This document shows, one piece after another, positions 1 through 64,000 of a stretch of 64,000 bases of DNA. The position numbers and the translations under genes were made by a program. The notes below the pieces were generated by a model that did no database searches, was not told where the DNA came from, and saw nothing but the letters and a program-made list of their open reading frames with translations. This DNA is from Candidatus Hermodarchaeota archaeon (GTDB lineage Archaea; Asgardarchaeota; Lokiarchaeia; Sigyniarchaeales; SOKP01), in assembly GCA_048885525.1 (NCBI GenBank), contig JBHLLP010000002.1, forward strand, positions 75,114 through 139,113. The letters are read 5' to 3'. Within the stretch, counting starts at the first letter, position 1; the number at the start of each line of letters is the position of its first letter.

Positions 1-514
1 CAAAATGAGCTCTTATTATAGGAAAGGGCTTTTTCCATTTTATACGAGAAATTAATTCCTTAGGGATCTCTACTTCTTCTCCAGAAACAGCTAATTCATT
101 TCTTAAAATAGAAATTATTTTATATTTTGACTCTCCACCTATAAAAAATTCATGAAAAATACCAAAATCTTTAGCAATTCTAACTACTTCAGGAGTCCCA
201 GCAAAAAATAGTTGTTTAGGTTTGTATTCCGACTTTTCATATTTTTTTTTAAAATTTTGAAGAATTGGTATAACAGTAGAGGGTGTTAGCCGGTAGCTAA
301 GCCCTAAAATATCTGGTTTCACTCGTTTAATTTTATCAATAATCACAGAATTTGGAACTGCAGGTCCTAAAAAGAAGCATTCAAACCCCAATTGGGTTGC
401 AATGTTCATAAAATTATAAGATCCTGCTACATGAACGCATTGACCAATACATGCCGTTAAAATCTTTTTGGTTTTTAGCCTTTTGATATTATTATTATTA
501 TCTTTCATTATCAT
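1..514 (-). CDS. Cobalamin (B12)-binding domain protein, 3' end beyond the window edge
   Basis: Not in the ORF track. Manual translation gives MIMKDNNNNIKRLKTKKILTACIGQCVHVAGSYNF...FLGPAVP...PDILGLSYRLTP...FAGT, with an HxxG cobalamin-ligand motif and an SxxL-like motif. The frame is open to position 1. SD AAGGAGGA at 528-521. Confidence 0.8.
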   Translation of the reverse strand, partial: MIMKDNNNNIKRLKTKKILTACIGQCVHVAGSYNFMNIATQLGFECFFLGPAVPNSVIIDKIKRVKPDILGLSYRLTPSTVIPILQNFKKKYEKSEYKPKQLFFAGTPEVVRIAKDFGIFHEFFIGGESKYKIISILRNELAVSGEEVEIPKELISRIKWKKPFPIIRAHF

Positions 515-862
515 AAAATTTCCTCCTTATCGGAGTTTTTATAGTAATTATAATTCTTAATCATTCATAAGACAGACTTTGGGGTATTCCCTGAGCCAAA
601 TGATGAAAATTAGAAATAGATATATTTACTAATTTTTGATTGGTTATACAATTAACCATAGTAAACACTATATTATTATAGCAATGTTTGATATTTAAAT
701 ATAGTGATTATTTAAATAGATATAAATTTACTTTTTAATTAAATAAATAACCTTTTAAGTAAAAGTATTTGTCTATAAGAGAAGTAAATTTATATACTTT
801 TATATATAATATCTATATATAAAAAGAAATTTTTTTATAATATAATCTATTGGTGAAGTGAA

Positions 863-1087
863 ATTTCTTCTAGCCAATCACAAAGAAAATCTACCTTAGA
901 AATAGTAGAAAATATTTATAATGCCTTAGATGATGGGAAATTTCATACAATAAGCGAAATTTCTGAAAAGGCAAAGTCGAACTGGATTACAGTAAAAAAT
1001 CAAGTAGAACTTATTAAAAAAATTCAAGATTTACCTAAAATTGATATAATTCATGCCTCAAAGCAGATATTAGTGAGAAAAGTATAA
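863..1087 (+). CDS. Small winged-HTH-like DNA-binding protein (74 aa), probable ATT start
   Basis: Not in the ORF track. (I/M)SSSQSQRKSTLEIVENIYNALDDGKFHTISEISEKAKSNWITVKNQVELIKKIQDLPKI...LVRKV* has an HTH pattern. In-frame TGA at 854-856, GGTGA at 852-856, and no NTG near the 5' end of the frame. Confidence 0.7.
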   Translation: MSSSQSQRKSTLEIVENIYNALDDGKFHTISEISEKAKSNWITVKNQVELIKKIQDLPKIDIIHASKQILVRKV

Positions 1088-1200
1088 TTTAGAAAGGATA
1101 TAAACTTGTATTGTAAGCAGTATCAGAAAAAAATTGTATCTTATACTTACTTTAATGTTAATAAACAAATATTACCCTATTTATCAGAAATATGAGATAA

Positions 1201-1247
1201 ATTATTGTTGAGAAAATTTTTAGTCAATAATTACTGTTGAGAAAATT
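1201..1247. repeat. 18-bp direct repeat (17/18 identical) upstream of tfb
   Basis: ATTATTGTTGAGAAAATT at 1201-1218 and ATTACTGTTGAGAAAATT at 1230-1247. Confidence 0.7.
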
Positions 1248-1432
1248 AAAAAAGACAAAAAAGAAGAAGCCTAAGTAAAGAAGCTTATAGTATTTACAGA
1301 TAATTACAAATTGTAAAAATTTAAAGGCTCAAATAGAATTTCTGACTAAATCAATAAATCTTCCTAGGAAATATGATATCTCTATAGAAGGTTTTTTTTA
1401 AAAAATCTAAAAAAAAAATATTAAAAATTAAT

Positions 1433-2347
1433 ATGATTGAAAATAAAAATAATAAATCGGCTGAGTCAAATAATAAAGAAAAGTGTTGTAGAAATCCAAA
1501 TATTAATATTAGAAATGGGGCAAAGGTATGTTTAAATTGTGGTATGGTAATAGGCGTTGTATTACTACAGAAAGAAAGAAGAGCTTTCACTTTAGATGAA
1601 AGAAGAAAAAGAAAGCGAACTGAAAAAAGGTGGAGAGCTTATGGTCCCAGGACCATTCTTTCAAATGAAATTATAGACAGTAAAGGTAAAATCATTGATG
1701 CTAAAAAAAGATTAAAAATTAAACGTTTATCAAAAATACAAAGATCTTTAACTACAGGAATAGAGAGAAATTTATGGGAAGCTGAGCCAAAAATGTCATA
1801 TCTGGTTTCTAAATTAAATATTCCTGATTATGTTTTTAAAACGGCCTGGACAATTTATAAATCTGCTGCGGAAAAGAAATTAACAATGGGTAGATCGATT
1901 AAAGGATTTATAGCTGCTTCTTTATATGTTGCAATACGAACTTATGAAATTCCTCGGTTATTAGAAGAAATAACTGACGCTCTCTTTATCTCTCGAAGAA
2001 CTGTCATTCGTTCTTTAGGAATATTATTTAGAGAAATATTACCAGATCTTAATCTTAAATATAAACCAATTACACCAGAACAATTAGTATTTAAATTTGG
2101 AAATGAGTTAAAAATACCTATCAAAATACAAAAAAAAGCAGTTAATTTACTAAGATATTCGTCTAATAGAGGGCTTTCTACTAATGGAAAAGATCCAAAA
2201 GGATTTGCAGCTTCAGCTATTTATATGGCGGCAAAATCTACTGATCATCGTAAAACTCAGAGTCAAGTTTCAGATACAGCAAAAATCACAGAAGTAACTT
2301 TAAGAACTAGAATAAAAGAAATTAAAGAATTATCCCGTTTAAATTAA
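1433..2347 (+). CDS. tfb: Transcription initiation factor IIB (TFB) paralog
   Basis: N-terminal zinc ribbon (CC...CLNCG), ERRAF B-reader, two cyclin repeats (GRSIKGFIAASLY; GKDPKGFAASAIY), C-terminal ITEVTLRTR. Confidence 0.95.
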   Translation: MIENKNNKSAESNNKEKCCRNPNINIRNGAKVCLNCGMVIGVVLLQKERRAFTLDERRKRKRTEKRWRAYGPRTILSNEIIDSKGKIIDAKKRLKIKRLSKIQRSLTTGIERNLWEAEPKMSYLVSKLNIPDYVFKTAWTIYKSAAEKKLTMGRSIKGFIAASLYVAIRTYEIPRLLEEITDALFISRRTVIRSLGILFREILPDLNLKYKPITPEQLVFKFGNELKIPIKIQKKAVNLLRYSSNRGLSTNGKDPKGFAASAIYMAAKSTDHRKTQSQVSDTAKITEVTLRTRIKEIKELSRLN

Positions 2348-2357
2348 GAGTGTATTC

Positions 2358-4412
2358 ATGAATTCGAAAGGGTTATTTTTAGTAAGTCCTAACATAGGAC
2401 ATCCCAAAATATTGAATATTGATAGTAAATTAACTAAAAAAGACTTTAAAACAGATTTATTAATCATATCTAATATAAAGAATCCAAAAAAAGTAAAAGA
2501 ATTCTTAACAGATAATATTAAATTAATACCTATTTTTGACTATAAGTGGAAATTAGAACAACTTCTAAAAAAAAGAGGTTTAAGAAAAAAAATCAAACGA
2601 TTATGGAGAAAAATAAAAGCTTTTTTCTCATTTAGAAAAAAGGAAAAACATTTTGAAAGTTCAATAGAAGAATTAGACAAGTTTGGAGAAAAACAAAAAA
2701 GAACAGTAAAAATAAAAAAGAAGGATATAAAGAAAATAAAGCCTCGCGCTTTTAGGGGAATCCCAATAATTACTAAAATCATAAATATAATATCAACAAC
2801 CTCAATAAAGATCAATAACTCAAAATATATTGATGATCAATATTGTAGACCTCAGAATTATTTAAGAAAATTAGACGTTTTTGATAATTTGGATTATTTC
2901 TTTAAAATTACTTTAGAATTTAAAATAACTGATGAGATTTTAAAATTTTTGTCAACCAAAAAGTTCGTAATGTTTGACATTTTAGTTGAAGATATAAATT
3001 TGGACAAAGAAATAAATTATCACGCTATTGTAATTTCAAAAAACGATTGGACAAATATCAATATCATACAAGCAACTGATTTACATATAGCTAAAAGAAA
3101 TGATGAAATATTTGATAAAATAAATAAAATGTATCGAAATCTTAGAAGTAAAAATATTAAAAAAATAAATCAAATAGAAACTAATCAACTAAACTCAAAA
3201 GATAAAGGTGATATTAGAAAATCTCTTTTTAAAATTGATCTCTCATTTAAAAAGAGACTGATTAATCCAAACAATCTTTTTAGAAAATTTATTGAGATTG
3301 TAAATAAGAAAGTAACCAAAAATGAAATTGACTTTATAATTATTACAGGAGATATTGTAGATTTTACTAATATTAGTAAAACACCAGAAAATAAAAATAA
3401 AATTTTTAGGTATAAAAAGAGTAATTGGAAAGTCTTCAAAATAATTGTCTTGAATATAAATCAGACTAATACTAAGGGTGTTAAAAGATCAACGGAAATA
3501 TTATGTCCAATCTTTACCATTCCCGGCAATCATGATTATCGCCCTTGGCAGTATGATTTAAATTGGGGAGGAATTTATAAAAAAATAGGGCTTAAAAAAA
3601 TTGAAGCTCAAGCATTAAAAGATGAATATTCAGCTTCTCCAATCAAAGCTATTTTAAAAAGTGAAAATGCATTAAAAGGATATTTGTCCGAAATAAATGC
3701 TTCACTAAATTACTATTTAAAATTAGAAAATTCTGTGTTTATTTTTTTAAATACTGGGGCGGATTCCTATAAAAAAATAACAGATTTTATATCAGGAAGC
3801 CCTTCTCTAACAGGTCTTACTCACAGGCAAATAGAATTTTTAAATAATATTATTGAATATAAGCACAATAAAAAATCTCAAATTTTTCTTTGTTTGCATG
3901 CACCTCCTATAAATACAAGAGAGAAACGAGGTATATTAAGCCGAATAAAGAAAAAATTTAAAAAAATGATGAGAATACATTTAGATCAGTTCAAAGAATC
4001 TAAATTTGCAAGTCTAAAAAGGAAAAGAGAAAAAGCCAGAATTGATAATAAATTTAATATAACATATGGAACGATTTCTTCTAATTGGGAGAAATTGATT
4101 GATTTTTGTATCAAATATTGTATTCTAACTATCTCAGGTCATACACACATGTTAAATGAATATAGATTGAAAAAATCTTTACAAAATAGCTCTAATGATA
4201 AGGAAGTGAAAAATTCATCTTTTTCAGTATTTTATGATGATTATTCTGAGATTTGTAAAAACATAAAGGATATTCAAAAATATAGTCCCTTTATAGTTCA
4301 AACTCCTGCGCTAGGATTAAAATCCTTTAAAAGACTTAAGAAAGCAGGAGCATATCGAGAAATAATAATAAAAAATGGAAAATTAGATTCATTTCAAGTT
4401 AAATATCTATAA
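2358..4412 (+). CDS. Large Lys-rich calcineurin-like metallophosphoesterase
   Basis: Motifs DLH, GDIVD, GNHD, LHAPP and GHTH appear in canonical order with long basic insertions. Confidence 0.85.
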   Translation: MNSKGLFLVSPNIGHPKILNIDSKLTKKDFKTDLLIISNIKNPKKVKEFLTDNIKLIPIFDYKWKLEQLLKKRGLRKKIKRLWRKIKAFFSFRKKEKHFESSIEELDKFGEKQKRTVKIKKKDIKKIKPRAFRGIPIITKIINIISTTSIKINNSKYIDDQYCRPQNYLRKLDVFDNLDYFFKITLEFKITDEILKFLSTKKFVMFDILVEDINLDKEINYHAIVISKNDWTNINIIQATDLHIAKRNDEIFDKINKMYRNLRSKNIKKINQIETNQLNSKDKGDIRKSLFKIDLSFKKRLINPNNLFRKFIEIVNKKVTKNEIDFIIITGDIVDFTNISKTPENKNKIFRYKKSNWKVFKIIVLNINQTNTKGVKRSTEILCPIFTIPGNHDYRPWQYDLNWGGIYKKIGLKKIEAQALKDEYSASPIKAILKSENALKGYLSEINASLNYYLKLENSVFIFLNTGADSYKKITDFISGSPSLTGLTHRQIEFLNNIIEYKHNKKSQIFLCLHAPPINTREKRGILSRIKKKFKKMMRIHLDQFKESKFASLKRKREKARIDNKFNITYGTISSNWEKLIDFCIKYCILTISGHTHMLNEYRLKKSLQNSSNDKEVKNSSFSVFYDDYSEICKNIKDIQKYSPFIVQTPALGLKSFKRLKKAGAYREIIIKNGKLDSFQVKYL

Positions 4413-4457
4413 ATAGTTTATTCATGACATAAAAAAGCAGTGGAGGTGAAAACTAAA

Positions 4458-4775
4458 ATAAAAGATGAGAAAATATGTCAGATATGTAGCTTTCCAAAAG
4501 AATTATGTATCTGTGAAAAATTAGGAGCCGAGGATCAACAAATAGAAATTTATAATGAAAAAAGAAGATGGGGGAAAAAAGTGACCATTGCTAAGTTTAA
4601 TGGTAACTTTAATATTGATTTAGATAATCTTATTACTAGAGCAAAGAAAAAGTGCGCTTCTGGTGGAACATATGGAGACAATTATATTGAAGTACAAGGA
4701 GATCATCGTTTTAGATTAAAAAAATTTCTAATTAATGAAGGTTTCCCTAAAGAAAAAATTTTAATTGAAGATTAA
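4458..4775 (+). CDS. sui1: Translation initiation factor aIF1 (SUI1); start placed at ATA 4458 (track uses GTG 4440)
   Basis: CxxCxxPxxLCxC zinc knuckle, RRWGKKVT, KKKCASGGT, IEVQGDH. SD GGAGGTGA at 4442-4449 overlaps both GTG codons and sits 8 nt before ATA 4458. Confidence 0.93.
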   Translation: MKDEKICQICSFPKELCICEKLGAEDQQIEIYNEKRRWGKKVTIAKFNGNFNIDLDNLITRAKKKCASGGTYGDNYIEVQGDHRFRLKKFLINEGFPKEKILIED

Positions 4776-4952
4776 AATTGTGAATGATGCATTAATTGGT
4801 TTAAAGCTATAGATGATTTTAGAGAATTTATAATAGATCTGGATTATATCTTTATTATTATAGAGATTTAAAAGCCTCTCTTTTGAAATCAAAAAAAATA
4901 TAAAAAATCAATAAATCACTTGAAAATTAATGATATTCTTCTTAATCCTATC

Positions 4953-5432
4953 TTATTTTTCCTTTAGAAAAAACATTTTTCTCTTGGAATGAACTGCTTC
5001 AAAAGATTCTTTATAAATTTTGATGTCTTCATGTATTTCTTCTAATTCTTCATTTTTCAGCATATTATCAAAAATTCTTTTTGTTGAGAGGTATAATTTA
5101 GGAACAAATGTATCTATTTGAGATAATTGGTAAGCTAGTTCTTTTATTGAAGAAAAATCTAATTTCAAATTAATTTCTTTCCTTTTAATTCTTTCAATAA
5201 TTTTCTTCTCCAATTTTCTTCGTGAAATATTACTCCATGTTATTTCATACACGAAATAATTGACAGACTGAACTGCTTCAGTTAAAAGGGCGGTTCCTGT
5301 TGCTATAAAAATGCTTCCCGTAATCAAATATGCTGTTAAAGTCCCTAATGCTAGCGTTAATGATCTATAAATTATACTTTTAACAATACTTTGTTTCCAC
5401 TCTATTTTCGACAATTTTTTTTTTAATGTCAT
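4953..5432 (-). CDS. DUF2061-like small membrane protein with soluble C-terminus
   Basis: SIVKSIIYR followed by two hydrophobic helices and YFVYEITW. Confidence 0.6.
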   Translation of the reverse strand: MTLKKKLSKIEWKQSIVKSIIYRSLTLALGTLTAYLITGSIFIATGTALLTEAVQSVNYFVYEITWSNISRRKLEKKIIERIKRKEINLKLDFSSIKELAYQLSQIDTFVPKLYLSTKRIFDNMLKNEELEEIHEDIKIYKESFEAVHSKRKMFFLKEK

Positions 5433-5568
5433 CTCAAAGTTTTTATAATTCCTATTTTATAAGAATTTCAGTTAATATATTTAATAATTTTTTTCTTAAT
5501 TAATCAATAATGAATATTCTCCAAATTGTCTTTTTGAAAAAAAAGTTTCTTTAAAAAAAAATGAAGCA

Positions 5569-6231
5569 CTAGTCATATTCTAAAGATTTATAACAAAACC
5601 ACCAATCATAGCACCTATATTCCTTAGATCTTTGTTCTGCTGTTTCTTCATCTGTGGGGGGTGGTATTATAACTTGTTGACTAATTAATTCATTATTTGG
5701 CCAATTTGCAGGAATTGCAACCTTCTCTTGATCTGCATTTTTCAGGGCTTTAATTATTCTAATAATTTCATCTATATTTCGACCAAGTTCTTGTGGATAA
5801 AAGAGAATTACTCTTATTACTGTCTTTGGATCAACAATAAAGACAGCTCTAACAGTATTAGGTCCTTTACCAAGATGGATCATGCCCAGTCTTTTAGCAA
5901 TATTACCATTATCAGCAATTATTGGAAATGGTATTTTTACTCCTAATTTTTCGGCAATCCATTCTATCCATTTTAAATGTGAAAAAACCTGATCTATGGA
6001 AAGTCCTACTAATTCACATTCTAATTTTTGGAATTCTTCATATCGCTTTGCAAAAGCTACATATTCAGTTGTACACACAGGTGTAAAATCTGCAGGATGA
6101 CTAAAAAATACAAACCATTGTCGTTTAAAATCTTTTGGAATTTCTTTTTTACCGTGAGTTGTTATTACTTCCATCTCTGGAAATTTATCACCAATTAATG
6201 GAAATGAATTAGAATTTTTAGAGTTATTCAT
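5569..6231 (-). CDS. Peroxiredoxin (Prx6 / archaeal type)
   Basis: [27 protein letters not shown]-terminal CYDWWFC. Confidence 0.95.
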
Positions 6232-6310
6232 ATAATTTCACCTCAGATATTTTTTTTATTATATCTTATTATATTCTTTTTAATTAGATATCAAATTTTA
6301 ATCGATAATC

Positions 6311-6577
6311 TTATGGTTTTGATATTTTTTTGTTTATGTAATCTATTATTATCAAATTTTTGGGTTCTAATTTCATTTTTCCTATATCTTTTGATATCTC
6401 ATTTAAAACATTCTTTTTATTAGAACGATCTTTTATCCTTGAGATTATTTTAATTTTTAATTCTTTGTTCCTCTTAAACCTTAAATTATTTTTCTTGGTT
6501 TGTTCTAATTTTCTAATATTTCCTGATTTTAAGTATTTTTTATTATTTTTTTCATTGCTATGTGTCAAATTTTTCAT
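6311..6577 (-). CDS. Possible small basic hypothetical protein (doubtful)
   Basis: 88-aa K/N-rich ORF on the same strand as its neighbours; no motif; composition could reflect AT-rich noncoding DNA. Confidence 0.3.
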   Translation of the reverse strand: MKNLTHSNEKNNKKYLKSGNIRKLEQTKKNNLRFKRNKELKIKIISRIKDRSNKKNVLNEISKDIGKMKLEPKNLIIIDYINKKISKP

Positions 6578-6910
6578 CTGTTTATTATATTCTATTAATT
6601 CTATTATTAAATTTAACTATTACTTAATTTTCTCTGAAGTAATTTAAAATAATAATTTGAGTCTTATAGGATAATTGATTTGGTTAGTTTTTATAAACTA
6701 TATATCTAAGGATTAATTTTAGATTTCCTAAGTTAATAAATTTCAAACCATTTTTATATATTTTCTTAAAAAATACATACCTTTTAATTTTTTTGTTTTA
6801 AAAAGATAAAAATTAAAATTATTTTATTGTATAGACATTATTAGAGTAATTATTTTATAATTTAAGGTTATTCCTATGCTCTCTTTTAAGTTTCAAATTA
6901 CATAATAGAT

Positions 6911-7930
6911 TCAATTTTTATCTTTTTCTAATATTGATTCATAAACCTTAATGTAATCATCAACCATTCTTTCAACAGAAAACTTTTTTTCAACCCATCT
7001 TCGACATTCTGAGCGATCAATAAGATCAATTTTTTTTAATGCATTAATTGCTTCTTCATGAGAATTGACTAAAAAGCCAGTTTTTCCATTTACAATTACT
7101 TCAGCCATACTACCTTTGTTAAAAGATATTACGGGTGTTCCACAAGCCATTGCCTCTACAACTGACAATCCAAATGCCTCAGGAATATTAATAGGGTTTA
7201 ATAATGCATAAGCTCCTCCTAATAACTCATCTCTTTTCTTTGGATCAGCAATACCAACATACTTGACTAATTCATCATCAAGGAAAGGTTCAATATTTCT
7301 TTTAAAATAATCCTTATCTTGAATAATTCCTGCTAAGATTAATTTCATTTCAACTTTAAGAGCCATTTCAATAGCTTCTTTAGCACCTTTATCATGATGT
7401 AAACGACCAAAAAATATTAGATAATCTTTTGGATTAGATTTAAAAGTAAATTGGTTCAAATCTATACCATGATATACCGTAGCTATATAATTTAATTCTG
7501 GAATTCTAGCAGCATTACTTATAGAAACGTAATAACTCTGATTATTGTATTTCTTATACACAGGTAAAATTTTGGGAGATGAGATACCATGAATTGTTGT
7601 TACCACAGGAGTGGATGTCATTTTTATATATGTTAATGGTAAAAAATCAAAATGGTTATGAATAATATCAAAATCATCTCCTCTTTCGAACAATTCAGAT
7701 ATATGTAAACATTCCCATACTTTTGGAATTATTTGATTATCTTCTTCATAACCATGTTCACAAACACCAACAAGATTTGCTTTAGTAATGGAATTTTTTG
7801 TAGCAAATAAAGTGACATCAATCCCTTTCTTTATAAGTCCTTCTGTCAATAAAGAGACTATATATTCCCATGGTCCATAAGAGCGAGGAGGAGTACGCCA
7901 TGCGATTGGTGAGAGTATTGCTACGTGTAT
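6911..7930 (-). CDS. Glycosyltransferase family 4; probable ATA start at 7930 or 7933
   Basis: The frame extends upstream of the track's TTG through HVAILSPIAWRTPPRSYGPWE, the GT4 N-terminal strand and loop. C-terminal EAFGLSVVEAMACGTP. Confidence 0.92.
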   Translation of the reverse strand: MHVAILSPIAWRTPPRSYGPWEYIVSLLTEGLIKKGIDVTLFATKNSITKANLVGVCEHGYEEDNQIIPKVWECLHISELFERGDDFDIIHNHFDFLPLTYIKMTSTPVVTTIHGISSPKILPVYKKYNNQSYYVSISNAARIPELNYIATVYHGIDLNQFTFKSNPKDYLIFFGRLHHDKGAKEAIEMALKVEMKLILAGIIQDKDYFKRNIEPFLDDELVKYVGIADPKKRDELLGGAYALLNPINIPEAFGLSVVEAMACGTPVISFNKGSMAEVIVNGKTGFLVNSHEEAINALKKIDLIDRSECRRWVEKKFSVERMVDDYIKVYESILEKDKN

Positions 7931-7932
7931 TA

Positions 7933-8892
7933 TTAGTCACCTAATACAAAATTTTGCTTTTCAAGCCATTTAAGAATTTCTGAAAGACTTGCGGTTGCCA
8001 AAGCTATAGAACTATCAGCACATCCATAATAAAGTAGGATATCATCATTTTCTTGAATCCAGCCACATGGAAAAACAACTTTATCAACATCACCAAAGAT
8101 TTCATACGATTCTTTTGGAGAAAAGACCCACTCATCAGATCGTGCGATTACTTTGCAGGGATCTTTTAGATCTAAAAGTCCAAGTCCTAAGCGATAAATG
8201 ATACCACTAGCGGTTGTTTTAACTCCATGGTAAAGTATTAACCATCCAGAATCAGTTTTCAATGGAGGGGGAGATAAACCAATTTTATTTGCATCCCACC
8301 AACTTCCATCTCTAGCGGGAATAAGAAGTTTGTGATCACCCCAATGTTTAAGATCCGGTGAAAAAGCAATCCATATATGGGCACCAGTTCCTGACATTTT
8401 AGCAACGGGTCTATGAAGTATTGCCCATCGATTATTAAACTGAATTGGAAATATAGCAGCATCCTTGTTCTCTGGTGGCATAATAACCCCATAACGATTA
8501 AAATGCTTGAAATCTTTGGTACATGCTAATGAAACTAAAGGTCCAGCTTTAGAATAGGCAGTATAGATAATAACCCATAAATTTTTTTCTTCCAAGAATG
8601 TAATTCTAGGATCTTCAATACCCCATATTTCTTCTGGATAAGTCTTAGGATTTGGTGTCATAGTAGGTTGGGTATCAATATGCCAATTACTTATTCCATC
8701 TTTACTACGAGCTAAAGTAAAATGGGAAATTCCTCTTTTATCTTCTACTCTCATTAGAAGTATAATTTCATTATGAAATTTAATTGCACCTGCATTGAAA
8801 ACTGTATTCGCAAGATAAGGCAAATCTTTTATTGAAATAATTGGATTGGCTGGATGCCGCTTAAAAAGCTCATTAAAATTTGATTTTACGAT
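7933..8892 (-). CDS. GH130-like glycosidase/phosphorylase (five-bladed beta-propeller); probable ATC start
   Basis: FKRHPANPII (upstream of the track start), VFNAGA, GIEDPRI, NKDAAIFP, LHRP, YHGV, VVFPCG, YYGCAD. Confidence 0.9.
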   Translation of the reverse strand: MVKSNFNELFKRHPANPIISIKDLPYLANTVFNAGAIKFHNEIILLMRVEDKRGISHFTLARSKDGISNWHIDTQPTMTPNPKTYPEEIWGIEDPRITFLEEKNLWVIIYTAYSKAGPLVSLACTKDFKHFNRYGVIMPPENKDAAIFPIQFNNRWAILHRPVAKMSGTGAHIWIAFSPDLKHWGDHKLLIPARDGSWWDANKIGLSPPPLKTDSGWLILYHGVKTTASGIIYRLGLGLLDLKDPCKVIARSDEWVFSPKESYEIFGDVDKVVFPCGWIQENDDILLYYGCADSSIALATASLSEILKWLEKQNFVLGD

Positions 8893-8905
8893 TAGATTAA
8901 CACCT

Positions 8906-10132
8906 TTAAAATTCTAATTCTAAATTAACCTTTTGACAAGTTTTTTTAGCTTCTCTTGCTAGTTTGTATGCTTGATTATATTGTTTAGCAATAATTTCCC
9001 AAGAAACTACATTATCAAGATATCGCTTTAAATTCTCACCAAGTTTCAGTCGAAGATTCTCATTACAAGCTAGTTGAATTACCCTTTCTTTTAGCATTTT
9101 CTTTGTTGTAAATAATAAACCTCCACCACTTTCTAAAGTTTGAGCTGTTAATCCTTCCATTGGGGCTGTTGTTACATAAGGTTTATTTAAAGCTATTATC
9201 CTTGCTAATGTTCCAGATTGTGTTTCGTCAACCGTAGGTAATACAATGAAATCACAAATTGCCATTACTTTATAGTAGATATCTCCTCTAGGGATAAATT
9301 CATAATAATGAGCGATCCCTTTGTCTTGAAGTTCAAGAATGTCAGATTTCCACATTTCATAATCATTTTTATGATTCGGGTCTCGTAAAGTACCTGCAGC
9401 AAATAATTCCCATTTCTGACCACACTTTTCTTTTATCTTTTCATGAATCTCTCCCCAACTTGAAAGTAGTATGTCCCATCTTTTATTAGTTTGTATCCAT
9501 CCAATCATTCCAACAAGATGATCTGATAAATTCAATTGATCTAAACCCAGCTCTGTCTTTAATTTATTAATTTCATCTATTCCCCATCTTTTATCAGATC
9601 GGGCACCATGTGGAACCACCATAATATTTTTTGGAGTTTCCCATCCTCGGGCTCTAAAAGACCAATCCAATCTCCACTTTTGATAATGGCATTTAAAAAA
9701 AACTACATCACTTCTTTGGCAAAGTTGATAAATAAAATCAGCTTCAAAATCAGTAATCCGTCCATGAATAGTATGTGGTTCAACTACAATGGGATAATCA
9801 TCAATTGCCTCAAGAAGTTTAAGAAAACCTTCATTTCTATCCCCTATCCCACGTTTATCTCTATATTCATAAAGTCCATATTCATGTTCTAAATGAATTG
9901 CATATGGTTTCAACTCATCAATTTTTTTTGCAATAGGTTCATACCAATCATATCTATTTATCTCAATTAAAGGAAAAACCCCTTCTCCTTCTCCATCTGT
10001 ATGGCTAATTACAAAAACATCCCTTTGAGGATTTGTCTTTTGGATGAACTCTCTTGCTTCTTCAGCAAATGTAGCAATACCACAAAGTCGTGGTGGGTAA
10101 GAACTTATTATTACTATTGGTTGATTTGACAT
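8906..10132 (-). CDS. Glycosyltransferase family 4-like
   Basis: SSYPPRLCGIATF, EHEYGLY, VVPHG, QSGTLA; paralogous to the N-terminal half of 10137-12434. Confidence 0.88.
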   Translation of the reverse strand: MSNQPIVIISSYPPRLCGIATFAEEAREFIQKTNPQRDVFVISHTDGEGEGVFPLIEINRYDWYEPIAKKIDELKPYAIHLEHEYGLYEYRDKRGIGDRNEGFLKLLEAIDDYPIVVEPHTIHGRITDFEADFIYQLCQRSDVVFFKCHYQKWRLDWSFRARGWETPKNIMVVPHGARSDKRWGIDEINKLKTELGLDQLNLSDHLVGMIGWIQTNKRWDILLSSWGEIHEKIKEKCGQKWELFAAGTLRDPNHKNDYEMWKSDILELQDKGIAHYYEFIPRGDIYYKVMAICDFIVLPTVDETQSGTLARIIALNKPYVTTAPMEGLTAQTLESGGGLLFTTKKMLKERVIQLACNENLRLKLGENLKRYLDNVVSWEIIAKQYNQAYKLAREAKKTCQKVNLELEF

Positions 10133-10136
10133 TTTT

Positions 10137-12434
10137 TTACACGTTTAATTTTTCGGTTAAGTCAATCTCAGTTAAATTATCTAATAAATACATATTTAAA
10201 AGTGATAATAACCATGCTAAAGTTGATTCTGCTCCTTGATTTAGGTTAGGACCTGTTGGTGTTAATGAATCATAACATCCCCCTGTTTTATAATTATATA
10301 GTGAAGTATTTAAATCATTTCGACCTAAAAACCACTCTAGGCAATGACGTGCTTCTATGATCCATTTTTTATCTTGTGTAATTTTAAATGCTTCTATGCA
10401 TGCTTCAATTATACTTTCAGCTTCAAGTGATTGTTGGTCAAATCTCGCTTTTTCTCCGTTTCGAGGATACCAACCAGAATTGCCAATTGGAGTAAACTGT
10501 CCTTTATGATTCTTTTGAATTTTCACTAACCATTCTAATAATCTTAATCCTGCTTCAACCATTTCTCCTCGTTGTAACCATTGTCCAGACATTAGTAGAG
10601 CTTGTGGAATTTTTCCATTATCATAAGTTAAAGTGTCCTCTATCCATGGCCATTTATCACTAGCATTCGAACAATATAACTCAAATAAAGAGTTAGCTAT
10701 TTTTTCTCGATATCTTCTTATTTTGCTATCTCCTCCAAATCTAGCTAAGTAAGCATGAATTCCTATTAAACCTAAAGCTAATGCTCTAGGGGATTTAAAT
10801 TCTGATAAAACCGATACAGCTTTATCAAAGATTATTAAAGCTTGATCCCCGAATTCTTTTGATTTTGAAAAAGCTACTGTAATCCCTAAACTCCAAACAG
10901 CACGCCCATGACTATCTTCAGATCCTTTATCTTCAAGCCATTTACGATCATATCCTAAAAAGTTACGAAATCGACCATTTTCCTCATTAAAGGCGTGCAA
11001 TAAAAAACTAAAGTATTTACTATCAAGATTCCTTAGTAGATTATCTTCAATTAATAAGTTTTGAGCTAAAATTACTACTATTAACGCCCTAGCATTATCA
11101 TCTGTGCAATAACCATGCACTCGATTAGGTATTATAAAATTAGCATGCTGTAAAATACCAACATCATCAGTTAACCGATCTAGATGATCAAATTTTAGCT
11201 GAGGTAGATCGAATGGAGATGATCGTAATGATTTTATCCTTAAAATGGATTTTGGCTCTGATAGTCTTTTTTCAACAACTTCTGCAAATATCTTTATATA
11301 ATTTCTAGCAACTTCTTTCCAAACCATATCTCTAGAATATAAATAGGCTTTTTTACGCATAAGATGTCTCTCAGTTTCGTTATTTAATAGATTAATAATT
11401 TGATCTGCAATACTTTCCGGATCTTGAAAAGGTACTATTATTCCTTTCCCATCATCTAAAATTTCTTCAGCATACCAATAAGGTGTAGATATTATAGCCT
11501 TACCAGTTCCAAGAGCATAAGCAAGTGTTCCAGAGACGATTTGTTCTTTGTTTATATATGGAGTTACATAAATATCAGCAGCTCCTAAAAATTCGCATAA
11601 TTCCTCTAATTCTACAAACCTATTATAAAAAATTATATGATCTTCTACTCCTAATTCCCTAGCTCTTATTTGAAGAGAATACCGATATGATTCGCCATGT
11701 TCTTTCTTTACATTTGGATGTGTTGCACCAAGAACAATATAAGTCACATTTGGATGTGCTTTAATTATTTTGGGTAAGGCATCTATCATTGTTTCTATCC
11801 CTTTACCAGGATTAATCAAGCCGAAAGTCAAAATAACATCCTTTCCTTCAACTCCAAATTGATCTTTAAAAAAATTAGGGTCTATAAAAGGAACATCTGG
11901 AATTCCATGATGAATTACATTAATTTTATCATCAGAAATCCCATATTCTTCTTTTAAAATACGTTTAGCTTTATGACTCATGACGATTAAACGATCTGAC
12001 AATTTATTTATTGTTTCAACAATCTTTCGTACTTTGGGTGGAGGATTGGGTATAAGAGTATGTAATGTTGATACAATTGGCATATGTATATTACGAAGTA
12101 AGGTTAAGATATAACTTCCATATTCTCCACTATAAATGCCAAATTCATGTTGTAGGCAAACTACATCAACCTTATTAATATTCAAAAATTCTGCAGCCAG
12201 AGAATAATCTTTTAATCTATTAACATTCAATTCAAAACGAACATGATTAGGATAATGATAACCTTCAGGTATATCATTCATTGCTAAAGCCCAACATTTA
12301 CTTTTTGGTAATTCATTTGAAACTGCTTGTAAAAGATCGGCAGTGAAAGTTGCAATACCACATTGACGTGGTATGTAATTACCAATAAAAGCAATATTTC
12401 TCAAATTTTGATGGTATATTCTCTTTACACTCAT
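10137..12434 (-). CDS. GT4 glycosyltransferase fused to a C-terminal (alpha/alpha)6-barrel glycosidase-like domain
   Basis: PRQCGIATF, QHEFGIY, GKGIE, SGTLAYA in the N-half; GILQHA, GYCTDDNAR, SEDSHGR, FDQQ, NQGAESTL in the C-half. Confidence 0.9.
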   Translation of the reverse strand: MSVKRIYHQNLRNIAFIGNYIPRQCGIATFTADLLQAVSNELPKSKCWALAMNDIPEGYHYPNHVRFELNVNRLKDYSLAAEFLNINKVDVVCLQHEFGIYSGEYGSYILTLLRNIHMPIVSTLHTLIPNPPPKVRKIVETINKLSDRLIVMSHKAKRILKEEYGISDDKINVIHHGIPDVPFIDPNFFKDQFGVEGKDVILTFGLINPGKGIETMIDALPKIIKAHPNVTYIVLGATHPNVKKEHGESYRYSLQIRARELGVEDHIIFYNRFVELEELCEFLGAADIYVTPYINKEQIVSGTLAYALGTGKAIISTPYWYAEEILDDGKGIIVPFQDPESIADQIINLLNNETERHLMRKKAYLYSRDMVWKEVARNYIKIFAEVVEKRLSEPKSILRIKSLRSSPFDLPQLKFDHLDRLTDDVGILQHANFIIPNRVHGYCTDDNARALIVVILAQNLLIEDNLLRNLDSKYFSFLLHAFNEENGRFRNFLGYDRKWLEDKGSEDSHGRAVWSLGITVAFSKSKEFGDQALIIFDKAVSVLSEFKSPRALALGLIGIHAYLARFGGDSKIRRYREKIANSLFELYCSNASDKWPWIEDTLTYDNGKIPQALLMSGQWLQRGEMVEAGLRLLEWLVKIQKNHKGQFTPIGNSGWYPRNGEKARFDQQSLEAESIIEACIEAFKITQDKKWIIEARHCLEWFLGRNDLNTSLYNYKTGGCYDSLTPTGPNLNQGAESTLAWLLSLLNMYLLDNLTEIDLTEKLNV

Positions 12435-12517
12435 AAAAATTATTTTATTTTTTACTAAGATTTTTGTTATATTTACTTAAAATATGTTAATTTAAATACA
12501 AATTGAAAAGAAGAGAT

Positions 12518-12958
12518 TTACTTTATAATATCTGTTATAAAACAAGTTTCTACAATTTTAATACCTTCAATTTGAGAAATTTTTCCTTCAATTAATGGAT
12601 TAAACTCTTCAATTGAAGAAATCTCAATTTTTATTAATAGACCACAGTCACCAGATAATCTCCAGATATCTGTTACTTCTTCAATATCTTTTAAATTGTT
12701 TATTATTCTCTTAATTTCTTTAAAATTTAGTTCCAATTTTACGGTTGCATTAATTTTTGGCTGGCTTTCAATATCATATTCAATAGTAAATTTGTCAATT
12801 ATTTCATTTTCTATCATCTTTTTAACACGACGTCTGATAGTCGCTTCTGTTTTTCCTACAACCTCAGCAATTTCACTATAAGATTTTCTACTATCTTCTT
12901 TCAATTCCTCTAAAATAACAAGATCAATTGCATCCAACATTTTATTAATCTCAATCAA
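12518..12958 (-). CDS. Lrp/AsnC family transcriptional regulator (start possibly ATG 12940)
   Basis: LDAIDLVILEELKEDSRKSYSEIA...EATIRRRV HTH and a C-terminal RAM domain (LSGD). Confidence 0.92.
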   Translation of the reverse strand: MIEINKMLDAIDLVILEELKEDSRKSYSEIAEVVGKTEATIRRRVKKMIENEIIDKFTIEYDIESQPKINATVKLELNFKEIKRIINNLKDIEEVTDIWRLSGDCGLLIKIEISSIEEFNPLIEGKISQIEGIKIVETCFITDIIK

Positions 12959-13120
12959 GATAATAACCGATATTATATAAAATTTAGGTTTATGAAAAAG
13001 ACTTTGTATTAAAATGTAGTATTATAAATTATTTTGTTTATTAAATTATCAAAAAGTATCACATCCGAGCATTTAAGGTAATAACTTAAGAAAAGCTAAA
13101 TTTTCCAAATCGAAAAACAT

Positions 13121-13567
13121 TCATTTTAAGATTGGATTTGTAATAAAATTAATAATTTTAGGCAGAGTTTCATGAATAAATTCATTAGAAGGATTACCTA
13201 TCTTTATTCCTTTGCATTTTCTTTCTAAATATATATTATATCGTTTTTTCCTATAAAGATAGAATAATCTTTTATTATTTGACTTTAAAATTAAAAATGG
13301 GAAGATTTTACATATTATAGGTTTTATTTGGTGTATTTTACATTTAGATTTCCCATCTGAAGTTTCTTGAAAAATACAATTTCCACTTATTGTTCGTTTA
13401 AGGAAATATTTTATTGGATATTTATTATAATTAAAAATTTCGCTCCCAAACAATATATAAATTTTCTCATATTCATTTTTTTCTAAAGAGATATCATAAG
13501 AACGACAGCATAGTCCACAGGATACACATTTCCATGATTCTACTTTTCTCCATGATATAAATTTCAT
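13121..13567 (-). CDS. YkgJ-family CxxCxxCC cysteine-cluster protein
   Basis: CVSCGLCC, CIF, CKIHQIKPIICKIFPF. Confidence 0.88.
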   Translation of the reverse strand: MKFISWRKVESWKCVSCGLCCRSYDISLEKNEYEKIYILFGSEIFNYNKYPIKYFLKRTISGNCIFQETSDGKSKCKIHQIKPIICKIFPFLILKSNNKRLFYLYRKKRYNIYLERKCKGIKIGNPSNEFIHETLPKIINFITNPILK

Positions 13568-13613
13568 TTGTCAGCAATTTTGTTTTATTATTTAATCTAT
13601 AATTTTTTTGAAA

Positions 13614-13829
13614 TTATTCAAGTGTTTCTTTTTTCCAATCCTTCATTTTCTCCAAATTCTTGAATTCTTCCCCCGGTGGATGATATATTTCTTTATTGAA
13701 TTTATAGGATTTTATTATTTCTTTCTCTAAAGGTTTGGTTTGACCGCAAGAATTACAAATGAGAACATTATTATCTTTATCTTTAGATGGAAGCATCATT
13801 CCATCACATTTTTCACAAAATTCAACCAT
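13614..13829 (-). CDS. TFS/RpoM (Rpb9-like) N-terminal zinc-ribbon protein lacking the C-terminal ribbon
   Basis: MVEFCEKCDGMMLP...LICNSCG; 71 aa, no QxRxADE. Confidence 0.75.
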   Translation of the reverse strand: MVEFCEKCDGMMLPSKDKDNNVLICNSCGQTKPLEKEIIKSYKFNKEIYHPPGEEFKNLEKMKDWKKETLE

Positions 13830-13869
13830 TTTTTATCAATTGCTATATCTATCTACTTCTATTCAATTT

Positions 13870-14499
13870 TTATAAGAAAGTTAATTCAAACTCTTCTTCA
13901 ATTACTTTTTCGCTGGTAATATTCATATTATTAATCACTTTTATTAGCTTCAAAATTGCTTTTTCTAAAATCTCTTCCTTTTTAACTCCAGTACAAACAT
14001 ACTTGCCTGTTGAAAATAGCAAAAATACCGCACGAGGATTTTTCATATTATAAATCAAACCAGGAAAGACTTCAGGTTCATACATGACATAATCCATTAC
14101 TAAGACAGCTTTATTTAAATCTATAAGAGTGTGCAAATTACCATTTGCAACTATATTTTGAATAGAAATTTTAGGGTCAGATATCTTAATGCCAAACTTT
14201 TTTATTTTTTTTAACAACTTTTTAACTGCAATTTCAGCATCATGGACAAATTCAAGACCTGTAATTACCATTTTACCTGTAGAGAAAATCAAAAATGTAG
14301 CCCTGGGATCATCTTGTCTATAAATTAAGCCAGGGAATCTTTCTGGAAAATATTCAGCATCATATAATTTTCGAGCTATTTTCACCAGATCGAATTTCTC
14401 AGTAATATCTATTTTTGCTGTAGCTACGATATTATTTATTCTATAATCCAAATTGCTTTCATAGTTTTCCTTTTGTTCAGATTTATAAATATCTGTCAC
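13870..14499 (-). CDS. tbp: TATA-box binding protein
   Basis: Two TBP repeats: NIVAT..YFPERFPGLIY..LIFSTGK and NIVAN..YEPEVFPGLIY..LLFSTGK; acidic tail. Confidence 0.97.
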   Translation of the reverse strand: MTDIYKSEQKENYESNLDYRINNIVATAKIDITEKFDLVKIARKLYDAEYFPERFPGLIYRQDDPRATFLIFSTGKMVITGLEFVHDAEIAVKKLLKKIKKFGIKISDPKISIQNIVANGNLHTLIDLNKAVLVMDYVMYEPEVFPGLIYNMKNPRAVFLLFSTGKYVCTGVKKEEILEKAILKLIKVINNMNITSEKVIEEEFELTFL

Positions 14500-14501
14500 T
14501 T

Positions 14502-14762
14502 TTATCCCCTTTTTTCATTTTCGATTAATTTAATAATTTCTTTTTTGTAAAGCTCATGATTACCAGAATGCTTTGCTTTTTTAAACAATCTTTGTAGCTG
14601 TCGTTTAGCAATTGGTCTAAGCTTCTTAAAATTTATTTCTAATTCTTTATCATCAGCAGAGATGTCTTTACTTATTTTTTCTCTTTTGAAATCTAAGTGT
14701 TCTCTATAAATTTTACCTCTATAATGATATTTATCACATTTATTACAATAATATTTATTCAT
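14502..14762 (-). CDS. Small hypothetical protein with a C2H2-like zinc motif
   Basis: YCNKCDKYH...YREH; ends 2 nt before tbp. Confidence 0.65.
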   Translation of the reverse strand: MNKYYCNKCDKYHYRGKIYREHLDFKREKISKDISADDKELEINFKKLRPIAKRQLQRLFKKAKHSGNHELYKKEIIKLIENEKRG

Positions 14763-14876
14763 TTAAACCATTATTTTCTTTAATTTAACTTAATTATTAT
14801 ATCCAAATACTAGAAATTTAATTATTTCATATTCAATTGAATCTAGGAAAGATTAAGGGAAATGGGGATATTATTA

Positions 14877-15143
14877 TCACTTGCTTTCCAAAATGAACAA
14901 CTTACGATCATGAGGTATATAAAAAGTATCGTTTTTCTTTATTATTACTGAATGAAAGTACTCTGCTAAGCCAAGAAAACCGCGTATTATTGCTTCATCT
15001 TGCTCAAAAGTAAATTTTATGATAGATGTCGCATTATTAGATTTAAATTTAACTTTATCTTGGACTCTATTATCTATTAGAGGGAGTTTTAATTCAGTTA
15101 TAAGTTCATATACTTTTTTCATAAAATCTTCTTGTGTTCCCAT
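14877..15143 (-). CDS. Hypothetical protein
   Basis: Protein-like ORF; ATG (MGTQ) preceded by GGTG. Confidence 0.65.
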   Translation of the reverse strand: MGTQEDFMKKVYELITELKLPLIDNRVQDKVKFKSNNATSIIKFTFEQDEAIIRGFLGLAEYFHSVIIKKNDTFYIPHDRKLFILESK

Positions 15144-15713
15144 TTCAACACCATTGAACAATTTAACTACTTTTTATAAATTTCTAATAACAATGCTTGA
15201 TTGTCCCCTAAATATCATTTTAAATTAACCAATTTGATTAAATATCTAAAAAAATCCTTATGAAAAGGTAGAAAATAATTTTTCTTTTATTATAATATCT
15301 TATTTGATATTCAGGTTAATTTAAAAGGACAATTACACTTAAAGGATATCAAATCATTTTTATATCTATTTTATTAAAAAAAATAAGGATATTTAATTTT
15401 TACCATAAAACAAAAGAAATAACTTTATAAATTCCTATTAAGGTTTTAATATCCTTTCCTTTTTGAAACAAATTTTTTATGATTAAGTTTTCTTCATTAA
15501 CTATTCAATTTTTAAATCTCTTTTATATTATTTAATATAAATTTTAGGAATTTTCTTGAAAAAAAGGAATTAGATTAATCTATATTCTCCTTGAAATATC
15601 TTCTATTAAATTAATTAGTTCTCATAAATTTTATTAGAATTTTATGATTTAATTTAAATTGTAAATTCTTTAGTATCAAAAATAAACATTTAATTTATGA
15701 TGAGCCTAGCATA

Positions 15714-17069
15714 ATGAGTATATACGCTGATGATGTCGTAAACTTTACATCTGTATTAAAGATTGCATATAATTTTTTAACTGGGAGAGATTATTTACAA
15801 AAAAAAAAATCAAAAGAAAGTAAGACTCTGGTTTCGGTAGCATCAGGATTTCCTGATTTGGTATTCGCTGCTGATTCGATTCCTGTTTTTCCAATCCGCA
15901 TGGAAAAGTTTAAACTTAACGTATATTTACTTGCTTTAAATTCAGCAACAAGTCTATTTGGTTGGAATCTGACAATGAAATTGTTAGGTATTGCCCGACA
16001 AATAGATTTTCTTAAAATCGTAGATAATGTATTAAATGACGTAATTAATTCAATTAATAATAAGTATAATTTAATGTATGATTTAGCAATAAAAAAAAAT
16101 GTTTCATCAGATTTTTGTTTTGGTATTAAATCTATGTATGGAATGAATGTTTCGGAAGCAAATATATGTGATTGTAGTTTAAATTATACTATTCGATGTA
16201 GTAAATATAATCAATACCTTAAATCGTTAAGAGCAATAATTCCAAATCAAATTTGGATTGAAATTCCTCCAAATGAAAAGATAAATGAAAATAAATCATT
16301 AGAAATTATGGTTGATAACATACAAAAAGGTATTGTAGAATTGGAAAATTTCACCGGAAACATAGTAACGGATAATAGCCTAAATAAACAATTTCGAATA
16401 GGTAATCAAGTAAAGAGATATTATAAAACAATCATTGATGAGATTAGCACCTCAGATTTTTTTCCGTGTAATCCTGCTACTTTTGCAGAAATCTTAGCAT
16501 TATTAACCATCTCTTTTCAAGATTATAATTCCAATGCTCAGAGATATTTGGAAAATATTAGCCATTTAGTAAAAGAAATGAGAGAACGTATAGAAAGAGG
16601 CGTTGGGATGGATGTGTCCAATATGCCAAGAATATTATTATCCCCAATATTTAATGGTTGGGAACCTGAAACTCAAGAAATCATTTATAATTTAGGAGGA
16701 AAAGTAATATACTCAGATTGGGATTTGCTAGGATTATTAGAAGAAATTCCTGTTTCAAAGGATTCTGATCCAATTGAGGAATATGCTCGATTCCTTTTAA
16801 ATTCCTCAAAAAAAGGATTATCATGTCTAAATAATTGCGATACTTTAACCAATTCTTACCAAAAATATATAAAAAAGCTGAAAGTTGATGGTTTTATAAT
16901 TAATCAATTAGCCGATTGTAATATAAATTTTAATTGTTATGACTTTTTGGAAAATAAAATTAGAACTGAACTTAGAATACCTTCAATTGGAATTAATTTT
17001 AGAAAGATAGGAGATAATGTTGAACAAACAAAGTCTAAATTAATAACCTTCATGGAATTATTCAGCTAA
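15714..17069 (+). CDS. 2-hydroxyacyl-CoA dehydratase subunit-like (HgdAB/FldBC family), divergent
   Basis: DFCFGIK, TIRC, LENFTG..TDNSL, PRILLS, PIEEYA, KVDGFI..C, IPSI..KLITFME pattern. Confidence 0.7.
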   Translation: MSIYADDVVNFTSVLKIAYNFLTGRDYLQKKKSKESKTLVSVASGFPDLVFAADSIPVFPIRMEKFKLNVYLLALNSATSLFGWNLTMKLLGIARQIDFLKIVDNVLNDVINSINNKYNLMYDLAIKKNVSSDFCFGIKSMYGMNVSEANICDCSLNYTIRCSKYNQYLKSLRAIIPNQIWIEIPPNEKINENKSLEIMVDNIQKGIVELENFTGNIVTDNSLNKQFRIGNQVKRYYKTIIDEISTSDFFPCNPATFAEILALLTISFQDYNSNAQRYLENISHLVKEMRERIERGVGMDVSNMPRILLSPIFNGWEPETQEIIYNLGGKVIYSDWDLLGLLEEIPVSKDSDPIEEYARFLLNSSKKGLSCLNNCDTLTNSYQKYIKKLKVDGFIINQLADCNINFNCYDFLENKIRTELRIPSIGINFRKIGDNVEQTKSKLITFMELFS

Positions 17070-17086
17070 AGAAAGAAGAAAAACGC

Positions 17087-17689
17087 TTAAGTACCAAAAA
17101 AATCGGAGGGTTTAAGTAAGTGTTGATCTTCCTCTTTCTCCTTTTTTGCTTTTTCATGAGGATCTACCCATTCTGGTTCACTAGTTGCTGTAGTTGGTGC
17201 AGCTCCTCCAGGAGCCTTTAACCCGGATGCTTTTAAACGAATATCCGCCGATATCGCTTCTGGTTGTTGTCCCACCATAACTGATGCTGTTGGTACATAA
17301 TTAATTCCTCCTGCTTTTAAGACTTTTAATTCACTTAACACCTTCTCAAGATTCATTGATTGTACACTTTTATTCATTGTGTCCATTATTTCTTTTAGTG
17401 ATTTAGATGTTTCTCTTAATCCTTTTGGATTAATACCTGTAAGTAAAGAATCTAAATTAGCACTTATATTTTCATTTAATTCTTTTAGAGATTCCAACAC
17501 AGTATTCCAATGTTTATTCATTTGAGATTCAATGGCACTAATCATTTTGATGGTTTCATTCACGAAATTTCAGGAAAACTGAAAAATTTTCATGAAATTG
17601 ACATGTGCCTCATATCTCTCCTCGTCCTTAGCTCGAAGATCTGAAATAAGCATTATAAGCTTCCTTAGAGCTTCTTTTTCTTCACTCAT
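17087..17689 (-). pseudogene. Coiled-coil protein interrupted by an in-frame TGA at codon 40 (17572-17570)
   Basis: ATG 17689 gives MSEEKEALRKLIMLISDLRAKDEERYEAHVNFMKIFQFS*NFVNETIKM..., continuous with track ORF 17087-17563. Confidence 0.7.
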
Positions 17690-17798
17690 TATTTACCAAA
17701 ATATATATTATTTTTTCTAATTATTATAATGATTATAAAGATTTTTATATATATTCCTTTCTAATATTTAATCTAATAATTTTAAAGCGAATATTAAA

Positions 17799-19286
17799 AT
17801 GCCAATTAAACATAAAGAATGGGTTAAAAATCCAAAAATTTTTGAAATTAATACATGGTCATGGCTTCATTTTCTATCAGAGACTTTTAATAATCCGATT
17901 ACTCTAAAGAATGTCCCTAACGAGATTATTCAAAGAGAATTAAGATTTTTCGACGCAGTGTGGCTTATGGGGGTGTGGGAAAGAAGTCCTGCTAGTAAAA
18001 AGATAGCATTTGAGCATCCTGATCTACAAGAAGAATATCATAAAGCTTTAGAAGACTTTAGAGATGATGACGTTATAGGATCACCATATTCAGTATATTA
18101 TTATCATGTTGATAAATATTTTGGTGGTATTGATGGTTTAAAGAAGGTCAGAGAGAGATTTGCTGAACAAGATATCAGATTAATATTGGATTACGTCCCA
18201 AATCATGTATCTATAGATTCATTATGGACATTTGAATCAGGTTTATTCATTGAAGGGACTTTAGATGATTTAATGGCTCATCCATATGAATTTTTCAGTA
18301 TAGGAAAAAAAGTATTTGCTTATGGTCGTGATCCAAATTTTCCTCCTTGGACAGACACAATTCAAATTAACGCTTTCTCAAAAGAGGCTCGTCAAAAGAC
18401 AATTAATACTCTTTTAAGTATTGCTGAACTCTGTGATGGTATTCGCTGTGATATGGCAATGTTAATGACCAATAATATATTTAATAGAACATGGGGTAAA
18501 AGAGCGGGACCTCCTCCAAAACAAGAATTTTGGGAAGAAATCATTACTGCTGTGAAGGAGAAATATCCAAATTTCCTATTTATAGCAGAAGTGTATTGGG
18601 ATATGGAATGGGAACTTCAACAACAAGGATTCGATTTTTGTTATGATAAAAAGTTGTATGAGCGATTAACCCATGAGAATGCAACCCTAATTAGAGATCA
18701 TCTAAAGGCAGAATGGCTTTATCAAAGTAAGCTTATGAGATTTATTGAAAACCATGATGAGTTAAGAGCTGTAGAAAGATTTGGAGAAGAGAAGTCAAAA
18801 GCTGCTGCAATTATAGCATTTACGTTACCAGGAGCAAGATTAATATATGAGGGACAGACTCGTGGTAATAAAGTAAAATTACCAGTTCAACTTGGAAGAA
18901 GACCATTTGAAGAAGATAATAAAAATCTATATAATTTTTATCAAAATTTATTAAAATCAATTCCTGGAAGAGAATTTGGTAATGCTAGCTGGTCTCTATG
19001 TGAATCAAAATCTTTAGAGTCTAACAATTCTTCATTTTCAAATATCATTTCTTATTTATGGTGGATAAATGATAATTATAGACTTATAGTTGTTAATTAT
19101 AGTCCAGTTCCTTCAAAAGCTCATGTAAGAATAAGTCCTTTTCATTTTGATACTCATAAATGGAAATTCATAGACTTACTTAATCAGAAATCCTATACAT
19201 ACAATGGAGAAGATTTGTATAAACATGGTTTATATGTAGAGTTAAATGCATGGAATGGTCATATTTTTAGTATAAAGAAAGATTAG
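17799..19286 (+). CDS. Alpha-amylase family (GH13) glycosidase
   Basis: LDYVPNH, DGIRCDMA, FIAEVYW, FIENHDE. Confidence 0.93.
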   Translation: MPIKHKEWVKNPKIFEINTWSWLHFLSETFNNPITLKNVPNEIIQRELRFFDAVWLMGVWERSPASKKIAFEHPDLQEEYHKALEDFRDDDVIGSPYSVYYYHVDKYFGGIDGLKKVRERFAEQDIRLILDYVPNHVSIDSLWTFESGLFIEGTLDDLMAHPYEFFSIGKKVFAYGRDPNFPPWTDTIQINAFSKEARQKTINTLLSIAELCDGIRCDMAMLMTNNIFNRTWGKRAGPPPKQEFWEEIITAVKEKYPNFLFIAEVYWDMEWELQQQGFDFCYDKKLYERLTHENATLIRDHLKAEWLYQSKLMRFIENHDELRAVERFGEEKSKAAAIIAFTLPGARLIYEGQTRGNKVKLPVQLGRRPFEEDNKNLYNFYQNLLKSIPGREFGNASWSLCESKSLESNNSSFSNIISYLWWINDNYRLIVVNYSPVPSKAHVRISPFHFDTHKWKFIDLLNQKSYTYNGEDLYKHGLYVELNAWNGHIFSIKKD

Positions 19287-19335
19287 TAGGTTTCATCATC
19301 TACTCGTAAGAAGTTTTTAATAATATAATAAACTA

Positions 19336-20634
19336 ATGCTTTATATGAAAACTGTTATCATTGCCGCAGGAGAAGGAAAAAGACTAAGACCAGTAACTTC
19401 TACCCTGCCAAAACCTTTGATTCCAATTGCTGGAAAACCTTTACTAGAGCATACGATATTAGGATTAAAAGATTCTGGAATAACTGAAATTTTGCTTGTT
19501 GTTGGATATAAAGAAAATTTAATTAAGGATTATTTTGGAGATGGAAAAGAGAAATTTGATATAAAAATTCAATATATTACGCAAAAGGAGCAATTGGGAA
19601 CAGCTCATGCTTTTGGATATGGTAAAGATTTCGCGAATAATGAACCTATTTTGTTAATGTATGGTGATTTATTAGTAGAAGCAAAAGTTTATCAAGAAAT
19701 TGTTCAAAAATTTATGGAAAAAGAAGTAGAAGGTATAATATTATTAATGGAAGTAGTAAATCCCGAAGAATTTGGCATTGTTTCTTTAAATCCTCAGGGA
19801 TTTGTAGAAAAAATTATAGAAAAGCCTACGCCAGAGATGAATGCAGGAAATCTAGCAAATGCAGGCGTTTTTATATTTGATTCTAGTATCTTTCAAGCAA
19901 TTGAAAAGACTGAAAAATCAGTTCGAGGTGAATATGAATTTACAGATTCTATGGAAATTCTAATAAACCAATTTAAAGGGAGAATTTTTGGTCATACACT
20001 TAAAGATTATTTCTGGAGTGATATAGGATTACCTTGGCAATTTTTAGATGCGAATAGATATCTTTTAGACAAAGTTGAAAAAAAAATATTGGGGCAGGTT
20101 GAAGAAAATGTTCATATCTCAGGCAAAATATATATTGGTGTGGGAACTACCATTAGATCTGGTTCTTATATTCAAGGTCCTTGTTACATTGGAAATAATA
20201 ATTTAATTGGTCCAAATTCAATAATAGGACCATATACATTCATTGCTAATGATTGTCATATTAGTATTAGTGAAATAGAAAATTCTATTATTCTTTCGAA
20301 TACTTTAATTCCAGACATTAATTATATAGGAGATACTATTATCTGTGAGAATGTAAATCTGGGATCTGGGACTAATGTCAAGAATTTAAGATTTGATGAA
20401 GAGAATGTTAAGGTAACAATTAAAGGTCAATTAGTTGATTCAAGAAGAAAGAAGTTAGGCGCAATTATAGGATCAAATGTAGAAATTGGAACAAATGTTA
20501 TTATATTGCCCGGGAAAATTATTGGGGAAAATTCAAGAATCGGCCCGGATACATTAGTAAGAGAGGATATTCCTCCAAATACTTTTTATTACACTAATCC
20601 AAATAAAGAGATTATTAAGAAGAGTTTAAAATAA
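19336..20634 (+). CDS. glmU: Archaeal bifunctional sugar-1-phosphate nucleotidylyltransferase/acetyltransferase (GlmU type)
   Basis: AAGEGKRLRP..PKPL, QLGTAHA, EKP, RGEYE, C-terminal hexapeptide LbH with NLRFD. Confidence 0.9.
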   Translation: MLYMKTVIIAAGEGKRLRPVTSTLPKPLIPIAGKPLLEHTILGLKDSGITEILLVVGYKENLIKDYFGDGKEKFDIKIQYITQKEQLGTAHAFGYGKDFANNEPILLMYGDLLVEAKVYQEIVQKFMEKEVEGIILLMEVVNPEEFGIVSLNPQGFVEKIIEKPTPEMNAGNLANAGVFIFDSSIFQAIEKTEKSVRGEYEFTDSMEILINQFKGRIFGHTLKDYFWSDIGLPWQFLDANRYLLDKVEKKILGQVEENVHISGKIYIGVGTTIRSGSYIQGPCYIGNNNLIGPNSIIGPYTFIANDCHISISEIENSIILSNTLIPDINYIGDTIICENVNLGSGTNVKNLRFDEENVKVTIKGQLVDSRRKKLGAIIGSNVEIGTNVIILPGKIIGENSRIGPDTLVREDIPPNTFYYTNPNKEIIKKSLK

Positions 20635-20695
20635 TTGTAATATCTACTTGTAAAAGTTTTATTAAGAGTTAGAAATTATTTTTATTAAAAAGAAT

Positions 20696-21970
20696 ATGAA
20701 ATATGAACTAGGAAAGGGATTTAACCATATGTTAGATAAAAAGAATTCAGTAATTTCTGCTTTAATAGATAGAGGAGTTAAAATACCGAATCCTGCTTCA
20801 GTTGAGATAGGCGAAGAAGTCGATATTAATCTAATATCATCTGAGAATGTTATAATACATTCTGGTTGTAAAATATTTGGTGAAAAAACAATTATTATGC
20901 CAGGAGTTAAGCTCGGTAGTAGATCTCCAGTTACTATTAAGAATTGTCAATTAGGAAAAGACGTAGAATTAAGAGGAGGTTATTTTGAAGAATCAACTTT
21001 TCTGGATTCTGCGAATATGGGTGATGGAGCTGAAGTCCGGGCAGGTTGTCTTTTAGAAGAGGAAGCTAATGGTGCTCATACAATAGGTCTTAAACAAACT
21101 GTTCTTTTTCCATTTGTTACATTAGGGAGTATTATTAACTTTTGTGATATTTTAATGGCAGGAGGGACGAGCAGAGCAAATCATAGTGAAGTAGGCAGTT
21201 CATATATTCATTTTAATTACACACCTAATCAGGATAAAGCAACTGCATCTTTAGTCGGAGATGTTCCTTATGGTGTTATGCTCAATCAACCTCCAATCTT
21301 TTTGGGCGGTCAAGGAGGATTGGTAGGGCCAAGTCAGATAGGATATAATACCACTATAGCTGCAGGAGTTATTTATCGTGGAGATTGTCCTCAAGGCCAT
21401 AAGCTTTTAATGGGAAAAGAACCTCAAAAAGAAGATAAAAATTTCTATCCTGGCCTCTATTGGAGTATTAAAAGAAGAGTTATAAATTCTATTGAATATA
21501 TTGCTAATATAATAGCTCTTAGACAATGGTACCTATATGTACGCTCTAAGTTTTATCAGGGTAATAATATGAAAAAGTTGCTCTATGAAGGTGCTGTTGA
21601 AAAGATTGAGATTATTTTTAATGAGAGAGTTAAACGATTCAAAGCACTAGCTAATAAGATGCAGAAGTCTATAGAATTATATAAATCGATTATGGATGAT
21701 AAAGCATCAGAAGAGTTAATCAAGCAAAAAAGAGAACTATTAGAGAATAATTCATATATAGAGAATGGTTTTATTGAATGTTTATCTTATTCCGGTGATA
21801 AGGAAAAAAGAGACGAATTTTTAAATAATTTAGATACATCAACTAAGGATTATATTAATGTAATAAAAAATTTAGATCAGCATAGTTTAGAACTTGGAAC
21901 TTCTTGGCTTTTAAGTATAGTTGAACAAACTCGTAAGACCATAATGAAATATCTTCCATCGTTTATTTAA
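20696..21970 (+). CDS. GlmU-related left-handed beta-helix protein without a nucleotidyltransferase domain
   Basis: RGVKIPNP, hexapeptide repeats, EVRAGCLLEE, HTIGLKQT, GSSYIHFNY, helical C-terminus. Confidence 0.7.
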   Translation: MKYELGKGFNHMLDKKNSVISALIDRGVKIPNPASVEIGEEVDINLISSENVIIHSGCKIFGEKTIIMPGVKLGSRSPVTIKNCQLGKDVELRGGYFEESTFLDSANMGDGAEVRAGCLLEEEANGAHTIGLKQTVLFPFVTLGSIINFCDILMAGGTSRANHSEVGSSYIHFNYTPNQDKATASLVGDVPYGVMLNQPPIFLGGQGGLVGPSQIGYNTTIAAGVIYRGDCPQGHKLLMGKEPQKEDKNFYPGLYWSIKRRVINSIEYIANIIALRQWYLYVRSKFYQGNNMKKLLYEGAVEKIEIIFNERVKRFKALANKMQKSIELYKSIMDDKASEELIKQKRELLENNSYIENGFIECLSYSGDKEKRDEFLNNLDTSTKDYINVIKNLDQHSLELGTSWLLSIVEQTRKTIMKYLPSFI

Positions 21971-21999
21971 TGTTTCTTTTTTCATTTTATAAACGTAAA

Positions 22000-23850
22000 T
22001 TAATGGACTGTAACAGTTTTCGATAAATTAAGCGGTTTGTCAGGATCTAAACCGTGAAGTAGAGAAGCGTAATACGCCAATAATTGTAACGCAGGTGTGA
22101 ACGTTATTGGACTGAAGATATTATAATATTTATTACCAGGTTGTGGTATTTCAATTGTTTTATCACTTAATTCCGAAATAATTTTATCGTCTTCAACAAC
22201 AAGAGAAATAATTTTGCCTCCTCTTGCCTTAAATTCCATTACATTTCCAATTAATCGTTGATAAGTCTCATCTGGGGGGGCAATGAATATAATAGGAAAT
22301 CCTTCTCTAACTAGAGAAATCGGTCCATGTTTAGCATGTGCGGCTGAATATCCTTCAATAAAACGACAAGCAACTTCTTTTAATTTCAAGCCTCCTTCTT
22401 TAGCAGTAGCGATTGATATTCCCCTTGCTAAAAAGAAAAATTGTGTGCTTTTTTCTAGAGTATTTACAATATTTTTAATCACATGAACCTTTTCATTCAA
22501 AAAATTTTCAATAATTTGCGGAGTAGATTGTAGGGCTATCTTATAATTTTTAATATCTGATTCTGATTCAACTTTTCTTAGTTTTGCAATCTCTAATGCA
22601 ATTAAAGCTAAAGTGAGCACTTGAGTACAATAGGTCTTAGTTGCCGCAACACCTATCTCTGGTCCAGCTTGAGTTACAATCACATGATCAGAATATCTAG
22701 TAAGTGTAGATCCCACTACATTTGTAATTGTTAAAATTTTTACATTTTTGTTATTTTTTGCCCATCTAATTGCTTCAATTGTATCAATTGTTTCACCGGA
22801 TTGTGAAAGCGCAATTATTACTGAATCATTTTTTAATGAATTGGATAATTGAGTTTGGAATTCAGAACATTCAATTGCTTGTATATATTTACCTAAAAAT
22901 CTTGTAATAATAAATTTCCCCGCCAAAGAAGCGTAAAAAGAAGTTCCTGCCGCAGTTATATAGATATTATCTGCGGACCATAAATGATTAGCAAAAATTC
23001 TTAATAGATCTTTAGAAATTTTCAGAGTTCGTCTCATTGCGTTTGGTTCTTCATATATTTCTTTTAACATAAAATGTTCATAACCTCCTTTTTCTGCAGC
23101 ATCAATATTCCATTCAATTAAATTTAATTCTTTCTCAATTTTTATATCATTCTTAAGATCATAGAATTCAACTTCACCTGCTTTTAGAACAGCAAGTTCA
23201 TCATCCTCCATAATATAACATTTTCTTGTTAATGGTAAAAAAGCAGGAATATCTGATGCTAAATAAGTAGTTTTATTTTCATCTATTCCAATTACTAATG
23301 GAGATTCTTTCCTCACAACAATTATTAAATCTGGATAATCAGCATGACAAACTGCTAATCCATATGCACCACTACATAACTCCAATGCTTTTATTACAGA
23401 GTCTTTTAAATTAAATCCTTCTTTCAATTTGCTTTCAATTAAATGAGGAATAACTTCTGTATCTGTATCAGATTTGAAAATATGACCTTTTTTAATGAGT
23501 TCTTTTCTTAAGTCTATAAAATTATCAATTATACCATTATGAACAACCGCAATTTTATTAGAACAATCCGTATGTGGGTGACTGTTGATTTTTGTAGGTG
23601 CTCCATGAGTAGCCCACCTTGTGTGTGCAAGAGCAAGTTTAGAGTCATTTGGGATATCTGCTAAATTGATTTTTTTTTGAATTTCATCAATTTTTCCTGA
23701 ATCTTTTTTAACAAATAAAGTAGAATTAGATAGAGAAACTATTCCACAGGAATCGTATCCTCGATATTCTAAGCGCTTAATTCCCTCAACTACGACTTTT
23801 CCTAAGGATAAATTGTTTTGATTTGTTATTATCCCAAAAATACCGCACAT
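22000..23850 (-). CDS. glmS: Glutamine--fructose-6-phosphate aminotransferase
   Basis: MCGIFG, LEYRGYDS, HTRWATHG, SQSGET, KHGP, NLSKTVTV. Confidence 0.98.
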   Translation of the reverse strand: MCGIFGIITNQNNLSLGKVVVEGIKRLEYRGYDSCGIVSLSNSTLFVKKDSGKIDEIQKKINLADIPNDSKLALAHTRWATHGAPTKINSHPHTDCSNKIAVVHNGIIDNFIDLRKELIKKGHIFKSDTDTEVIPHLIESKLKEGFNLKDSVIKALELCSGAYGLAVCHADYPDLIIVVRKESPLVIGIDENKTTYLASDIPAFLPLTRKCYIMEDDELAVLKAGEVEFYDLKNDIKIEKELNLIEWNIDAAEKGGYEHFMLKEIYEEPNAMRRTLKISKDLLRIFANHLWSADNIYITAAGTSFYASLAGKFIITRFLGKYIQAIECSEFQTQLSNSLKNDSVIIALSQSGETIDTIEAIRWAKNNKNVKILTITNVVGSTLTRYSDHVIVTQAGPEIGVAATKTYCTQVLTLALIALEIAKLRKVESESDIKNYKIALQSTPQIIENFLNEKVHVIKNIVNTLEKSTQFFFLARGISIATAKEGGLKLKEVACRFIEGYSAAHAKHGPISLVREGFPIIFIAPPDETYQRLIGNVMEFKARGGKIISLVVEDDKIISELSDKTIEIPQPGNKYYNIFSPITFTPALQLLAYYASLLHGLDPDKPLNLSKTVTVH

Positions 23851-24006
23851 TTTAAAATAAAAAGCATCTAAGATATTTTAATGTTTCATTTATTGATTGG
23901 TAGGATTGAGATTATTTGAGAAAATGATATATACTAATTTTTATATTAAAGTAGCCATTTTTTACATTAAATTTTTATATACAATTCTTTAATAAGGTAA
24001 TAAAAT

Positions 24007-24966
24007 TTGCCAATCAGCGTTATAATAACAAAAGATTTTAATCATATGAGTGAAGTAGCAGCGGAAATAGTTATAGAAAGTATTATCAATGGGCTAAATG
24101 AACAAGAAGAGTTTGTATTAGGTTTAGCTACTGGAAATTCACCTACGGGTCTTTATAAACATCTAGCAAAATCATTTAATTCTGGAAAAATAGATAGCAC
24201 AAAGATTCGTAGTTTTAATCTTGATGAATATATAGGACTTCCTGGTGAAAACCCCCAACAAAGAATGTTACACCCTGAGAGTTATTGTTATTTTATGATT
24301 CAAGAATTTTTTGGCCTTCTCGATAAAAAATTCATTGAAACATCTGTACCCTATGGTAATTTGATTGATCAGAAAAAATTAATAAATGAACTTAAAACAC
24401 ACCCAGAAGACTGGAAGGAATTAGGAACCAATGCTGGTAAGTCAATTGTTATCAAAGAAAATTCATCCTCAGATTATTTACAGTGGATTAGAAAAAGTTT
24501 ATTAGAAGAATATGCTCATAAAATAAATGATGCTGGAGGCATTGATTTACAAATAATAGGTGTTGGAGGTCGTGGTCATGTAGCTTTCCATGAATCGGGG
24601 ATCCCTTTTAAAGATAGTAGTCTTTTATTAGTAAAACTTGATGATAATACAGTTGAAAATGCTGTGGTCGATGGACATTTCTCTTCAAAAGAAGAATCTC
24701 CATTGTATGCCATCAGTATGGGTGTTGAATTAGTATATAAAGCAAAAAAAGTAATGTTATTAGCTAATGGAGAGCGTAAGGTTGAATCAATCTCAAAATC
24801 ATTATTAAATACCCCAACTCCTGAAATCCCTATATCTTATGGACAAATATATTCAGAAAATGGTGGCAATTTAATTTATATAATCGATAAGATTGCTGGG
24901 CGAAAACTTCTAGCTAATAAAAAAATATTAAAAGAAAAAGGATTTGAAATGAGACTCTTAATATAA
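24007..24966 (+). CDS. nagB: Glucosamine-6-phosphate deaminase/isomerase-like
   Basis: LGLATGNSP, FNLDEYIGL, GGIDLQIIGVG..GHVAFHE, AISMG. Confidence 0.85.
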   Translation: MPISVIITKDFNHMSEVAAEIVIESIINGLNEQEEFVLGLATGNSPTGLYKHLAKSFNSGKIDSTKIRSFNLDEYIGLPGENPQQRMLHPESYCYFMIQEFFGLLDKKFIETSVPYGNLIDQKKLINELKTHPEDWKELGTNAGKSIVIKENSSSDYLQWIRKSLLEEYAHKINDAGGIDLQIIGVGGRGHVAFHESGIPFKDSSLLLVKLDDNTVENAVVDGHFSSKEESPLYAISMGVELVYKAKKVMLLANGERKVESISKSLLNTPTPEIPISYGQIYSENGGNLIYIIDKIAGRKLLANKKILKEKGFEMRLLI

Positions 24967-25066
24967 AAATTATTTATGCTTTTTTTTATATTATCTATAA
25001 TTTTGATACTAAAAACATATTAAATCCATTAGAAAAAGCAAAAAAAATTTAAGAATTAAGAAAACC

Positions 25067-26494
25067 TTATATTAAATTTAATTTTTTCATTCGTTCTTGA
25101 GCAAGTTCGTTCAATGCTTTTGATTCTTCCAAACTTACACTTGATTCTCCAGAGAGCCTTAAATAAGGGCTTGTTCCAGAGCGTCTTATCAAAATCCATC
25201 CATCATTATAATCAAATCTTACTCCATCCATCTTGTTGATGTTTTTTATTTGTTTTCCTTCTATATCTAAAACTTCTTTTATTTCATCAGTGATTTTTTT
25301 ATTTATGTCCTCTGTAAAGGGTATATCTTTTTTTAATTTAAAGTTCGTGCTATAGTATGGATATATAGGAATATCTTCCAATAACTCTCGTAAGGTTTTT
25401 CCAGATTCAACAATCATCCTTAACACTTTAGCTATCGTGGCTAATGAATCAGGTCCTAGATGAGTTCTAGGCCATATGTATGTGCCAGAGGTTTCTCCTC
25501 CTAAAAAGCCTCCATGTTCTTTTAATGCTTGTGCGACTTTTATATCCCCAACTTCCGTGTAAATAACCTCACATCCAATAGGTGTCAATATATCTTCCAA
25601 TAAACTCGATGAATTAATTGCAGTAGTAACTTTTAGGTTTTCCTGAGGGATTTCATTTTTATATCTATTGAAGTAATCAACAGCCATTAATGCCAAAAGA
25701 CGAATTGGATCAACAATTTCTCCATCTTCATCTAAAAATATAACCCTATCGGCATCTCCATCAAGTGCTATTCCGATATCACTTGTATCTGAGGATTTCA
25801 GAAATTTTGAAAGCTTAATTAAATTTTCTTTGCTTGGTTCCGAATTACGCCCTGGAAATTTACCGTCCATTTGAGCATTAATGGTCATAATTTTTACATT
25901 ATAAGTGCTTAATAATTTTGGAGCTATATCGCATCCAGCTCCGTTTCCCGGATCAAGTATTACATGTAATGAACTTCCCTCAAATTTGATACGATTTGTA
26001 ATATCATCAATATGAATATCATTAATATCCTCAACATGCGTAACCTTTCCTACTTCATCCCAATTAATATCTATAAATTTTTTATCATTGTAAATTCTTT
26101 CAATTTCTTCTTCTTGTTCAGGTATGTACCCCATTCCAGACGGATTCCAAATTTTTAGACCGATATATTCGGGGGTATTATGAGACGCAGTAATCATAAC
26201 TCCACAATCTGCATTTAAAAATTTTTGCGACATTGCTAAAGTAGGAGTTGTGACTATACCTAAGGTTTTTACAGTGCAACCAGTGCTTACTAAACCAGAA
26301 ATTAAAGCATATTCTATTGGTAAAGCAGAAGTTCTAATATCTTTACCGATAACAACGGTACCTTTACCATTTAGATAGGTTCCCAATGCAAGACCTACAT
26401 CTAACGCCATTTGAGGTGTAAACATGACATCTGATTCACTATAATTTTGAAATACACGACGTATTCCAGATGTGCCAAACATAACTGTTGTCAT
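25067..26494 (-). CDS. glmM: Phosphoglucosamine mutase / phosphohexomutase
   Basis: FGTSGIR, ITASHN, DGDADR, GGETSG, RRSGT; located in the glm cluster. Confidence 0.88.
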   Translation of the reverse strand: MTTVMFGTSGIRRVFQNYSESDVMFTPQMALDVGLALGTYLNGKGTVVIGKDIRTSALPIEYALISGLVSTGCTVKTLGIVTTPTLAMSQKFLNADCGVMITASHNTPEYIGLKIWNPSGMGYIPEQEEEIERIYNDKKFIDINWDEVGKVTHVEDINDIHIDDITNRIKFEGSSLHVILDPGNGAGCDIAPKLLSTYNVKIMTINAQMDGKFPGRNSEPSKENLIKLSKFLKSSDTSDIGIALDGDADRVIFLDEDGEIVDPIRLLALMAVDYFNRYKNEIPQENLKVTTAINSSSLLEDILTPIGCEVIYTEVGDIKVAQALKEHGGFLGGETSGTYIWPRTHLGPDSLATIAKVLRMIVESGKTLRELLEDIPIYPYYSTNFKLKKDIPFTEDINKKITDEIKEVLDIEGKQIKNINKMDGVRFDYNDGWILIRRSGTSPYLRLSGESSVSLEESKALNELAQERMKKLNLI

Positions 26495-26828
26495 TTAATT
26501 ATCACCATTAATGAAAATAATTATTTTTTTCTATAAAGATGTTTTAATATACGATAAATTGAAGTAATGAAGATTATTAAATATATTTTCTGTATCTAAT
26601 GATAATCTAATCCATTAAATTCTATGTTTCAACTTCAAATTTACAAGAACTTATATAAATAAAAAAAAGGATACCATTAAAGTAATTCTTTGATTTTGTC
26701 AGATTTTTCATCTCTTAATTATTTTTAATAACTTAATTAAAAAAAGAAAAATATTAATTTCCTCAAATTCTATATAAATTAATATTATATTATGTTAAAA
26801 CTCTACCAGCTTTTTAGCTTTTCCCAAA

Positions 26829-28307
26829 ATGATTTACCAAGGACTTTTTAACATCTTAGATTTATACTTCAAGGAGATTGATCTTTTTTATAATAATATA
26901 GATCAATATTTCCGGGATAAAATCATTAACTTTTTTGAAGAAAGTCTTGTAAATGACAGTAATATTAACCAAAAGCTTGAAGAACTTACAAAGTTTGTTA
27001 TAAAACTTTTTGTGGACATTGGGTTTGAAGAATTTGAAATAGAGAAAGAATTTTTAGATCCTTTTCTAGAAATAAGAAATAAAGATGCTGAAGAAATAAC
27101 TTCGATTTTAGAATTGTATGAAAAAAAACTTGCACCAATAATTTATGAAATCTTTTTAGAGATAATTGTTGATTATCTTATAGATATTAAAGTTGCAACT
27201 TTAATGTTAAAACTAAAATCTGAAGGATTCCTAACAATTGAATTTATTATGGAACTGAGAAATTTAAAAAATCTAATTGAGAGAGATCCTGAAAAAAGGG
27301 AGAATTTAAAAAAATATATTCAAATTCAAGAGAAAATAATTGATAAATTTCAAAAGAATAAGGAGAAAATTGAAAGCCTTGAGGATCTTCAAGAACCAGA
27401 ATTTAAACTCCAAATATTATATTTGATTTATAGAATTATTCATTTCTTCCATCTTCAGAAAAAATTTGATTTCTCTCACATAAAATCATATTTAGAAGAA
27501 AATTTAGATGAATGGTTGATAGATGTTCCATTGGTTACACTAAAAAACCCAGATATTTATTATTGTGGAATTTATCTATCTAATCAACTGAATACCAATC
27601 TTGATAATAAAAAAATTAAAGAATTTTTGTTAAATTTGTTTAAAGAAGCAATAGAAAGATACGAATCCCCACTTATAGAAGCTACAGATGGCGCCTATTA
27701 TTTTGTTAAATCAACAGAATTGATGAAATTATGGCTCACTTATGAACAGATAAATAAAATTATTAAAGCAGATGCAAAATTTTTTGAATCTAATTATCTA
27801 AAAAACCTAGAAACATCTCAATTAGTTGTGATCTTAAAATTATACTATCATTTAGGAGTCAGTAGACTCGAACAAAAGATTAAAGCTATTAGCGAAGAAT
27901 TAGAGTTACGCATTACACCAGATGGAATAAAACAGTTTCGAGATGGTTTTGTTTCTTCAGAAGCCACTTATTATGTTCTTTTTTGTCATTACATGAATAA
28001 TTCACTTGAGAAGCTTAAGGATTTCGATTTACTAAAAGTTATTGTATCTCGGATCTATAGAAACTTAGAGCTCCTTGATTTTTCTGTAGATACGAACTAT
28101 GATCTATTGAGCGAATTATTTTATTCTATTGAAAGTTTAAAACTGTTTAATTGTATAGAAACTAAAGAAATGATAAAGCACTTAGCAAAGTATTTATTTC
28201 CTCAGGAAATATTTGATACTATCTCATCTAGTAAAGAAACAATTCGAGAAAAAGCAAAATTTAGACATTTAAAAGTAAATAAAATTACAGGAGAAACAAT
28301 TTATTAA
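26829..28307 (+). CDS. Conserved-looking all-helical hypothetical protein (possible alpha/alpha toroid C-half)
   Basis: 492-aa ORF; repeated 'xEATxxxYY' helices recall prenyltransferase-like repeats. Confidence 0.6.
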   Translation: MIYQGLFNILDLYFKEIDLFYNNIDQYFRDKIINFFEESLVNDSNINQKLEELTKFVIKLFVDIGFEEFEIEKEFLDPFLEIRNKDAEEITSILELYEKKLAPIIYEIFLEIIVDYLIDIKVATLMLKLKSEGFLTIEFIMELRNLKNLIERDPEKRENLKKYIQIQEKIIDKFQKNKEKIESLEDLQEPEFKLQILYLIYRIIHFFHLQKKFDFSHIKSYLEENLDEWLIDVPLVTLKNPDIYYCGIYLSNQLNTNLDNKKIKEFLLNLFKEAIERYESPLIEATDGAYYFVKSTELMKLWLTYEQINKIIKADAKFFESNYLKNLETSQLVVILKLYYHLGVSRLEQKIKAISEELELRITPDGIKQFRDGFVSSEATYYVLFCHYMNNSLEKLKDFDLLKVIVSRIYRNLELLDFSVDTNYDLLSELFYSIESLKLFNCIETKEMIKHLAKYLFPQEIFDTISSSKETIREKAKFRHLKVNKITGETIY

Positions 28308-28426
28308 CCCAAATTATCTTATTACCTATTTCTTTAATGATTTTAGCATTAATTAATATATTGACTAAAATTATAAATTAATCCTAATCATTTTAATAAG
28401 TTAATAAAAAAAAGCTACTGGTATTT

Positions 28427-29905
28427 ATGGTTTTTAAAGATTTTGATTTAATTTATAAAGATAACCGTTGTGAGATTAAAGATAAACAGAAGATAGAATT
28501 GAAATTAAAGGAAATTTTAGGGGATAACAATGTTTCAACAAAAAAAATTGATATTTTGGCTTATACCAAGGATACATCACTTATAACATTGAATTGGACA
28601 ATCCAAGGTCAAATTGCTGGATTACCAGATTTTGTAACATGGCCAGAAACTACAGAACAAATTAGCGAAATTCTAAAGTTTGCAAATCAAGAAAAGATTC
28701 CAATTATACCATATGGTGAAGGATCTGGAGTTGTTGGTGGAGCAATACCTATTCATGGTGGAATTATACTTGATATGAAGAAATTTAATAAAGTTCTTGA
28801 AATAAATGATAAAAATTTAACAGTTACTGCTCAAACAGGTATAAATGGAATGAATCTAGAGCGATATTTAAATAATAAAGGATATACAACTGGGCATATA
28901 CCCCAATCTCTTTATATTTCTTCTTTAGGAGGATGGATTGCACATCGAGCAGCTGGTCAATTTAGTACTAAATATGGAAAAATTGAAGATATAATATTAG
29001 GAATGGAAGTAATATTACCTCAAGGTGAAATTATTAATTTTAAAACCATCCCTAGGGCTGCAACAGGACCCCAATTAGATAGATTATTCATTGGAGGAGA
29101 AGGTACTCTTGGAATCGTTACAAAAGCCACTTTAAAAATTTGGCCTAATCCAGAAAAAAGATCATTACTCTCATATGCTTTTCCGACTATTGAGGATTCT
29201 TATAATGCTATTAGAGAAATTTTAAGGGAAAATATTTATCCCGCGGTAATAAGGATTTATGATCAAGGTGAAACCTCAAGGCATTTTCCAGACATAAATA
29301 ATGCAAAAGATAAAGTTATGGCAATATTTGTTTGTGAGGGAAATTCAAAACTAGTTGATTTAGAAGTTTCAATAACTATGGAAAAATGCGAGAAAAATTC
29401 TGGGGATGACTGTGGCTTACATCCTGTAGAACATTGGTTTGAGACAAGATTTAGAGTAACAGAAACTTCAGCAATGCCTCCATACAAAATAGTATTTGAT
29501 ACTATTGAAGTAGCTTCACTATGGGAAAATGCTTCAAAAGTTTATCATTCTGTTTTGGAATCAATGAAAAAGTTGCAAGGAATTATAGTGATTACTGCAC
29601 ATATTTCGCATTTTTATCCAAATGGTGTAGGGATTTATTTTAGTTTTGGTGGTGTTCCCGGAAAAGAAGAAACAGATTTGAAATACTACAAAAAATGCTG
29701 GAATACAGTAATTAAAAGTGTTTTAGAATCTGGTGGTTCAATCGCCCACCATCATGGAATTGGAATTAATAGAGCTCATTGGATGGAAAAAGAATGGGGA
29801 GCGTCTTTGAAAACATTAAAGGAAATAAAAAAATTACTAGATCCAAATAATATTCTAAATCCCGGTAAAGTTTATTCAGATATCTGGAATGGAGGTGAAA
29901 CATAA
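28427..29905 (+). CDS. FAD-binding oxidoreductase (VAO family), alkyl-DHAP-synthase-like
   Basis: PYGEGSGVVGG, GHIPQS..SSLGGWIA, GEGTLGIVT, DTIEVA, HISHFY..G..IYF, GSIAHHHGIG. Confidence 0.85.
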   Translation: MVFKDFDLIYKDNRCEIKDKQKIELKLKEILGDNNVSTKKIDILAYTKDTSLITLNWTIQGQIAGLPDFVTWPETTEQISEILKFANQEKIPIIPYGEGSGVVGGAIPIHGGIILDMKKFNKVLEINDKNLTVTAQTGINGMNLERYLNNKGYTTGHIPQSLYISSLGGWIAHRAAGQFSTKYGKIEDIILGMEVILPQGEIINFKTIPRAATGPQLDRLFIGGEGTLGIVTKATLKIWPNPEKRSLLSYAFPTIEDSYNAIREILRENIYPAVIRIYDQGETSRHFPDINNAKDKVMAIFVCEGNSKLVDLEVSITMEKCEKNSGDDCGLHPVEHWFETRFRVTETSAMPPYKIVFDTIEVASLWENASKVYHSVLESMKKLQGIIVITAHISHFYPNGVGIYFSFGGVPGKEETDLKYYKKCWNTVIKSVLESGGSIAHHHGIGINRAHWMEKEWGASLKTLKEIKKLLDPNNILNPGKVYSDIWNGGET

Positions 29906-31180
29906 ATGGGGGTCGAAGAAACATTAAAAAAATATAATTGGATTCTACCGTATATTCAAAATGCCGATAGAACAACAAGATCACTGATAATGAAAAATTT
30001 TAGGCAGAAAAAAGCAAATTTTTTTCCAGAAGGAGAATATAAAGCTGATGTGGACAACCTAATTAAATGCACGTTATGTCCTAATATGTGTAGGTTTGAT
30101 TGTGGGACATTGCAGGCATCATTAACTGAGACAATGAGTCCTGCTTATAAGGCTAGAATTGGCTATTATTTAACAACTGGGAAAATTGATCCTTTAGATA
30201 AAGAAAACAATGCCTTCATAGATTTAATGTATTTATGCACAAATGAAGAGAACTGTAAAATATGGTGCCCTTTTGAATTTTCAGTTGTATCACTTTTAGA
30301 AACTGTCAGAGATGATTTAAATGATAAAGGCTTGATGCCAGATTATTGTAAACAGCAGATTAATAAGTTAAATAAGACCAATACTATAGAAGAATATAAC
30401 ATTTTTGAAACTTATAAAGAAAAAGGAATAGAAAATATTGAAACCGAAGGAAATGATGATGTTTTCTATTATATTGGATGTGAATCAATGAAATTTCCAG
30501 AGGTAGTAAATGCAAATATCCAAATTTTAAAAAAAGCTGGAATCAAATTTTCCACCAATCTTGAGAAAAAAGTATGTTGTGGAGGTCCAGCTTTTAATAT
30601 AAGAGATCTTGAGACCGCTGAAAAATTTGCAAATAAAAATAACGAGCTTATAGCATCTACTGGAGCAAAAGTCATTGTATCAGATTGTCCCGGCTGTGTT
30701 TTAACATTAACAAATAGATATGAAAAAGCAGGAATTAAAACTGAAAAAGAAATTTTACATACTACTCATTTTTTTAAGAAATTATTCGATAATGGAAAAT
30801 TACAAGTTATAAGGAAGCTTCCAGATGATTATAAGCGAATAACAATCCATGATCCCTGCCTTATTGCAAGAAACTTAAATGATACAGAATCAATTAGAGA
30901 AATTCTTAATAAAATTCCAAATTTAGAAATTTTTGAACCAGTATATAACAAAGAGTATGTACATTGCTGTGGTTGGAGTGGAACAGCTCATTGGGCAGAT
31001 AAAGACTTAGCTATCAGAGAAGCACGGAATAGAATTAATGAATTAAAAGAAACTGAGGCAATAATTTTCATATCAGCATGTCCTCTCTGTGAATTAGGAC
31101 TATCTTATGGAATAGAAGATACAGAAAAAGAAAAATATAATATATTGGATATATCTGAAATATTAATAAGAGTATTATAA
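29906..31180 (+). CDS. GlpC/HdrD-like Fe-S oxidoreductase (two CCG domains)
   Basis: CTLCPNMC, C..C...CP, CCGG, DCPGC, HDPC, CCG, ACPLC; SD GGAGGTGA at 29891-29898. Confidence 0.88.
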   Translation: MGVEETLKKYNWILPYIQNADRTTRSLIMKNFRQKKANFFPEGEYKADVDNLIKCTLCPNMCRFDCGTLQASLTETMSPAYKARIGYYLTTGKIDPLDKENNAFIDLMYLCTNEENCKIWCPFEFSVVSLLETVRDDLNDKGLMPDYCKQQINKLNKTNTIEEYNIFETYKEKGIENIETEGNDDVFYYIGCESMKFPEVVNANIQILKKAGIKFSTNLEKKVCCGGPAFNIRDLETAEKFANKNNELIASTGAKVIVSDCPGCVLTLTNRYEKAGIKTEKEILHTTHFFKKLFDNGKLQVIRKLPDDYKRITIHDPCLIARNLNDTESIREILNKIPNLEIFEPVYNKEYVHCCGWSGTAHWADKDLAIREARNRINELKETEAIIFISACPLCELGLSYGIEDTEKEKYNILDISEILIRVL

Positions 31181-31216
31181 ATTGTTTATGTTAAAAATTT
31201 TTTAAAAAGTGATTAT

Positions 31217-32677
31217 ATGAGCGATCTGATTTGTGTATTTGATGTAGGAACTACTGGAGCGAGAACTATGATATTTGACATTAATGGTAATGTAGTTGCT
31301 AAAGCTTATGAAGAATATCCCGTAGTAAAACAGCCAATAGGAACTTCTGAACATGATCCAATAATTTGGTGGAATGCTATTAAAAACACATGTAATAAAG
31401 TGGTAAGAACAATTAATCTTGAAGATATAATTGGGATATCTGCAACTTTTCTTCGAGCAGCAGTTACTATTATTGATAAAAAAGGTGAAGTACTTCATCC
31501 TGCTTTAACTTGGATGGATGAAAGACAAGAACATACAGCAATAGAATGGAAAAAAGATGTGGATCTTAGAAGGTCGATTCCTAAAATACTCTGGGTTAAA
31601 AATAATAAACCAGATTTATTCAGTAGAGCTGATAAAATTATCCATACTGATTCTTATATATATATGAAATTATGTGAAAAATGTGTATCAGACCCGACAA
31701 TGGCGATTTGGGGGCCACTAAATAACAATTCGCTTAAATGGGATGAGGAGATAGGTGAACGATTTGATTTACCCATAGAATTCTGGCCAGAATTGCATCA
31801 ACCCGGAGAAATTATTGGTGAATTATCCAGTAGTGCTGCGGATGTTTTAGGTTTAAAGAAAAACATCCCGATTATAGTCGGGGGCAGTGATCAACAATGT
31901 TCATCTTTAGGATTAGGTGTTATCAACGTAGGACAAGCTAAAGCTACTACAGGGACAGGAACGTTTGTGGATTATGTTGTAGATCACCCCATTGAACCCG
32001 CGGGAGATTTTCCTATTTTCTCACTGCCTTCTGTTATACAGGGTAAGTGGAATATTGAGGGTGTTTATCCAGGATCAGGTGATGCATTAAAATGGTTTGC
32101 GAATAATTTCTCGCAATTACAATTTAAACAGAGTCAGGAGCAGGGTAAAAATGTATATGATATACTAACTTCTGAAGCAGCAACGGTACCTCCTGGAAGT
32201 GGAGGATTGCTATTTTTAACGGCGTTATCTATCTTCCGAAAAGGGACTATTCATGGTTTAGATTGGAATCATACAAGAGCACATATAATACGTTCAATTA
32301 TGGAATCTGCAGCGCTAGGTACTCGATATTATCTCCAAACGACAGAAGCAATGGGTGGTGAAAAAACGACTGAATTAAGAGTTGATGGAGGAGGAATGAA
32401 CAGCGATTTATGGGCTCAAATATTTGCAGATATTACAGACAAAAAAATATTAGTTTCAGAGAATAAAGATGGTGCTGCTTTGGGTGCAGCGATTTTGGGA
32501 TTTATAGGATGTAAAAGATATAATTTAACTGAAAAAGCTATTGAAAATATGGTTAGATTTCCTACATTTAAAGATCCAATTAAAGAAAATTCAAAAATAT
32601 ATAAGAAATTATATAGAATTTTTCTACCAACACTACTTGAAATTTATTCAAAAAAGAGAGTTACTAAAGATTTATAA
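31217..32677 (+). CDS. FGGY-family carbohydrate kinase (xylulokinase/glycerol kinase-like)
   Basis: FDVGTTG, TWMDER, GGSDQQ, GTGT, VDGGG, GAALGAA. Confidence 0.92.
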   Translation: MSDLICVFDVGTTGARTMIFDINGNVVAKAYEEYPVVKQPIGTSEHDPIIWWNAIKNTCNKVVRTINLEDIIGISATFLRAAVTIIDKKGEVLHPALTWMDERQEHTAIEWKKDVDLRRSIPKILWVKNNKPDLFSRADKIIHTDSYIYMKLCEKCVSDPTMAIWGPLNNNSLKWDEEIGERFDLPIEFWPELHQPGEIIGELSSSAADVLGLKKNIPIIVGGSDQQCSSLGLGVINVGQAKATTGTGTFVDYVVDHPIEPAGDFPIFSLPSVIQGKWNIEGVYPGSGDALKWFANNFSQLQFKQSQEQGKNVYDILTSEAATVPPGSGGLLFLTALSIFRKGTIHGLDWNHTRAHIIRSIMESAALGTRYYLQTTEAMGGEKTTELRVDGGGMNSDLWAQIFADITDKKILVSENKDGAALGAAILGFIGCKRYNLTEKAIENMVRFPTFKDPIKENSKIYKKLYRIFLPTLLEIYSKKRVTKDL

Positions 32678-32802
32678 TTTTTTTTATATATTAACACTTT
32701 TTCGTTATTAAACGTTAAAATCCGTAATTTCAAAAATTTAGTAAAGTATTTTTGGAACATTTTATTTCAAAGATTATAGAATATTAATCTTATATATCTC
32801 AC

Positions 32803-33630
32803 ATGCCTTATTTCAAGAACCAAGAGGGTTATAATCTATATTATGAAAATATTAACCCAGATTCAAAAGCATGCACTATTATTTTACTTCATGGATTCGC
32901 ATCATCAGCTTCTTTTTTTAAAGCACAAATTAAAATATTGAAAGAAAATTATCGTATTATTGCTTTTGATGCATTAGGGCATGGGAGGAGTGAACACCCT
33001 AAGGAATTAAACCTGAAAAAAAACCTTAGATTTGATATAATAAGAGATTTAGAAGATCTTCTAAAGTATTTAGAGATAAATGAGAAATATGGTATAATAG
33101 GTCACTCGTTAGTTGGAGGAATGATCGGTCAGTTATTTGCTGTAAAACATCCCGAGAACATCAAATTTCTAATCCTACTAAATTCAGGATATATCATGAT
33201 TGATAATGTTATAAGAAATATATTTTACAATTTACTCCCATATTTTATCAGAATGAACTTTTTAGAAGTATTAGCAAATTCTGTTGAAAAAATTTTAGAT
33301 AAAACCATTCCATACATAATAACTGCTTTATCGGACTCATTATCTGGATTAAAGTTAACTAAAGATGAATTATACATGCAAATTGAAGATCAAATTTTCC
33401 GAATGATACATGAGATAAAAGAATATGACCCATCAGGTATTAGTTGCCCTACTCTAATAATTGGAGGAAGGCTTGATAATTTTGCTCCAGAGCAAATGTC
33501 AGAAGAATTACATAGAATGATTCCAAATTCTACTTTAAATATTATTGATATGGCTGGACATTTCGCTCCTGCTCAGAGAAAAGAGATAGTTAACGAATTA
33601 ATATGTGATTTTATTAAAAATCTTAAGTAA
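32803..33630 (+). CDS. Alpha/beta hydrolase
   Basis: LLHGF, DALGHGRS, GHSLVGG nucleophile elbow, GGRLD, AGH. Confidence 0.9.
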   Translation: MPYFKNQEGYNLYYENINPDSKACTIILLHGFASSASFFKAQIKILKENYRIIAFDALGHGRSEHPKELNLKKNLRFDIIRDLEDLLKYLEINEKYGIIGHSLVGGMIGQLFAVKHPENIKFLILLNSGYIMIDNVIRNIFYNLLPYFIRMNFLEVLANSVEKILDKTIPYIITALSDSLSGLKLTKDELYMQIEDQIFRMIHEIKEYDPSGISCPTLIIGGRLDNFAPEQMSEELHRMIPNSTLNIIDMAGHFAPAQRKEIVNELICDFIKNLK

Positions 33631-33672
33631 CTATTACATGTATTTCTTTTAATCACACTTTATTGAATTATT

Positions 33673-34047
33673 ATGAGTGAAAATTATAAATTTAATGATA
33701 ATAATTTAACTATTTCATTTTTCAAAGATGAAGTGAAAAAATTCGTTGAAAATCGTAATTGGAATAAATACCATTCCCCTAAAAATTTAGTTCAAGCTAT
33801 TAATTGTGAAGCTGGAGAATTATCTCAATTATTATTATTTAAAGATTATACGAAGGAAGAGATATGGAAGAATGAAACTCTTCTTAGAAATATTGGTGAT
33901 GAAATTGCTGATGTGTTTATATACCTTTTAAGTCTTATTAATGCTCTAGGTTTAGATTTGAGCCGAAGTTTCATAAACAAAATGGAAAAAAATAAAAAGA
34001 AATACTCAAGCAAAGAATTTAATAATGGAATTTATTATAAAAAATAA
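33673..34047 (+). CDS. MazG-like nucleotide pyrophosphohydrolase (dCTP pyrophosphatase type)
   Basis: RNW..YHSPKNL..EAGEL, DEIADV, KN.KKY. Confidence 0.9.
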   Translation: MSENYKFNDNNLTISFFKDEVKKFVENRNWNKYHSPKNLVQAINCEAGELSQLLLFKDYTKEEIWKNETLLRNIGDEIADVFIYLLSLINALGLDLSRSFINKMEKNKKKYSSKEFNNGIYYKK

Positions 34048-34064
34048 AAATTTGAGAATTTAAA

Positions 34065-34535
34065 ATGCCAAGTATAAATGAAAATCTGTTAGCTCCATGT
34101 GGGCTATATTGTGGTGTGTGTGCTATACATATTGCTGATCGAGACAATAATTTAAAGTTTAAAAAAATACTTGTGGATGTTTACAAACCGATTTCTAAAA
34201 CTATTGATGACATTAAATGTTCGGGTTGTCTCTCAAAAAACCAAGAGGATATATTTGGATATTGTCAAACATGTCCTATCAGAGATTGTATAATCAGTAA
34301 AGGATTTGATGGTTGTTATCAATGTAATGATTTTCCATGCAAGTTTATAGAAAATTTCCCTATTCCTGTTGGCAAAAAAGTTATTCTAAGGGCAATACCT
34401 CGATGGAAAGAAATAGGAACTGAAAAATGGGTCGAAGAAGAGGAGAAGAGATACCATTGTCCTGAATGTGGTAATTCTTTATTCCGAGGAGCAAATAGAT
34501 GTAATAAATGTGGAATTTCAGTTAATGTTGATTGA
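34065..34535 (+). CDS. DUF3795-like cysteine-rich protein
   Basis: APCGLYCGVC, CSGC, CPIRDC, CYQC..FPC, CPECG. Confidence 0.8.
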   Translation: MPSINENLLAPCGLYCGVCAIHIADRDNNLKFKKILVDVYKPISKTIDDIKCSGCLSKNQEDIFGYCQTCPIRDCIISKGFDGCYQCNDFPCKFIENFPIPVGKKVILRAIPRWKEIGTEKWVEEEEKRYHCPECGNSLFRGANRCNKCGISVNVD

Positions 34536-34597
34536 AGAATATGTTATTTTTTTATTAATAATAAGAATTTTTATAGATTTTTCTATTATTTTTTAAC

Positions 34598-35575
34598 ATG
34601 GTTATTAAGAATATTGATGGAATAATTAAGGAACAATTAAACTATACCTTAAATGAAACAAACATTCCTAACTTGGGGAAATTATATAGAGGTAAAGTTA
34701 GAGATAACTACATAAAACAAGATACCAGAATAATTATAGCAACAGATCGTTTAAGTGCTTTTGATAGAGTAATAACCACCATTCCATTTAAGGGTCAAAT
34801 GCTAAACCAAGTTTCATCATTCTGGTTTGAAAAAACTAAAGAGATCGTAAAGAATCATATTATAGATATTCCAGATCCAAATGTGGCGGTCGTCCATCAA
34901 TGTAAAACAATTTTAGTTGAAGTGATAGCAAGAGGATATCTAACTGGTAGTATGTGGCGTGATTATAATAAAGGAAAACCCACTTCGGGTATAATGCCTC
35001 CTAGAGGGATGCAAAAAAATCAAAAGTTTGATGAAATAATTCTAACCCCATCTACAAAAGCAGAATCAGGTCATGATATTTACCTTTCGAGAGAAGAAAT
35101 CTTAGAAAAGGAAATGGTTGAGAAAGATGTGTATGAGAAAATGGAAGAAGCCGCAATTAAATTATTTAAATTTGGACAAAATTTTTGCGAAAAGAATGGT
35201 CTTATCCTAGTTGATACCAAATATGAATTCGGATTAAAAGATGGAGAATTAATGGTCATTGATGAAATACACACACAAGATTCATCCCGATTTTGGATAC
35301 TTGAAACTTATGAAGAAAAATTTCAAAAAGGAGATGTCCCCGATATTCTAGATAAAGAAATCTTTAGAAAATGGCTTATGGATACGTACCCTGAAATTTT
35401 TCCAGATATTAAGCCTGATGAAAAAATTCCTCCAATTTCAGAAGATATTAAAATTGAATTAGCAAAAAGATATATGCGAAGTTATGAAAAGATTACTGGA
35501 CTAGAGTTTAAGGCAGAAATTTCAGATGTTCAGAAAAGGATTTATAAAAATTTAAAGAAAGCCAATTATTTATAG
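34598..35575 (+). CDS. purC: SAICAR synthetase
   Basis: GKVRDNY, TDRLSAFD, RGYLTGS, TPSTK, DTKYEFG, DSSRFW. Confidence 0.97.
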   Translation: MVIKNIDGIIKEQLNYTLNETNIPNLGKLYRGKVRDNYIKQDTRIIIATDRLSAFDRVITTIPFKGQMLNQVSSFWFEKTKEIVKNHIIDIPDPNVAVVHQCKTILVEVIARGYLTGSMWRDYNKGKPTSGIMPPRGMQKNQKFDEIILTPSTKAESGHDIYLSREEILEKEMVEKDVYEKMEEAAIKLFKFGQNFCEKNGLILVDTKYEFGLKDGELMVIDEIHTQDSSRFWILETYEEKFQKGDVPDILDKEIFRKWLMDTYPEIFPDIKPDEKIPPISEDIKIELAKRYMRSYEKITGLEFKAEISDVQKRIYKNLKKANYL

Positions 35576-35621
35576 AATTTAAGAAAAATTTATATAATAA
35601 TTCATAGTAATTTATCGTATT

Positions 35622-35825
35622 ATGCTAAATTTAATATTTTTATTTATAGATTTTACTTTATTTATTCTCAGTTTTATATTTATAATCCTAGATCTCAAAA
35701 GTTATAAAGAAGAAAAAAATGAAGAACTAAAAGGAACTGTAATACCAAAACGAAGTCGTTATGCATTATTATTTGGTCTATTAGCACTAATTCTTGCTGT
35801 AATTATTAGTTTAGGGTATACTTAA
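35622..35825 (+). CDS. Small two-TM membrane protein
   Basis: 67 aa, two hydrophobic helices separated by a charged loop. Confidence 0.55.
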   Translation: MLNLIFLFIDFTLFILSFIFIILDLKSYKEEKNEELKGTVIPKRSRYALLFGLLALILAVIISLGYT

Positions 35826-36050
35826 TTTAATAACTACTATTACTGAGATTATATTGCTTTTTTTTTATATAGATTTCCTTAATTAGTTTTTCTTTTAACC
35901 AATTTAATTTTTCTTGGAAAATTAGGTTTTAGTATAGTGTAATTACTTAAATTTTGTTTAGGAGATCTAAGTTCTTGTCGTTTTTGTCGATGAGCATTAT
36001 TTTTAAGTTAATAAGAATTAATAAAAATATATACAACTTCTTTTTCACAA

Positions 36051-36320
36051 ATGGATTACCAAGAATTTGAAGTAGAAATAACGTTAATGAATAAACCAGC
36101 AGCGAGGGATCCAGTAGGAGAAACTATTCAAAAAGACCTTTTAGCAAAAAAAGGTTATGATTTGGTATTTAATGTTCGTTCAGGGCAATTCTTGAGAATT
36201 AAACTTAATGCTGTTGATGAAAATCAAGCTAAAAAAATGGTAGAAAAAATGTGTAATGACCTACGAATTTTCAATCCAGTTACTCAAAATCTAACTATTT
36301 TAAAAGTATCAAAATCATGA
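36051..36320 (+). CDS. purS: FGAM synthase subunit PurS
   Basis: DPVGETI, VRSG, NPV; overlaps purQ (ATGA). Confidence 0.93.
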   Translation: MDYQEFEVEITLMNKPAARDPVGETIQKDLLAKKGYDLVFNVRSGQFLRIKLNAVDENQAKKMVEKMCNDLRIFNPVTQNLTILKVSKS

Positions 36321-37030
36321 ATATAAAAATAGCTGTAATCGAATTCGCAGGTAGCAACTGTGATTTAGATACTATACATGTTTTGAAAAACGTTATCGAT
36401 GGAATTGAAGCGGATCTAGTATGGCATAATCACTTTAAGGAATCGAAATATGATGGAGTAATTTTACCTGGAGGATTTGCATTTGGAGATTATTTAAGAG
36501 CAGGAATAATTGCTGCTCACAGTCCAGCAATTGATGAAGCACGAATAATGTTAAATGATGGAAGACCTGTAATAGGTATCTGTAATGGATTCCAAATATT
36601 AACAGAAGCACAATTTCTCCCAGGTGCTTTATTACGAAATGATTCACTTAAGTTTGTCTGTAAGTGGGTTAATTTGAAAGTGGAAAATAATAATACTGCA
36701 TTTTCTAATAAAATGAAATTAGGAGAGGTATGTACTTTACCTATAGCTCATGCTGAGGGACGATATTTTGCTGATAATCTGAAAGAGTTAGAGGAAAATG
36801 ACCAAATTGTTTTTAGATATTGTACCGAACAAGGAACACTTACAGAAGAAGCGAATCCAAATGGTTCTTTAGAAAATATTGCAGGAATTTGCAATTTAAA
36901 CCGAAATTGTATTGGATTAATGCCTCATCCTGAACGTGCATCAGAAGCAATATTAAGTCCAAAAAGAACGACCCATGGAAAATTATTTTTCGAATCCATG
37001 ATAGAATTCATCAAACGGAGGTTATCATAA
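36317..37030 (+). CDS. purQ: FGAM synthase glutaminase subunit PurQ
   Basis: GSNCD, PGGFAFGDYLRAG, GICNGFQ, NPNGS, MPHPER. Confidence 0.97.
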   Translation: MNIKIAVIEFAGSNCDLDTIHVLKNVIDGIEADLVWHNHFKESKYDGVILPGGFAFGDYLRAGIIAAHSPAIDEARIMLNDGRPVIGICNGFQILTEAQFLPGALLRNDSLKFVCKWVNLKVENNNTAFSNKMKLGEVCTLPIAHAEGRYFADNLKELEENDQIVFRYCTEQGTLTEEANPNGSLENIAGICNLNRNCIGLMPHPERASEAILSPKRTTHGKLFFESMIEFIKRRLS

Positions 37031-39276
37031 TAACGAAGGTAGATGTTAACGGAACGGAAGTTGATGTGGAAATAACTAACGATGAGTATGAAAAAGTAAA
37101 AGCTTTATTACAGAGAGATCCAAATATAACTGAATTAGGGATGTTTGATGTAATGTGGAGTGAACATTGCTCTTATAAATCATCACGACCAAAATTAAAG
37201 ATATTCGAGGATGCTGAGGCAAATTATAACTATGTTTTAGCGGGTCCTGGACAAGATGCTGGAGTTATCGATATCGGAGATGGTTACGCATTAGCATTTC
37301 GAATAGAATCTCATAATCATCCATCTGCAATTGAACCTTATCATGGAGCTGCTACTGGGATTGGAGGTATAATAAGAGATATTCTATGCATGGGTGTTCG
37401 ACCAATAGCACTATTGGATCCATTGAGATTTGGTCGTTTAAAAGATAATCCTCATTCACAATGGTTATTTAAATATGTAGTAAAAGGTATTGCTGATTAT
37501 GGTAATTGCACTGGAATACCAACCATTGGTGGAGAAGTTGAATTTGATAATAGTTTTGAGAGTAATTGTTTAGTAAATGTAGCATGTATAGGATTAGGAA
37601 CTATAGATGATTTTAAACATGCACCGAGTAGAGCTTACAATCCTGGTGATTATGTAATTTTAATGGGAGGATCTACAGGAAGAGATGGTATCCATGGAGT
37701 TACATTTGCATCCCGTACTTTAACTGAAATGTCTGAAGCTGATAGACCTGCTGTTCAAATTGGTGATCCATTTACCAAGAAAATGATTATTGAAGCAACT
37801 TTAGAAGCTATAAAAACAGGATATGTAAGAGGATTAAAGGATCTTGGTGGAGGCGGTTTAACTTGCGCAACTAGTGAATTAACGGGAGATGGTAATACAG
37901 GAGCAAAGGTAGATTTAAGAAAAGTCTTTACAAGAGAACCTGGAATGAATTCTTATGAAATAATGCTTTCTGAGTCACAAGAAAGAATGGCTTTCATTGT
38001 TAAACCTGAAGGATTAGATACTGTTCTTGACGTATTTAGAAAATATGAAATAAATTTTGCTGTCATAGGGAAAACTGATGATTCGAAAGTTCTAAAAGTA
38101 TATAATAATGATAATCTTGTCGTAAATATCCCCTCGAAAGCCCTTTCAGAATCACCAACATTTAAGCGACAAGAGAAGCGACCGTTATATCTAGATGAAT
38201 TACTATCTCAAAAAACACCAGAACCAAATTTAGGATTAGATGAAATTATTTATAAATTAATAGCATCTGAAAATATATGTAGTAAAGAATGGGTTTATCG
38301 ACAATACGATCATGAAGTTGGTGTTAGATCTGTTGTAAAATGTGGTGAAGGTGATTCAGGTGTTTTAAGAATAATTGGTACAAATAAATTTATTACTGCG
38401 AGTGTTGGCGTTAATTCTAAGCATTGCTTTTTAGATCCTTATGAAGGAGTTAAAGGAGGATTAGTTGAAGAATGTGGTAACGTAATAGCAAACGGAGGAA
38501 AACCAATGGCTATGGTAAATTGCTGTAATTTTGGAAATCCTGAAATTCCCGAATCATTTTGGTATTTTTCTCAAGCTGTTGAAGGTATGAATGATTTTTG
38601 TAGAACTTTAAAAATTCCTATAATAGGAGGAAATGTCTCCTTTTATAATGAAGATGAAGTTAAAAAAAAGGCTATTAAAGCAACTCCCATGATTATGATC
38701 ATAGGACTTATCGAAGGTGAAGAAAACATAATTACACTTCCTTTTAAGAATGCAGGGGATTATATATTTCTAATAGGTGAAACTAAAGCAGATTTAGGTG
38801 GTTCAGAGTATCATTCAGTAATTTACAATCTAGAAGGAGGAAATCCCCCTAAAGTTGATGAATCAAAGATAAAATCAACTTGGGATTTTTTATTCGAGCT
38901 CTATAAATACAGATTAGTTAAAGCTAACCACGATGTAAATAAAGGAGGGTTTATAATAACACTAGCTGAAATGTGTTTTATGAATAATTTGGGAGTGGAT
39001 TTAGATCTTACAGACTGTTTTGATGAAAATTTGAAAGATGATGAAATTTTATTCAGTGAATCTAATGGTAGATTTATTATTGAAACAGATCCAAAAGATA
39101 ATAAACAAATAATAGATTTAGCTAATAAATTTGGGATTTCTCTTAAAAAAATAGGTGTTATAATACCTCAACCTGAAATTAAAGTAAAAGGGTTAAAAAA
39201 TAAAGTTTTTACACTCTCTATTCCAAAATTAAAGGAAAAATTCGATTCCACAATTCCAAATTTAATGGAATTATAA
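37030..39276 (+). CDS. purL: FGAM synthase subunit PurL; probable ATA start at 37030 (track uses GTG 37066)
   Basis: WSEHCSYKSS, ESHNHPS, TGRDG, SESQERM, FGNPE, GGNVSFYNE. SD GGAGGT at 37017-37022. Confidence 0.97.
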   Translation: MTKVDVNGTEVDVEITNDEYEKVKALLQRDPNITELGMFDVMWSEHCSYKSSRPKLKIFEDAEANYNYVLAGPGQDAGVIDIGDGYALAFRIESHNHPSAIEPYHGAATGIGGIIRDILCMGVRPIALLDPLRFGRLKDNPHSQWLFKYVVKGIADYGNCTGIPTIGGEVEFDNSFESNCLVNVACIGLGTIDDFKHAPSRAYNPGDYVILMGGSTGRDGIHGVTFASRTLTEMSEADRPAVQIGDPFTKKMIIEATLEAIKTGYVRGLKDLGGGGLTCATSELTGDGNTGAKVDLRKVFTREPGMNSYEIMLSESQERMAFIVKPEGLDTVLDVFRKYEINFAVIGKTDDSKVLKVYNNDNLVVNIPSKALSESPTFKRQEKRPLYLDELLSQKTPEPNLGLDEIIYKLIASENICSKEWVYRQYDHEVGVRSVVKCGEGDSGVLRIIGTNKFITASVGVNSKHCFLDPYEGVKGGLVEECGNVIANGGKPMAMVNCCNFGNPEIPESFWYFSQAVEGMNDFCRTLKIPIIGGNVSFYNEDEVKKKAIKATPMIMIIGLIEGEENIITLPFKNAGDYIFLIGETKADLGGSEYHSVIYNLEGGNPPKVDESKIKSTWDFLFELYKYRLVKANHDVNKGGFIITLAEMCFMNNLGVDLDLTDCFDENLKDDEILFSESNGRFIIETDPKDNKQIIDLANKFGISLKKIGVIIPQPEIKVKGLKNKVFTLSIPKLKEKFDSTIPNLMEL

Positions 39277-39484
39277 TATTTCAATTTTGAATATTTATAA
39301 ATAATAAGATTAAAAAATATTATGTAATATTTTTCAATTAAAAATTAATATTCCCCATTTTAGAACTTTTTTAATTTAAAAACATAAATTTGAAATATTT
39401 GCATACTTTTATAGATCATGGAGAATTACATACGTATAAATTATTTTATAGATATCATAAATAAATTATATACTAAATATAACT

Positions 39485-39685
39485 ATGAGAGCTCGTGCAT
39501 GTATTAAATGTAGAGAATATGTAGTAATTCACCCTAGTAATCCTGTTAATCAATTAGATATAAAAAAGTTTGAGAAAAAGCATTTAGGTCATACGATAGT
39601 GACTGTTGACCTTAGTGAAATAAAGGGGATTTATTCTACTTTTAAAGACCATGGAGCTGAAAACCCCTCTCAAGAAGCTAGTTAA
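39485..39685 (+). CDS. Small putative zinc-binding protein
   Basis: CIKC...HLGH. Confidence 0.65.
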   Translation: MRARACIKCREYVVIHPSNPVNQLDIKKFEKKHLGHTIVTVDLSEIKGIYSTFKDHGAENPSQEAS

Positions 39686-39888
39686 TTGTTACTATATCAT
39701 TTAATAAATTTAAAGCTAGATCTTTTAAAAATCAATTTATATCTTTGTCTTAAGGCTTTTTTATGACATAATCCAAGCTTTTTATGTTGTTTCAAAGAAC
39801 ACCCAATTATAATCATAAATATATTTATATATTTGTAACTTATTTACCTAATAAGATATTCAACTTAATTAATCTGAATTACAAGGAT

Positions 39889-40497
39889 ATGGACGAATTT
39901 CAACTAGAAAGAATACAAAAAAGAATTAGTATAGAAAGATTATATAAAACAAATTTTAAAAAGACTTTATTAGAGGAAGAAATTCTGCAATTTTCTAAAC
40001 ATAAAGAAGATACAAAAAGGGAAAAAAAAGATTTAATTGAGAATTTAGATTTCTTGAAGAGATTATTGAAACTAATTAATTCTGGGGCTACGGGATTTGA
40101 TTTAGCGTACGAAGTAGAAAAGAATAAAGAGATGAAGTATTTAATTTATGATGGAATTCTATTTTATAATACATTTCTAGAAATTGGATCCAAGAGATTT
40201 ATAGATGCTCCCGATAAAAAGAAAGAAGACTTTAAATCCTTTAAAACTATTGAAGACACTGAAAAATATATTTTTATGATATGGCTAAAAGATACCATTG
40301 AATCTATTGAAAAAGAAATAAAGCCTAAAGAGAATTATGCCAAATATGTAGAAAAAAGAGAACAGGAAGAGCTTTTAAAAAAAAGAAAGAAAATTCTTAA
40401 AAAACTTACTCACTGTAAAAATTGCGGAGAGAGAATACAGAGTTTAGATCAAGAGTATTGTGAAAAATGTGGTGTAAAACTTTTAGAAAATTACTGA
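39889..40497 (+). CDS. Hypothetical protein with C-terminal zinc ribbon (start likely ATG 39889)
   Basis: CKNCG...YCEKCG; the upstream in-frame extension looks promoter-like. Confidence 0.7.
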   Translation: MDEFQLERIQKRISIERLYKTNFKKTLLEEEILQFSKHKEDTKREKKDLIENLDFLKRLLKLINSGATGFDLAYEVEKNKEMKYLIYDGILFYNTFLEIGSKRFIDAPDKKKEDFKSFKTIEDTEKYIFMIWLKDTIESIEKEIKPKENYAKYVEKREQEELLKKRKKILKKLTHCKNCGERIQSLDQEYCEKCGVKLLENY

Positions 40498-40558
40498 ATT
40501 AAAAAACTTTTTTAATAAAAGACAGATTAAAACAAAAAAGAAAAAGAAATTTATATTT

Positions 40559-42049
40559 TTATTTTTCTACTTTAGTACCGCACCATTTACAGAATTGCTC
40601 TGTTCCGGTAAGTTTACTTCCGCATAAAGAACAGTTTTTTGCCTCAGCGGGAGTAGTTATAGAAGGAGTACCAATTACTCTTCCTTCTATTTTACCTCCA
40701 CAATTAGGGCAAAATTTAGAATCTGGTTTTAATGATGCTTTACATCGTTTACATTTAAGAATTTTTTCTGGAGCTTCCTCGGTTTTGACTTTATAGGGTG
40801 AAGGTTCAGTTGTGGATTTTTCTGGTGTTTGAAGTTTCAGTTTTTTCTGTCCTCTTCTTGCTATTACTGCTGCTAATAATATAATAATAACGACTACAAG
40901 AACTATAATTAAGATCCATTGAACATCTAGCCATCTATCTCTTGAAGTTAACCCAGTATTATATGTTACATCGAAAGTAATAGTAGTAGATTCCTCGGGC
41001 GAAAGCATAGGATCAAAATAAATAAAGAAATACCAGTTCCCAGGAGAAGGTATAGTATAAGAACCTGATATGGGCAAGCCTGGTTGTACAACTTGATTAT
41101 ATATTCCAGTAAGATCTATTACACCTGTAGCAGTATAATTGATTGTAAAATCGACAATAACAGATGAAACTCCTTTATTATACCATACGATATAATAATC
41201 TTGAGAAACACTAACATAATAAGAACCACTACTTTCAGTAACATTTGTTTCACTAATTAAAAATAATGGCGAACCACCTGCATCCCAATCATAGAAATCG
41301 TAAACATCAGCAATAAAGAAATCTATTTGATCACTCGCATTAAATTCATATTGAATTGATGAACTCGATCTTAAATACCACCATTCAGCCCAATATCCTT
41401 CATTACCCGGAATAATTTTTGAATCTACAACATCGCTTTCTATTGTAGTTGTAGGAAGATTTTCAAAGGGATTATTCCAAATAATAAAAGTTAAATCACT
41501 TGACAAAGATTGAACAGAATAGTCTATGCTTCCACTTTCAACATATTCATATTCATACCAAAATTCATTGAAATATAGAGTTTCAGTAGATCGGTAATTT
41601 ACATAGCCATTTAAATCAGCATCGCTAAAGGGAAACCAAAAAGCTACACCTGCAATTGGTAGTATTATGAGAGCGAGGATTATGATAAAAATTATACCTC
41701 CACCAACGTATACTGGACTATAGTACCATGGCCTATACCAATGTCCCGCCCAATAAGGTGAATACCACCATCTCCAATACCAAGGACGATGATACCACCA
41801 ATAAGGCCTATAATATCTGTGATGTGGTCTGTAATATCGATGTGTATAGGGTCCACTTGGAGATCGTGATGTTATTCTTGTTGCACCTGTTCTTCCAAAT
41901 GGTATTCCACCCCTAGATCCACCTCCTCTGTATCCTCCACCAAATCCACCTCCACGGAAGCCTCCACCAAATCCACCTCCACGAAATCCTCCACCGCGAA
42001 ATCCTCCGCCTCCTCCACCACGAGATCCTCCGCCTCCTCCACGTGGCAT
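40559..42049 (-). CDS. Two-TM membrane protein: RGG/FGG tail, W/Y/R-rich segment, extracytoplasmic beta-rich domain, two C-terminal zinc ribbons
   Basis: Architecture read directly from the translation. Confidence 0.85.
   Translation of the reverse strand: MPRGGGGGSRGGGGGGFRGGGFRGGGFGGGFRGGGFGGGYRGGGSRGGIPFGRTGATRITSRSPSGPYTHRYYRPHHRYYRPYWWYHRPWYWRWWYSPYWAGHWYRPWYYSPVYVGGGIIFIIILALIILPIAGVAFWFPFSDADLNGYVNYRSTETLYFNEFWYEYEYVESGSIDYSVQSLSSDLTFIIWNNPFENLPTTTIESDVVDSKIIPGNEGYWAEWWYLRSSSSIQYEFNASDQIDFFIADVYDFYDWDAGGSPLFLISETNVTESSGSYYVSVSQDYYIVWYNKGVSSVIVDFTINYTATGVIDLTGIYNQVVQPGLPISGSYTIPSPGNWYFFIYFDPMLSPEESTTITFDVTYNTGLTSRDRWLDVQWILIIVLVVVIIILLAAVIARRGQKKLKLQTPEKSTTEPSPYKVKTEEAPEKILKCKRCKASLKPDSKFCPNCGGKIEGRVIGTPSITTPAEAKNCSLCGSKLTGTEQFCKWCGTKVEK
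41907..42043 (-). repeat. GC-rich low-complexity tandem codon repeat encoding (F/Y/S)RGGG and FGGG units
   Basis: Plus-strand ccacctcc/cctcca iterations. Confidence 0.85.
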
Positions 42050-42051
42050 TC

Positions 42052-43050
42052 TTAATCTGACACCTCACTTGTTTTAACTTCAGAGCTTTCTACTCCTCGG
42101 AAAATGTAATCTCTATTGATTGCTAATATCAAAAGAATCATTGATATTATTGACATTGTTAGCCCTACAGCATCTATCCCTATTAATGGTGATGGGCTTG
42201 TAGTAGCGAAAGCAATTCCTAATAGTATCCATTCAAAAGCCATAAAGAATACTGCTAATCCAGGTATAACGGTCCTAATTTTCCATCCAGTTTCTAAATT
42301 TCTTGTATCAGAAAAACTTGTATAGATGATTGAGAACAAGCCAATAATACTAGAAAACAGCATTAAAATACTAAAAATTTCGATTACAATCCATATTGGG
42401 TCTCGTAAATTGTAAAAAGGAATCAAAATCCCAGGACCTCTTACGTCAAATAATGTAAAAAATAATGTTGGATCTCCCACTGAAGCAACCCCTAGTAGAC
42501 TCTCAAGATTACTATGTTTTCCAACAAAAAAACCAAAAATTCCACTTAATGGGAGAATTACTCCAAGAGTGAATCCAATAATTGCACAAACACTAGCGAA
42601 CCAGAATTCAACAACTTTTGTATTTTTTACAGGGATAAGTCCAATTTCATCAACTGTTCTATCTGGAATATAACTCCAGCAATCCTGGATTGTAGCTACT
42701 CCTATAAGTTTTTCATTTTCTACTACTGGTACAACATTTACATTTAGATCACGCATTCGAGTGAACGCTTCAGTGACAGGACTATCCAGTGTTACTGGAG
42801 AGATTTTATACATTGCAGATATCACCTTTGCAGTTTTAGCATCTGTTCCTTCTGCAACTACATTTTGCACAATATCAAAATCAGCTATAACACCAATGAC
42901 TTTTTGTTTTTCTCCTTTAACAACAACTAAATCTGGAACTCCTAATTCTTTCATTTTTCTTGCAGCTTCTTGAATCGTTGCATCTGAGTCAATTATTCCA
43001 TATTCATCATTGATTACTAAATCTCGTACAAAATATTCTCTTAAAGACAT
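42052..43050 (-). CDS. CBS-pair protein with C-terminal multi-TM domain
   Basis: Two CBS repeats (ATIQEAARKM..LVVV..IGVI; PVTEAF..VPVV..LIGV) then about four hydrophobic helices; ends 2 nt before the RGG gene. Confidence 0.85.
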   Translation of the reverse strand: MSLREYFVRDLVINDEYGIIDSDATIQEAARKMKELGVPDLVVVKGEKQKVIGVIADFDIVQNVVAEGTDAKTAKVISAMYKISPVTLDSPVTEAFTRMRDLNVNVVPVVENEKLIGVATIQDCWSYIPDRTVDEIGLIPVKNTKVVEFWFASVCAIIGFTLGVILPLSGIFGFFVGKHSNLESLLGVASVGDPTLFFTLFDVRGPGILIPFYNLRDPIWIVIEIFSILMLFSSIIGLFSIIYTSFSDTRNLETGWKIRTVIPGLAVFFMAFEWILLGIAFATTSPSPLIGIDAVGLTMSIISMILLILAINRDYIFRGVESSEVKTSEVSD

Positions 43051-43251
43051 TGATTATACATCCTTTTTTTAATTAAATTATTTTTTTATGAATTATCAAA
43101 AGAATGGAATATATAAATCTTTTTATTCACATATAATTCTCTATTATAAACTAGAAAACTAGGAATTGGTCTCTTTATGTTTAATATTATGTAATTGATA
43201 AGTTTAATAATCTAATAATAAGCGAACTTACATTATATAAACTTTCAATAA

Positions 43252-44043
43252 CTAAAATAATTCTATTATAGAGCTAAAGGAATTTAAGATTAAATAAGGT
43301 TTAATTTTTACATTATTTGGTTCAAAATTTTGACCTTTTCCTGTTTTTACTAAAATTGCTTTAATACCTGTGTTGATAGCTCCTTGAATATCGGATTCAA
43401 GGTCATCACCTACCACAATAACTTCACCTGGAGTAAGGTCTAGTTTCTTTAAAGCTTGTAGAAAGTATTGTTTTGAGGGCTTTCCAAATATTTTAGGTGT
43501 AGTATTAGCAGCATATGCAATCATTTGTATAAAAGATCCAGTATCTAGAACCGGTTCACCATTGCGATCAAGATAATATCTATTACCTTGTGTTCCAAGA
43601 AGTTGAGCACCTTTAAGTAAATATTTAAACGCAATATTTAGACGATTCACATCCCAATTATCATGAAAATCACCTAAAACTACAAAATCCGGTATTTCAG
43701 AATCTTTCACTTGGGGGATTTCTTTAAATTCTTCTTCAACTTCTGCAGTTGTGATAAAATAAGACTTTTTCTCTGGAAACTTAGATAAGAATTCTTTTAA
43801 AGCTATAATTGGTGTAAAAACTTCGTCTTTATTAATAAAGAATCCATATTCCTGTAATGTATTTAACACCGTTGTAGGCGATTTACTATCAGTATTAGTG
43901 AAAAAAAGAAATTTTAAGCCCATTTCACGAAGTTTTAAAATTGTTTCAATAGCCCCTGGAATCGGAATCCCTTTAAAATAAAGTGTTCCGTCTATATCAG
44001 TTAAGATTCCTTTAACTCCATTAAAAGGCTTTTTTTTACTCAT
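43252..44043 (-). CDS. HAD-IIA hydrolase (LHPP/HDHD2-like)
   Basis: DIDGTL, FTN, GKPS, VGDDLESDI, LVKTGK. Confidence 0.9.
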   Translation of the reverse strand: MSKKKPFNGVKGILTDIDGTLYFKGIPIPGAIETILKLREMGLKFLFFTNTDSKSPTTVLNTLQEYGFFINKDEVFTPIIALKEFLSKFPEKKSYFITTAEVEEEFKEIPQVKDSEIPDFVVLGDFHDNWDVNRLNIAFKYLLKGAQLLGTQGNRYYLDRNGEPVLDTGSFIQMIAYAANTTPKIFGKPSKQYFLQALKKLDLTPGEVIVVGDDLESDIQGAINTGIKAILVKTGKGQNFEPNNVKIKPYLILNSFSSIIELF

Positions 44044-44102
44044 TATTATTATAAAACCCAATGCTATTTTAAATAATTATTTAAATAGAACCGGTATATG
44101 AT

Positions 44103-44122
44103 CGTGAAAACTTCATTTCACG
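44103..44122. promoter_or_regulatory. Inverted repeat between divergent genes (candidate operator)
   Basis: CGTGAAA-ACTTCA-TTTCACG. Confidence 0.4.
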
Positions 44123-44266
44123 TTTTTTCATATATTTCTAAATACTATCTTAATAATATTAATAAAAAGTTTTGATTTAAGAATCTAAAAAGTTAATCAG
44201 GATTATACAATCATGTAAATAATTCAGTAATAAAAGTTAAATGGTTAATGGTGAATATATTTAAGC

Positions 44267-45526
44267 ATGAAAATTAGCAAAAGGGTTATTATAGCTTTAA
44301 TTACAGTATTTGGAGTTGCTGGTGCTAGTATTAGTACTTATTTTATTGTTATTTACATTGGTTCTACTGGTAATGGTTCCAATGGTAATGGTTCTGAAGA
44401 AAAATCTATTGATGTAAAGATTCAAGAGCTTATGGCAGAATATGAAATTCCATCATTAGCAGCAGCTATTGTTATCAATAATAGCATAGCGTGGGCTAAT
44501 GGTTTTGGCGACCAATCAGCTCTAGATACAGTGTATATGATTGGTTCAATTACAAAAACATTTACTGCAACTGCACTACTTCAACTTAAAGAGAATAATC
44601 TTCTTAATTTAGATGATGATATTAATGATTATATTCCCTTTAATGTAAAACACCCAAATTACTCAAGTACGCCAATAACACCACGCATGCTTTTAACACA
44701 TAAAGCTGGCTTACCAACAAACCTCTATTGGTCACTTGAGTATTACTTTGATAACCAGACAATTGATTGGATAAATAATAATTTAGGATGGGATATCATT
44801 AAATGGGCACATCGCCCAACTTTAGAGGAGTTCTTAAATGGTAGCTTAAATCCTTCTGGCTCCTATTATAATGATTATAATTGGCAAACACAACCAGGAA
44901 CAGAATTTCAATACTCTAATGCAGGTTTTCAATTATTAGGGTATTTGGTTGAAGAAATTACAAATCAATCTTTAGAGATGTACATTCAAGAAAATATTTT
45001 TGATCCATTAAATATGACTGAAAGCGGTTATTTCTATGCAGATTTTGTAGGAAAGCATGCTATTCCATATGAATGGCGATTAGGTAACAATTTCGAATTA
45101 CCTTTATACAATATCAATGTTACGGGAGCAGGATCGATAAGAAGCAATGTTTTGGACATGGCAAAATATATGAACGCTTTTATGAACGAAGGGGAGGCGA
45201 ATGGAACTCAGATACTAAGTCCTGCTAGTGTTAACTTAATGCATTCTATCCAACACCCACTTACTGGTACTACAGTAGAAGGTTTTACATTTGAAGGTTA
45301 TGGACTAGGGTGGAACATCTATGAAAGTAATTTTGTAGGGCATGGTGGAGCAACCCCTGGTTTCAGTTCTAATATGTTTCTTAAAATTACTAACAATGGT
45401 TCTTTTGGTGTTATTTTGATGTTTAATCGTGGTTCCGCCCTTTTATATGATAGCCTTCTAATTACAGATTTTATACCCCAAATTAACAATTTACTTTTAG
45501 AAGAAGCAGAAAATTTGTTCTACTAA
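44267..45526 (+). CDS. Membrane-anchored serine hydrolase, beta-lactamase/AmpC-like family
   Basis: N-terminal TM/signal, SITK (SxxK), LLTH..G, YSN, HGG. Confidence 0.9.
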   Translation: MKISKRVIIALITVFGVAGASISTYFIVIYIGSTGNGSNGNGSEEKSIDVKIQELMAEYEIPSLAAAIVINNSIAWANGFGDQSALDTVYMIGSITKTFTATALLQLKENNLLNLDDDINDYIPFNVKHPNYSSTPITPRMLLTHKAGLPTNLYWSLEYYFDNQTIDWINNNLGWDIIKWAHRPTLEEFLNGSLNPSGSYYNDYNWQTQPGTEFQYSNAGFQLLGYLVEEITNQSLEMYIQENIFDPLNMTESGYFYADFVGKHAIPYEWRLGNNFELPLYNINVTGAGSIRSNVLDMAKYMNAFMNEGEANGTQILSPASVNLMHSIQHPLTGTTVEGFTFEGYGLGWNIYESNFVGHGGATPGFSSNMFLKITNNGSFGVILMFNRGSALLYDSLLITDFIPQINNLLLEEAENLFY

Positions 45527-45653
45527 GTTCCTGTGATTAAAAAAAATGTGCTTTAAAGATAAAAGCAATTTTATTGAATTATTTTATAAATAAATTTTCT
45601 ATGAATCGAGGTAATGTGAATGAGATTAAATTATAAGAAATGAATATCTATCA

Positions 45654-47216
45654 TTATTTTTTTTCCTCGAGTTTTTTAATTAGTCCAAATTTTATTATAA
45701 TTGCAGAACTTATAACAATGATAATAAAGATGATCCAAATTGCTTCATAAGTCCAAATGTTCGTATACCATAGAGGTTTTGTTAAATTATTGAATTTATA
45801 AGGAGAATTTGTCTTTACCCATTTAACGCCTAGACACCATAATTGAGAATATCTTTCTTTTGCTTCTATTGTATATACAATTGTTGGTATATTTGATTCA
45901 AATAAAGCTTGGTATCCTTTATTTGAATATTTATCACCAGTATTAATATAAGAAAAATTATAAGGAGAAGATTCAAAATCGTTTAGGGAGGGAGAACCAC
46001 GCATTCCTAATAAAATCTCTGCTGCACGATTATTTATCATTTCAATCCATTCAATGTCACTGGTTGGAATCATAATTTTATCCAAATTAACACCAGAATC
46101 AATAGTCATATTTAGGAGAATTTCATAAAAGTCATCATAGAAGGGATGACCTGAGTCTGGTCTATAAGGATCAAAATCTAGATAAAGATCATTATCACGT
46201 GTAAAGTTAAGAACTTGTTCAAAAGTAGGTATTTTTATTCCTCTATATGATTCTGCTTGTGATTTTGATATAATTCCTTTTGAAATAGTATCAAAAGGAT
46301 CCTTTTTTATAAACCAAGAACCAGCATCTAATTCTTGGAGTTCTGAAAAAGTAAAACTCTCTGCTTTGTCATTTTTTCTATTAGGAAAATGATCTGAAAT
46401 ATTAGTTGTTCTCAGTAATAGATCGTCATGCATTAAAAAGGGAACTCCATCAAAACTAATCCGAATATCAACTTCCCAACCCACCACCAAATCATAATCA
46501 AGCACCGCAATACCTGACTCGATTGTGTTTTCTGGAGCAAGAGAAGAAGCTCCTCTATGTGCTATTAGATCTGGTTTAGAAGGTAATTCTCCGTAGATAA
46601 CAGTTGTAGGTATATATAATATGGGAAAAATATAAGCAAAGAGGTATAAAGAAATAAGGCAAGAAAAAATGAATTTTGATTTCTTATTTGGATCAATAAA
46701 TTTTTCAGAAAGGTAATTTTTAATTTTTGGAAAAATCTTGATTATTGGATATAGTGTTATAATAAGAAGGATATCAAGGAGAAAAAAGAAAAAGATACTA
46801 TAAAAATCCAAAACATATAGGATTTTTTTATATTCACCAAACATATCAAGAAAGTATAATATCACAATAAATAAAAGAGTGTAAAAAACAATTAGAACAA
46901 TTGGTAATATTCTATTTAATTTATGAGGGGAAATTTCATCCCTTTTTGTAAATCGCTTAATATTAATGAAACTTAGTGCCAAACCATATGGTAAAGGTAA
47001 TATTAGAACTATTCTTACTAAAAGAATAATATCAAAATCAAATCCTACCCAACTTGATACCTCTGAATTAATTTCATACCAATAGGGATCAAGAGCATAA
47101 ATTAACTCTGTAAATATTATTAAAATAACACATAAAATGACGTAAAGGACAATCCAGCGCTTCCCTTTTTTTCTTTGTAATTTATCTAATAATAACATAA
47201 TATTTTTAAATAACAA
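45654..47216 (-). CDS. Six-TM glycerophosphodiester phosphodiesterase, GDE2/GDE3 (GDPD5/GDPD2)-like
   Basis: Five N-terminal TMs; IAHRG..APENT, WEVD, FLMHD..L.RTTN, AGSWF..DPF, LWCLGV, PLW; one C-terminal TM. Confidence 0.88.
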   Translation of the reverse strand: MLFKNIMLLLDKLQRKKGKRWIVLYVILCVILIIFTELIYALDPYWYEINSEVSSWVGFDFDIILLVRIVLILPLPYGLALSFINIKRFTKRDEISPHKLNRILPIVLIVFYTLLFIVILYFLDMFGEYKKILYVLDFYSIFFFFLLDILLIITLYPIIKIFPKIKNYLSEKFIDPNKKSKFIFSCLISLYLFAYIFPILYIPTTVIYGELPSKPDLIAHRGASSLAPENTIESGIAVLDYDLVVGWEVDIRISFDGVPFLMHDDLLLRTTNISDHFPNRKNDKAESFTFSELQELDAGSWFIKKDPFDTISKGIISKSQAESYRGIKIPTFEQVLNFTRDNDLYLDFDPYRPDSGHPFYDDFYEILLNMTIDSGVNLDKIMIPTSDIEWIEMINNRAAEILLGMRGSPSLNDFESSPYNFSYINTGDKYSNKGYQALFESNIPTIVYTIEAKERYSQLWCLGVKWVKTNSPYKFNNLTKPLWYTNIWTYEAIWIIFIIIVISSAIIIKFGLIKKLEEKK

Positions 47217-47271
47217 ATTAATTGATTAGTTTATTTTTAACTATACTTCTAATAAGATTTTTGTTTCTTTA

Positions 47272-48060
47272 TTAATTAGATGGTTCAGAAATAAATTTGG
47301 TTTCTATTGGAGGACGAGGTGGTGCTCGGTAATATATTACTGATGGATATCCCATAATCATAATACCGAATATTTCATCATTTATACCAAATAAATTTCT
47401 AGCTATTTCTTTGTTTTCATTAAGAAATATCTGAACGCCTCCAATCCAACAAGAACCTAAACCTAATGTTTCAGCACCTAACATTGCATAGGTTATTGCT
47501 ATAACGGCATTCTTACTATCCCAATCATTTTTCGAATGGAGAATCATTATGTGAGGAGCCTTATAAAAAAATGGATCAATGTTTTCTTTTCTTTTTTTCT
47601 TATACTCTCCTCTCTCTTCTTCTGATTCTATTGCATCGATAATTGAATCTATTAAATCATTAATCTTTGTTTCATCTGAAATTACGAGGCATTTTAAAGT
47701 TCGTTTATTCATAGCTATAGGAGCATATCTTATACAATCAATAACTTTTTCAATTATATCTCTTGGAACTTTTTTATTTTGATAATGCCTAATTGACCTT
47801 TTAGAACGAATTAATCTATATATTGCTTCATACGATATTAATTCACTCGGTTCTTCAAATTCTAAAGTAGTATCGTTCATATTTTCATAAATTATAGCAT
47901 TTTCAGGACATACTGCAATACAATGCCCACACAATATGCATCTTCGGGAGTTATTGAAATTTATTTCATTGTTAGGACTATTATAGTTATCCATTGGACA
48001 CTCTTTGATGCATTCTTTACACAGATTGCATCTATCAACATTTATTCCTTTAATTGGCAT
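47272..48060 (-). CDS. Nitroreductase with N-terminal 2x[4Fe-4S] ferredoxin domain
   Basis: CNLCKECIKECP, CILCGHCIAVCP, KRSIRHY, LGLGSCWIG. Confidence 0.93.
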   Translation of the reverse strand: MPIKGINVDRCNLCKECIKECPMDNYNSPNNEINFNNSRRCILCGHCIAVCPENAIIYENMNDTTLEFEEPSELISYEAIYRLIRSKRSIRHYQNKKVPRDIIEKVIDCIRYAPIAMNKRTLKCLVISDETKINDLIDSIIDAIESEEERGEYKKKRKENIDPFFYKAPHIMILHSKNDWDSKNAVIAITYAMLGAETLGLGSCWIGGVQIFLNENKEIARNLFGINDEIFGIMIMGYPSVIYYRAPPRPPIETKFISEPSN

Positions 48061-48157
48061 TATAATATTGAAAATTTAATAAAACAATATTAACATTATG
48101 AATTACAGTTTTATAAATCGAATAATTAATACCTATTGATATGAAAAAAGACTCTAG

Positions 48158-48329
48158 GTTAAGATGGATTCTTAACAAATTCTTAAGTAGTAAATGGTTA
48201 AAATTCTTATTTTAGATTATTAGATTGACTTATCTAAGTTTTAGCTAATATTAATAATATATTCGATCTCCGATACATTTATATAGGTGTCTTTCCTTTA
48301 ATATCATAAGTTTTATCAAAAACTGATAT
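48158..48329. promoter_or_regulatory. Palindromes and TATA box in the nitroreductase/padR divergent spacer
   Basis: GTTAAGA-TGGAT-TCTTAAC (48158-48176); TTTATATA (48278-48285); ATATCA..GTTTT-atca-AAAAC-TGATAT (48301-48329). Confidence 0.45.
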
Positions 48330-48347
48330 ATTGGTGAAGTTAAAAAA

Positions 48348-48998
48348 ATGTTCTTTGGCAAACGATTCAGTGGTTATCAAGGCGAAGCTTTTTCAGGGTT
48401 AGACATTTTAGTGCTTTCAATTATTAGAAATCATGAAGGGATTTCGGGATATGAAATAAGTCAAATTATTAATAAAAAGTTCAAACCCATGTGGAGAGCT
48501 TCTCCGGGAACAATATATCCTTTATTAAATAGGTTAGATGAGAAGGGATTTGTCGATACTGAAGAATTTATTGATGAAAATAATCGACAGAAGAAGATTT
48601 ACAGGATTACTATTCAGGGAATAGAGAGGTTAAAAGAGGTCCTAAAAGATAATTTCGAACACAGTATGAATACACTTGGTGATTATATTCGTACAGTAGT
48701 AAATGCATGGTTGCCCCATGAAAAACGAATCAAGGGAGTTATGTCTTGCTTTCCTTATCATTGTGGAGCAGTTGATAGGGAAATTAATCAAGAAGATTTT
48801 TCATTGACAAATATTAATAGAGTTGAAAGAATATTGAGTGATTTAAATTATAGTAAGGAAAGGATCTCAATTAGATTAAAGGACATAAAAACTGAAATTG
48901 AAAAATATGAAGAAATTTTAAAGAACTTAAAAAGCATGAGAGAAGCAAACATCAAAACAATTCCTATTGTTGATGATGATGAGTATGAAAATTTTTAG
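48348..48998 (+). CDS. PadR-family transcriptional regulator
   Basis: SGYEI, SPGTIYPLLNRL..KG, KKIYRIT..G; C-terminal coiled coil. Confidence 0.92.
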   Translation: MFFGKRFSGYQGEAFSGLDILVLSIIRNHEGISGYEISQIINKKFKPMWRASPGTIYPLLNRLDEKGFVDTEEFIDENNRQKKIYRITIQGIERLKEVLKDNFEHSMNTLGDYIRTVVNAWLPHEKRIKGVMSCFPYHCGAVDREINQEDFSLTNINRVERILSDLNYSKERISIRLKDIKTEIEKYEEILKNLKSMREANIKTIPIVDDDEYENF

Positions 48999-49046
48999 CT
49001 TGATCCAATAAAAATTATTAAAAAAATATAATAAAAACGGAGGAAA

Positions 49047-49550
49047 ATGAAAATGTGTGATGAAGATTCCCATCATCATAGTCGTGGCCATGGTCAAAAA
49101 GGAATGGTTGGTTGTTTTCCATTTGACCCTCAACAAATGCATAAAATGAAGAAGATGGCTATGCATTTTATGAGAGGTTTTATGGGGAATCAAATTCCAT
49201 ACAATATTGAAGATCTTGGAGATAAATATTTGATTACTGTGCCTTTACCTGGTCGTACTAAAGAAGAAGTCAAGGTTTCTTTAATTAATAAACACCTTAA
49301 CATTAAATCAGAGAAACCTAAAATTCCAGAAAAGGAAAATATAGAAGAAGCCCCAAAGGAAGAGGAGATTCCTCATGAATGTTGTGGTCCGTTTTTCCGG
49401 AAAGGATTTACTTTTATAGATGTAGATATGGATATTACTTTACCTGTTGATGCGGATACCGATACCATCGTTTCAAAAATGGCTAATGGATTATTAAGGG
49501 TAACATTTAATAAAAAACCAGCCAAGAAAATAGACATTAGTGAGAGTTAA
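49047..49550 (+). CDS. Small heat-shock protein (Hsp20) with His/Cys/Met-rich N-terminus
   Basis: LPGRTKEEVKVS, LPVDAD, ANGLLRVTF; SD GGAGGA. Confidence 0.88.
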   Translation: MKMCDEDSHHHSRGHGQKGMVGCFPFDPQQMHKMKKMAMHFMRGFMGNQIPYNIEDLGDKYLITVPLPGRTKEEVKVSLINKHLNIKSEKPKIPEKENIEEAPKEEEIPHECCGPFFRKGFTFIDVDMDITLPVDADTDTIVSKMANGLLRVTFNKKPAKKIDISES

Positions 49551-49569
49551 TCAAACATTGAAATTAAAG

Positions 49570-49645
49570 GCGGAGCGCTTTAGACGTAAGATAATAAAGT
49601 ATCCAGAAGATTACTATTGTAAAATCCAACACTAAAGCACCCCAC
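49570..49645 (-). ncRNA. Candidate structured small RNA (three-way junction)
   Basis: Minus-strand 14-bp helix GUGGGGUGCUUUAG/CUAAAGCGCUCCGC, fully paired only with G-U wobbles, enclosing two hairpins. Confidence 0.5.
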
Positions 49646-49977
49646 ATAATATTATTTTTTTTTTATTTTTTAATTTACTGTTTAATTAAAGTTTTCATTT
49701 TATAATGTTATTTACTCTACAAAAATGTTATTTTAGTTCAAAATATTAACAAAAGAAATTTTATATCTTCAATCCATTAAATTACTTCAATGAATTTAAT
49801 TTATTCCTTAAAATAATCATTTAAAAACATTGATTCTCTAAAAAAATGAAAAATTAAGAATTTAAAAAAAGAAAGATTAAATAAATAAACTTTTTTAAAT
49901 TATTTTTTAAGAATTGCATTTTACATTACTATTAATTTTCGATTTATTTGATTGAAATAATAAAAGTATGAGTAAAT

Positions 49978-51102
49978 ATGGAAAAATTAAAAATTGGAAT
50001 CATTGGATGCGGAATTATCTTTGATCTTAATATATTAGGTTATTTAGATCGCGATGATGTTGAGGTCACATGTCTATGCGATATTAAAAAAAGACATATT
50101 AAGGAGAAGATTGAGAAATTTAATCTAAAGTCTAACATTAAGCAATATTACAATTATAAAGAAATGCTTGACAACGAAAAAATCGATATTCTAGAAATTT
50201 TATTACCTCAATTTTTACATTCTGAGGTGACTCTTTATGCAGCTCAAAAAGATGTATTAGGAATAAGTGTACAGAAACCAATGGCAAACTCTATAAAAGA
50301 CTGTGATAAAATGATAAATGCTTGTAAGAAGAATAATGTAAAGCTAAAAATCTTTGAAAACTTCACTTTTTATCCACCAATTATCAGAGCGAAAGAATTA
50401 TTAGAAGAAGGAATTATTGGGGAAGTGAATTCAATTCATATTAAAACTCTTGAAGCAACTAAAGGGGGATGGGATATATCTACTACTACTTGGATATGGA
50501 GGTTAGATCCAAAATTGTGTGGAGGTGGATTGGAATGTGGATCGGCTTTTATATTTGATGATGGATTCCATAAATTTTGGTTAGCTTTGCATTTAATTGG
50601 GGCGAAAATTGAAAAAGTCTATGCATGGATTGACAGATTTAATAATTTGGATGTTCCTGCTTATATAATGTGGAAGTACTCCCCTCCAATGGATTCAGAT
50701 TTTTTTGTACCTACATATGGAAGTATGGAGTTTAATTATTCTCCCCACATGACTTTACCTAGTCCTTATTATCCTGAAGATGAATTTATATCTATTACTG
50801 GGTCAGATGGAATTATGTGGATAAATCAAGCAACTGCGGGAGGTAATATTATGTCTAAATCAGAAACTTTTCCTGCAATTGTTATCTTCCGAGATGGAAA
50901 ATTAGAGACCATTTCAGATATAGAACGAGATTGGAAGTATGGATTTATAAATTCTACTCACCACTTCATTGAAGCCCTAAAAAGCAATGGAGATCCAATA
51001 TTATCAGGTGAAGAAGGAAAATATACTACACAATTTGCTTTAGCAGCTTTGAAGTCATCTATAGTTGGAAAGGAAATCAACCCAAGCAATATTAGTGAAT
51101 AA
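49978..51102 (+). CDS. Gfo/Idh/MocA family oxidoreductase
   Basis: IGIIGCG, VQKPMA, DDGFH. Confidence 0.9.
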   Translation: MEKLKIGIIGCGIIFDLNILGYLDRDDVEVTCLCDIKKRHIKEKIEKFNLKSNIKQYYNYKEMLDNEKIDILEILLPQFLHSEVTLYAAQKDVLGISVQKPMANSIKDCDKMINACKKNNVKLKIFENFTFYPPIIRAKELLEEGIIGEVNSIHIKTLEATKGGWDISTTTWIWRLDPKLCGGGLECGSAFIFDDGFHKFWLALHLIGAKIEKVYAWIDRFNNLDVPAYIMWKYSPPMDSDFFVPTYGSMEFNYSPHMTLPSPYYPEDEFISITGSDGIMWINQATAGGNIMSKSETFPAIVIFRDGKLETISDIERDWKYGFINSTHHFIEALKSNGDPILSGEEGKYTTQFALAALKSSIVGKEINPSNISE

Positions 51103-51130
51103 TAAATATTTCGTTTTTAATGCAAGAATT

Positions 51131-51586
51131 TTACGATTCTTTTTCACGATCTCTTATAAATTTCTTTACAGGACGAAATATTAAATAATGCCCTTGTTGG
51201 TAAGTTTTTGTTCCATGTACAACTTTACCCAGCTTCGAACCAAAATAATACCAAAATAAATATGAAATGAATAAAAAACATGCAATAATTTCCATACCAT
51301 CTTGGTGAGTAATTTGGAAATCAATTCCGAATACTATAAAAGAATTCCATAAAAAATATCTACCACCTTCGATTTGTGGGATATTTACCCAAGGGAGGAA
51401 ATTTAACCATGACATATCAATGATATTAAAAAAAATTAAACTATCAATAGTCCACAGTACCAAGAGGAAAATTACTGCTAAAAAAACTATCCAATCTTTA
51501 TTCCGTTTACGTAAATATTTTCGATATAAGTAGGAATTTATCCAACCAACAATAAAACTCAGAATTAATCCTTCTACAAAACCCAT
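51131..51586 (-). CDS. Hypothetical membrane protein (about 3 TM)
   Basis: Hydrophobic helices; directly abuts the upstream SDR gene (TAA ATG). Confidence 0.75.
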   Translation of the reverse strand: MGFVEGLILSFIVGWINSYLYRKYLRKRNKDWIVFLAVIFLLVLWTIDSLIFFNIIDMSWLNFLPWVNIPQIEGGRYFLWNSFIVFGIDFQITHQDGMEIIACFLFISYLFWYYFGSKLGKVVHGTKTYQQGHYLIFRPVKKFIRDREKES

Positions 51587-52726
51587 TTAATTTTCACTCT
51601 CCAACCATTTTTTTTTAAGATACCATTCAACAGTATCTTTAGTAGCGCTTTTATAATCTGGAAACTTAAAGTTAAAACCTAAATCTTTAACTTTTTTATT
51701 AGAAAATAGATATTGATGAGTGGTATAACCCGCCATAGATAAATCAACAGGGGGTCTTGAGTTCAATTTTTTCGCCTTTTTATTTTTCCTTTCATTTAGC
51801 CAGTAAAGAAATTTCGAGAAAATCTTATAAAATGGCCACCACACGGGAAAATTGAAGTAATCAACATTTAGTAAATCTGCTAAATATTCAAGAAAATCTT
51901 CTTGAAAGCACGTATCTAAGATAAGATTATAAGCTTCACCTATTGATTGGTCATTTTCTGCTAAAAATATAGCCGATCTAACTAAATCTTCAACGTGAAT
52001 TAAAGGCATGGCTAAACGTTTCTTTTTAGGGTAGATATGAATGCCAGGTCCAAATCCTGACTTATTAACTATCTGCATTATATGAAAAACCCCATAGATT
52101 TGATATGGTCCCATTATAGGTGCAGGTCGTATAATCGTAGCTTTTAATCGATAATCATTAATATATTCATTTAAAACTTGTTCTTGTTCCATTTTACTAA
52201 TACTATAATTGTTTGGTGGGTTATAAGGTGCTATTTCATCCGTAGGAAGAGGATAGCCTTTCTTACTTTTTTGATACTTTGGTTCTCCGTAAATACCACA
52301 GGTACTCCAGTGAATAAGTCGTAGTTTATTTAAATCTTGTGTTGTACATATAATTTCAAGCAAATTTTGTATACCTCCTACGTTTATTTTTCTTAAAAGA
52401 TCTAGTTCAGCAAAATAATCATACAAGCTAGCCACATGGAAAACGATATCATATTGCTTGTCTTGAAATAAATTAATAAGTGTCCTTTTATCAGTTAAAT
52501 CAGCTGGGATAAATGAAATTCTTTTATTTTCTAATATTTCAGTCATATACTTAAATCTACTACTAAAGATTGTCTCCTTCGCCATTAATTCATTTCTTTT
52601 ATCAGGTGGTAAATCTGTGGCTATTATATTCCAATCTGGTTTTGTTTCTAATATTTCTTTTATAAGGAATGTTCCAGTATGCCCTTTTGCGCCATCAACT
52701 AACACTAATTTACTCATTTTTATCAT
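51587..52726 (-). CDS. Extended SDR, NAD-dependent epimerase/3-beta-HSD-like
   Basis: GAKGHTG, HVAS, INVGG, ST, YSISK (YxxxK), IRPA..GP. Confidence 0.88.
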   Translation of the reverse strand: MIKMSKLVLVDGAKGHTGTFLIKEILETKPDWNIIATDLPPDKRNELMAKETIFSSRFKYMTEILENKRISFIPADLTDKRTLINLFQDKQYDIVFHVASLYDYFAELDLLRKINVGGIQNLLEIICTTQDLNKLRLIHWSTCGIYGEPKYQKSKKGYPLPTDEIAPYNPPNNYSISKMEQEQVLNEYINDYRLKATIIRPAPIMGPYQIYGVFHIMQIVNKSGFGPGIHIYPKKKRLAMPLIHVEDLVRSAIFLAENDQSIGEAYNLILDTCFQEDFLEYLADLLNVDYFNFPVWWPFYKIFSKFLYWLNERKNKKAKKLNSRPPVDLSMAGYTTHQYLFSNKKVKDLGFNFKFPDYKSATKDTVEWYLKKKWLESEN

Positions 52727-52759
52727 TTTAAAGAATTAATTTAATCTTTTTTATTTTGT

Positions 52760-53221
52760 TTAAATATGTACAACATACTCACAAATCTTATCACCTGCAC
52801 CTATTGATTTCAACATCTCAGCCTTAACAGGCTTTTTAAGCAATGTTTTGAAAATTGTTTTTACCCAACCTAAAGAGCAATAACAAAATGTACTATTTAA
52901 GTCTATTAATTTGTTTCTAACAAGAGGACAACCGCATTCATTACACATAGATCTAATGAAATTGCCTTTTAAATTCCATTTACCGCACCACGGAATTTGA
53001 ATATTGATTTTCTCAATAATTTCTTCAATAGAAGTCGTTTCTTCAGAAATTTTTTTGGCAATTTCAAAACTTCCTGCTATTGCACACGCTTCTCCACTTT
53101 TTTCCATTATTTTCCTTCTTTCTAATATACTTAATTCTTCCATACCATTAATAATAGAATTTATAACTCTACTAGACCTCTCTAATAATGCTTTTTTACT
53201 GTTATATTTGTTAAACATCAA
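52760..53221 (-). CDS. Cys-rich V4R-like hypothetical protein (DUF6144-like)
   Basis: GEACA, CGCP, FCYCSLGW, G...CEY. Confidence 0.7.
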   Translation of the reverse strand: MMFNKYNSKKALLERSSRVINSIINGMEELSILERRKIMEKSGEACAIAGSFEIAKKISEETTSIEEIIEKINIQIPWCGKWNLKGNFIRSMCNECGCPLVRNKLIDLNSTFCYCSLGWVKTIFKTLLKKPVKAEMLKSIGAGDKICEYVVHI

Positions 53222-53372
53222 TTATTCAGCCTCTCTCTTGAATTTTAAATCATTAATGATTATAACATTTGGTATTTTAATCTATGAAGATTTTGATTTA
53301 ATGATTTAATTATAAATAATTCATAGAGTTAAAAAAAATCTACTTTCATGCCATTATTCCTATTGAATTTAA

Positions 53373-53410
53373 GATATATTATCGTAGTATTATATCGATA
53401 TATTATATCG
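53373..53410. promoter_or_regulatory. Repeat/palindrome array upstream of the RHH gene (candidate operator)
   Basis: TATTATATCG at 53388 and 53401; perfect palindrome CGATATA-T-TATATCG at 53396-53410. Confidence 0.55.
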
Positions 53411-53476
53411 TTAAATTGTGTAAATTATAACAAAAACAATAAGTTTAGAATATTAAAAGGGGTTTTATAAAAAAAA

Positions 53477-53635
53477 ATGAAATTAATAACGTGTCATATT
53501 CCCGAAGCGTATCTAAGTGGAATAGAAGAGTTAGTTAACATGAACCTTTATCCCAATCGTTCAGAAGTAATTCGTGTTGCTATACGTGATTTACTGAAAA
53601 CTGAACTCAGTTCGCTTTTGAGAAAAAAGGAATAA
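53477..53635 (+). CDS. Ribbon-helix-helix regulator (CopG/CdrS-like), 52 aa
   Basis: Below the track cut-off; MKLITCHIPEAYLSGIEELVNMNLYPNRSEVIRVAIRDLL. Confidence 0.9.
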   Translation: MKLITCHIPEAYLSGIEELVNMNLYPNRSEVIRVAIRDLLKTELSSLLRKKE

Positions 53636-53745
53636 ATTACCCTTTTTTTCTCCTTTCTTTTTCATAATACTTGGGATTAAAGTGATATTTAGAGTTTTTA
53701 ATTTCCCTTTTGAGTGACTGTATACTTTTCCTACTTACAGTTTAT

Positions 53746-54579
53746 TCATAAAATTGCTAGACTAAATGCCATAATAAGCATCCCAATAATAATACCTATT
53801 ATTGAGTAATGCTCTTTAGCTAGTGAACGTGAGATGGGCAATAATTCATCTAATGAGATATAAACCATTATTCCGCCAACAGCACCTAACATAGCATTTA
53901 ATACATAATCATTGATAAAGGGAAAAAGAATCAACCATGTTATTATTGCCCCTAAGGGTTCGCTCATTCCTGATATAAAGGACCATTTAAAAGCTTTCTT
54001 CTTATTTAAAGTGCAAGCATAAATCGGAACTGCAACAGCAATTCCTTCCGGTATATTATGTAAAGCTATGGCTAAAGTGAGCAAAACTCCAAGTTGAACA
54101 TGGGTTAATGTCCCTATGAACGTTGCCATACCCTCTGGAAAATTATGGATAAAAACTCCAAAGAATATAAATATTGAACTCTTTACCAGGTTAACTTCTT
54201 TTTTTTCTCCATGATGTTGATGACGATGTCTATGACGATGCCCATAATGAAGATGTGGTTTAGTCTGGCCATTAGCATTTATCAAAATTTCAATTGAGTC
54301 TTCAAACTCATATTCATGGGAAACTACAACATCAATGATAAACATTATTAGCATCCCTATGAAGAAAAATAAAAGTCCCATTTCGAAACCAATAGTTTCT
54401 ATGCTCTCTGGGAGTAATTCAACAAAAGAAATTAAGATCATAACTCCTGCGGAGAATCCCATAATAAATGATATAAATTTTGGACTTGGTTTTTTAATAA
54501 AAAATGCAAGAAAACTGCCAATTGAGGTAGATAAACCTGCAATGAAACTTAACAATAAACCAAGTATTATAAGTTCCAT
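53746..54579 (-). CDS. zupT: ZIP-family metal transporter
   Basis: HNFPEG, HNIPEG, SGMSEP, GIMVYISLDELLP; His-rich loop. Confidence 0.93.
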   Translation of the reverse strand: MELIILGLLLSFIAGLSTSIGSFLAFFIKKPSPKFISFIMGFSAGVMILISFVELLPESIETIGFEMGLLFFFIGMLIMFIIDVVVSHEYEFEDSIEILINANGQTKPHLHYGHRHRHRHQHHGEKKEVNLVKSSIFIFFGVFIHNFPEGMATFIGTLTHVQLGVLLTLAIALHNIPEGIAVAVPIYACTLNKKKAFKWSFISGMSEPLGAIITWLILFPFINDYVLNAMLGAVGGIMVYISLDELLPISRSLAKEHYSIIGIIIGMLIMAFSLAIL

Positions 54580-54958
54580 TTTTTGTCCCTATCCTTATTT
54601 TATATAACTAAATGATTATTTGGGAATGAAAAACGATATATATTAATAATTCTTCAAACATTTTTATTCTTATATCAATAATATTTTACTTTTTATAATT
54701 AAAAGAATATATTATTTAGCCTTATCTAAATGGAAAAAAAATTCTTCATATTTAAAGATTATGAGAAGTATATTTATAAATCTAAGAAATAAAATTGTTG
54801 AAATTAATAATATACGTAAAGATTCTTCATATAGAATCAGAAAAGTATACAATTGAATCTCGATCGTAAAAAAATTCTTAGTTGTAAATATTGCTTGATA
54901 TTATAATAATAATTATTCATTTTCTTAAATAAGTATATTAATTATATTGTGATTTATT

Positions 54959-55459
54959 ATGAAAAAAGTGAGTGATGCCGATAAATTGTTCTATTTTGAA
55001 AAGAACTTCTTTACTATGGATGGTGTGTGGATGCTAGAAACTGAAAAAGTGGTAGGTTGGGATGTTGCTCTTGAAATCGATAGAAATGTTTGGGTAAGGC
55101 TCATGAGAATTATATTCAGAAGAATTAAACAATATTTAAATATTCAAACAAATAACCTAAATGATCTAGTGGAAATCATCACGTTTAGATGGTCTATAGA
55201 AGGATGGAAATATTTTGTTAATACTATTTCTGATTCAGAAGTTGTTATTGAAATAAAAGAATGCCCTTATAAAGCAATTATGGACAGAAATCCAGAGCGG
55301 CAAGATAGAATACCCTTAATATGTAAAAATATGTGTTTCCCTTTTTATAATGCAGCTTTTAAAGAATTCAATCCAAAAATAAAATTTGAAAGAAAAAAGT
55401 CAATGGGTTTAGGAGATAATAAGTGTGATTTTTGTTTTAAATTAGTTGGTGATTCTTAA
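54959..55459 (+). CDS. V4R/ATC-hydrolase-like protein (DUF6125-like)
   Basis: DGVW, ECPY, C...C, F..FNP, G...CDF. Confidence 0.7.
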   Translation: MKKVSDADKLFYFEKNFFTMDGVWMLETEKVVGWDVALEIDRNVWVRLMRIIFRRIKQYLNIQTNNLNDLVEIITFRWSIEGWKYFVNTISDSEVVIEIKECPYKAIMDRNPERQDRIPLICKNMCFPFYNAAFKEFNPKIKFERKKSMGLGDNKCDFCFKLVGDS

Positions 55460-55466
55460 ATTTAAA

Positions 55467-57353
55467 TTAATTATGATAAAGAGTTTCAAAGTGTTTAATC
55501 TGATTTCTTGTGTCTGAGATTATGAAATTCATTTCATCCTCTGTCAATAGATACAATTCAAAAATCAAGCCATCAATTTCTCTTAGTACATCATAAAATT
55601 TTTTATTATTAATTCTGTTACGTCCATTTAATATGGTATTTATTTTATCTACTTTTTCGACAATCTGGTGCTTAATACTTGAGTTAGGTTTAACGATTGG
55701 TAGATGTCTTATCATATATTGGTTCAAGTTAATAGTAGTATCCTTCTGATTATTAATTCCGTAGATACAATAAAAATGAATTAAACTCGAATTGAGAACA
55801 GCACATAAATATTTTAACTCATCATAATCGTTATGAAGTAATGAATAAATTGATGAAGTAAAGCAAACAACATCTTCTGTATAAATTGCTGCTGGAGTAA
55901 TATTATTGTGTTTTATTAACAATTTTGGATTTTTATAGTATTCATAATTAACACCTTTTAAAGTCTTAGGATCTAAATCTTCAATATTAAATGATTTTAT
56001 CTTTCTGAATTTATAATAATTAAAATCATTTCTAGCACTGATAAAGAAGCAAGAACCATTTGTATCGTCTCTTAATTTTCTTTTTACTAATCTAAGTCCG
56101 TTTTCTTCTTCTCCTCGAATCATTTTTGGATAATCTATAGGATTTAGATAATTTAAATCTCCGATCCGCTCAATCTTATCGATTATTGCATATATTTCCT
56201 CATTCGGTTTAATTCTAATCCGATTCAATTCAAACGTCTTTGATTTACAAAAAGGACACTTCTTCTTGAAAGTATATATATATAGTTTTTTAGATTTTAC
56301 ACTAATAGAACAATTTAAGTTAAAACAAATTCTTAAGGAGTCTACTTTTTGATTTGTATAAGTTATTCTTTTTTTGTTTGGATAATCATAAATATTTAAA
56401 TCTCTAATTTTATCTCCATTTTTATTTTCATATAATATAATTTGCACTTCATTTGTGGCTGTTTTAAACATTTTGGAGCCAATATCAAAAATTTTTAAGA
56501 TATTTGCTCGAGAAAGAAAATTATATCTAAAATTAATATAACTTTGTCTTAGGAGAAAACTTTTTGGAACCAGGAAGCCTATTACATCGCTGCTCCACTC
56601 TAAAGCTTTTAATAAGAATGCACAGTAAATATCCTTATAGAAAATATTTTCTTTTTTTAGAATTTTTTTCTCATCTTGAGTTAAAATATTTCCATAAGGA
56701 GGGTTTCCTATAAGCATATTAAATTTGGGAAAATCTGAATTTATAATACTATTTTTTTGTCTTAAATTTAACTTCAATATTGATGATAATTCTTCTACAT
56801 TATAATCTGACTTTCTATGATACCATCTAAGAAGTTTTAATATACCTAATTTAATTGCATACTCATTAATATCATATCCAAATAAGTTCTTTAGTATCTG
56901 ATTCTTGATACCTAGTTCAGTTAGGTTTAAATTTAGTTTTCTTAAAATTGAAAAAATTATTTCAGCGGAACTTAAGAGAAATTCCCCAGAACCACATGCG
57001 GGGTCACAAATTTTAATATTTAATAATAATTCTTTCAATTTATGTTTAAATTCAAAATCAAGTGTGAAAATCTCATCAATTTCATTTAATTTCTTAAAAT
57101 CTTGACCTTGATTATTCAATTTTTTGTTAATTAAACAAAGTAGTGTTTCAGACACAATATAATCTGAAATTTCTTTCTTTGTATAAAACATTCCCTCTTT
57201 TTTTCGTTTACTGTAACTGCTTAAGAAATATCCTTCAAATTCATCAATTGAAGGAAATAATTTAATAAGATGTTGATAATCATTATTTCTTATAGATCTA
57301 TCGAATAATCCAATGAATTCGTTGAATTTTTTAAAATTTTCTTGATATACCAT
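55467..57353 (-). CDS. N6-adenine DNA methyltransferase (gamma class, TaqI-like C-terminal TRD), no adjacent endonuclease
   Basis: GMFYT, ICDPACGSGEFL, GYDIN, IGNPPY, YLCAVLNS, LPI. Confidence 0.88.
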   Translation of the reverse strand: MVYQENFKKFNEFIGLFDRSIRNNDYQHLIKLFPSIDEFEGYFLSSYSKRKKEGMFYTKKEISDYIVSETLLCLINKKLNNQGQDFKKLNEIDEIFTLDFEFKHKLKELLLNIKICDPACGSGEFLLSSAEIIFSILRKLNLNLTELGIKNQILKNLFGYDINEYAIKLGILKLLRWYHRKSDYNVEELSSILKLNLRQKNSIINSDFPKFNMLIGNPPYGNILTQDEKKILKKENIFYKDIYCAFLLKALEWSSDVIGFLVPKSFLLRQSYINFRYNFLSRANILKIFDIGSKMFKTATNEVQIILYENKNGDKIRDLNIYDYPNKKRITYTNQKVDSLRICFNLNCSISVKSKKLYIYTFKKKCPFCKSKTFELNRIRIKPNEEIYAIIDKIERIGDLNYLNPIDYPKMIRGEEENGLRLVKRKLRDDTNGSCFFISARNDFNYYKFRKIKSFNIEDLDPKTLKGVNYEYYKNPKLLIKHNNITPAAIYTEDVVCFTSSIYSLLHNDYDELKYLCAVLNSSLIHFYCIYGINNQKDTTINLNQYMIRHLPIVKPNSSIKHQIVEKVDKINTILNGRNRINNKKFYDVLREIDGLIFELYLLTEDEMNFIISDTRNQIKHFETLYHN

Positions 57354-57474
57354 TTCTATATTTTTAAAATACTTTCGTGTATCATCTATTATTTAAAATT
57401 TAATATATTTTATTGTTTATATGATATTTTCTCTATATTTTTATATGTAAATTTATTTAATATAATAGGAGAAT

Positions 57475-57969
57475 ATGACTAGTGATAAAGAGGAAGAAAA
57501 GGACTATTACGGAGTTGCTCCAATAGGTTCAGTTGTTAAAAAGATGAAGAAGGAATATGATAAAGATCGAAAAGATTGGAGAGTCATAGGATCTAAAGAT
57601 AAAGATGGTAATTTAGATACATTTATTACTAAAAAACCAAATGCTTTTTGGTTAAAATCAAAACAATTAAGTCCTTATTCTGCTTTAAGTATGGGTACAG
57701 TTGTCAGAAATCTAGATAAAGATATTGATGAAAAAGTTGGGAAAAAGATGTCACGAAACGAAATGCTGCGCTTATTTGGTATGATTGTTCCTATTAAGAA
57801 AGATCAAAATGTTATCGCTGCTGGAATTGAAAAATATTCTCAAGAACATGGTGATTATTTAAAGAAATTAATAAGTGAACGAGACCCAAATGTCGGTCCA
57901 GCATTGGGAAGGCGAATTGATAAGGAATTTTCCAAAAAGCACCCGCAAAGACGGGGTTTATATATCTAA
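57475..57969 (+). CDS. Hypothetical protein
   Basis: 164-aa ORF with SD-like AGGAG; no motif recognised. Confidence 0.75.
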   Translation: MTSDKEEEKDYYGVAPIGSVVKKMKKEYDKDRKDWRVIGSKDKDGNLDTFITKKPNAFWLKSKQLSPYSALSMGTVVRNLDKDIDEKVGKKMSRNEMLRLFGMIVPIKKDQNVIAAGIEKYSQEHGDYLKKLISERDPNVGPALGRRIDKEFSKKHPQRRGLYI

Positions 57970-58025
57970 AAAACTGAGACTCAGAAAAAGAAGCTTAGAT
58001 TGAATTTATATTTATAATAAAAAAC

Positions 58026-58436
58026 TCATACTTTGTCTTTTAACTTACTTAACTCTTCTTTACTTTTGATAAGAAAATCTTTATTTGCGGTATATTTGTT
58101 AGTATTATTTAATAATTCTTCAATTACCGCATGAATTAAATCAGAACCTGATTTTCCCGTGCCTCCAGCAAATTCTTTTAGTAAAGGTACTTTCAAATCT
58201 TCGATATAAAAAGTAACTCCTTTGGAAATTTCTTCCATCATTAATTGATAAGCAAAATCTGCTCCTTTTTCTCCTTTTATTAAAGGATCATCAGGATCTT
58301 CAAAAGTATAAGAAACTTCTAGCCATCTATCGCCAGCAGTTGGTACTATTCCATAAATATAGTCCGTTGTATAAATCCATAATGGTGTTCCATTATCGAA
58401 AGAAGAATCTACAATTGCTTTAAATTCCTCACTCAT
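58026..58436 (-). CDS. Hypothetical protein
   Basis: 136-aa acidic ORF; no motif recognised. Confidence 0.75.
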   Translation of the reverse strand: MSEEFKAIVDSSFDNGTPLWIYTTDYIYGIVPTAGDRWLEVSYTFEDPDDPLIKGEKGADFAYQLMMEEISKGVTFYIEDLKVPLLKEFAGGTGKSGSDLIHAVIEELLNNTNKYTANKDFLIKSKEELSKLKDKV

Positions 58437-58596
58437 TCTAGATCATTGATAATAAATTTAATTTAATTATACTCTAGTAGAATAAATTAAGTTAGTATTT
58501 TTATTTTTATAATTATAAAATTTTTATTTTAATTTTATCTTTTAAGTTTATGCTTAAGAAAAAGGGTGTTAATTAAAAACATTTTTGAAAAAGATT

Positions 58597-59370
58597 ATGA
58601 GAAAATTAAATTATAAACAGATTATTTATGAAATTCAAAACTGGATAAGAGATTATGTTAATTCTGCTAAAGTTGAAGGTATAGTAGTAGGAATTAGTGG
58701 GGGTATTGATAGTTCTGTTACTTCATCTTTATGTGTTAAAGCTCTTGGAAGGGAGAAAGTTATTGGGTTAGGACTACCTTGTTCATCAGTTTTACAAGAT
58801 TTAAAGGATGCGGAAAAAATGGCTGAAATCTTAGGAATTAAGTTTATCCAAATAGAATTAACAAGCGTTTATACTGAATTTATAAAGGTAACAGAAGCTC
58901 TTTTTGAATCTAATCAAATAGCAACAGCAAATTTAAAACCTCGATTAAGGATGATGGCGCTTTATTTTGTGGGTCAATCACTAGGGAAATTTTTAGTTGC
59001 TGGTACAAGCAATAGAACCGAGTTAGCAATTGGTTATTTCACCAAATATGGTGATGGAGGTGTCGATTTTGAACCGATAGGAGGACTCTATAAATGTGAA
59101 GTAAGAAAGGTTGCTAAACTATTAAATATTCCAGAAGAAATCATTAAAAAACCACCAAGCGCTGGATTATGGGAAGGGCAAACTGATGAAGGTGAAATTG
59201 GTATAACTTATGATGTTTTGGATGAAATAATCTTCAGGATTGATAATAATTTATATTTAGATGGTTTAAACAACGATCAAGTAAAGAAAGTTAAAAGCAT
59301 GATAAAATCAGCAAAACATAAAAATGAGATGCCTCCTTTCTTCAAAATAAAAAATCAATCATATGAATAA
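58597..59370 (+). CDS. nadE: NH3-dependent NAD+ synthetase
   Basis: GISGGIDS, NLKPRLRM, GYFTKYGDG, PSAGLW.GQTDE. Confidence 0.96.
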   Translation: MRKLNYKQIIYEIQNWIRDYVNSAKVEGIVVGISGGIDSSVTSSLCVKALGREKVIGLGLPCSSVLQDLKDAEKMAEILGIKFIQIELTSVYTEFIKVTEALFESNQIATANLKPRLRMMALYFVGQSLGKFLVAGTSNRTELAIGYFTKYGDGGVDFEPIGGLYKCEVRKVAKLLNIPEEIIKKPPSAGLWEGQTDEGEIGITYDVLDEIIFRIDNNLYLDGLNNDQVKKVKSMIKSAKHKNEMPPFFKIKNQSYE

Positions 59371-59374
59371 AGCG

Positions 59375-60991
59375 TTATAGACTTGATATAACTCTTCTTA
59401 AATTATTTATTCTCGAAGTTATGCTATCTAATTTTGCTCGGAGTTCCTCACTTTTATTCTCATATTCTTTATCATCGATAGAACCAGTATTATAACTTTT
59501 TTCTATTTCATTTAAGTTTTTTTCTAATGAATATCGTTTACCCTCAAGAGCAATTAATTCTTGATACAATGAATCTTTATCTTTAGGTAATTCTTCAGGA
59601 ATAAATGTTTCAGATTCATTGTAATTAAGCGTGTCAGGTTTTGATCTACTAAACTCAACAAATGGTGTTGCGTCAGATTTTGCTCCAACTTCCTTTTCTT
59701 CTTTTTTCTTCTTTTTCTTTTCTTTTGTTGGTAATTCCTCAGAAGTTTCATCTAATTCTTGTATTGTTTCAGTTGTTTTTTCTCCAACTGATGAAAAAAC
59801 ATTGAATAATTCAGTTCCAGTAGAGCGTATTGATTCTGTTTCAATTTCTTCTATACTAACTGAAGTAATTGTAGGTTTTACAGTGATCTCTGGTTTTTTA
59901 ATAGCTTTAGGCTCTTTAATAGCAAATGGTACTTCTTTTTCTTCTTCTGAGACGTTTATCTCTATAATTTGAGATGCTTTTAACTTTTTATTTGGTTTTT
60001 CGGGCATTGCAGTAAATGTGGGTGTTTCTGTGAGTTTTTTAGATTTTTCAGATTCATTAAAGATTCTAGCGATTGATTCAGGTTTTTCTGGCAATTCTGA
60101 AATCATTTTTGATATTTGGTCATCCTGAGATTTATCTGATTCATCCAAGATATCCAATATTGATTCGGGTTTCTTAAAAGGTTTGGAAGTGATTTTTGGT
60201 TCAGGTATTTTAGGGATAAGTTCTAAATCTTCAGATTTTGGAATCTGTGTTGTTTCAATCTCTGGTTTTTTTTTAAAAATAGATGGAGTTTTTAATTTAT
60301 CTAATTCCTCTTCAATTTTTATTTGCACTTGTTTCATTGATGTCACTCCGACCTTTTCTATAGGTTTTTCTGCTTTATGCTCAATAGGTGCTTTAATTTG
60401 AGGTGCCTTCTCAGGTTTTTTTATACTCGGAATTTTAATTTTTGGTGGAGGTAACTTAACGTCTTTTTTAGGTGTAATTGTTTTTATTACTTTCATTTGA
60501 GAAACTTTCTTAAGAGTTTCATCCTTCTTTTCTAATTCGATTTTTAAACCATCAATCTCATGTTTAAGATCATCAATCTCTCCTTTAAATTGTTCAGAAA
60601 CCTTACCAACAATTTCATCAATATCAATGCTGGCTTTTTCTAGATCCTTTCTTAGTTTAGTAGTAGGAAATTCTTTATATTCATCTTTAAGGGGAATTTC
60701 TGGTAGTTCTTCAGTTATACTGATTATTTTATGAATAAATTCTGGTAATTCAGATTCAACGAACCAGAGTTCCAGAGTATCCCATTTTTCTAATTTATTT
60801 AAAGTATCTTCAAGTAAGTCAATATTAGATACTACTTGAACAGAATTTAATAATTTTAATGTTTGAATTTTGTCTATTAATTTGCCCCGGGCTTCAATTT
60901 CATCATCTGGAGTTGGTTCTTGCTGAGTCAGGAATAGATAAATTTCCTTAATTTCTTTAATAATTGACTCGAACTTTTCTTCTTCACTCAT
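59375..60991 (-). CDS. Coiled-coil / Pro-Glu-Lys-rich disordered protein with a C-terminal steadiness-box-like helical hairpin
   Basis: Helical N-domain, heptads around aa 120-165, long low-complexity linker, C-terminal LYQELIAL...GSID. Confidence 0.7.
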   Translation of the reverse strand: MSEEEKFESIIKEIKEIYLFLTQQEPTPDDEIEARGKLIDKIQTLKLLNSVQVVSNIDLLEDTLNKLEKWDTLELWFVESELPEFIHKIISITEELPEIPLKDEYKEFPTTKLRKDLEKASIDIDEIVGKVSEQFKGEIDDLKHEIDGLKIELEKKDETLKKVSQMKVIKTITPKKDVKLPPPKIKIPSIKKPEKAPQIKAPIEHKAEKPIEKVGVTSMKQVQIKIEEELDKLKTPSIFKKKPEIETTQIPKSEDLELIPKIPEPKITSKPFKKPESILDILDESDKSQDDQISKMISELPEKPESIARIFNESEKSKKLTETPTFTAMPEKPNKKLKASQIIEINVSEEEKEVPFAIKEPKAIKKPEITVKPTITSVSIEEIETESIRSTGTELFNVFSSVGEKTTETIQELDETSEELPTKEKKKKKKEEKEVGAKSDATPFVEFSRSKPDTLNYNESETFIPEELPKDKDSLYQELIALEGKRYSLEKNLNEIEKSYNTGSIDDKEYENKSEELRAKLDSITSRINNLRRVISSL

Positions 60992-61179
60992 GAATGATTT
61001 TTTAATAATTTAATTAAAGTATCTCTTAAATTTTGTTTCTAAATATTTAAAAACATTTCACTAATATATTTTTTTCCGATATCATTGGAAAGTGTATCTT
61101 GAAAATTAACCAACAGCATTGATTCTAAAAAGCCAAAAAACACTTAAATTTATATATTTCCCGAGTATAATTATATTCT

Positions 61180-62052
61180 ATGGTTGAATCCAATAAAGAA
61201 AATCAAATTTTAAAATTAAGAGATGGTCGCAAGCTAGGGTATGCTGAACTTGGAGATTTAAAGAGTTTACCCATTTTTCATTTCCATGGACATCCTGGAT
61301 CTCGTCTTTAAATTAAACTTTTTGGAGAAAAACCTAAAGAAAATGGAGTTCGTATAATAGGTATTGATCGGCCAGGATTTGGTCTTTCTGATTTTCAACA
61401 TAAACGCAGACTTTTAGATTGGCCAGATGATATTATCGAACTTGCTGATCACTTAGGACTGAATAAATTTGCTGTCATGGGGATATCAGGTGGAGGTCCT
61501 TATGCAGCTGTTTGTGCTTATAAAATTCCTCAAAGATTAACGTGTTGTGGTATAATTTCAGGGATTGGACCAATTAACTTCCCTAAAAAAGGTATGATGC
61601 TAGCGAATCGTATTGGTTTGTTTATTGGACGATGGTTACCTTTCCTCTTAAAAAGGATTACAAAAGCAGAAATGGAATTATTTGAAGACCCAAAATCAAT
61701 TGAAAAAATGGGTGAAATTTTACCCGAACCAGATAGAAAATTCTTGGATGATGACAAATTTTTAAAGACTTTTATTGAAGAATGTAAAGAAGGGTTCCGT
61801 TCTGGATTAGATGGTGCGGTCCTTGACAATAGGATATATTCAAAATCATGGGGTTTTGATTTAAATGAAATATCTCCAGATCTTCAAGTATATTTATGGC
61901 ATGGTGAACTAGATGTAAATGTTCCAATTTCTACGGGAAAGAAAATGTGTGAGTTAATACCAAATTGTAAAGGATACTTCTTTCCAAATGAGGCTCATTT
62001 TTCCATTTGTTTAAATCATATCGATGAAATTTTTGGAACTTTGAAATCTTAA
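61180..62052 (+). pseudogene. Alpha/beta hydrolase with in-frame TAA at codon 44 (61309-61311)
   Basis: MVESNKENQILKLRDGRKLGYAELG...FHGHPGSRL*IKLF...DRPGFGLS...GISGGGPY, continuous with track ORF 61477. Confidence 0.85.
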
Positions 62053-62056
62053 AGTC

Positions 62057-63088
62057 TTAATCCAAAGTGAATAATTCTTTATGTTTGAATTTCCCATCCT
62101 CTATAACCAATAAATCATCAAACCAAAGTGAGCAGTCCTTTATAATCCCATCTATATGACCATTTGATCTCCAATCTGCTCCAGTTAGTAATGGATGAGG
62201 GCTTCCAAAAGCAATATGAACCCCAGGAAATTTCTCGTCTTGGAGGAGATTACCGATAAATTTTTTAAGGTAAATATTAGTCCCACATGCAAATTCACCT
62301 ACTCGATTTGCATTCTCATCTTGCCTTAAATATTGCTTTAGTTCACCTAATAATTCTATATTTTCACATTCAATTTTATCAATTATCGCCCTTGAATCAT
62401 TAATAGGAATAGTAATGGGAGTATTCGATAAATCACCATATTTTGCACAAAAGAATTCACCTAAAGTGCCATCAACAATAATAACACCTTCTATTTTTTC
62501 TGGGCAAGTAAACGCTTCTCCAGCGGGTAAATTGCCAAACATACGTTTATACCATAATAATCCTGTATCAGGAACCCAATTTAGATGTTTTGAAAAATTG
62601 ACCTTTATATCCGTACCTTTTGGTGTTGTTAATTTTGCTATTTTAGATTTAAAGGCAATCCCAGTAATTAACAGAGTGAGTGAAGCTACTTTATAATAAT
62701 CTGCTTGCATACCAGATTTCATAATATCATTATTTATATTTGGCATGTGAATTTGTCTACCGGAGATTGTTGTTAACAAACTCAAAGGACCTCTGAATTT
62801 TTGTAGTTCTCCTGGTTTTGATTGTGCTGCAAAATAAGTAACATCACTAGTTTTAATATCTTTCTTTAGATACTTAGGAATAAATGTTAATGGTCTTTTA
62901 CCATAATCTTCTATAATATGAAAATTGACATTCTTTGTGATTTCCTCAGCAAATTTTTTAATAATCTCACCGATACTAATAGTTTCTTTATCTGTAATAA
63001 TAGTTGCTGTTTCTTTTGGTTGCAAACGTGAACATACTTCAACTATATTTTTTCCAGCATTTAATAAAAGATTATCCATTTTTGTCAT
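62057..63088 (-). CDS. Thermophilic metalloprotease (M29) / leucyl aminopeptidase
   Basis: HMP, GTD, NLPAGE, GEFACGTN, DEK..GVHIAFG, HID. Confidence 0.9.
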   Translation of the reverse strand: MTKMDNLLLNAGKNIVEVCSRLQPKETATIITDKETISIGEIIKKFAEEITKNVNFHIIEDYGKRPLTFIPKYLKKDIKTSDVTYFAAQSKPGELQKFRGPLSLLTTISGRQIHMPNINNDIMKSGMQADYYKVASLTLLITGIAFKSKIAKLTTPKGTDIKVNFSKHLNWVPDTGLLWYKRMFGNLPAGEAFTCPEKIEGVIIVDGTLGEFFCAKYGDLSNTPITIPINDSRAIIDKIECENIELLGELKQYLRQDENANRVGEFACGTNIYLKKFIGNLLQDEKFPGVHIAFGSPHPLLTGADWRSNGHIDGIIKDCSLWFDDLLVIEDGKFKHKELFTLD

Positions 63089-63382
63089 TTTGTTTGTTAT
63101 TATTTGAAGCTATATAAAATTCTAATATCAAAAATATATACAAACCAATAAATATTTTCTAAAATTTGAAGAATAATTATTTGGTAATACGTTCTTTGCG
63201 CAGTAACTTTTGAAGGCTTTGCTTTTTAGGGAATATCATCCCACAATATTAAAAGTAATAAGATACTCTGAAATTACGTTTCCATCCAAGTTTTCATTAA
63301 ATTTGGGATAAAAAATTAAAAAAAAGTAAGGATACTTCTATCCACTTATTTTTCAAAACAAGAATCTTTATTCATTTAAATA

Positions 63383-64000
63383 TTAAGCAGGTATAATGAA
63401 TGGAACGATCGTAAGGATAATTGTAATAAAAGTAATTAACTTAGATAAGAATCCAGCCTTGATTAATGGTGTTTCTATTACTTTAATGAGCAGTTGAATA
63501 TAATAGCTTTGAGCAGCATAATTTTCTGCGTTTTCATGTTTGTTTAAATCCTCCATTATTTTTTTTTTTAATTGCTCTTTTCTAATTCCAGCTTCTTTAA
63601 CATATACTAATATTGCCCAAATACCTAATACGAGAAAAAGAGTGGAGAATCCAAAATATATCAAGATAAAAATGCTTAGTACGTTGGCAACTTCAATAAA
63701 ACCTAAAAATATAAAAGAAAGAAAGAAATAACCGTAGACGAATTGTCCAGCGTAAAGAATATAGGGAGAAACGTTAGTAGAATTATAAATTAAGAGGGAA
63801 TTTTCTGTATGGGTAGTTCGGAATATCTGCCAGAATTCAACAATTGAACTTAGAAAAAAAGCAATGGTAAGTATAAGCATAAAAAAAAGAAGCAAGTCGA
63901 TGAAAAAATTGTCGATTAATAAGATAAAGATAATAGATAGAGCTATATTTATCAGTGGAATTAACACTTCAATAAGATCAATTATAGTAAATTTAGGAGT
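63383..64000 (-). CDS. Multi-TM hypothetical membrane protein, 5' end beyond the window
   Basis: Frame stays open from 63967 to 64000; several hydrophobic helices. Confidence 0.75.
   Translation of the reverse strand, partial: TPKFTIIDLIEVLIPLINIALSIIFILLIDNFFIDLLLFFMLILTIAFFLSSIVEFWQIFRTTHTENSLLIYNSTNVSPYILYAGQFVYGYFFLSFIFLGFIEVANVLSIFILIYFGFSTLFLVLGIWAILVYVKEAGIRKEQLKKKIMEDLNKHENAENYAAQSYYIQLLIKVIETPLIKAGFLSKLITFITIILTIVPFIIPA

Follow-up and report, generated by a model that had tools for sequence, protein, structure and literature searches.

Results

ATH start codons at five loci of the window

The DNA analyzed here (the window, 64,000 nucleotides) belongs to a metagenome-assembled genome (MAG) of the Promethearchaeota (Lokiarchaeia) with a size of 3.58 Mb and 29% GC. 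Five of its genes appear to start at ATA, ATT or ATC (ATH) behind a Shine-Dalgarno (SD) motif, and every coordinate given for these sites in an earlier sequence-only reading matched the sequence on re-reading. The first is a small gene of 74 aa (863..1087, + strand), whose start at ATT 863 and stop at TAA 1085-1087 were assigned from the sequence and orthologs. ATT 863 stands 6 nt after the SD core GGTGA (852..856, +), which contains the in-frame stop TGA 854-856, and no in-frame ATG, GTG or TTG occurs before a GTG near the C-terminus. The gene had been called a wHTH gene from its sequence; no Pfam family was matched. Across eight species, this genome included, the start was ATT in seven, ATA in one and canonical in none, and GGTGN was found at the identical 6-nt spacing in all eight.

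On the opposite strand, a GT4 glycosyltransferase gene (6911..7930, -; 339 aa; Pfam Glycos_transf_1 and Glyco_transf_4) follows the SD AGGTGA (7937..7942, -), within which TGA 7939-7937 is in frame. Its 5' region reads TGA, CTA, ATA 7933, ATA 7930 and then HVAILSPIAWRTPP. A start at ATA 7933, with a TAATA junction to the neighboring GH130 gene, had been considered; orthologs instead place the start at ATA 7930, 6 nt 3' of GGTGA and 2 nt past the GH130 stop, and the two genes therefore do not form a TAATA overlap. The first canonical codon, TTG 7849, lies 27 codons 3' of ATA 7930. At the homologous position relatives carried ATG (five), TTG (one) or ATT (one), and a public gene call also runs from the ATA (MHVAIL..., 339 aa). 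The GH130 gene itself (mannoside phosphorylase family; 7933..8892, -; Pfam Glyco_hydro_130) was assigned a start at ATC 8892 from orthologs, with the SD AAGGTG (8901..8906, -) 8 nt 5' of it, the upstream stop TAG at 8916-8914 and the first canonical codon at TTG 8823. Five of seven orthologs, counting this genome, used ATH (ATC in three, ATA in two) and the other two ATG; in all seven the start lay 7 codons ahead of a conserved E-L-F, and the frame of the N-terminal extension was kept through synonymous changes.

A second aIF1 (SUI1) paralog (4458..4775, +; Pfam SUI1) probably starts at ATA 4458, which stands 8 nt after the SD GGAGGTGA (4442..4449, +). In alignment, this ATA falls at the position where the main aIF1 gene begins with ATT, and one ortholog (G025) has ATT there. 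Two in-frame codons that fall within the SD, GTG 4440 and GTG 4446, could also serve as the start, and the public call uses GTG 4446 (109 aa). The fifth gene, purL (37030..39276, +; Pfam AIRS/AIRS_C), starts at ATA 37030 behind the SD GGAGGTtATC (37017..37026, +) inside the 3' end of purQ. As had been noted, this ATA overlaps the purQ stop TAA 37028-37030 to give TAATA, and most relatives in the genus show a TAATG overlap. The homologous start codon in 26 members of the genus, one further and distant genome not aligning, was ATG in 22 and ATA (this genome), ATC (G002), TTG and GTG in one each. The next canonical codon of purL, the in-frame GTG 37066, could act as an alternative start in this genome. 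An ordinary SD-led start of the window (29891..29908, +) shows GGAGGTGA, a 7-nt spacer and ATG 29906, just as the sequence-only reading had it.

Genome-wide association of ATH codons with SD motifs

In 2,869 ORFs, the in-frame codons separating the upstream stop from the first canonical codon were scanned for SD matches of at least 5 nt at a spacing of 6-7 nt. ATH codons carried such a match in 57 of 3,585 cases compared with 42 of 8,389 for the control codons AAT, TTA, TAT, TTT and AAA (Fisher odds ratio 3.2, p = 1.3e-8), part of the control signal coming from codons that adjoin true starts. About 18 ATH matches were expected from these AT-rich controls, so that, in a gene set of crude stop-to-stop ORFs, roughly one third of the 57 represents background. 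The same SD class contained 97 ATG, 27 TTG and 6 GTG codons, and after removal of the background ATH made up about one quarter of SD-led genes. Its share grew with the length of the SD (nine ATH and seven ATG for runs of at least 7 nt), and its spacing profile peaked at 6-7 nt, the same as that of ATG. Among 66 cases of GGTGA followed by 6 nt and at least 100 open codons, the codon was ATH in 27, ATG in 9 and TTG in 5. Other near-cognates with an SD of at least 5 nt were not enriched (CTG, 2 of 102; ACG, AAG and AGG, 2 of 964). The position matrix of ATG starts placed GGTGA at -11..-7, and the 16S rRNA 3' end ...GGAUCACCUCCU is complementary to the SD consensus GGAGGTGATC. Judging from the sequences, some 40-60 intact genes of this genome are very probably initiated at ATA, ATT or ATC 6-7 nt 3' of a strong SD, an arrangement that relatives conserve.

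Conserved N-termini encoded upstream of canonical codons

At least 12 genes encode a Pfam domain that extends 5' of the first ATG, GTG or TTG, among them AOR, Ras-like and GPN GTPases, MGMT, ThiF and CorA. The Ras-like GTPase domain began at residue 2 (first canonical codon, 24), DNA_binding_1 of the MGMT-like protein at residue 4 (codon 92 of 108), AFOR_N at residue 6 (codon 30), rubrerythrin at residue 6 (codon 95), the GPN GTPase at residue 6 (codon 20), DsrE at residue 8 (codon 32), Fer4 at residue 8 (codon 21), a cytidylyltransferase at residue 8 (codon 21), ThiF at residue 10 (codon 62) and CorA at residue 68 (codon 144). Proteasome_A_N covered residues 9-31 with the first canonical codon at 10; in a HIT protein and in uL16 that codon was 62 and 39, respectively. 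The genes assigned an ATH start include those of ribosomal protein uL16, proteasome alpha and the fidelity factor aIF1, and the conserved N-termini of uL16 and proteasome alpha depend on the ATH start. For many conserved genes, ATH was shown to be the sole possible start.

The uL16 start codon in 80 Promethearchaeota genomes was ATG in 56, ATC in 15, TTG in 6 and GTG in 3; all ATC starts followed GGTGN and 6 nt, and the tree required at least 18 changes of start codon. In independent MAGs the position homologous to an ATH start was occupied by ATG, TTG, GTG or another ATH codon. ATH codons recur at the homologous position in relatives, and the sites are not isolated inactivating mutations.

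An invariant weak start on aIF1

The main aIF1 gene started with ATT in 75 and ATC in 3 of 78 relatives, and a canonical start was impossible in all 78. ATA starts of aIF1 were found in three more families of the class. The start of the main copy is preceded by an invariant but imperfect SD, AAGGTTGTGA, at a suboptimal spacing of 9 nt. The genes for aIF1A, aIF2α and aIF2β of this genome start with ATG, and the weak start is limited to aIF1 among these factors.

Discussion

The wide use of AUA, AUU and AUC initiation behind strong SD motifs that had been proposed for this lineage is largely confirmed, backed by the genome-wide excess at 6-7 nt spacing, by Pfam domain starts and by orthologs from dozens of independently assembled genomes. 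Very probably, the genes are intact and translated from ATA, ATT or ATC through SD-positioned near-cognate initiation by the ordinary initiator Met-tRNA (anticodon CAU). The SD would pair with the 16S 3' end and set the codon 6-7 nt 3' of it in the P site, where the ordinary initiator would take an ATH codon despite the third-position mismatch and presumably insert Met; the weakness of the codon would be offset by a strong and exactly spaced SD. In a genome of 29% GC, mutations from ATG to ATA or ATT would be frequent and tolerated behind a strong SD, so that start codons would drift among ATG, TTG, GTG and ATH. Against ATH starts, only AUG, GUG and UUG were reportedly functional in haloarchaeal tests.

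The alternative that fares best keeps the same gene starts and changes the decoding chemistry: an initiator tRNA modified at C34 (as with f5C), or another tRNA such as tRNA-Ile, would initiate and read AUH as a cognate codon. The enrichment of ATH without first- or second-position near-cognates fits a wobble-expanding C34 modification, and in mitochondria AUA and AUU starts work through such a modification, the f5C of tRNA-Met. However, bacteria with an unmodified C34 show the same third-position selectivity. The single initiator-type tRNA gene found, among an incomplete set of 24-34 tRNAs detected, is ordinary: it has A1:U72, the anticodon CAT and an anticodon stem containing three G-C pairs; modifications, for their part, are not readable from DNA. 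We regard this alternative as unlikely.

Far less credible is that translation begins at the first downstream ATG, GTG or TTG to give shorter proteins, the SD and ATH being coincidental. Prodigal-type calls do pick such starts, and in the few genes with a canonical codon 1-5 codons 3' both readings are possible. Proteins shortened in this way, however, would lack P-loops, the zinc knuckle of aIF1, half of CorA and almost all of the MGMT-like protein. Synonymous changes show that the N-terminal extensions are conserved at the protein level, ATG occupies the ATH position in relatives, and the ATH enrichment has a p of about 1e-8. It is equally improbable that ATH starts function only by termination-reinitiation at TAATA-type overlaps. 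TAATA does stand at purQ/purL where relatives have TAATG, and GT4 begins only 2 nt after the GH130 stop; stop/start overlap, seen at purQ/purL, is absent at GT4, the small gene, uL16 and aIF1, the last three being preceded by AT-rich intergenic DNA. Of 43 high-confidence ATH genes, only 21% follow a gene on the same strand at a distance of 30 nt or less, compared with 39% of ATG genes with an SD, and 40% have a divergent upstream neighbor. Coupling to an upstream stop is thus probably not the usual setting of ATH starts.

Assembly or sequencing errors (misread ATG, homopolymer indels) or decaying pseudogenes have a negligible probability: one extra T in a T5 run would bring the out-of-frame ATG 8873 of GH130 into frame, one extra A would do so for GTG 858 of the small gene, a possibility that the sequence-only reading had raised, and the window does hold one truly frameshifted gene (an alpha/beta hydrolase, ~61260-62052), but the T5 run and frame of GH130 are conserved while neighboring bases vary synonymously, the A-run of the small gene varies among the eight species that keep GGTGN, 6 nt and ATT or ATA, essential genes (uL16, proteasome alpha, aIF1) are affected, and the same frames and ATC, ATT or ATA positions recur in MAGs of different studies, which refutes such errors.

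SD-positioned near-cognate initiation of this kind resembles the AUU, AUA and AUC starts of bacteria (E. coli infC and pcnB; ATT, ATC and ATA in NCBI table 11), which involve the same third-position mismatch against CAU, are likewise SD-dependent with a weak codon, concern a minority of genes and include a fidelity-factor gene. The lokiarchaeal machinery, however, is of the archaeal/eukaryotic type (aIF1, aIF1A, aIF2, unformylated Met-tRNAi) without IF3. An infC-type system controlled by IF3 was accordingly rejected for this host, an archaeon with aIF1 (SUI1), aIF1A and aIF2, and the likeness is functional only. The scale is also far larger, at ~1.5-2% of genes and about one quarter of strongly SD-led genes, uL16 and proteasome alpha among them, and ATH exchanges freely with ATG between species. 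Mitochondrial AUA and AUU initiation shares isoleucine-family starts in AT-rich genomes; unlike the lokiarchaeal starts, it needs an f5C34 tRNA-Met and a changed code and operates without an SD.

In the literature, no systematic description of these ATH starts was found, and one paper proposed a single 'rare ATT start codon', for AtubA in a Kariarchaeaceae (Heimdall-group) Asgard MAG (PMC13394414, Sci Adv 2026). There too, the conserved N-terminus of an Asgard protein can be encoded only from an upstream ATT, which is plausibly spaced from a ribosome-binding site; that case concerns one gene, its rarity being remarked in the methods section, whereas the lokiarchaeal usage is genome-wide, statistically supported and phylogenetically conserved. 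In ribosome profiling of Haloferax volcanii, about 30% of putative alternative initiation sites were near-cognate (PMC7261190), a hint that archaeal ribosomes can use such codons. Those sites, however, were not pursued by the authors, who considered that they might be false positives, and they are alternative rather than sole starts, on mRNAs that are mostly leaderless.

The conserved ATT or ATC on aIF1 suggests, by analogy, a feedback loop like those of infC and eIF1. IF3 autoregulates through the AUU of infC, and eIF1 through an AUG in poor context (Ivanov et al. 2010, as cited in PMC6237735). As a factor that rejects non-AUG codons, aIF1 corresponds functionally to IF3, and it is homologous to eIF1; in Sulfolobus it was reported to destabilize non-AUG complexes (as cited in PMC6237735). 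In lokiarchaeal aIF1, as in bacteria, the weakness lies in the start codon, and in eukaryotes it lies in the context. Extending this analogy, we tentatively propose, as a possibility short of an even chance, that in Lokiarchaeia, given the invariant weak AUU, the imperfect SD and the 9-nt spacing, the level of aIF1 controls both its own synthesis and how much is made from ~40-60 further genes (uL16, proteasome alpha, purL, GTPases) that would form an 'AUH regulon'. The presence of AUU on aIF1, with aIF1A and aIF2 lacking it, makes the fidelity loop a testable hypothesis which, if true, would link the bacterial infC and eukaryotic eIF1 loops.

Archaeal initiation is taught as using AUG, GUG and UUG only. 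Here a eukaryote-type apparatus would accept third-position mismatches, the SD fixing the codon in the P site, and the turnover among ATG, KTG and ATH suggests that AT mutation pressure and SD strength jointly shape start-codon choice. For annotation, Prodigal-type calls shorten or lose conserved Asgard N-termini such as the aIF1 zinc knuckle and GTPase P-loops, and the losses distort the protein families and structures used for work on eukaryote origins. The earlier expectation that standard gene callers truncate or miss these genes held in part: the JGI, ENA and Logan calls cut aIF1 to 70-90 aa, whereas some ATH starts are already called in NCBI annotation, whose aIF1 records read MKDDDICP... 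from the ATT, and in the public GT4 call.

Predicted Shine-Dalgarno-led ATH starts in the window and across the genome

At all five window sites where the sequence-only reading had placed initiation at ATA, ATT or ATC (ATH; AUH in the mRNA), the sequence agreed with its description. In the small "wHTH" gene on the plus strand, the Shine-Dalgarno (SD) motif GGTGA (852-856) is followed after six nucleotides by ATT 863, and no canonical codon (ATG, GTG or TTG) was found in frame until close to the 3' end. Also on the plus strand, the aIF1 copy carries GGAGGTGA at 4442-4449, eight nucleotides and ATA 4458, and purL carries GGAGGTtATC at 37017-37026 and ATA 37030, which does overlap the purQ stop as had been proposed. 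For both, a start at a nearby GTG instead of ATA is possible. On the minus strand, GT4 has AGGTGA at 7942-7937, then ATA 7933 and ATA 7930 before HVAILSPIAWRTPP, and GH130 has TAG 8916-8914, AAGGTG 8906-8901, eight nucleotides and ATC 8892. The control ATG 29906 stands seven nucleotides behind GGAGGTGA. Most window genes start with ATG without a recognisable SD (best match at most 3 nt, e.g. ATG 1433, 2358, 5432, 12434, 17799 and 19336) and may be leaderless or initiate in some other way. An Rfam scan across the whole window gave no match.

The source genome of 3.58 Mb (87 contigs, 29.4% GC; the window is G000:C2:75114-139113) has a 16S rRNA 3' end of ...CUGGAUCACCUCCU, and the full SD is therefore GGAGGTGATC. 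Before 1,470 unambiguous ATG starts, the G content rose from 8% to ~25% at positions -14 to -8, and the GGTGA pattern was located at -11 to -7, giving a 6-nt spacer. An SD of at least 5 nt preceded only ~10% of ATG genes, in line with papers that note a scarcity of SD motifs in Lokiarchaea (PMC7531240, PMC12993045).

SD spacing was scanned in a crude gene set, 2,869 stop-to-stop ORFs that do not overlap and are 120 codons or longer. Each in-frame codon after the upstream stop and up to the first canonical start was given its distance to an SD 5-mer. ATG peaked at a spacing of 4-7 nt and ATH at 6-7 nt (ATA 15+5, ATT 18+13, ATC 3+1), whereas equally common AT-rich codons showed no 6-7 peak (AAT 1+1, TTA 3+1, TAT 2+1, TTT 3+2). 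With an SD of at least 5 nt at spacing 6-7, there were 57 ATH among 3,585 versus 42 among 8,389 control codons (AAT, TTA, TAT, TTT, AAA; odds ratio 3.2, p = 1.3e-8), about one third of the 57 being expected background. The canonical counts in this configuration were ATG 97, TTG 27 and GTG 6. After background subtraction, about a quarter of these strongly SD-led genes use ATH. The ATH share increased with the SD run length (ATH:ATG 34:69 for runs of 5, 14:21 for 6, and 9:7 for at least 7), and neither CTG nor second-position near-cognates were enriched in this ORF set. At least seven codons separated ATH from the first canonical codon in 43 cases (ATT 26, ATA 13, ATC 4). Counting the raw motif across the genome irrespective of ORFs gave no information, as such counts are dominated by coding periodicity. 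The scan supports the proposed wide use of ATH: the observed SD-led ATH pattern is real and beyond chance. Applied to 800 kb of G044, a genome of a different family, the same test gave only a weak signal (ATH 10/646 versus control 8/1474) with one convincing case, GAGGTGAT plus 6 nt and ATA before a 945-aa permease-like protein.

Conserved domains and orthologs support starts at ATH

When translated from ATH, the following genes have a Pfam domain that starts within residues 2-10 and matches from profile positions 1-4, and their first canonical codon sits well within that domain. It is codon 10 in proteasome alpha (Proteasome_A_N signature at residues 9-31), 20 in a GPN-loop GTPase, 21 in a ferredoxin and a cytidylyltransferase, 24 in a Ras-like GTPase, 30 in AFOR_N, 32 in DsrE, 39 in uL16, 62 in HIT and ThiF, 92 of 108 in an MGMT-type DNA_binding_1 protein, 95 in rubrerythrin and 144 in CorA. 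Three coiled-coil paralogs with weak crescentin-rod-like matches (G000:C24:27750-28598, C36:29049-29759 and C36:29891-30622; N-terminus ISIDWAKAE.KPDKK) share an ATT behind GGTGA or GGTGG, as does a second paralog pair (IPRRYYAKSKK..., contigs C59 and C82).

The codon homologous to the uL16 start, ATA in the source genome, was ATG in 56, ATC in 15, TTG in 6 and GTG in 3 of 80 species-level Promethearchaeota genomes, and all 15 ATC starts followed GGTGN plus 6 nt. A uL16 DNA tree from which the start codon was left out required at least 18 start-codon state changes and limited ATH to one 52-row subclade, at the limited resolution of a single gene. For purL, genus relatives have ATG (22), TTG (one), GTG (one) or ATC (one, G002). 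The purL ortholog of G022 (G022:C46:7191-8300) matches at its N-terminus in two pieces within a single 924-aa open frame, and its start region may contain an inserted or duplicated segment. The GT4 codon homologous to 7930 is ATG in five relatives, TTG in one and ATT in one; the start is therefore ATA 7930 rather than ATA 7933, which had also been considered.

A homopolymer indel hiding a canonical start was ruled out at GH130, where the N-terminal extension shows synonymous changes (AAA/AAG, GAG/GAA) and the T5 run is conserved. The seven orthologs all have their start codon seven positions ahead of a conserved E-L-F, as ATC in three, ATA in two and ATG in two. The missing A suggested for the small gene was likewise ruled out by its orthologs: all eight species have GGTGN plus 6 nt, then ATT (7) or ATA (1), and the A-run is not conserved. 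More generally, the relatives' MAGs come from many independent studies, and sequencing errors or isolated inactivating mutations are therefore excluded.

Possible routes of initiation

Coupling to an upstream stop through TAATA was ruled out as a general route, since only 21% of ATH genes have a same-strand gene within 30 nt upstream (39% of ATG genes with an SD, 14% of SD-less genes); ATH genes are not mainly operon-internal. An altered initiator anticodon was rejected: the one initiator-type tRNA-Met found in the incomplete tRNA set (ARAGORN with introns) has an ordinary CAT anticodon, A1:U72 and an anticodon stem with three G-C pairs. A regex search for the CAT anticodon loop gave no tRNA-like match because of introns, which many tRNA genes of this genome bear. 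Among the 24-34 tRNAs detected (24 with the Rfam model), nothing pointed to an initiator dedicated to AUH; this set is incomplete, and base modifications are invisible in DNA. A tRNA-Sec (anticodon TCA; G000:C8:66342-66434) is also present, so some in-frame TGA may encode selenocysteine.

The best model from sequence is near-cognate initiation at ATH, anchored by the SD. AT mutation pressure would supply ATG to ATA or ATT changes, which would be tolerated behind a strong SD at a good distance. NCBI table 11 includes ATT, ATC and ATA among its starts, and infC and pcnB are textbook bacterial cases. SD-led AUH initiation is an established kind of event; the domain and scale are unexpected. No systematic account of archaeal AUH starts was found in the literature, only a remark on a "rare ATT start codon" with an RBS in a single Asgard tubulin gene (PMC13394414) and ~30% near-cognate sites, set aside, in Haloferax ribosome profiling (PMC7261190).

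A conserved ATT start on aIF1

Of all the leads, the AUU conserved at the gene of the fidelity factor aIF1 is the most interesting. The source genome has two SUI1 paralogs with 63% identity. A search of 36 genus relatives found the window copy (4428-4775; public gene call from GTG 4446, within the SD) in only two, with ATT in G025 and broken by two TAA codons in G007. The main copy (G000:C32:32284-32595) starts with ATT in 28 of 28 genus genomes examined, two codons after an in-frame TGA TAA. Across 78 named Promethearchaeota genomes its start is ATT in 75 and ATC in 3. Ahead of the CPxC zinc knuckle there is no codon that could serve as a canonical start, and the first downstream canonical codon is codon 15-86. 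In these genomes, the leader holds an element, AGGTTGTGA (-18 to -10; around C32:32605 in the source genome), whose conservation over 67 distinct sequences is at least 95%, and the flanking intergenic DNA is variable. It matches the SD imperfectly (GG..GTGA), the two mismatch positions being invariantly TT, and its spacer is 9 nt long. It might serve as a weak SD that has been tuned, or as the site of a regulator. In other families of the class, aIF1 starts with ATA in G042, G046, G056, G060 and probably G049, with TTG or GTG in six genomes and with ATG in four to five.

The source genome has ATG as the start codon of aIF1A, aIF2 alpha and aIF2 beta. According to PMC6237735, aIF1 is reported to destabilise non-AUG complexes, and eIF1 is autoregulated via a weak start site. 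That aIF1 alone among these factors keeps a conserved weak start suggests that it may be under negative feedback of the infC/eIF1 kind.

Annotation of ATH genes and irregular records

The prediction that gene callers truncate or miss ATH genes held in part: calls from JGI, ENA and Logan cut aIF1 down to 83-84, 90 or 70 aa, whereas Loki aIF1 in NCBI records is already translated from ATT (MKDDDICP..., named 'YciH') and the window GT4 has a public call, MHVAIL..., from ATA.

One window ORF (61312-62052), with 55 codons lacking a canonical start, was rejected as an ATH case and assigned to a frameshifted alpha/beta hydrolase. This gene (61260-62052, plus strand) reads ...FHGHPGSRL and then TAA, the fold resumes in the +1 frame (IKLFGEKPKENGVRIIGIDRPGFGLS), and the Pfam match begins at profile position 25; it appears frameshifted, and would be a pseudogene, carry an assembly indel or contain a recoding site. 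The DATKTW01 contigs, deposited as 'Candidatus Nanopelagicaceae bacterium', carry Loki-type uL16 and aIF1 genes, and this MAG is probably mis-binned or mislabelled.

Follow-up and report, generated by a model that had tools for sequence, protein, structure and literature searches.

Where does translation begin in an aIF1 gene that contains no in-frame ATG and in which the only canonical codons ahead of the conserved protein either touch the ribosome-binding site or lie within it? This question is raised by an open reading frame on the forward strand of the window, that is, the whole stretch of 64,000 nucleotides considered here. Direct reading of the DNA revealed the translated frame at 4440-4775 to contain neither an in-frame ATG nor a methionine, with the sole in-frame canonical codon beyond the two GTG codons at 4440 and 4446 being GTG 4581, found within the SUI1 domain. 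As the cysteines of an N-terminal zinc knuckle lie upstream of any such internal canonical start, the onset of translation must precede position 4476. An earlier note on this DNA had put the start at ATA 4458 and had raised the possibility that aIF1 thereby controls its own synthesis. Both proposals are addressed below.

An Accessory aIF1 Gene in a Loki-Type Genome

Judged by profile and sequence comparisons, ORF 4440-4775 (+) is a second, accessory aIF1/SUI1 copy in a Loki-type (Promethearchaeota) Asgard genome. The translated ORF scored 62 bits against the Pfam SUI1 profile (PF01253; cut-off 25.5) and 109 bits against NCBIfam NF002096 (cut-off 98), while M. jannaschii aIF1 (4MO0) was matched with an E value of 2.6e-24. 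Alignment to studied archaeal aIF1 paired residues 5-103 with residues 3-101, corresponding to full-length homology. The window protein shares such homology, together with the zinc knuckle and a basic loop, with the studied proteins of M. jannaschii (4MO0), P. abyssi (5JB3/5JBH) and S. solfataricus. All four cysteines of the knuckle are present, in the CxxC ... CxC arrangement typical of many archaeal aIF1 proteins.

The genome (3.58 Mb in 87 contigs; 99% complete) contains two SUI1 genes. The second of these, at locus L031 on contig C32, is 62% identical to the window gene. It is orthologous to the one copy that nearly all relatives possess, and is referred to here as the main copy. A class-wide search of 161 genomes revealed window-type copies in only 9 of the 134 genomes of the family, always together with the main copy, such that the distribution of the paralog is patchy whereas that of the main copy is nearly complete. 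Many more window-type copies were found in metagenomes. Maximum-likelihood analysis grouped the window-type genes in a single monophyletic clade (100/99 support).

Comparison of the window copy with its clade relatives gave dN/dS values of 0.07-0.11, with synonymous sites being near saturation. Such purifying selection indicates that the window copy is functional. At the same time, the paralog is dispensable, given that one of the nine window-type copies, in another genome of the same genus (G007; contig C18, L002/L100), is a pseudogene, in which the first cysteine is replaced by tyrosine, two in-frame TAA codons are present and the Shine-Dalgarno (SD) sequence is weakened to GGAGTTGA. The main copy of G007 is intact.

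Upstream of the window gene, and on the same strand, is a gene encoding a calcineurin-like phosphoesterase, the stop codon of which lies 29 nt ahead of the SD sequence and 45 nt ahead of ATA 4458. The same phosphoesterase gene is found directly upstream of the paralog at five other loci (L042, L095, L099, L059 and L041). It is also present at L096, but not on the same strand within 150 nt upstream of the paralog. More generally, a same-strand gene ends 8-106 nt upstream at 18 of the 22 paralog loci. Given this operon-like proximity of a same-strand upstream gene, an internal start led by an SD sequence is to be expected.

Anatomy of the Start Region

The features of the start region are collected in Table 1.

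Table 1. Features of the aIF1 paralog locus, in window coordinates.
Feature	Position	Strand	Basis or remark
Calcineurin-like phosphoesterase gene, 684 aa	2358..4412	+	ORF list, Pfam PF00149; same-strand upstream neighbour
TATA-like octamer TATAAATA, candidate promoter	4408..4415	+	Putative; overlaps stop codon of upstream gene
In-frame stop TGA	4425..4427	+	Upstream bound of open frame; direct reading
GTG, rival start, 111-aa product	4440..4442	+	Last base is first SD base
Shine-Dalgarno GGAGGTGA	4442..4449	+	8-nt perfect complement to 16S 3' end
GTG within SD	4446..4448	+	Gene-caller start; database protein P0001 (109 aa)
A-rich 8-nt spacer, SD to start codon	4450..4457	+	Direct reading
ATA, proposed initiation codon	4458..4460	+	8 nt past SD; aligns with main-copy ATT
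Proposed aIF1 paralog CDS, 105 codons plus TAA	4458..4775	+	Pfam, NCBIfam, PDB 4MO0
N-terminal zinc knuckle, CxxC ... CxC	4476..4514	+	Translation; Cys positions invariant in clade alignment
SUI1 domain	4533..4748	+	PF01253 match, residues 32-103 of 111-codon frame

The 3' end of 16S rRNA, as read in two relatives, is ...GGATCACCTCC, to which GGAGGTGA is perfectly complementary. The anti-SD sequence was taken from these two relatives because the assembly itself (G000) yielded no 16S rRNA gene. In the window, GGAGGTGA is matched twice, as compared with 0.74 matches expected, a count reached by 15 of 100 shuffles and thus not beyond chance. As such, the weight of the motif comes from its being kept in relatives, rather than from window statistics. 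The other match, at 29891-29908 (+), is followed 7 nt later by an ATG, and so corresponds to a textbook SD-led start that can serve as a reference for spacing within the window.

The observations of the earlier note on the layout of this region were borne out by direct reading. The SD sequence indeed overlaps both GTG codons, touching one and enclosing the other, while ATA 4458 follows the SD sequence by 8 nt in a frame devoid of ATG. Likewise, a start at ATA yields the short N-terminus that had been pointed out, with the codons that follow specifying Lys-Asp-Glu-Lys-Ile and the first cysteine being preceded by six residues, as compared with four in the M. jannaschii aIF1 structure. Most ATG starts in the genome are not preceded by an SD motif; where one is present, 4-7 nt, and most often 6-7 nt, separate the end of its GGTGA-equivalent from the ATG. 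The 8-nt spacing of ATA 4458 is in range, but on the long side.

Folding of the leader RNA revealed no structure beyond that of shuffled sequences (z = -0.41), and the leader is predicted to be unstructured. The idea of a structural RNA switch in the leader was dropped, since folding was no better than in the shuffles. A frameshift or a longer upstream ORF feeding into aIF1 was also rejected, in light of the in-frame stops and the AT-rich intergenic DNA found upstream of both aIF1 copies. The window as a whole is AT-rich, with a GC content of 25-33%.

The Start Codon in the Paralog Clade

The zinc knuckle next served to align the start regions of 22 distinct intact members of the paralog clade. 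All but at most one of the 22 (21-22) retain GAGGTGA at a fixed distance from an ATH codon. At the position of ATA 4458, ATT is found in 17 members, ATA in three, ATC in one and ATG in one, although the avoidance of G at the third position in this clade would be expected of an ordinary internal isoleucine codon as well. The single ATG, in L091, coincides with the ATA position, and AGGTG precedes it by the same distance. The spacer comprises the least conserved positions of the 22 sequences and shows no third-position pattern, with the base at -1 being A in 21 of the 22. Conservation with codon periodicity, as reflected in third-position variation, begins at the ATA 4458 codon. In L041, the codon equivalent to GTG 4446 is GAG, and no in-frame ATG, GTG or TTG precedes the zinc knuckle.

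The position equivalent to 4440 is more varied. ATG is found there in L095/L232, L092, protein P0013 and the G007 pseudogene, and GTG in L049, with L095 being the closest relative of the window gene (90% identity). In 17 of the 18 other distinct members, the codon is AAG, AAA, AGG, AAT, ACG, AGT or TTA, while in L051 it is the stop codon TAG.

As read from these alignments, translation of the window gene probably starts at AUA 4458, behind a perfect SD sequence. Both GTG codons are likely by-products of the ribosome-binding site, rather than the main start. Dual use of ATA 4458 and GTG 4440 is possible. The assignment of the start to ATA in the earlier note is hence well supported by the 22 clade members and by some 70 main-copy genes (see below), with the ATG or GTG at the 4440-equivalent in the closest relatives sustaining a rival. 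The earlier note had named the use of ATG or GTG by orthologs as grounds for refutation, and the comparison comes out in favor of the note. Aside from those codons at the 4440-equivalent, no free-standing ATG or GTG start was seen, the GTG always being that inside the SD sequence, with one member lacking it and the only ATG occupying the ATA position itself.

Rival Start Codons

Translation could instead begin at GTG 4440, giving rise to a protein of 111 residues through leaderless-type initiation or reinitiation after the upstream gene, with ATA 4458 being an internal isoleucine codon and the SD-like string encoding Glu-Val. In the leaderless case, the transcript would begin 1-3 nt upstream. 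Such a start, while unlikely, has points in its favor. Leaderless genes are taken here as those in which transcription begins at the start codon, or only a few nt from it, and a TATA box lies about 26-30 nt upstream. The octamer TATAAATA would predict a transcript start at about 4437-4439 and is conserved in L095 at the same distance of 23 nt from the codon, a modest TATA peak about 29 nt ahead of ATG indicates that some leaderless genes exist in this genome, and the ATG and GTG codons found at the 4440-equivalent recur within one subclade. Yet the first base of TATAAATA lies 32 nt ahead of 4440, which is 3 nt beyond the genome-wide TATA peak, and its overlap with the 3' end of the phosphoesterase gene means that its conservation may be due to coding. 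The conserved and tight gene pair, moreover, suggests co-transcription with the phosphoesterase gene. The 4440-equivalent is not a start in 18 of the 22 clade members, including that in which it is a stop, and, aside from the SD bases, no constraint is seen on the six codons that separate 4440 from 4458. For a leaderless start, a perfect SD sequence kept downstream at a fixed distance from an ATH codon would be pointless. It also counts against GTG 4440 that, in studies of haloarchaea, GUG performs poorly as a leaderless start.

A start at GTG 4446, yielding 109 residues, is the choice of automatic gene callers for the window protein and most of the clade, but is very improbable. This GTG is the sole canonical codon common to 21 of the 22 clade members, and it is from here that database proteins P0001-P0022, mostly of 109 aa, are called. 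Such agreement is, however, not evidence, as gene callers can choose canonical codons only. Because GTG 4446 lies inside the SD sequence, no ribosome-binding site can serve it. The codon co-varies with the SD sequence, is never ATG or TTG and is GAG in L041, while its counterpart in the main clade is out of frame and yet conserved. On a practical level, gene callers thus put the start of the window aIF1 inside its own ribosome-binding site.

The Main aIF1 Copy

The case for ATA 4458 gains from the main copy, in which the start can be read by exclusion. In L031 and 68 distinct relatives, in-frame stops are found inside or just after a conserved motif, GGTTGTGA, and no ATG, GTG or TTG precedes the first cysteine. 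The start codon, 9 nt past the motif, is ATT in 59 of the 68 relatives, ATC in four and ATA in three, such that 66 of 68 are ATH codons and none is ATG. In L031, the main aIF1 gene of the genome considered here, ATT is the sole possible start. Within the genus, dS of the main copy is about 0.9, and yet ATG is never found at the start. Because a change from ATH to ATG would leave the protein unchanged, avoidance of AUG in the main copy goes beyond coding constraint. Where the spacer is 9 nt, the GTG of GGTTGTGA is out of frame and is nonetheless kept, pointing to an RNA signal rather than a start. The standard ORF list misses the main aIF1 gene, although annotation at NCBI has already placed the start of main-clade proteins at the ATT.

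The two copies thus present the same elements in the same order, namely, a GTGA motif, a spacer of 8-9 nt, an ATH codon, Lys-Asp and the zinc knuckle. They differ in that the main copy, at 62% identity, belongs to a separate clade, contains an SD sequence that is weak and interrupted, and offers no possible canonical start.

The motif GGTTGTGA pairs with the anti-SD sequence only as GG plus GTGA(T). It was also observed that the main-copy GGTTGTGA contains an in-frame TTG followed by TGA (and then by TAA in the genus), as found in L031, L003-L022 and L102-L158. This TTG-TGA is possibly a start-stop mini-ORF, 9 nt ahead of the ATT start.

aIF1 Start Codons in Other Asgard Families and Other Archaea

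Sampling across the phylum, outside the Loki family, gave 63 aIF1 genes with a zinc knuckle, 14 of which lack a canonical start. In the same genomes, genes encoding aIF1A, serving as control, were without a canonical start in none of 50 cases (p = 2e-4, uncorrected for phylogeny). The replacement starts, seen in at least five other Asgard families, are CTG in two families and ATA in three, at an SD-appropriate distance. The CTG genes (L211, L212, L215, L218, L222, L225, L227, L183 and L186) offer no ATG, GTG or TTG before the zinc knuckle. The CTG lies approximately 7-10 nt past GGAG or AGGTG, and sister taxa present GTG at the same codon. In the genes that appear to start at ATA (L163, L168, L169, L171 and L231), this codon lies 9 nt past AGGAGG or GAGGT, with no canonical start being available. 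The L202 gene shows an apparent ATA start 6 nt past GGTG, with an in-frame ATG and GTG just upstream.

By contrast, aIF1 starts at ATG in the DPANN, Nitrososphaerota and Thermoprotei sampled. The earlier note had called for alignment of the 5' ends of sui1 genes across Asgard and other archaea, in search of a conserved non-AUG codon at a fixed distance from the SD sequence. Such a codon is present in the Loki-type genes, whereas the non-Asgard genes sampled have ATG.

As a separate observation, many Asgard aIF1A genes (L277-L326) seem to start at TTG, with the raw translation reading Leu-Pro-Lys-Lys. It would thus seem that aIF1A, too, frequently relies on a weaker start codon, albeit one that is still canonical.

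ATH Starts and the Initiator tRNA

The use of ATH codons as starts was considered across the genome by examining in-frame ATH codons that precede the first canonical start by 10 or more codons. An SD sequence precedes 3.7% of these, as compared with 0.8% of off-frame ATH codons and 1.5% of other codons (Fisher p 1e-6). The distance between the SD sequence and the upstream in-frame ATH codons shows a sharp peak at 6-7 nt, as for ATG, while control codons present no peak. Approximately 43 of 2870 long ORFs display this SD-plus-ATH pattern, corresponding to about 1.5% of genes. Relative to the 6-7 nt typical of both ATG and ATH starts, the spacing in aIF1 is longer, being 8 nt in the window copy and 9 nt in the main copy. 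Two other counts did not prove useful. The count of codons behind GGAGGT was unusable, as it was dominated by in-frame Gly-Gly codons, and a second count was confounded by codons beside true ATG starts; restriction to codons at least 10 codons upstream gave the clean signal.

An initiator-type tRNA with the anticodon CAT and an A1-U72 pair was identified using aragorn. As the anticodon of the initiator tRNA is CAU, initiation at AUA implies a mismatch at the third position. The involvement of a special initiator tRNA was rejected, in view of the presence of this A1-U72 CAT tRNA in a tRNA set that is incomplete (34 by aragorn). That no 16S rRNA gene and only 34 tRNAs were found, the latter even with the intron search, indicates that the RNA gene set of this metagenome-assembled genome is incomplete or intron-rich.

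Does the Weak Start Serve Feedback?

Two factors restrain their own synthesis by way of a weak start site, namely, IF3 in bacteria and eIF1 in eukaryotes. In E. coli, infC, encoding IF3, reportedly starts at AUU and is subject to translational autorepression. Like the window aIF1 gene, infC encodes a proofreader of start codons, is SD-led and presents a conserved AUH codon one mutation away from AUG, with the start codon having been kept weak across many species. The two differ in that IF3 represents another protein family, whereas aIF1/SUI1 is the counterpart of eIF1. Furthermore, two aIF1 paralogs exist here, with the SD sequence of the main copy also being weakened (GGTTGTGA) and that of the window copy being perfect. 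As for eIF1, an AUG in poor context leads to negative autoregulation (Ivanov, 2010, as cited in PMC6237735). eIF1 is orthologous to aIF1 and shares with it the SUI1 fold, a role in start-site stringency and a weak initiation site. In eIF1, however, it is the Kozak context of a scanned AUG that is weak, while in the window aIF1 gene the weak element would be a non-AUG codon set by SD pairing.

Upon the observed anatomy of the start region, its conservation, the paralogy of the two copies, the purifying selection and the fixed distance from SD sequence to ATH codon, the following series of events can be proposed. The 30S small subunit would pair the 3' end of its 16S rRNA with GGAGGTGA, so setting the P site on AUA 4458. 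Initiator Met-tRNA (CAU) would then start the 105-residue protein on AUA, despite the mismatch at the third position. Were aIF1 to disfavor non-AUG codons, more aIF1 would lower initiation at its own AUA or AUU, and less aIF1 would raise it. The result would be negative feedback, as in bacterial infC and eukaryotic eIF1. Work on other species has shown aIF1 to bind the small subunit and to increase start-codon stringency (PMC6237735). In S. solfataricus, aIF1 has been reported to discriminate against non-canonical starts, according to work cited in PMC6237735. aIF1 also stimulates mRNA and tRNA binding (PMC6237735), which counts against a simple feedback.

The degree of conservation described above shows a weak start that has apparently been kept by selection, and, by analogy with IF3 and eIF1, it is plausible that aIF1 limits its own synthesis through this start. 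This idea, and the further suggestion of the earlier note that aIF1 level could tune the other AUH-start genes as a translational regulon, would agree with the comparative pattern, which comprises the lack of ATG in 68 main-copy genes, the different near-cognate codons of other Asgard families, the canonical starts of aIF1A and the approximately 1.5% of genes with an AUH start. To go further and consider the near-cognate starts of aIF1 (AUU, AUA or AUC in the Loki-type genes; CUG or AUA in other Asgard families) as comprising a conserved autoregulatory circuit is tentative, and could well prove wrong. As part of the same reading, it might be, again with considerable doubt, that the strong-SD paralog and the weak-SD main copy jointly set the stringency for the 1-2% of genes that start at AUH. 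If true, the factors that guard start-codon fidelity would, in bacteria, archaea and eukaryotes alike, curb their own synthesis by means of a weak start.

A weak start need not, however, mean feedback, since about 1.5% of the genes in this genome also start at ATH. As such, it is a real possibility, if short of probable, that ATA 4458 is the start and yet takes part in no aIF1-specific feedback, with a weak ATH codon either being tolerated in an AT-rich lineage or serving to lower expression. The SD-plus-ATH pattern shared by those 43 or so long ORFs fits with such an explanation, as does AT mutation pressure, which favors the change of ATG to ATA or ATT. Tolerance is nonetheless difficult to reconcile with the presence of ATH in 66 of 68 main copies and of ATG in none, despite near-saturated synonymous sites and the fact that replacing ATH by ATG would not alter the protein. 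Nor can AT pressure explain why GC-richer Asgard families have CTG at the same place. Both aIF1 paralogs, moreover, keep ATH, while aIF1A in the same genomes is never without a canonical start. The question of feedback can be directly tested with existing archaeal toeprinting systems.

Among the papers that could be searched, including for the studied archaeal aIF1 proteins, none was found to report a non-AUG aIF1 start or aIF1 autoregulation, with Monestier (2018) mentioning eIF1 autoregulation solely as an analogy. New here are the paralog with its perfect SD sequence, the recognition of the annotated GTG as part of that SD sequence and the clade member with ATG at the ATA position. Also new are the subclade with an upstream ATG or GTG and the use of CTG or ATA by aIF1 genes elsewhere among the Asgard families, as set against the aIF1A control. 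What would appear to be a conserved non-AUG start is seen in two paralogs of an archaeal eIF1 ortholog, in the lineage closest to eukaryotes, and, with different codons, in several Asgard families.

Other Observations at the Locus

An out-of-frame ATG is found 7 nt past ATA 4458, where it opens a 19-codon ORF (window 4465-4524, +). Its equivalent is present in most members of the paralog clade, where it is formed by GAT-G codons, and is missing from most main-copy genes, in which the sequence is GAC GAC. This ATG could act as a competitor for locally scanning complexes, although such a role is not favored, given that the ATG arises from Asp-Glu/Asp codons and is missing in most main-copy genes.

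On its other side, the paralog is adjoined by a gene encoding a DUF2061 membrane protein (window 4953-5432, -), and such a gene recurs nearby in L091, L093 and L097. On several metagenome contigs (L091, L092 and L093), genes encoding a TFIIB-type protein and TBP are found 1-3 kb from the paralog. The neighborhood of the paralog may thus represent a cluster of spare general expression factors.

Follow-up and report, generated by a model that had tools for sequence, protein, structure and literature searches.

The animal enzymes GDE2, GDE3 and GDE6 are cell-surface regulators with roles in neuronal differentiation, motor-neuron survival and the release of uPAR and glypican, and six transmembrane (TM) helices are given as the defining feature of the family. 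A gene in a 64,000-nt stretch of DNA from an Asgard archaeon (the window, hereafter) raises the question of whether such a protein exists in its entirety, membrane part included, in a prokaryote, and if so, what it might do there and how it is related to the animal enzymes. A preliminary description of the locus, made from the letters alone, had proposed a glycerophosphodiester phosphodiesterase (GDPD) of the GDE2/GDE3/GDE6 type and had seen in it a candidate eukaryotic signature protein. In our analysis, the protein proves, as far as its sequence can tell, to be a true six-TM GDE from a prokaryote, and it does not qualify as a signature protein that links Asgard archaea cleanly to eukaryotes. 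The architecture, the fold, the catalytic residues, the full-length homology and the predicted topology described below were all computed in silico.

The subject appears to be little explored. A literature search returned no paper containing both "Asgard" and "glycerophosphodiester phosphodiesterase", and found no relevant link between GDPD5 and archaea or between Asgard archaea and GDE2/3/6. In the papers searched, the GDPDs of Asgard archaea appear only under the generic name UgpQ, as a possible source of glycerol-3-phosphate (G3P) (PMC6737245; PMC9723677).

The Gene and Its Product

The gene lies on the minus strand of the window at 45654..47198 and encodes 514 amino acids, from an ATG at 47198 to a stop codon at 45654-45656. 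The open reading frame on which the preliminary description was based (45654..47216) is real and is read on the minus strand; it is the longest frame at this place, with a TTG start at 47216 and 520 amino acids. The ATG, seven codons into that frame, is the most likely start, because P0002, an identical protein in the database, is 514 aa long, and the homologues have their first methionine at the corresponding position. Residues are nevertheless numbered here from the TTG at 47216. A 73-bp A/T-rich spacer lies upstream of the gene. The G+C content of the window as a whole is about 29%. The source genome (3.58 Mb) is 99.3% complete, and the nearest homologues of the protein are in Lokiarchaeota/Promethearchaeota MAGs, which makes the host a Lokiarchaeial Asgard archaeon.

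Membrane Architecture

A hydropathy scan delineates six hydrophobic segments (residues 17-46, 53-87, 99-128, 131-165, 181-208 and 484-517). The AlphaFold2 model, built with 21 homologues as input, agrees with this layout of five helices before the catalytic domain and one after it (mean pLDDT 89.7, pTM 0.87), as had been claimed at the outset. The N-terminal membrane module, residues 17-208, is encoded at 46593..47168 (minus strand); it is delimited by hydropathy, by the helices of the model, by charge counts and by homology to GDPD5. The sixth helix, residues 484-517 (45666..45767, minus strand), is placed by hydropathy, the model and the alignment. It contains W494, is preceded by P481, which is conserved family-wide, and is followed by a short K-rich tail that is predicted to be cytoplasmic.

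The orientation in the membrane was deduced from the distribution of lysines and arginines, counted per segment as the mean over 21 aligned Asgard proteins. The segments predicted to be inside carry most of them: 4.3 at the N-terminus, 5.1 in loop 2-3, 6.0 in loop 4-5 and 3.4 in the C-terminal tail. The segments predicted to be outside carry few: none (0.0) in loop 1-2, which bears a conserved PYW.(D/E)IN motif, and 0.8 in loop 3-4. It is this clear positive-inside pattern that leads us to predict that both termini are cytoplasmic and that the GDPD domain is outside the cell. All five N-x-S/T sequons of the protein fall within the ectodomain (residues 204-489). The predicted topology is the one published for GDE2/3/6, with cytoplasmic termini and the catalytic domain outside (PMC7033719). 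The likeness of topology that the preliminary description had drawn between the archaeal and the animal proteins thus stands at the level of prediction.

The Catalytic Domain

The GDPD domain spans residues 220-472 (45801..46559, minus strand) by its match to Pfam PF03009 (E 1.8e-19) and by Foldseek, and is predicted to be extracellular. Comparison with solved GDPDs gives TM-scores of 0.77-0.84, normalized by target. Searched against the PDB, the full model finds soluble GDPD domains only; a six-TM GDE structure was not found, so there is no solved member of the family on which to superpose it.

The catalytic residues are in place, as claimed earlier. The codon of the catalytic His220 is at 46557..46559 and that of the second catalytic histidine, His263, at 46428..46430; the alignments place between them the Glu-x-Asp motif by which GDPD enzymes bind metal (E248-V249-D250, 46467..46475; all on the minus strand). 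In the alignment with GDPD5, the four residues H220, E248, D250 and H263 correspond to the positions of H233, D262 and H275, with H220 aligned to H233 and H263 to H275. Mutation of H233 to alanine makes GDPD5 catalytically dead (PMC7033719). None of the 21 Asgard sequences departs from E248 or D250, and these two residues are 92-100% conserved in all three groups of six-TM proteins considered below (Asgard, Anaerolineae and eukaryotic). With H220, R221, E229, H263 and D264, they make up the catalytic-type residues that all groups have in common.

A second set of positions is specific to the family. P198, P203, S254, F260, H357, W460, P481 and W494 are kept in Asgard, Anaerolineae and eukaryotic members and are absent from the soluble GDPDs used as outgroup.

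Homology to the Animal Enzymes

Does the similarity extend beyond the motifs that any UgpQ or GlpQ would show, as the preliminary description held? It does so over the whole length, TM module and overall fold included. Searching 1.84 billion cluster representatives with a profile built from 21 Asgard sequences gave 448 matches below 1e-30. The profile matches GDPD5, GDPD2 and GDPD4 from one end to the other, at E-values from 1e-94 to 1e-60; for the named GDPD5-like and GDPD2 proteins they lie between 1e-94 and 1e-71. The eukaryotic matches, which come after the Asgard ones, are proteins of 530-650 aa, each aligned as a single segment to profile positions ~5-505, from about residue 30-45 of its own sequence onward. 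By BLASTP, the protein is 29% identical to bat GDPD5 (P0315) over 348 aa, from TM5 to TM6 (E 3e-39). All the motif pairs that had been put forward for comparison with GDPD5 are found in this alignment, with LGPKPALIGHRG, ISLDGVPFLMHD..LRRTTN, AGQWFLKTDPF, PPREHPYR, FSLLWC.GV and PSPLW on the animal side.

The TM module was also compared by itself, with controls. An HMM confined to the module (Asgard positions 1 to ~200) matches the N-terminal membrane region of mammalian GDPD5 with 35 bits, positions 10-192 falling collinearly onto 39-212, and scores at least 17 bits on 20 of 24 eukaryotic proteins. It matches neither reversed nor shuffled copies, nor P0373, a membrane GDPD of the PF10110 type. 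When the Asgard and eukaryotic TM alignments are compared by hhalign, the probability is 98% (E 2e-13, score 89.7 over 176 columns), whereas the score falls to 19.7 with reversed, 10-15 with column-shuffled and 16-35 with block-shuffled alignments. The membrane region therefore does have profile similarity to GDPD2/4/5, and hhalign also reproduces the one motif pair proposed for it (EISPHKLNRI against QMNLHWLHKM).

At the level of structure, a fold search of the ESM Atlas with the whole model pairs it with a chordate GP-PDE cluster over 493 residues (residues 10-520; TM-scores 0.82/0.73, rmsd 3.7). The isolated TM module has no match in the PDB at E <= 0.001 by Foldseek, and its best hits there by VIA-align (Z 9.8) are designed helical bundles, which is in the noise range for helical proteins.

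Together, the profile comparisons and the model support the view that the Asgard protein is a full-length homologue of GDE2/GDE3/GDE6, TM module included. The animal GDE2 (GDPD5), GDE3 (GDPD2) and GDE6 (GDPD4) have the same order of five TM helices, GDPD domain and one TM helix, the same predicted topology, the same catalytic histidine pair and the same fold. They are longer, with an N-terminal tail of ~40 residues and a C-terminal tail of 60-100 residues that control trafficking. The Asgard protein lacks both and, unlike the animal GDEs, sits in an archaeal membrane.

Other classes of GDPD can be set aside. The soluble UgpQ/GlpQ enzymes (e.g., B. subtilis GlpQ, 5t9c, and the T. tengcongensis protein, 2pz0) share the TIM-barrel fold and the catalytic residues, but have no membrane module and lack S254, F260, H357, W460 and P481; in the tree, the six-TM proteins split from them at 100/100. 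The NCBIfam equivalogs for cytoplasmic UgpQ and periplasmic GlpQ give 63 and 36 bits, far under their cut-offs of 264 and 254. A soluble single-domain GDPD (~250-350 aa) is ruled out by the length of 514 aa and the six TM helices. The classical bacterial membrane GDPDs of the PF10110 type (GPDPase_memb, mostly from Bacillota) likewise combine a GDPD domain with a multi-helix region, but their membrane domain is unrelated: PF10110 has no match to the Asgard protein at E up to 1, and the fold comparison gives TM-scores of only 0.51-0.52. The protein thus falls outside that type and does not nest within it.

Distribution in Asgard Archaea

The six-TM GDPD is an accessory and not a core gene in the source organism, its distribution being patchy even among congeners. 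The TM-only profile finds the gene in 70 of 400 genomes of the phylum, in 26 of 85 genera. Only six of 53 further species in its GTDB genus have the full-length protein; many congener genomes of 95-100% completeness are without the gene, and two copies have an in-frame stop. A clean presence/absence indel in the congeners without the gene was not shown. Their flanking genes are only 40-60% identical or are absent, which makes this GTDB "genus" too divergent for synteny. Cultured Promethearchaeum syntrophicum has an orthologue (P0116).

The neighborhood of the gene gives no indication of function. In the window, the neighbors are a beta-lactamase-fold protein, a nitroreductase/ferredoxin, PadR, Hsp20 and a HAD hydrolase. 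Across 34 Asgard loci, no gene family recurs at more than seven, and the families whose loci include the window are shared among close relatives only.

Bacterial and Eukaryotic Members

The claim that the protein is a eukaryotic signature fared less well than the homology on which it was built. It holds in so far as the protein is a full-length homologue of GDE2/3/6. It does not hold in so far as bacteria of the class Anaerolineae carry the same protein and are the nearest to eukaryotes in the trees. A profile made from 10 full-length members of a 16-row clade of the overview tree was scanned against one genome per prokaryotic species and returned mainly two groups. The stronger comprised more than 40 Chloroflexota genomes of the class Anaerolineae (Anaerolineaceae, Brevefilum), and the weaker, Asgard genomes. 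The Anaerolineae proteins are full-length homologues in the same length class, have the same 5+1 TM layout and the same family-specific residues, and are ~29-38% identical to Asgard members. Given these bacterial homologues, the protein cannot be called one of Asgard archaea and eukaryotes only.

Eukaryotic names were looked up for the clusters behind the best 150 of the 448 strong matches, and all members named among these 150 are Amorphea. They include Metazoa (GDPD5-like or GDPD2 proteins of a crinoid, an annelid, a nemertean, a snail, a sea cucumber, birds and tunicates), one protein of the ichthyosporean Chromosphaera perkinsii, and the Amoebozoa Mastigamoeba balamuthi, Pelomyxa schiedti and Amoeba proteus. 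No plant, alga, excavate or SAR member is named among the same 150. The eukaryotic spread looks limited. Two basal rows of the tree come from contigs that look eukaryotic, with adjoining genes split as if by introns.

The main tree (LG+G4, 82 rows, soluble GDPDs as outgroup) was evaluated by ultrafast bootstrap and SH-aLRT. It recovers the eukaryotes as one group (99/88), the Anaerolineae as a single bacterial clade (100/100), and the two together (100/96), whereas 40 of the 41 Asgard rows stand on the other side (72/90). The protein of the window is among those outside the clade of eukaryotes and Anaerolineae. The same pairing is kept in a 45-row tree under LG+C20+F+G4 (PMSF), with an SH-aLRT of 95. 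By the AU test, however, a tree that sets eukaryotes together with Asgard archaea against Anaerolineae and the outgroup is not rejected; its log-likelihood is higher by 0.31 units (p-AU 0.504). By these sequence-based trees, the three ingroup clusters are solid, whereas the position of the root is not fixed by the AU test. The alignments allow the Asgard protein, the animal GDE2/GDE3/GDE6, the Anaerolineae clade and some protist proteins to be treated as one family.

These results bear on whether eukaryotes received GDE2/3/6 vertically from an Asgard ancestor, with the Anaerolineae acquiring the gene secondarily; the protein would then be a true signature. We regard this history as somewhat unlikely, even though several observations speak for it. 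The Asgard members are by far the most diverse, coming from Loki-, Hel-, Thor- and Heimdall-type lineages, a tree with eukaryotes and Asgard archaea on one side of a branch survives the AU test, and the eukaryotic members extend beyond animals to Ichthyosporea and Amoebozoa. Against it, the nearest neighbor of the eukaryotic clade in every tree is the Anaerolineae clade and no Asgard lineage, and in raw similarity the eukaryotic proteins are no closer to Asgard loci than to Chloroflexota loci. The narrow range of eukaryotes named above and the patchy Asgard distribution also count against vertical descent. With eukaryotes adjoining Anaerolineae and the root not fixed, a modest evolutionary claim is advisable. 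What can be said is that the whole GDE protein, membrane module included, occurs in Asgard archaea, Anaerolineae, Ichthyosporea and Amoebozoa, so the family is a good deal older and more widespread than work on animals suggests.

Function at the Cell Surface

What would such an enzyme do in an archaeon? The sequence and the model make it probable, in our view, that the protein is an intact, outward-facing membrane phosphodiesterase that cuts a polar head group embedded in or close to the membrane at the cell surface. The five-helix module and the sixth helix would fix the GDPD domain to the outer side of the membrane and leave both termini cytoplasmic. At the surface, the usual chemistry of GDPD enzymes, with a metal and two histidines, would hydrolyze a phosphodiester in a head group, for which glycerophospho- and inositolphospho-lipids, lyso-lipids and glycolipids are candidates. 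The TM module most probably serves to present the head group to the active site, by analogy with GDE3 and GDE2. GDE3 acts on lyso-PI and GPI, and GDE2 on GPI. That anchoring is not the only role of the membrane part is suggested by the conservation of the five helices in sequence from archaea to mammals, and by the family-specific residues at the junction of membrane and domain. From this we infer that the substrate is at the membrane rather than in solution, and of what kind it may be.

An inositol phospholipid in the source archaeon is plausible on the evidence of its gene content, which includes a myo-inositol-1-phosphate synthase and three CDP-alcohol phosphatidyltransferases. The synthase gene divergently adjoins one for an ITPK1-like ATP-grasp kinase.

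It should be noted that archaeal lipids are built on sn-glycerol-1-phosphate (G1P), whereas characterized GDPD enzymes cut sn-glycero-3-phospho diesters. Because of this difference, the archaeon's own lipids may not be the substrate. Foreign lipids or diesters of the bacterial type are then possible substrates, and this would favor an alternative in which the protein is a membrane-tethered, GlpQ-like ecto-enzyme. Such an enzyme would convert soluble glycerophosphodiesters, from the environment or from a partner organism, to glycerol phosphate and an alcohol for uptake and catabolism, and its helices would be an anchor only. We hold this to be unlikely, though it deserves to be taken seriously. 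The stereochemical problem vanishes if the substrates are bacterial, and published genome surveys see in the Asgard UgpQ a way of obtaining G3P (PMC6737245). GDPD genes are numerous in this genome, with nine copies in all: the six-TM protein is the only membrane form, and the other eight are soluble, ~250 aa each, with four in tandem on one contig (C38). With eight separate soluble paralogues, cytoplasmic breakdown of the UgpQ type is covered elsewhere. Scavenging genes, moreover, are often accessory and patchy, as this one is, although the patchiness fits surface remodeling as well as dispensable scavenging. On the other side, a simple anchor would need neither five helices whose sequence is kept between Asgard archaea and mammals nor the junction residues P198, P203, P481 and W494. 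No transporter gene was found linked to the gene, whether among its neighbors in the window or at the 34 Asgard loci.

A closer parallel with the animal enzymes would be the cleavage of a GPI-like glycolipid anchor, with release of lipid-anchored proteins from the surface. We consider it improbable. The full-length homology and the shared predicted topology with GPI-cleaving enzymes are in its favor (PMC7033719), as is a 2026 study in Nature in which the components of GPI-anchor synthesis are reported to be Asgard-derived and GDPD enzymes are not mentioned (PMC12872458). A search of the genome for PIG-type anchor genes, which the preliminary description had recommended, brought only generic matches: four PIG-L-family deacetylases and one C13 peptidase (the PIG-K/legumain family), both families being broad. 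Searched with the Pfam models for PIG-A, PIG-U and PIG-M, this 99.3%-complete genome gave no match; for PIG-U and PIG-M the absence is weak evidence, since the same models are empty in every control genome too. Substrate choice, furthermore, already differs between the animal paralogues. We know of no GPI-anchored protein in any Asgard archaeon, and shedding of lipid-anchored proteins by the Asgard enzyme is at this point purely conjectural.

A combined proposal, that the family was born in Asgard archaea, passed vertically to eukaryotes, and that the archaeal enzyme already cuts inositol-phosphate glycolipid anchors or head groups as a forerunner of GPI shedding, strikes us as a long shot; were it true, GDE2/3/6 would be part of an Asgard-derived lipid-anchor toolkit.

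The prokaryotic GDEs are small and tail-less, which makes them useful for structural and enzymological work, the P0116 protein of cultured P. syntrophicum included.

Other genes in the source genome

The glycerophosphodiester hydrolysis repertoire of the source organism is unusually large. Eight soluble GDPD paralogues are present in its genome, and four of them form a tandem array on a single contig outside the window (contig C38, 229-2878).

Soluble inositol phosphate metabolism is hinted at by a gene pair on another contig of the genome (C17, locus at 40500-48500; 2822-3736 of the locus, + strand, and 3774-4913, - strand), in which a myo-inositol-1-phosphate synthase gene adjoins an ITPK1-like gene. 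The ITPK1-like partner has an ATP-grasp domain of the Ins(1,3,4)P3 5/6-kinase type. The two genes are convergent, tail to tail, and are separated by 37 bp.

The only C13 match in the genome is a protein of 504 aa (C6, locus at 49500-54500; 1891-3405 of the locus, - strand), in which the Peptidase_C13 domain (legumain/PIG-K family) spans residues 260-470.

Homologues in other genomes

A single in-frame stop interrupts the six-TM GDPD gene in two of the six orthologues from the same GTDB genus: TAG in one (G214:C34:1760-3316) and TAA in the other (G211:C76:71142-72698). Possible explanations are pseudogenisation, an error in sequencing, and recoding.

Asgard-type six-TM GDPD genes were also found on contigs binned with unrelated phyla, namely in MAGs of Deferrimicrobium (L041), Nanopelagicaceae (L071) and Bathyarchaeia (L060). 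The L041 sequence is 100% identical to the homologue P0126. Mis-binning of Asgard contigs is a more probable cause in these cases than gene transfer.

The amoebozoan homologues from Mastigamoeba balamuthi are much longer (P0133, 886 aa; P0242, 1122 aa); one of the two has three separate match stretches and the other carries a pumilio-family annotation. Their length may reflect either the fusion of gene models or a genuine multi-domain architecture. On a tunicate-like metagenome contig (L081; 8001-9527 and 11075-13692), a GDPD5-like gene has two neighbours: one encodes a mannosyltransferase of family GT22 (PIG-B/ALG9-type), and the other belongs to the C2orf69 family.
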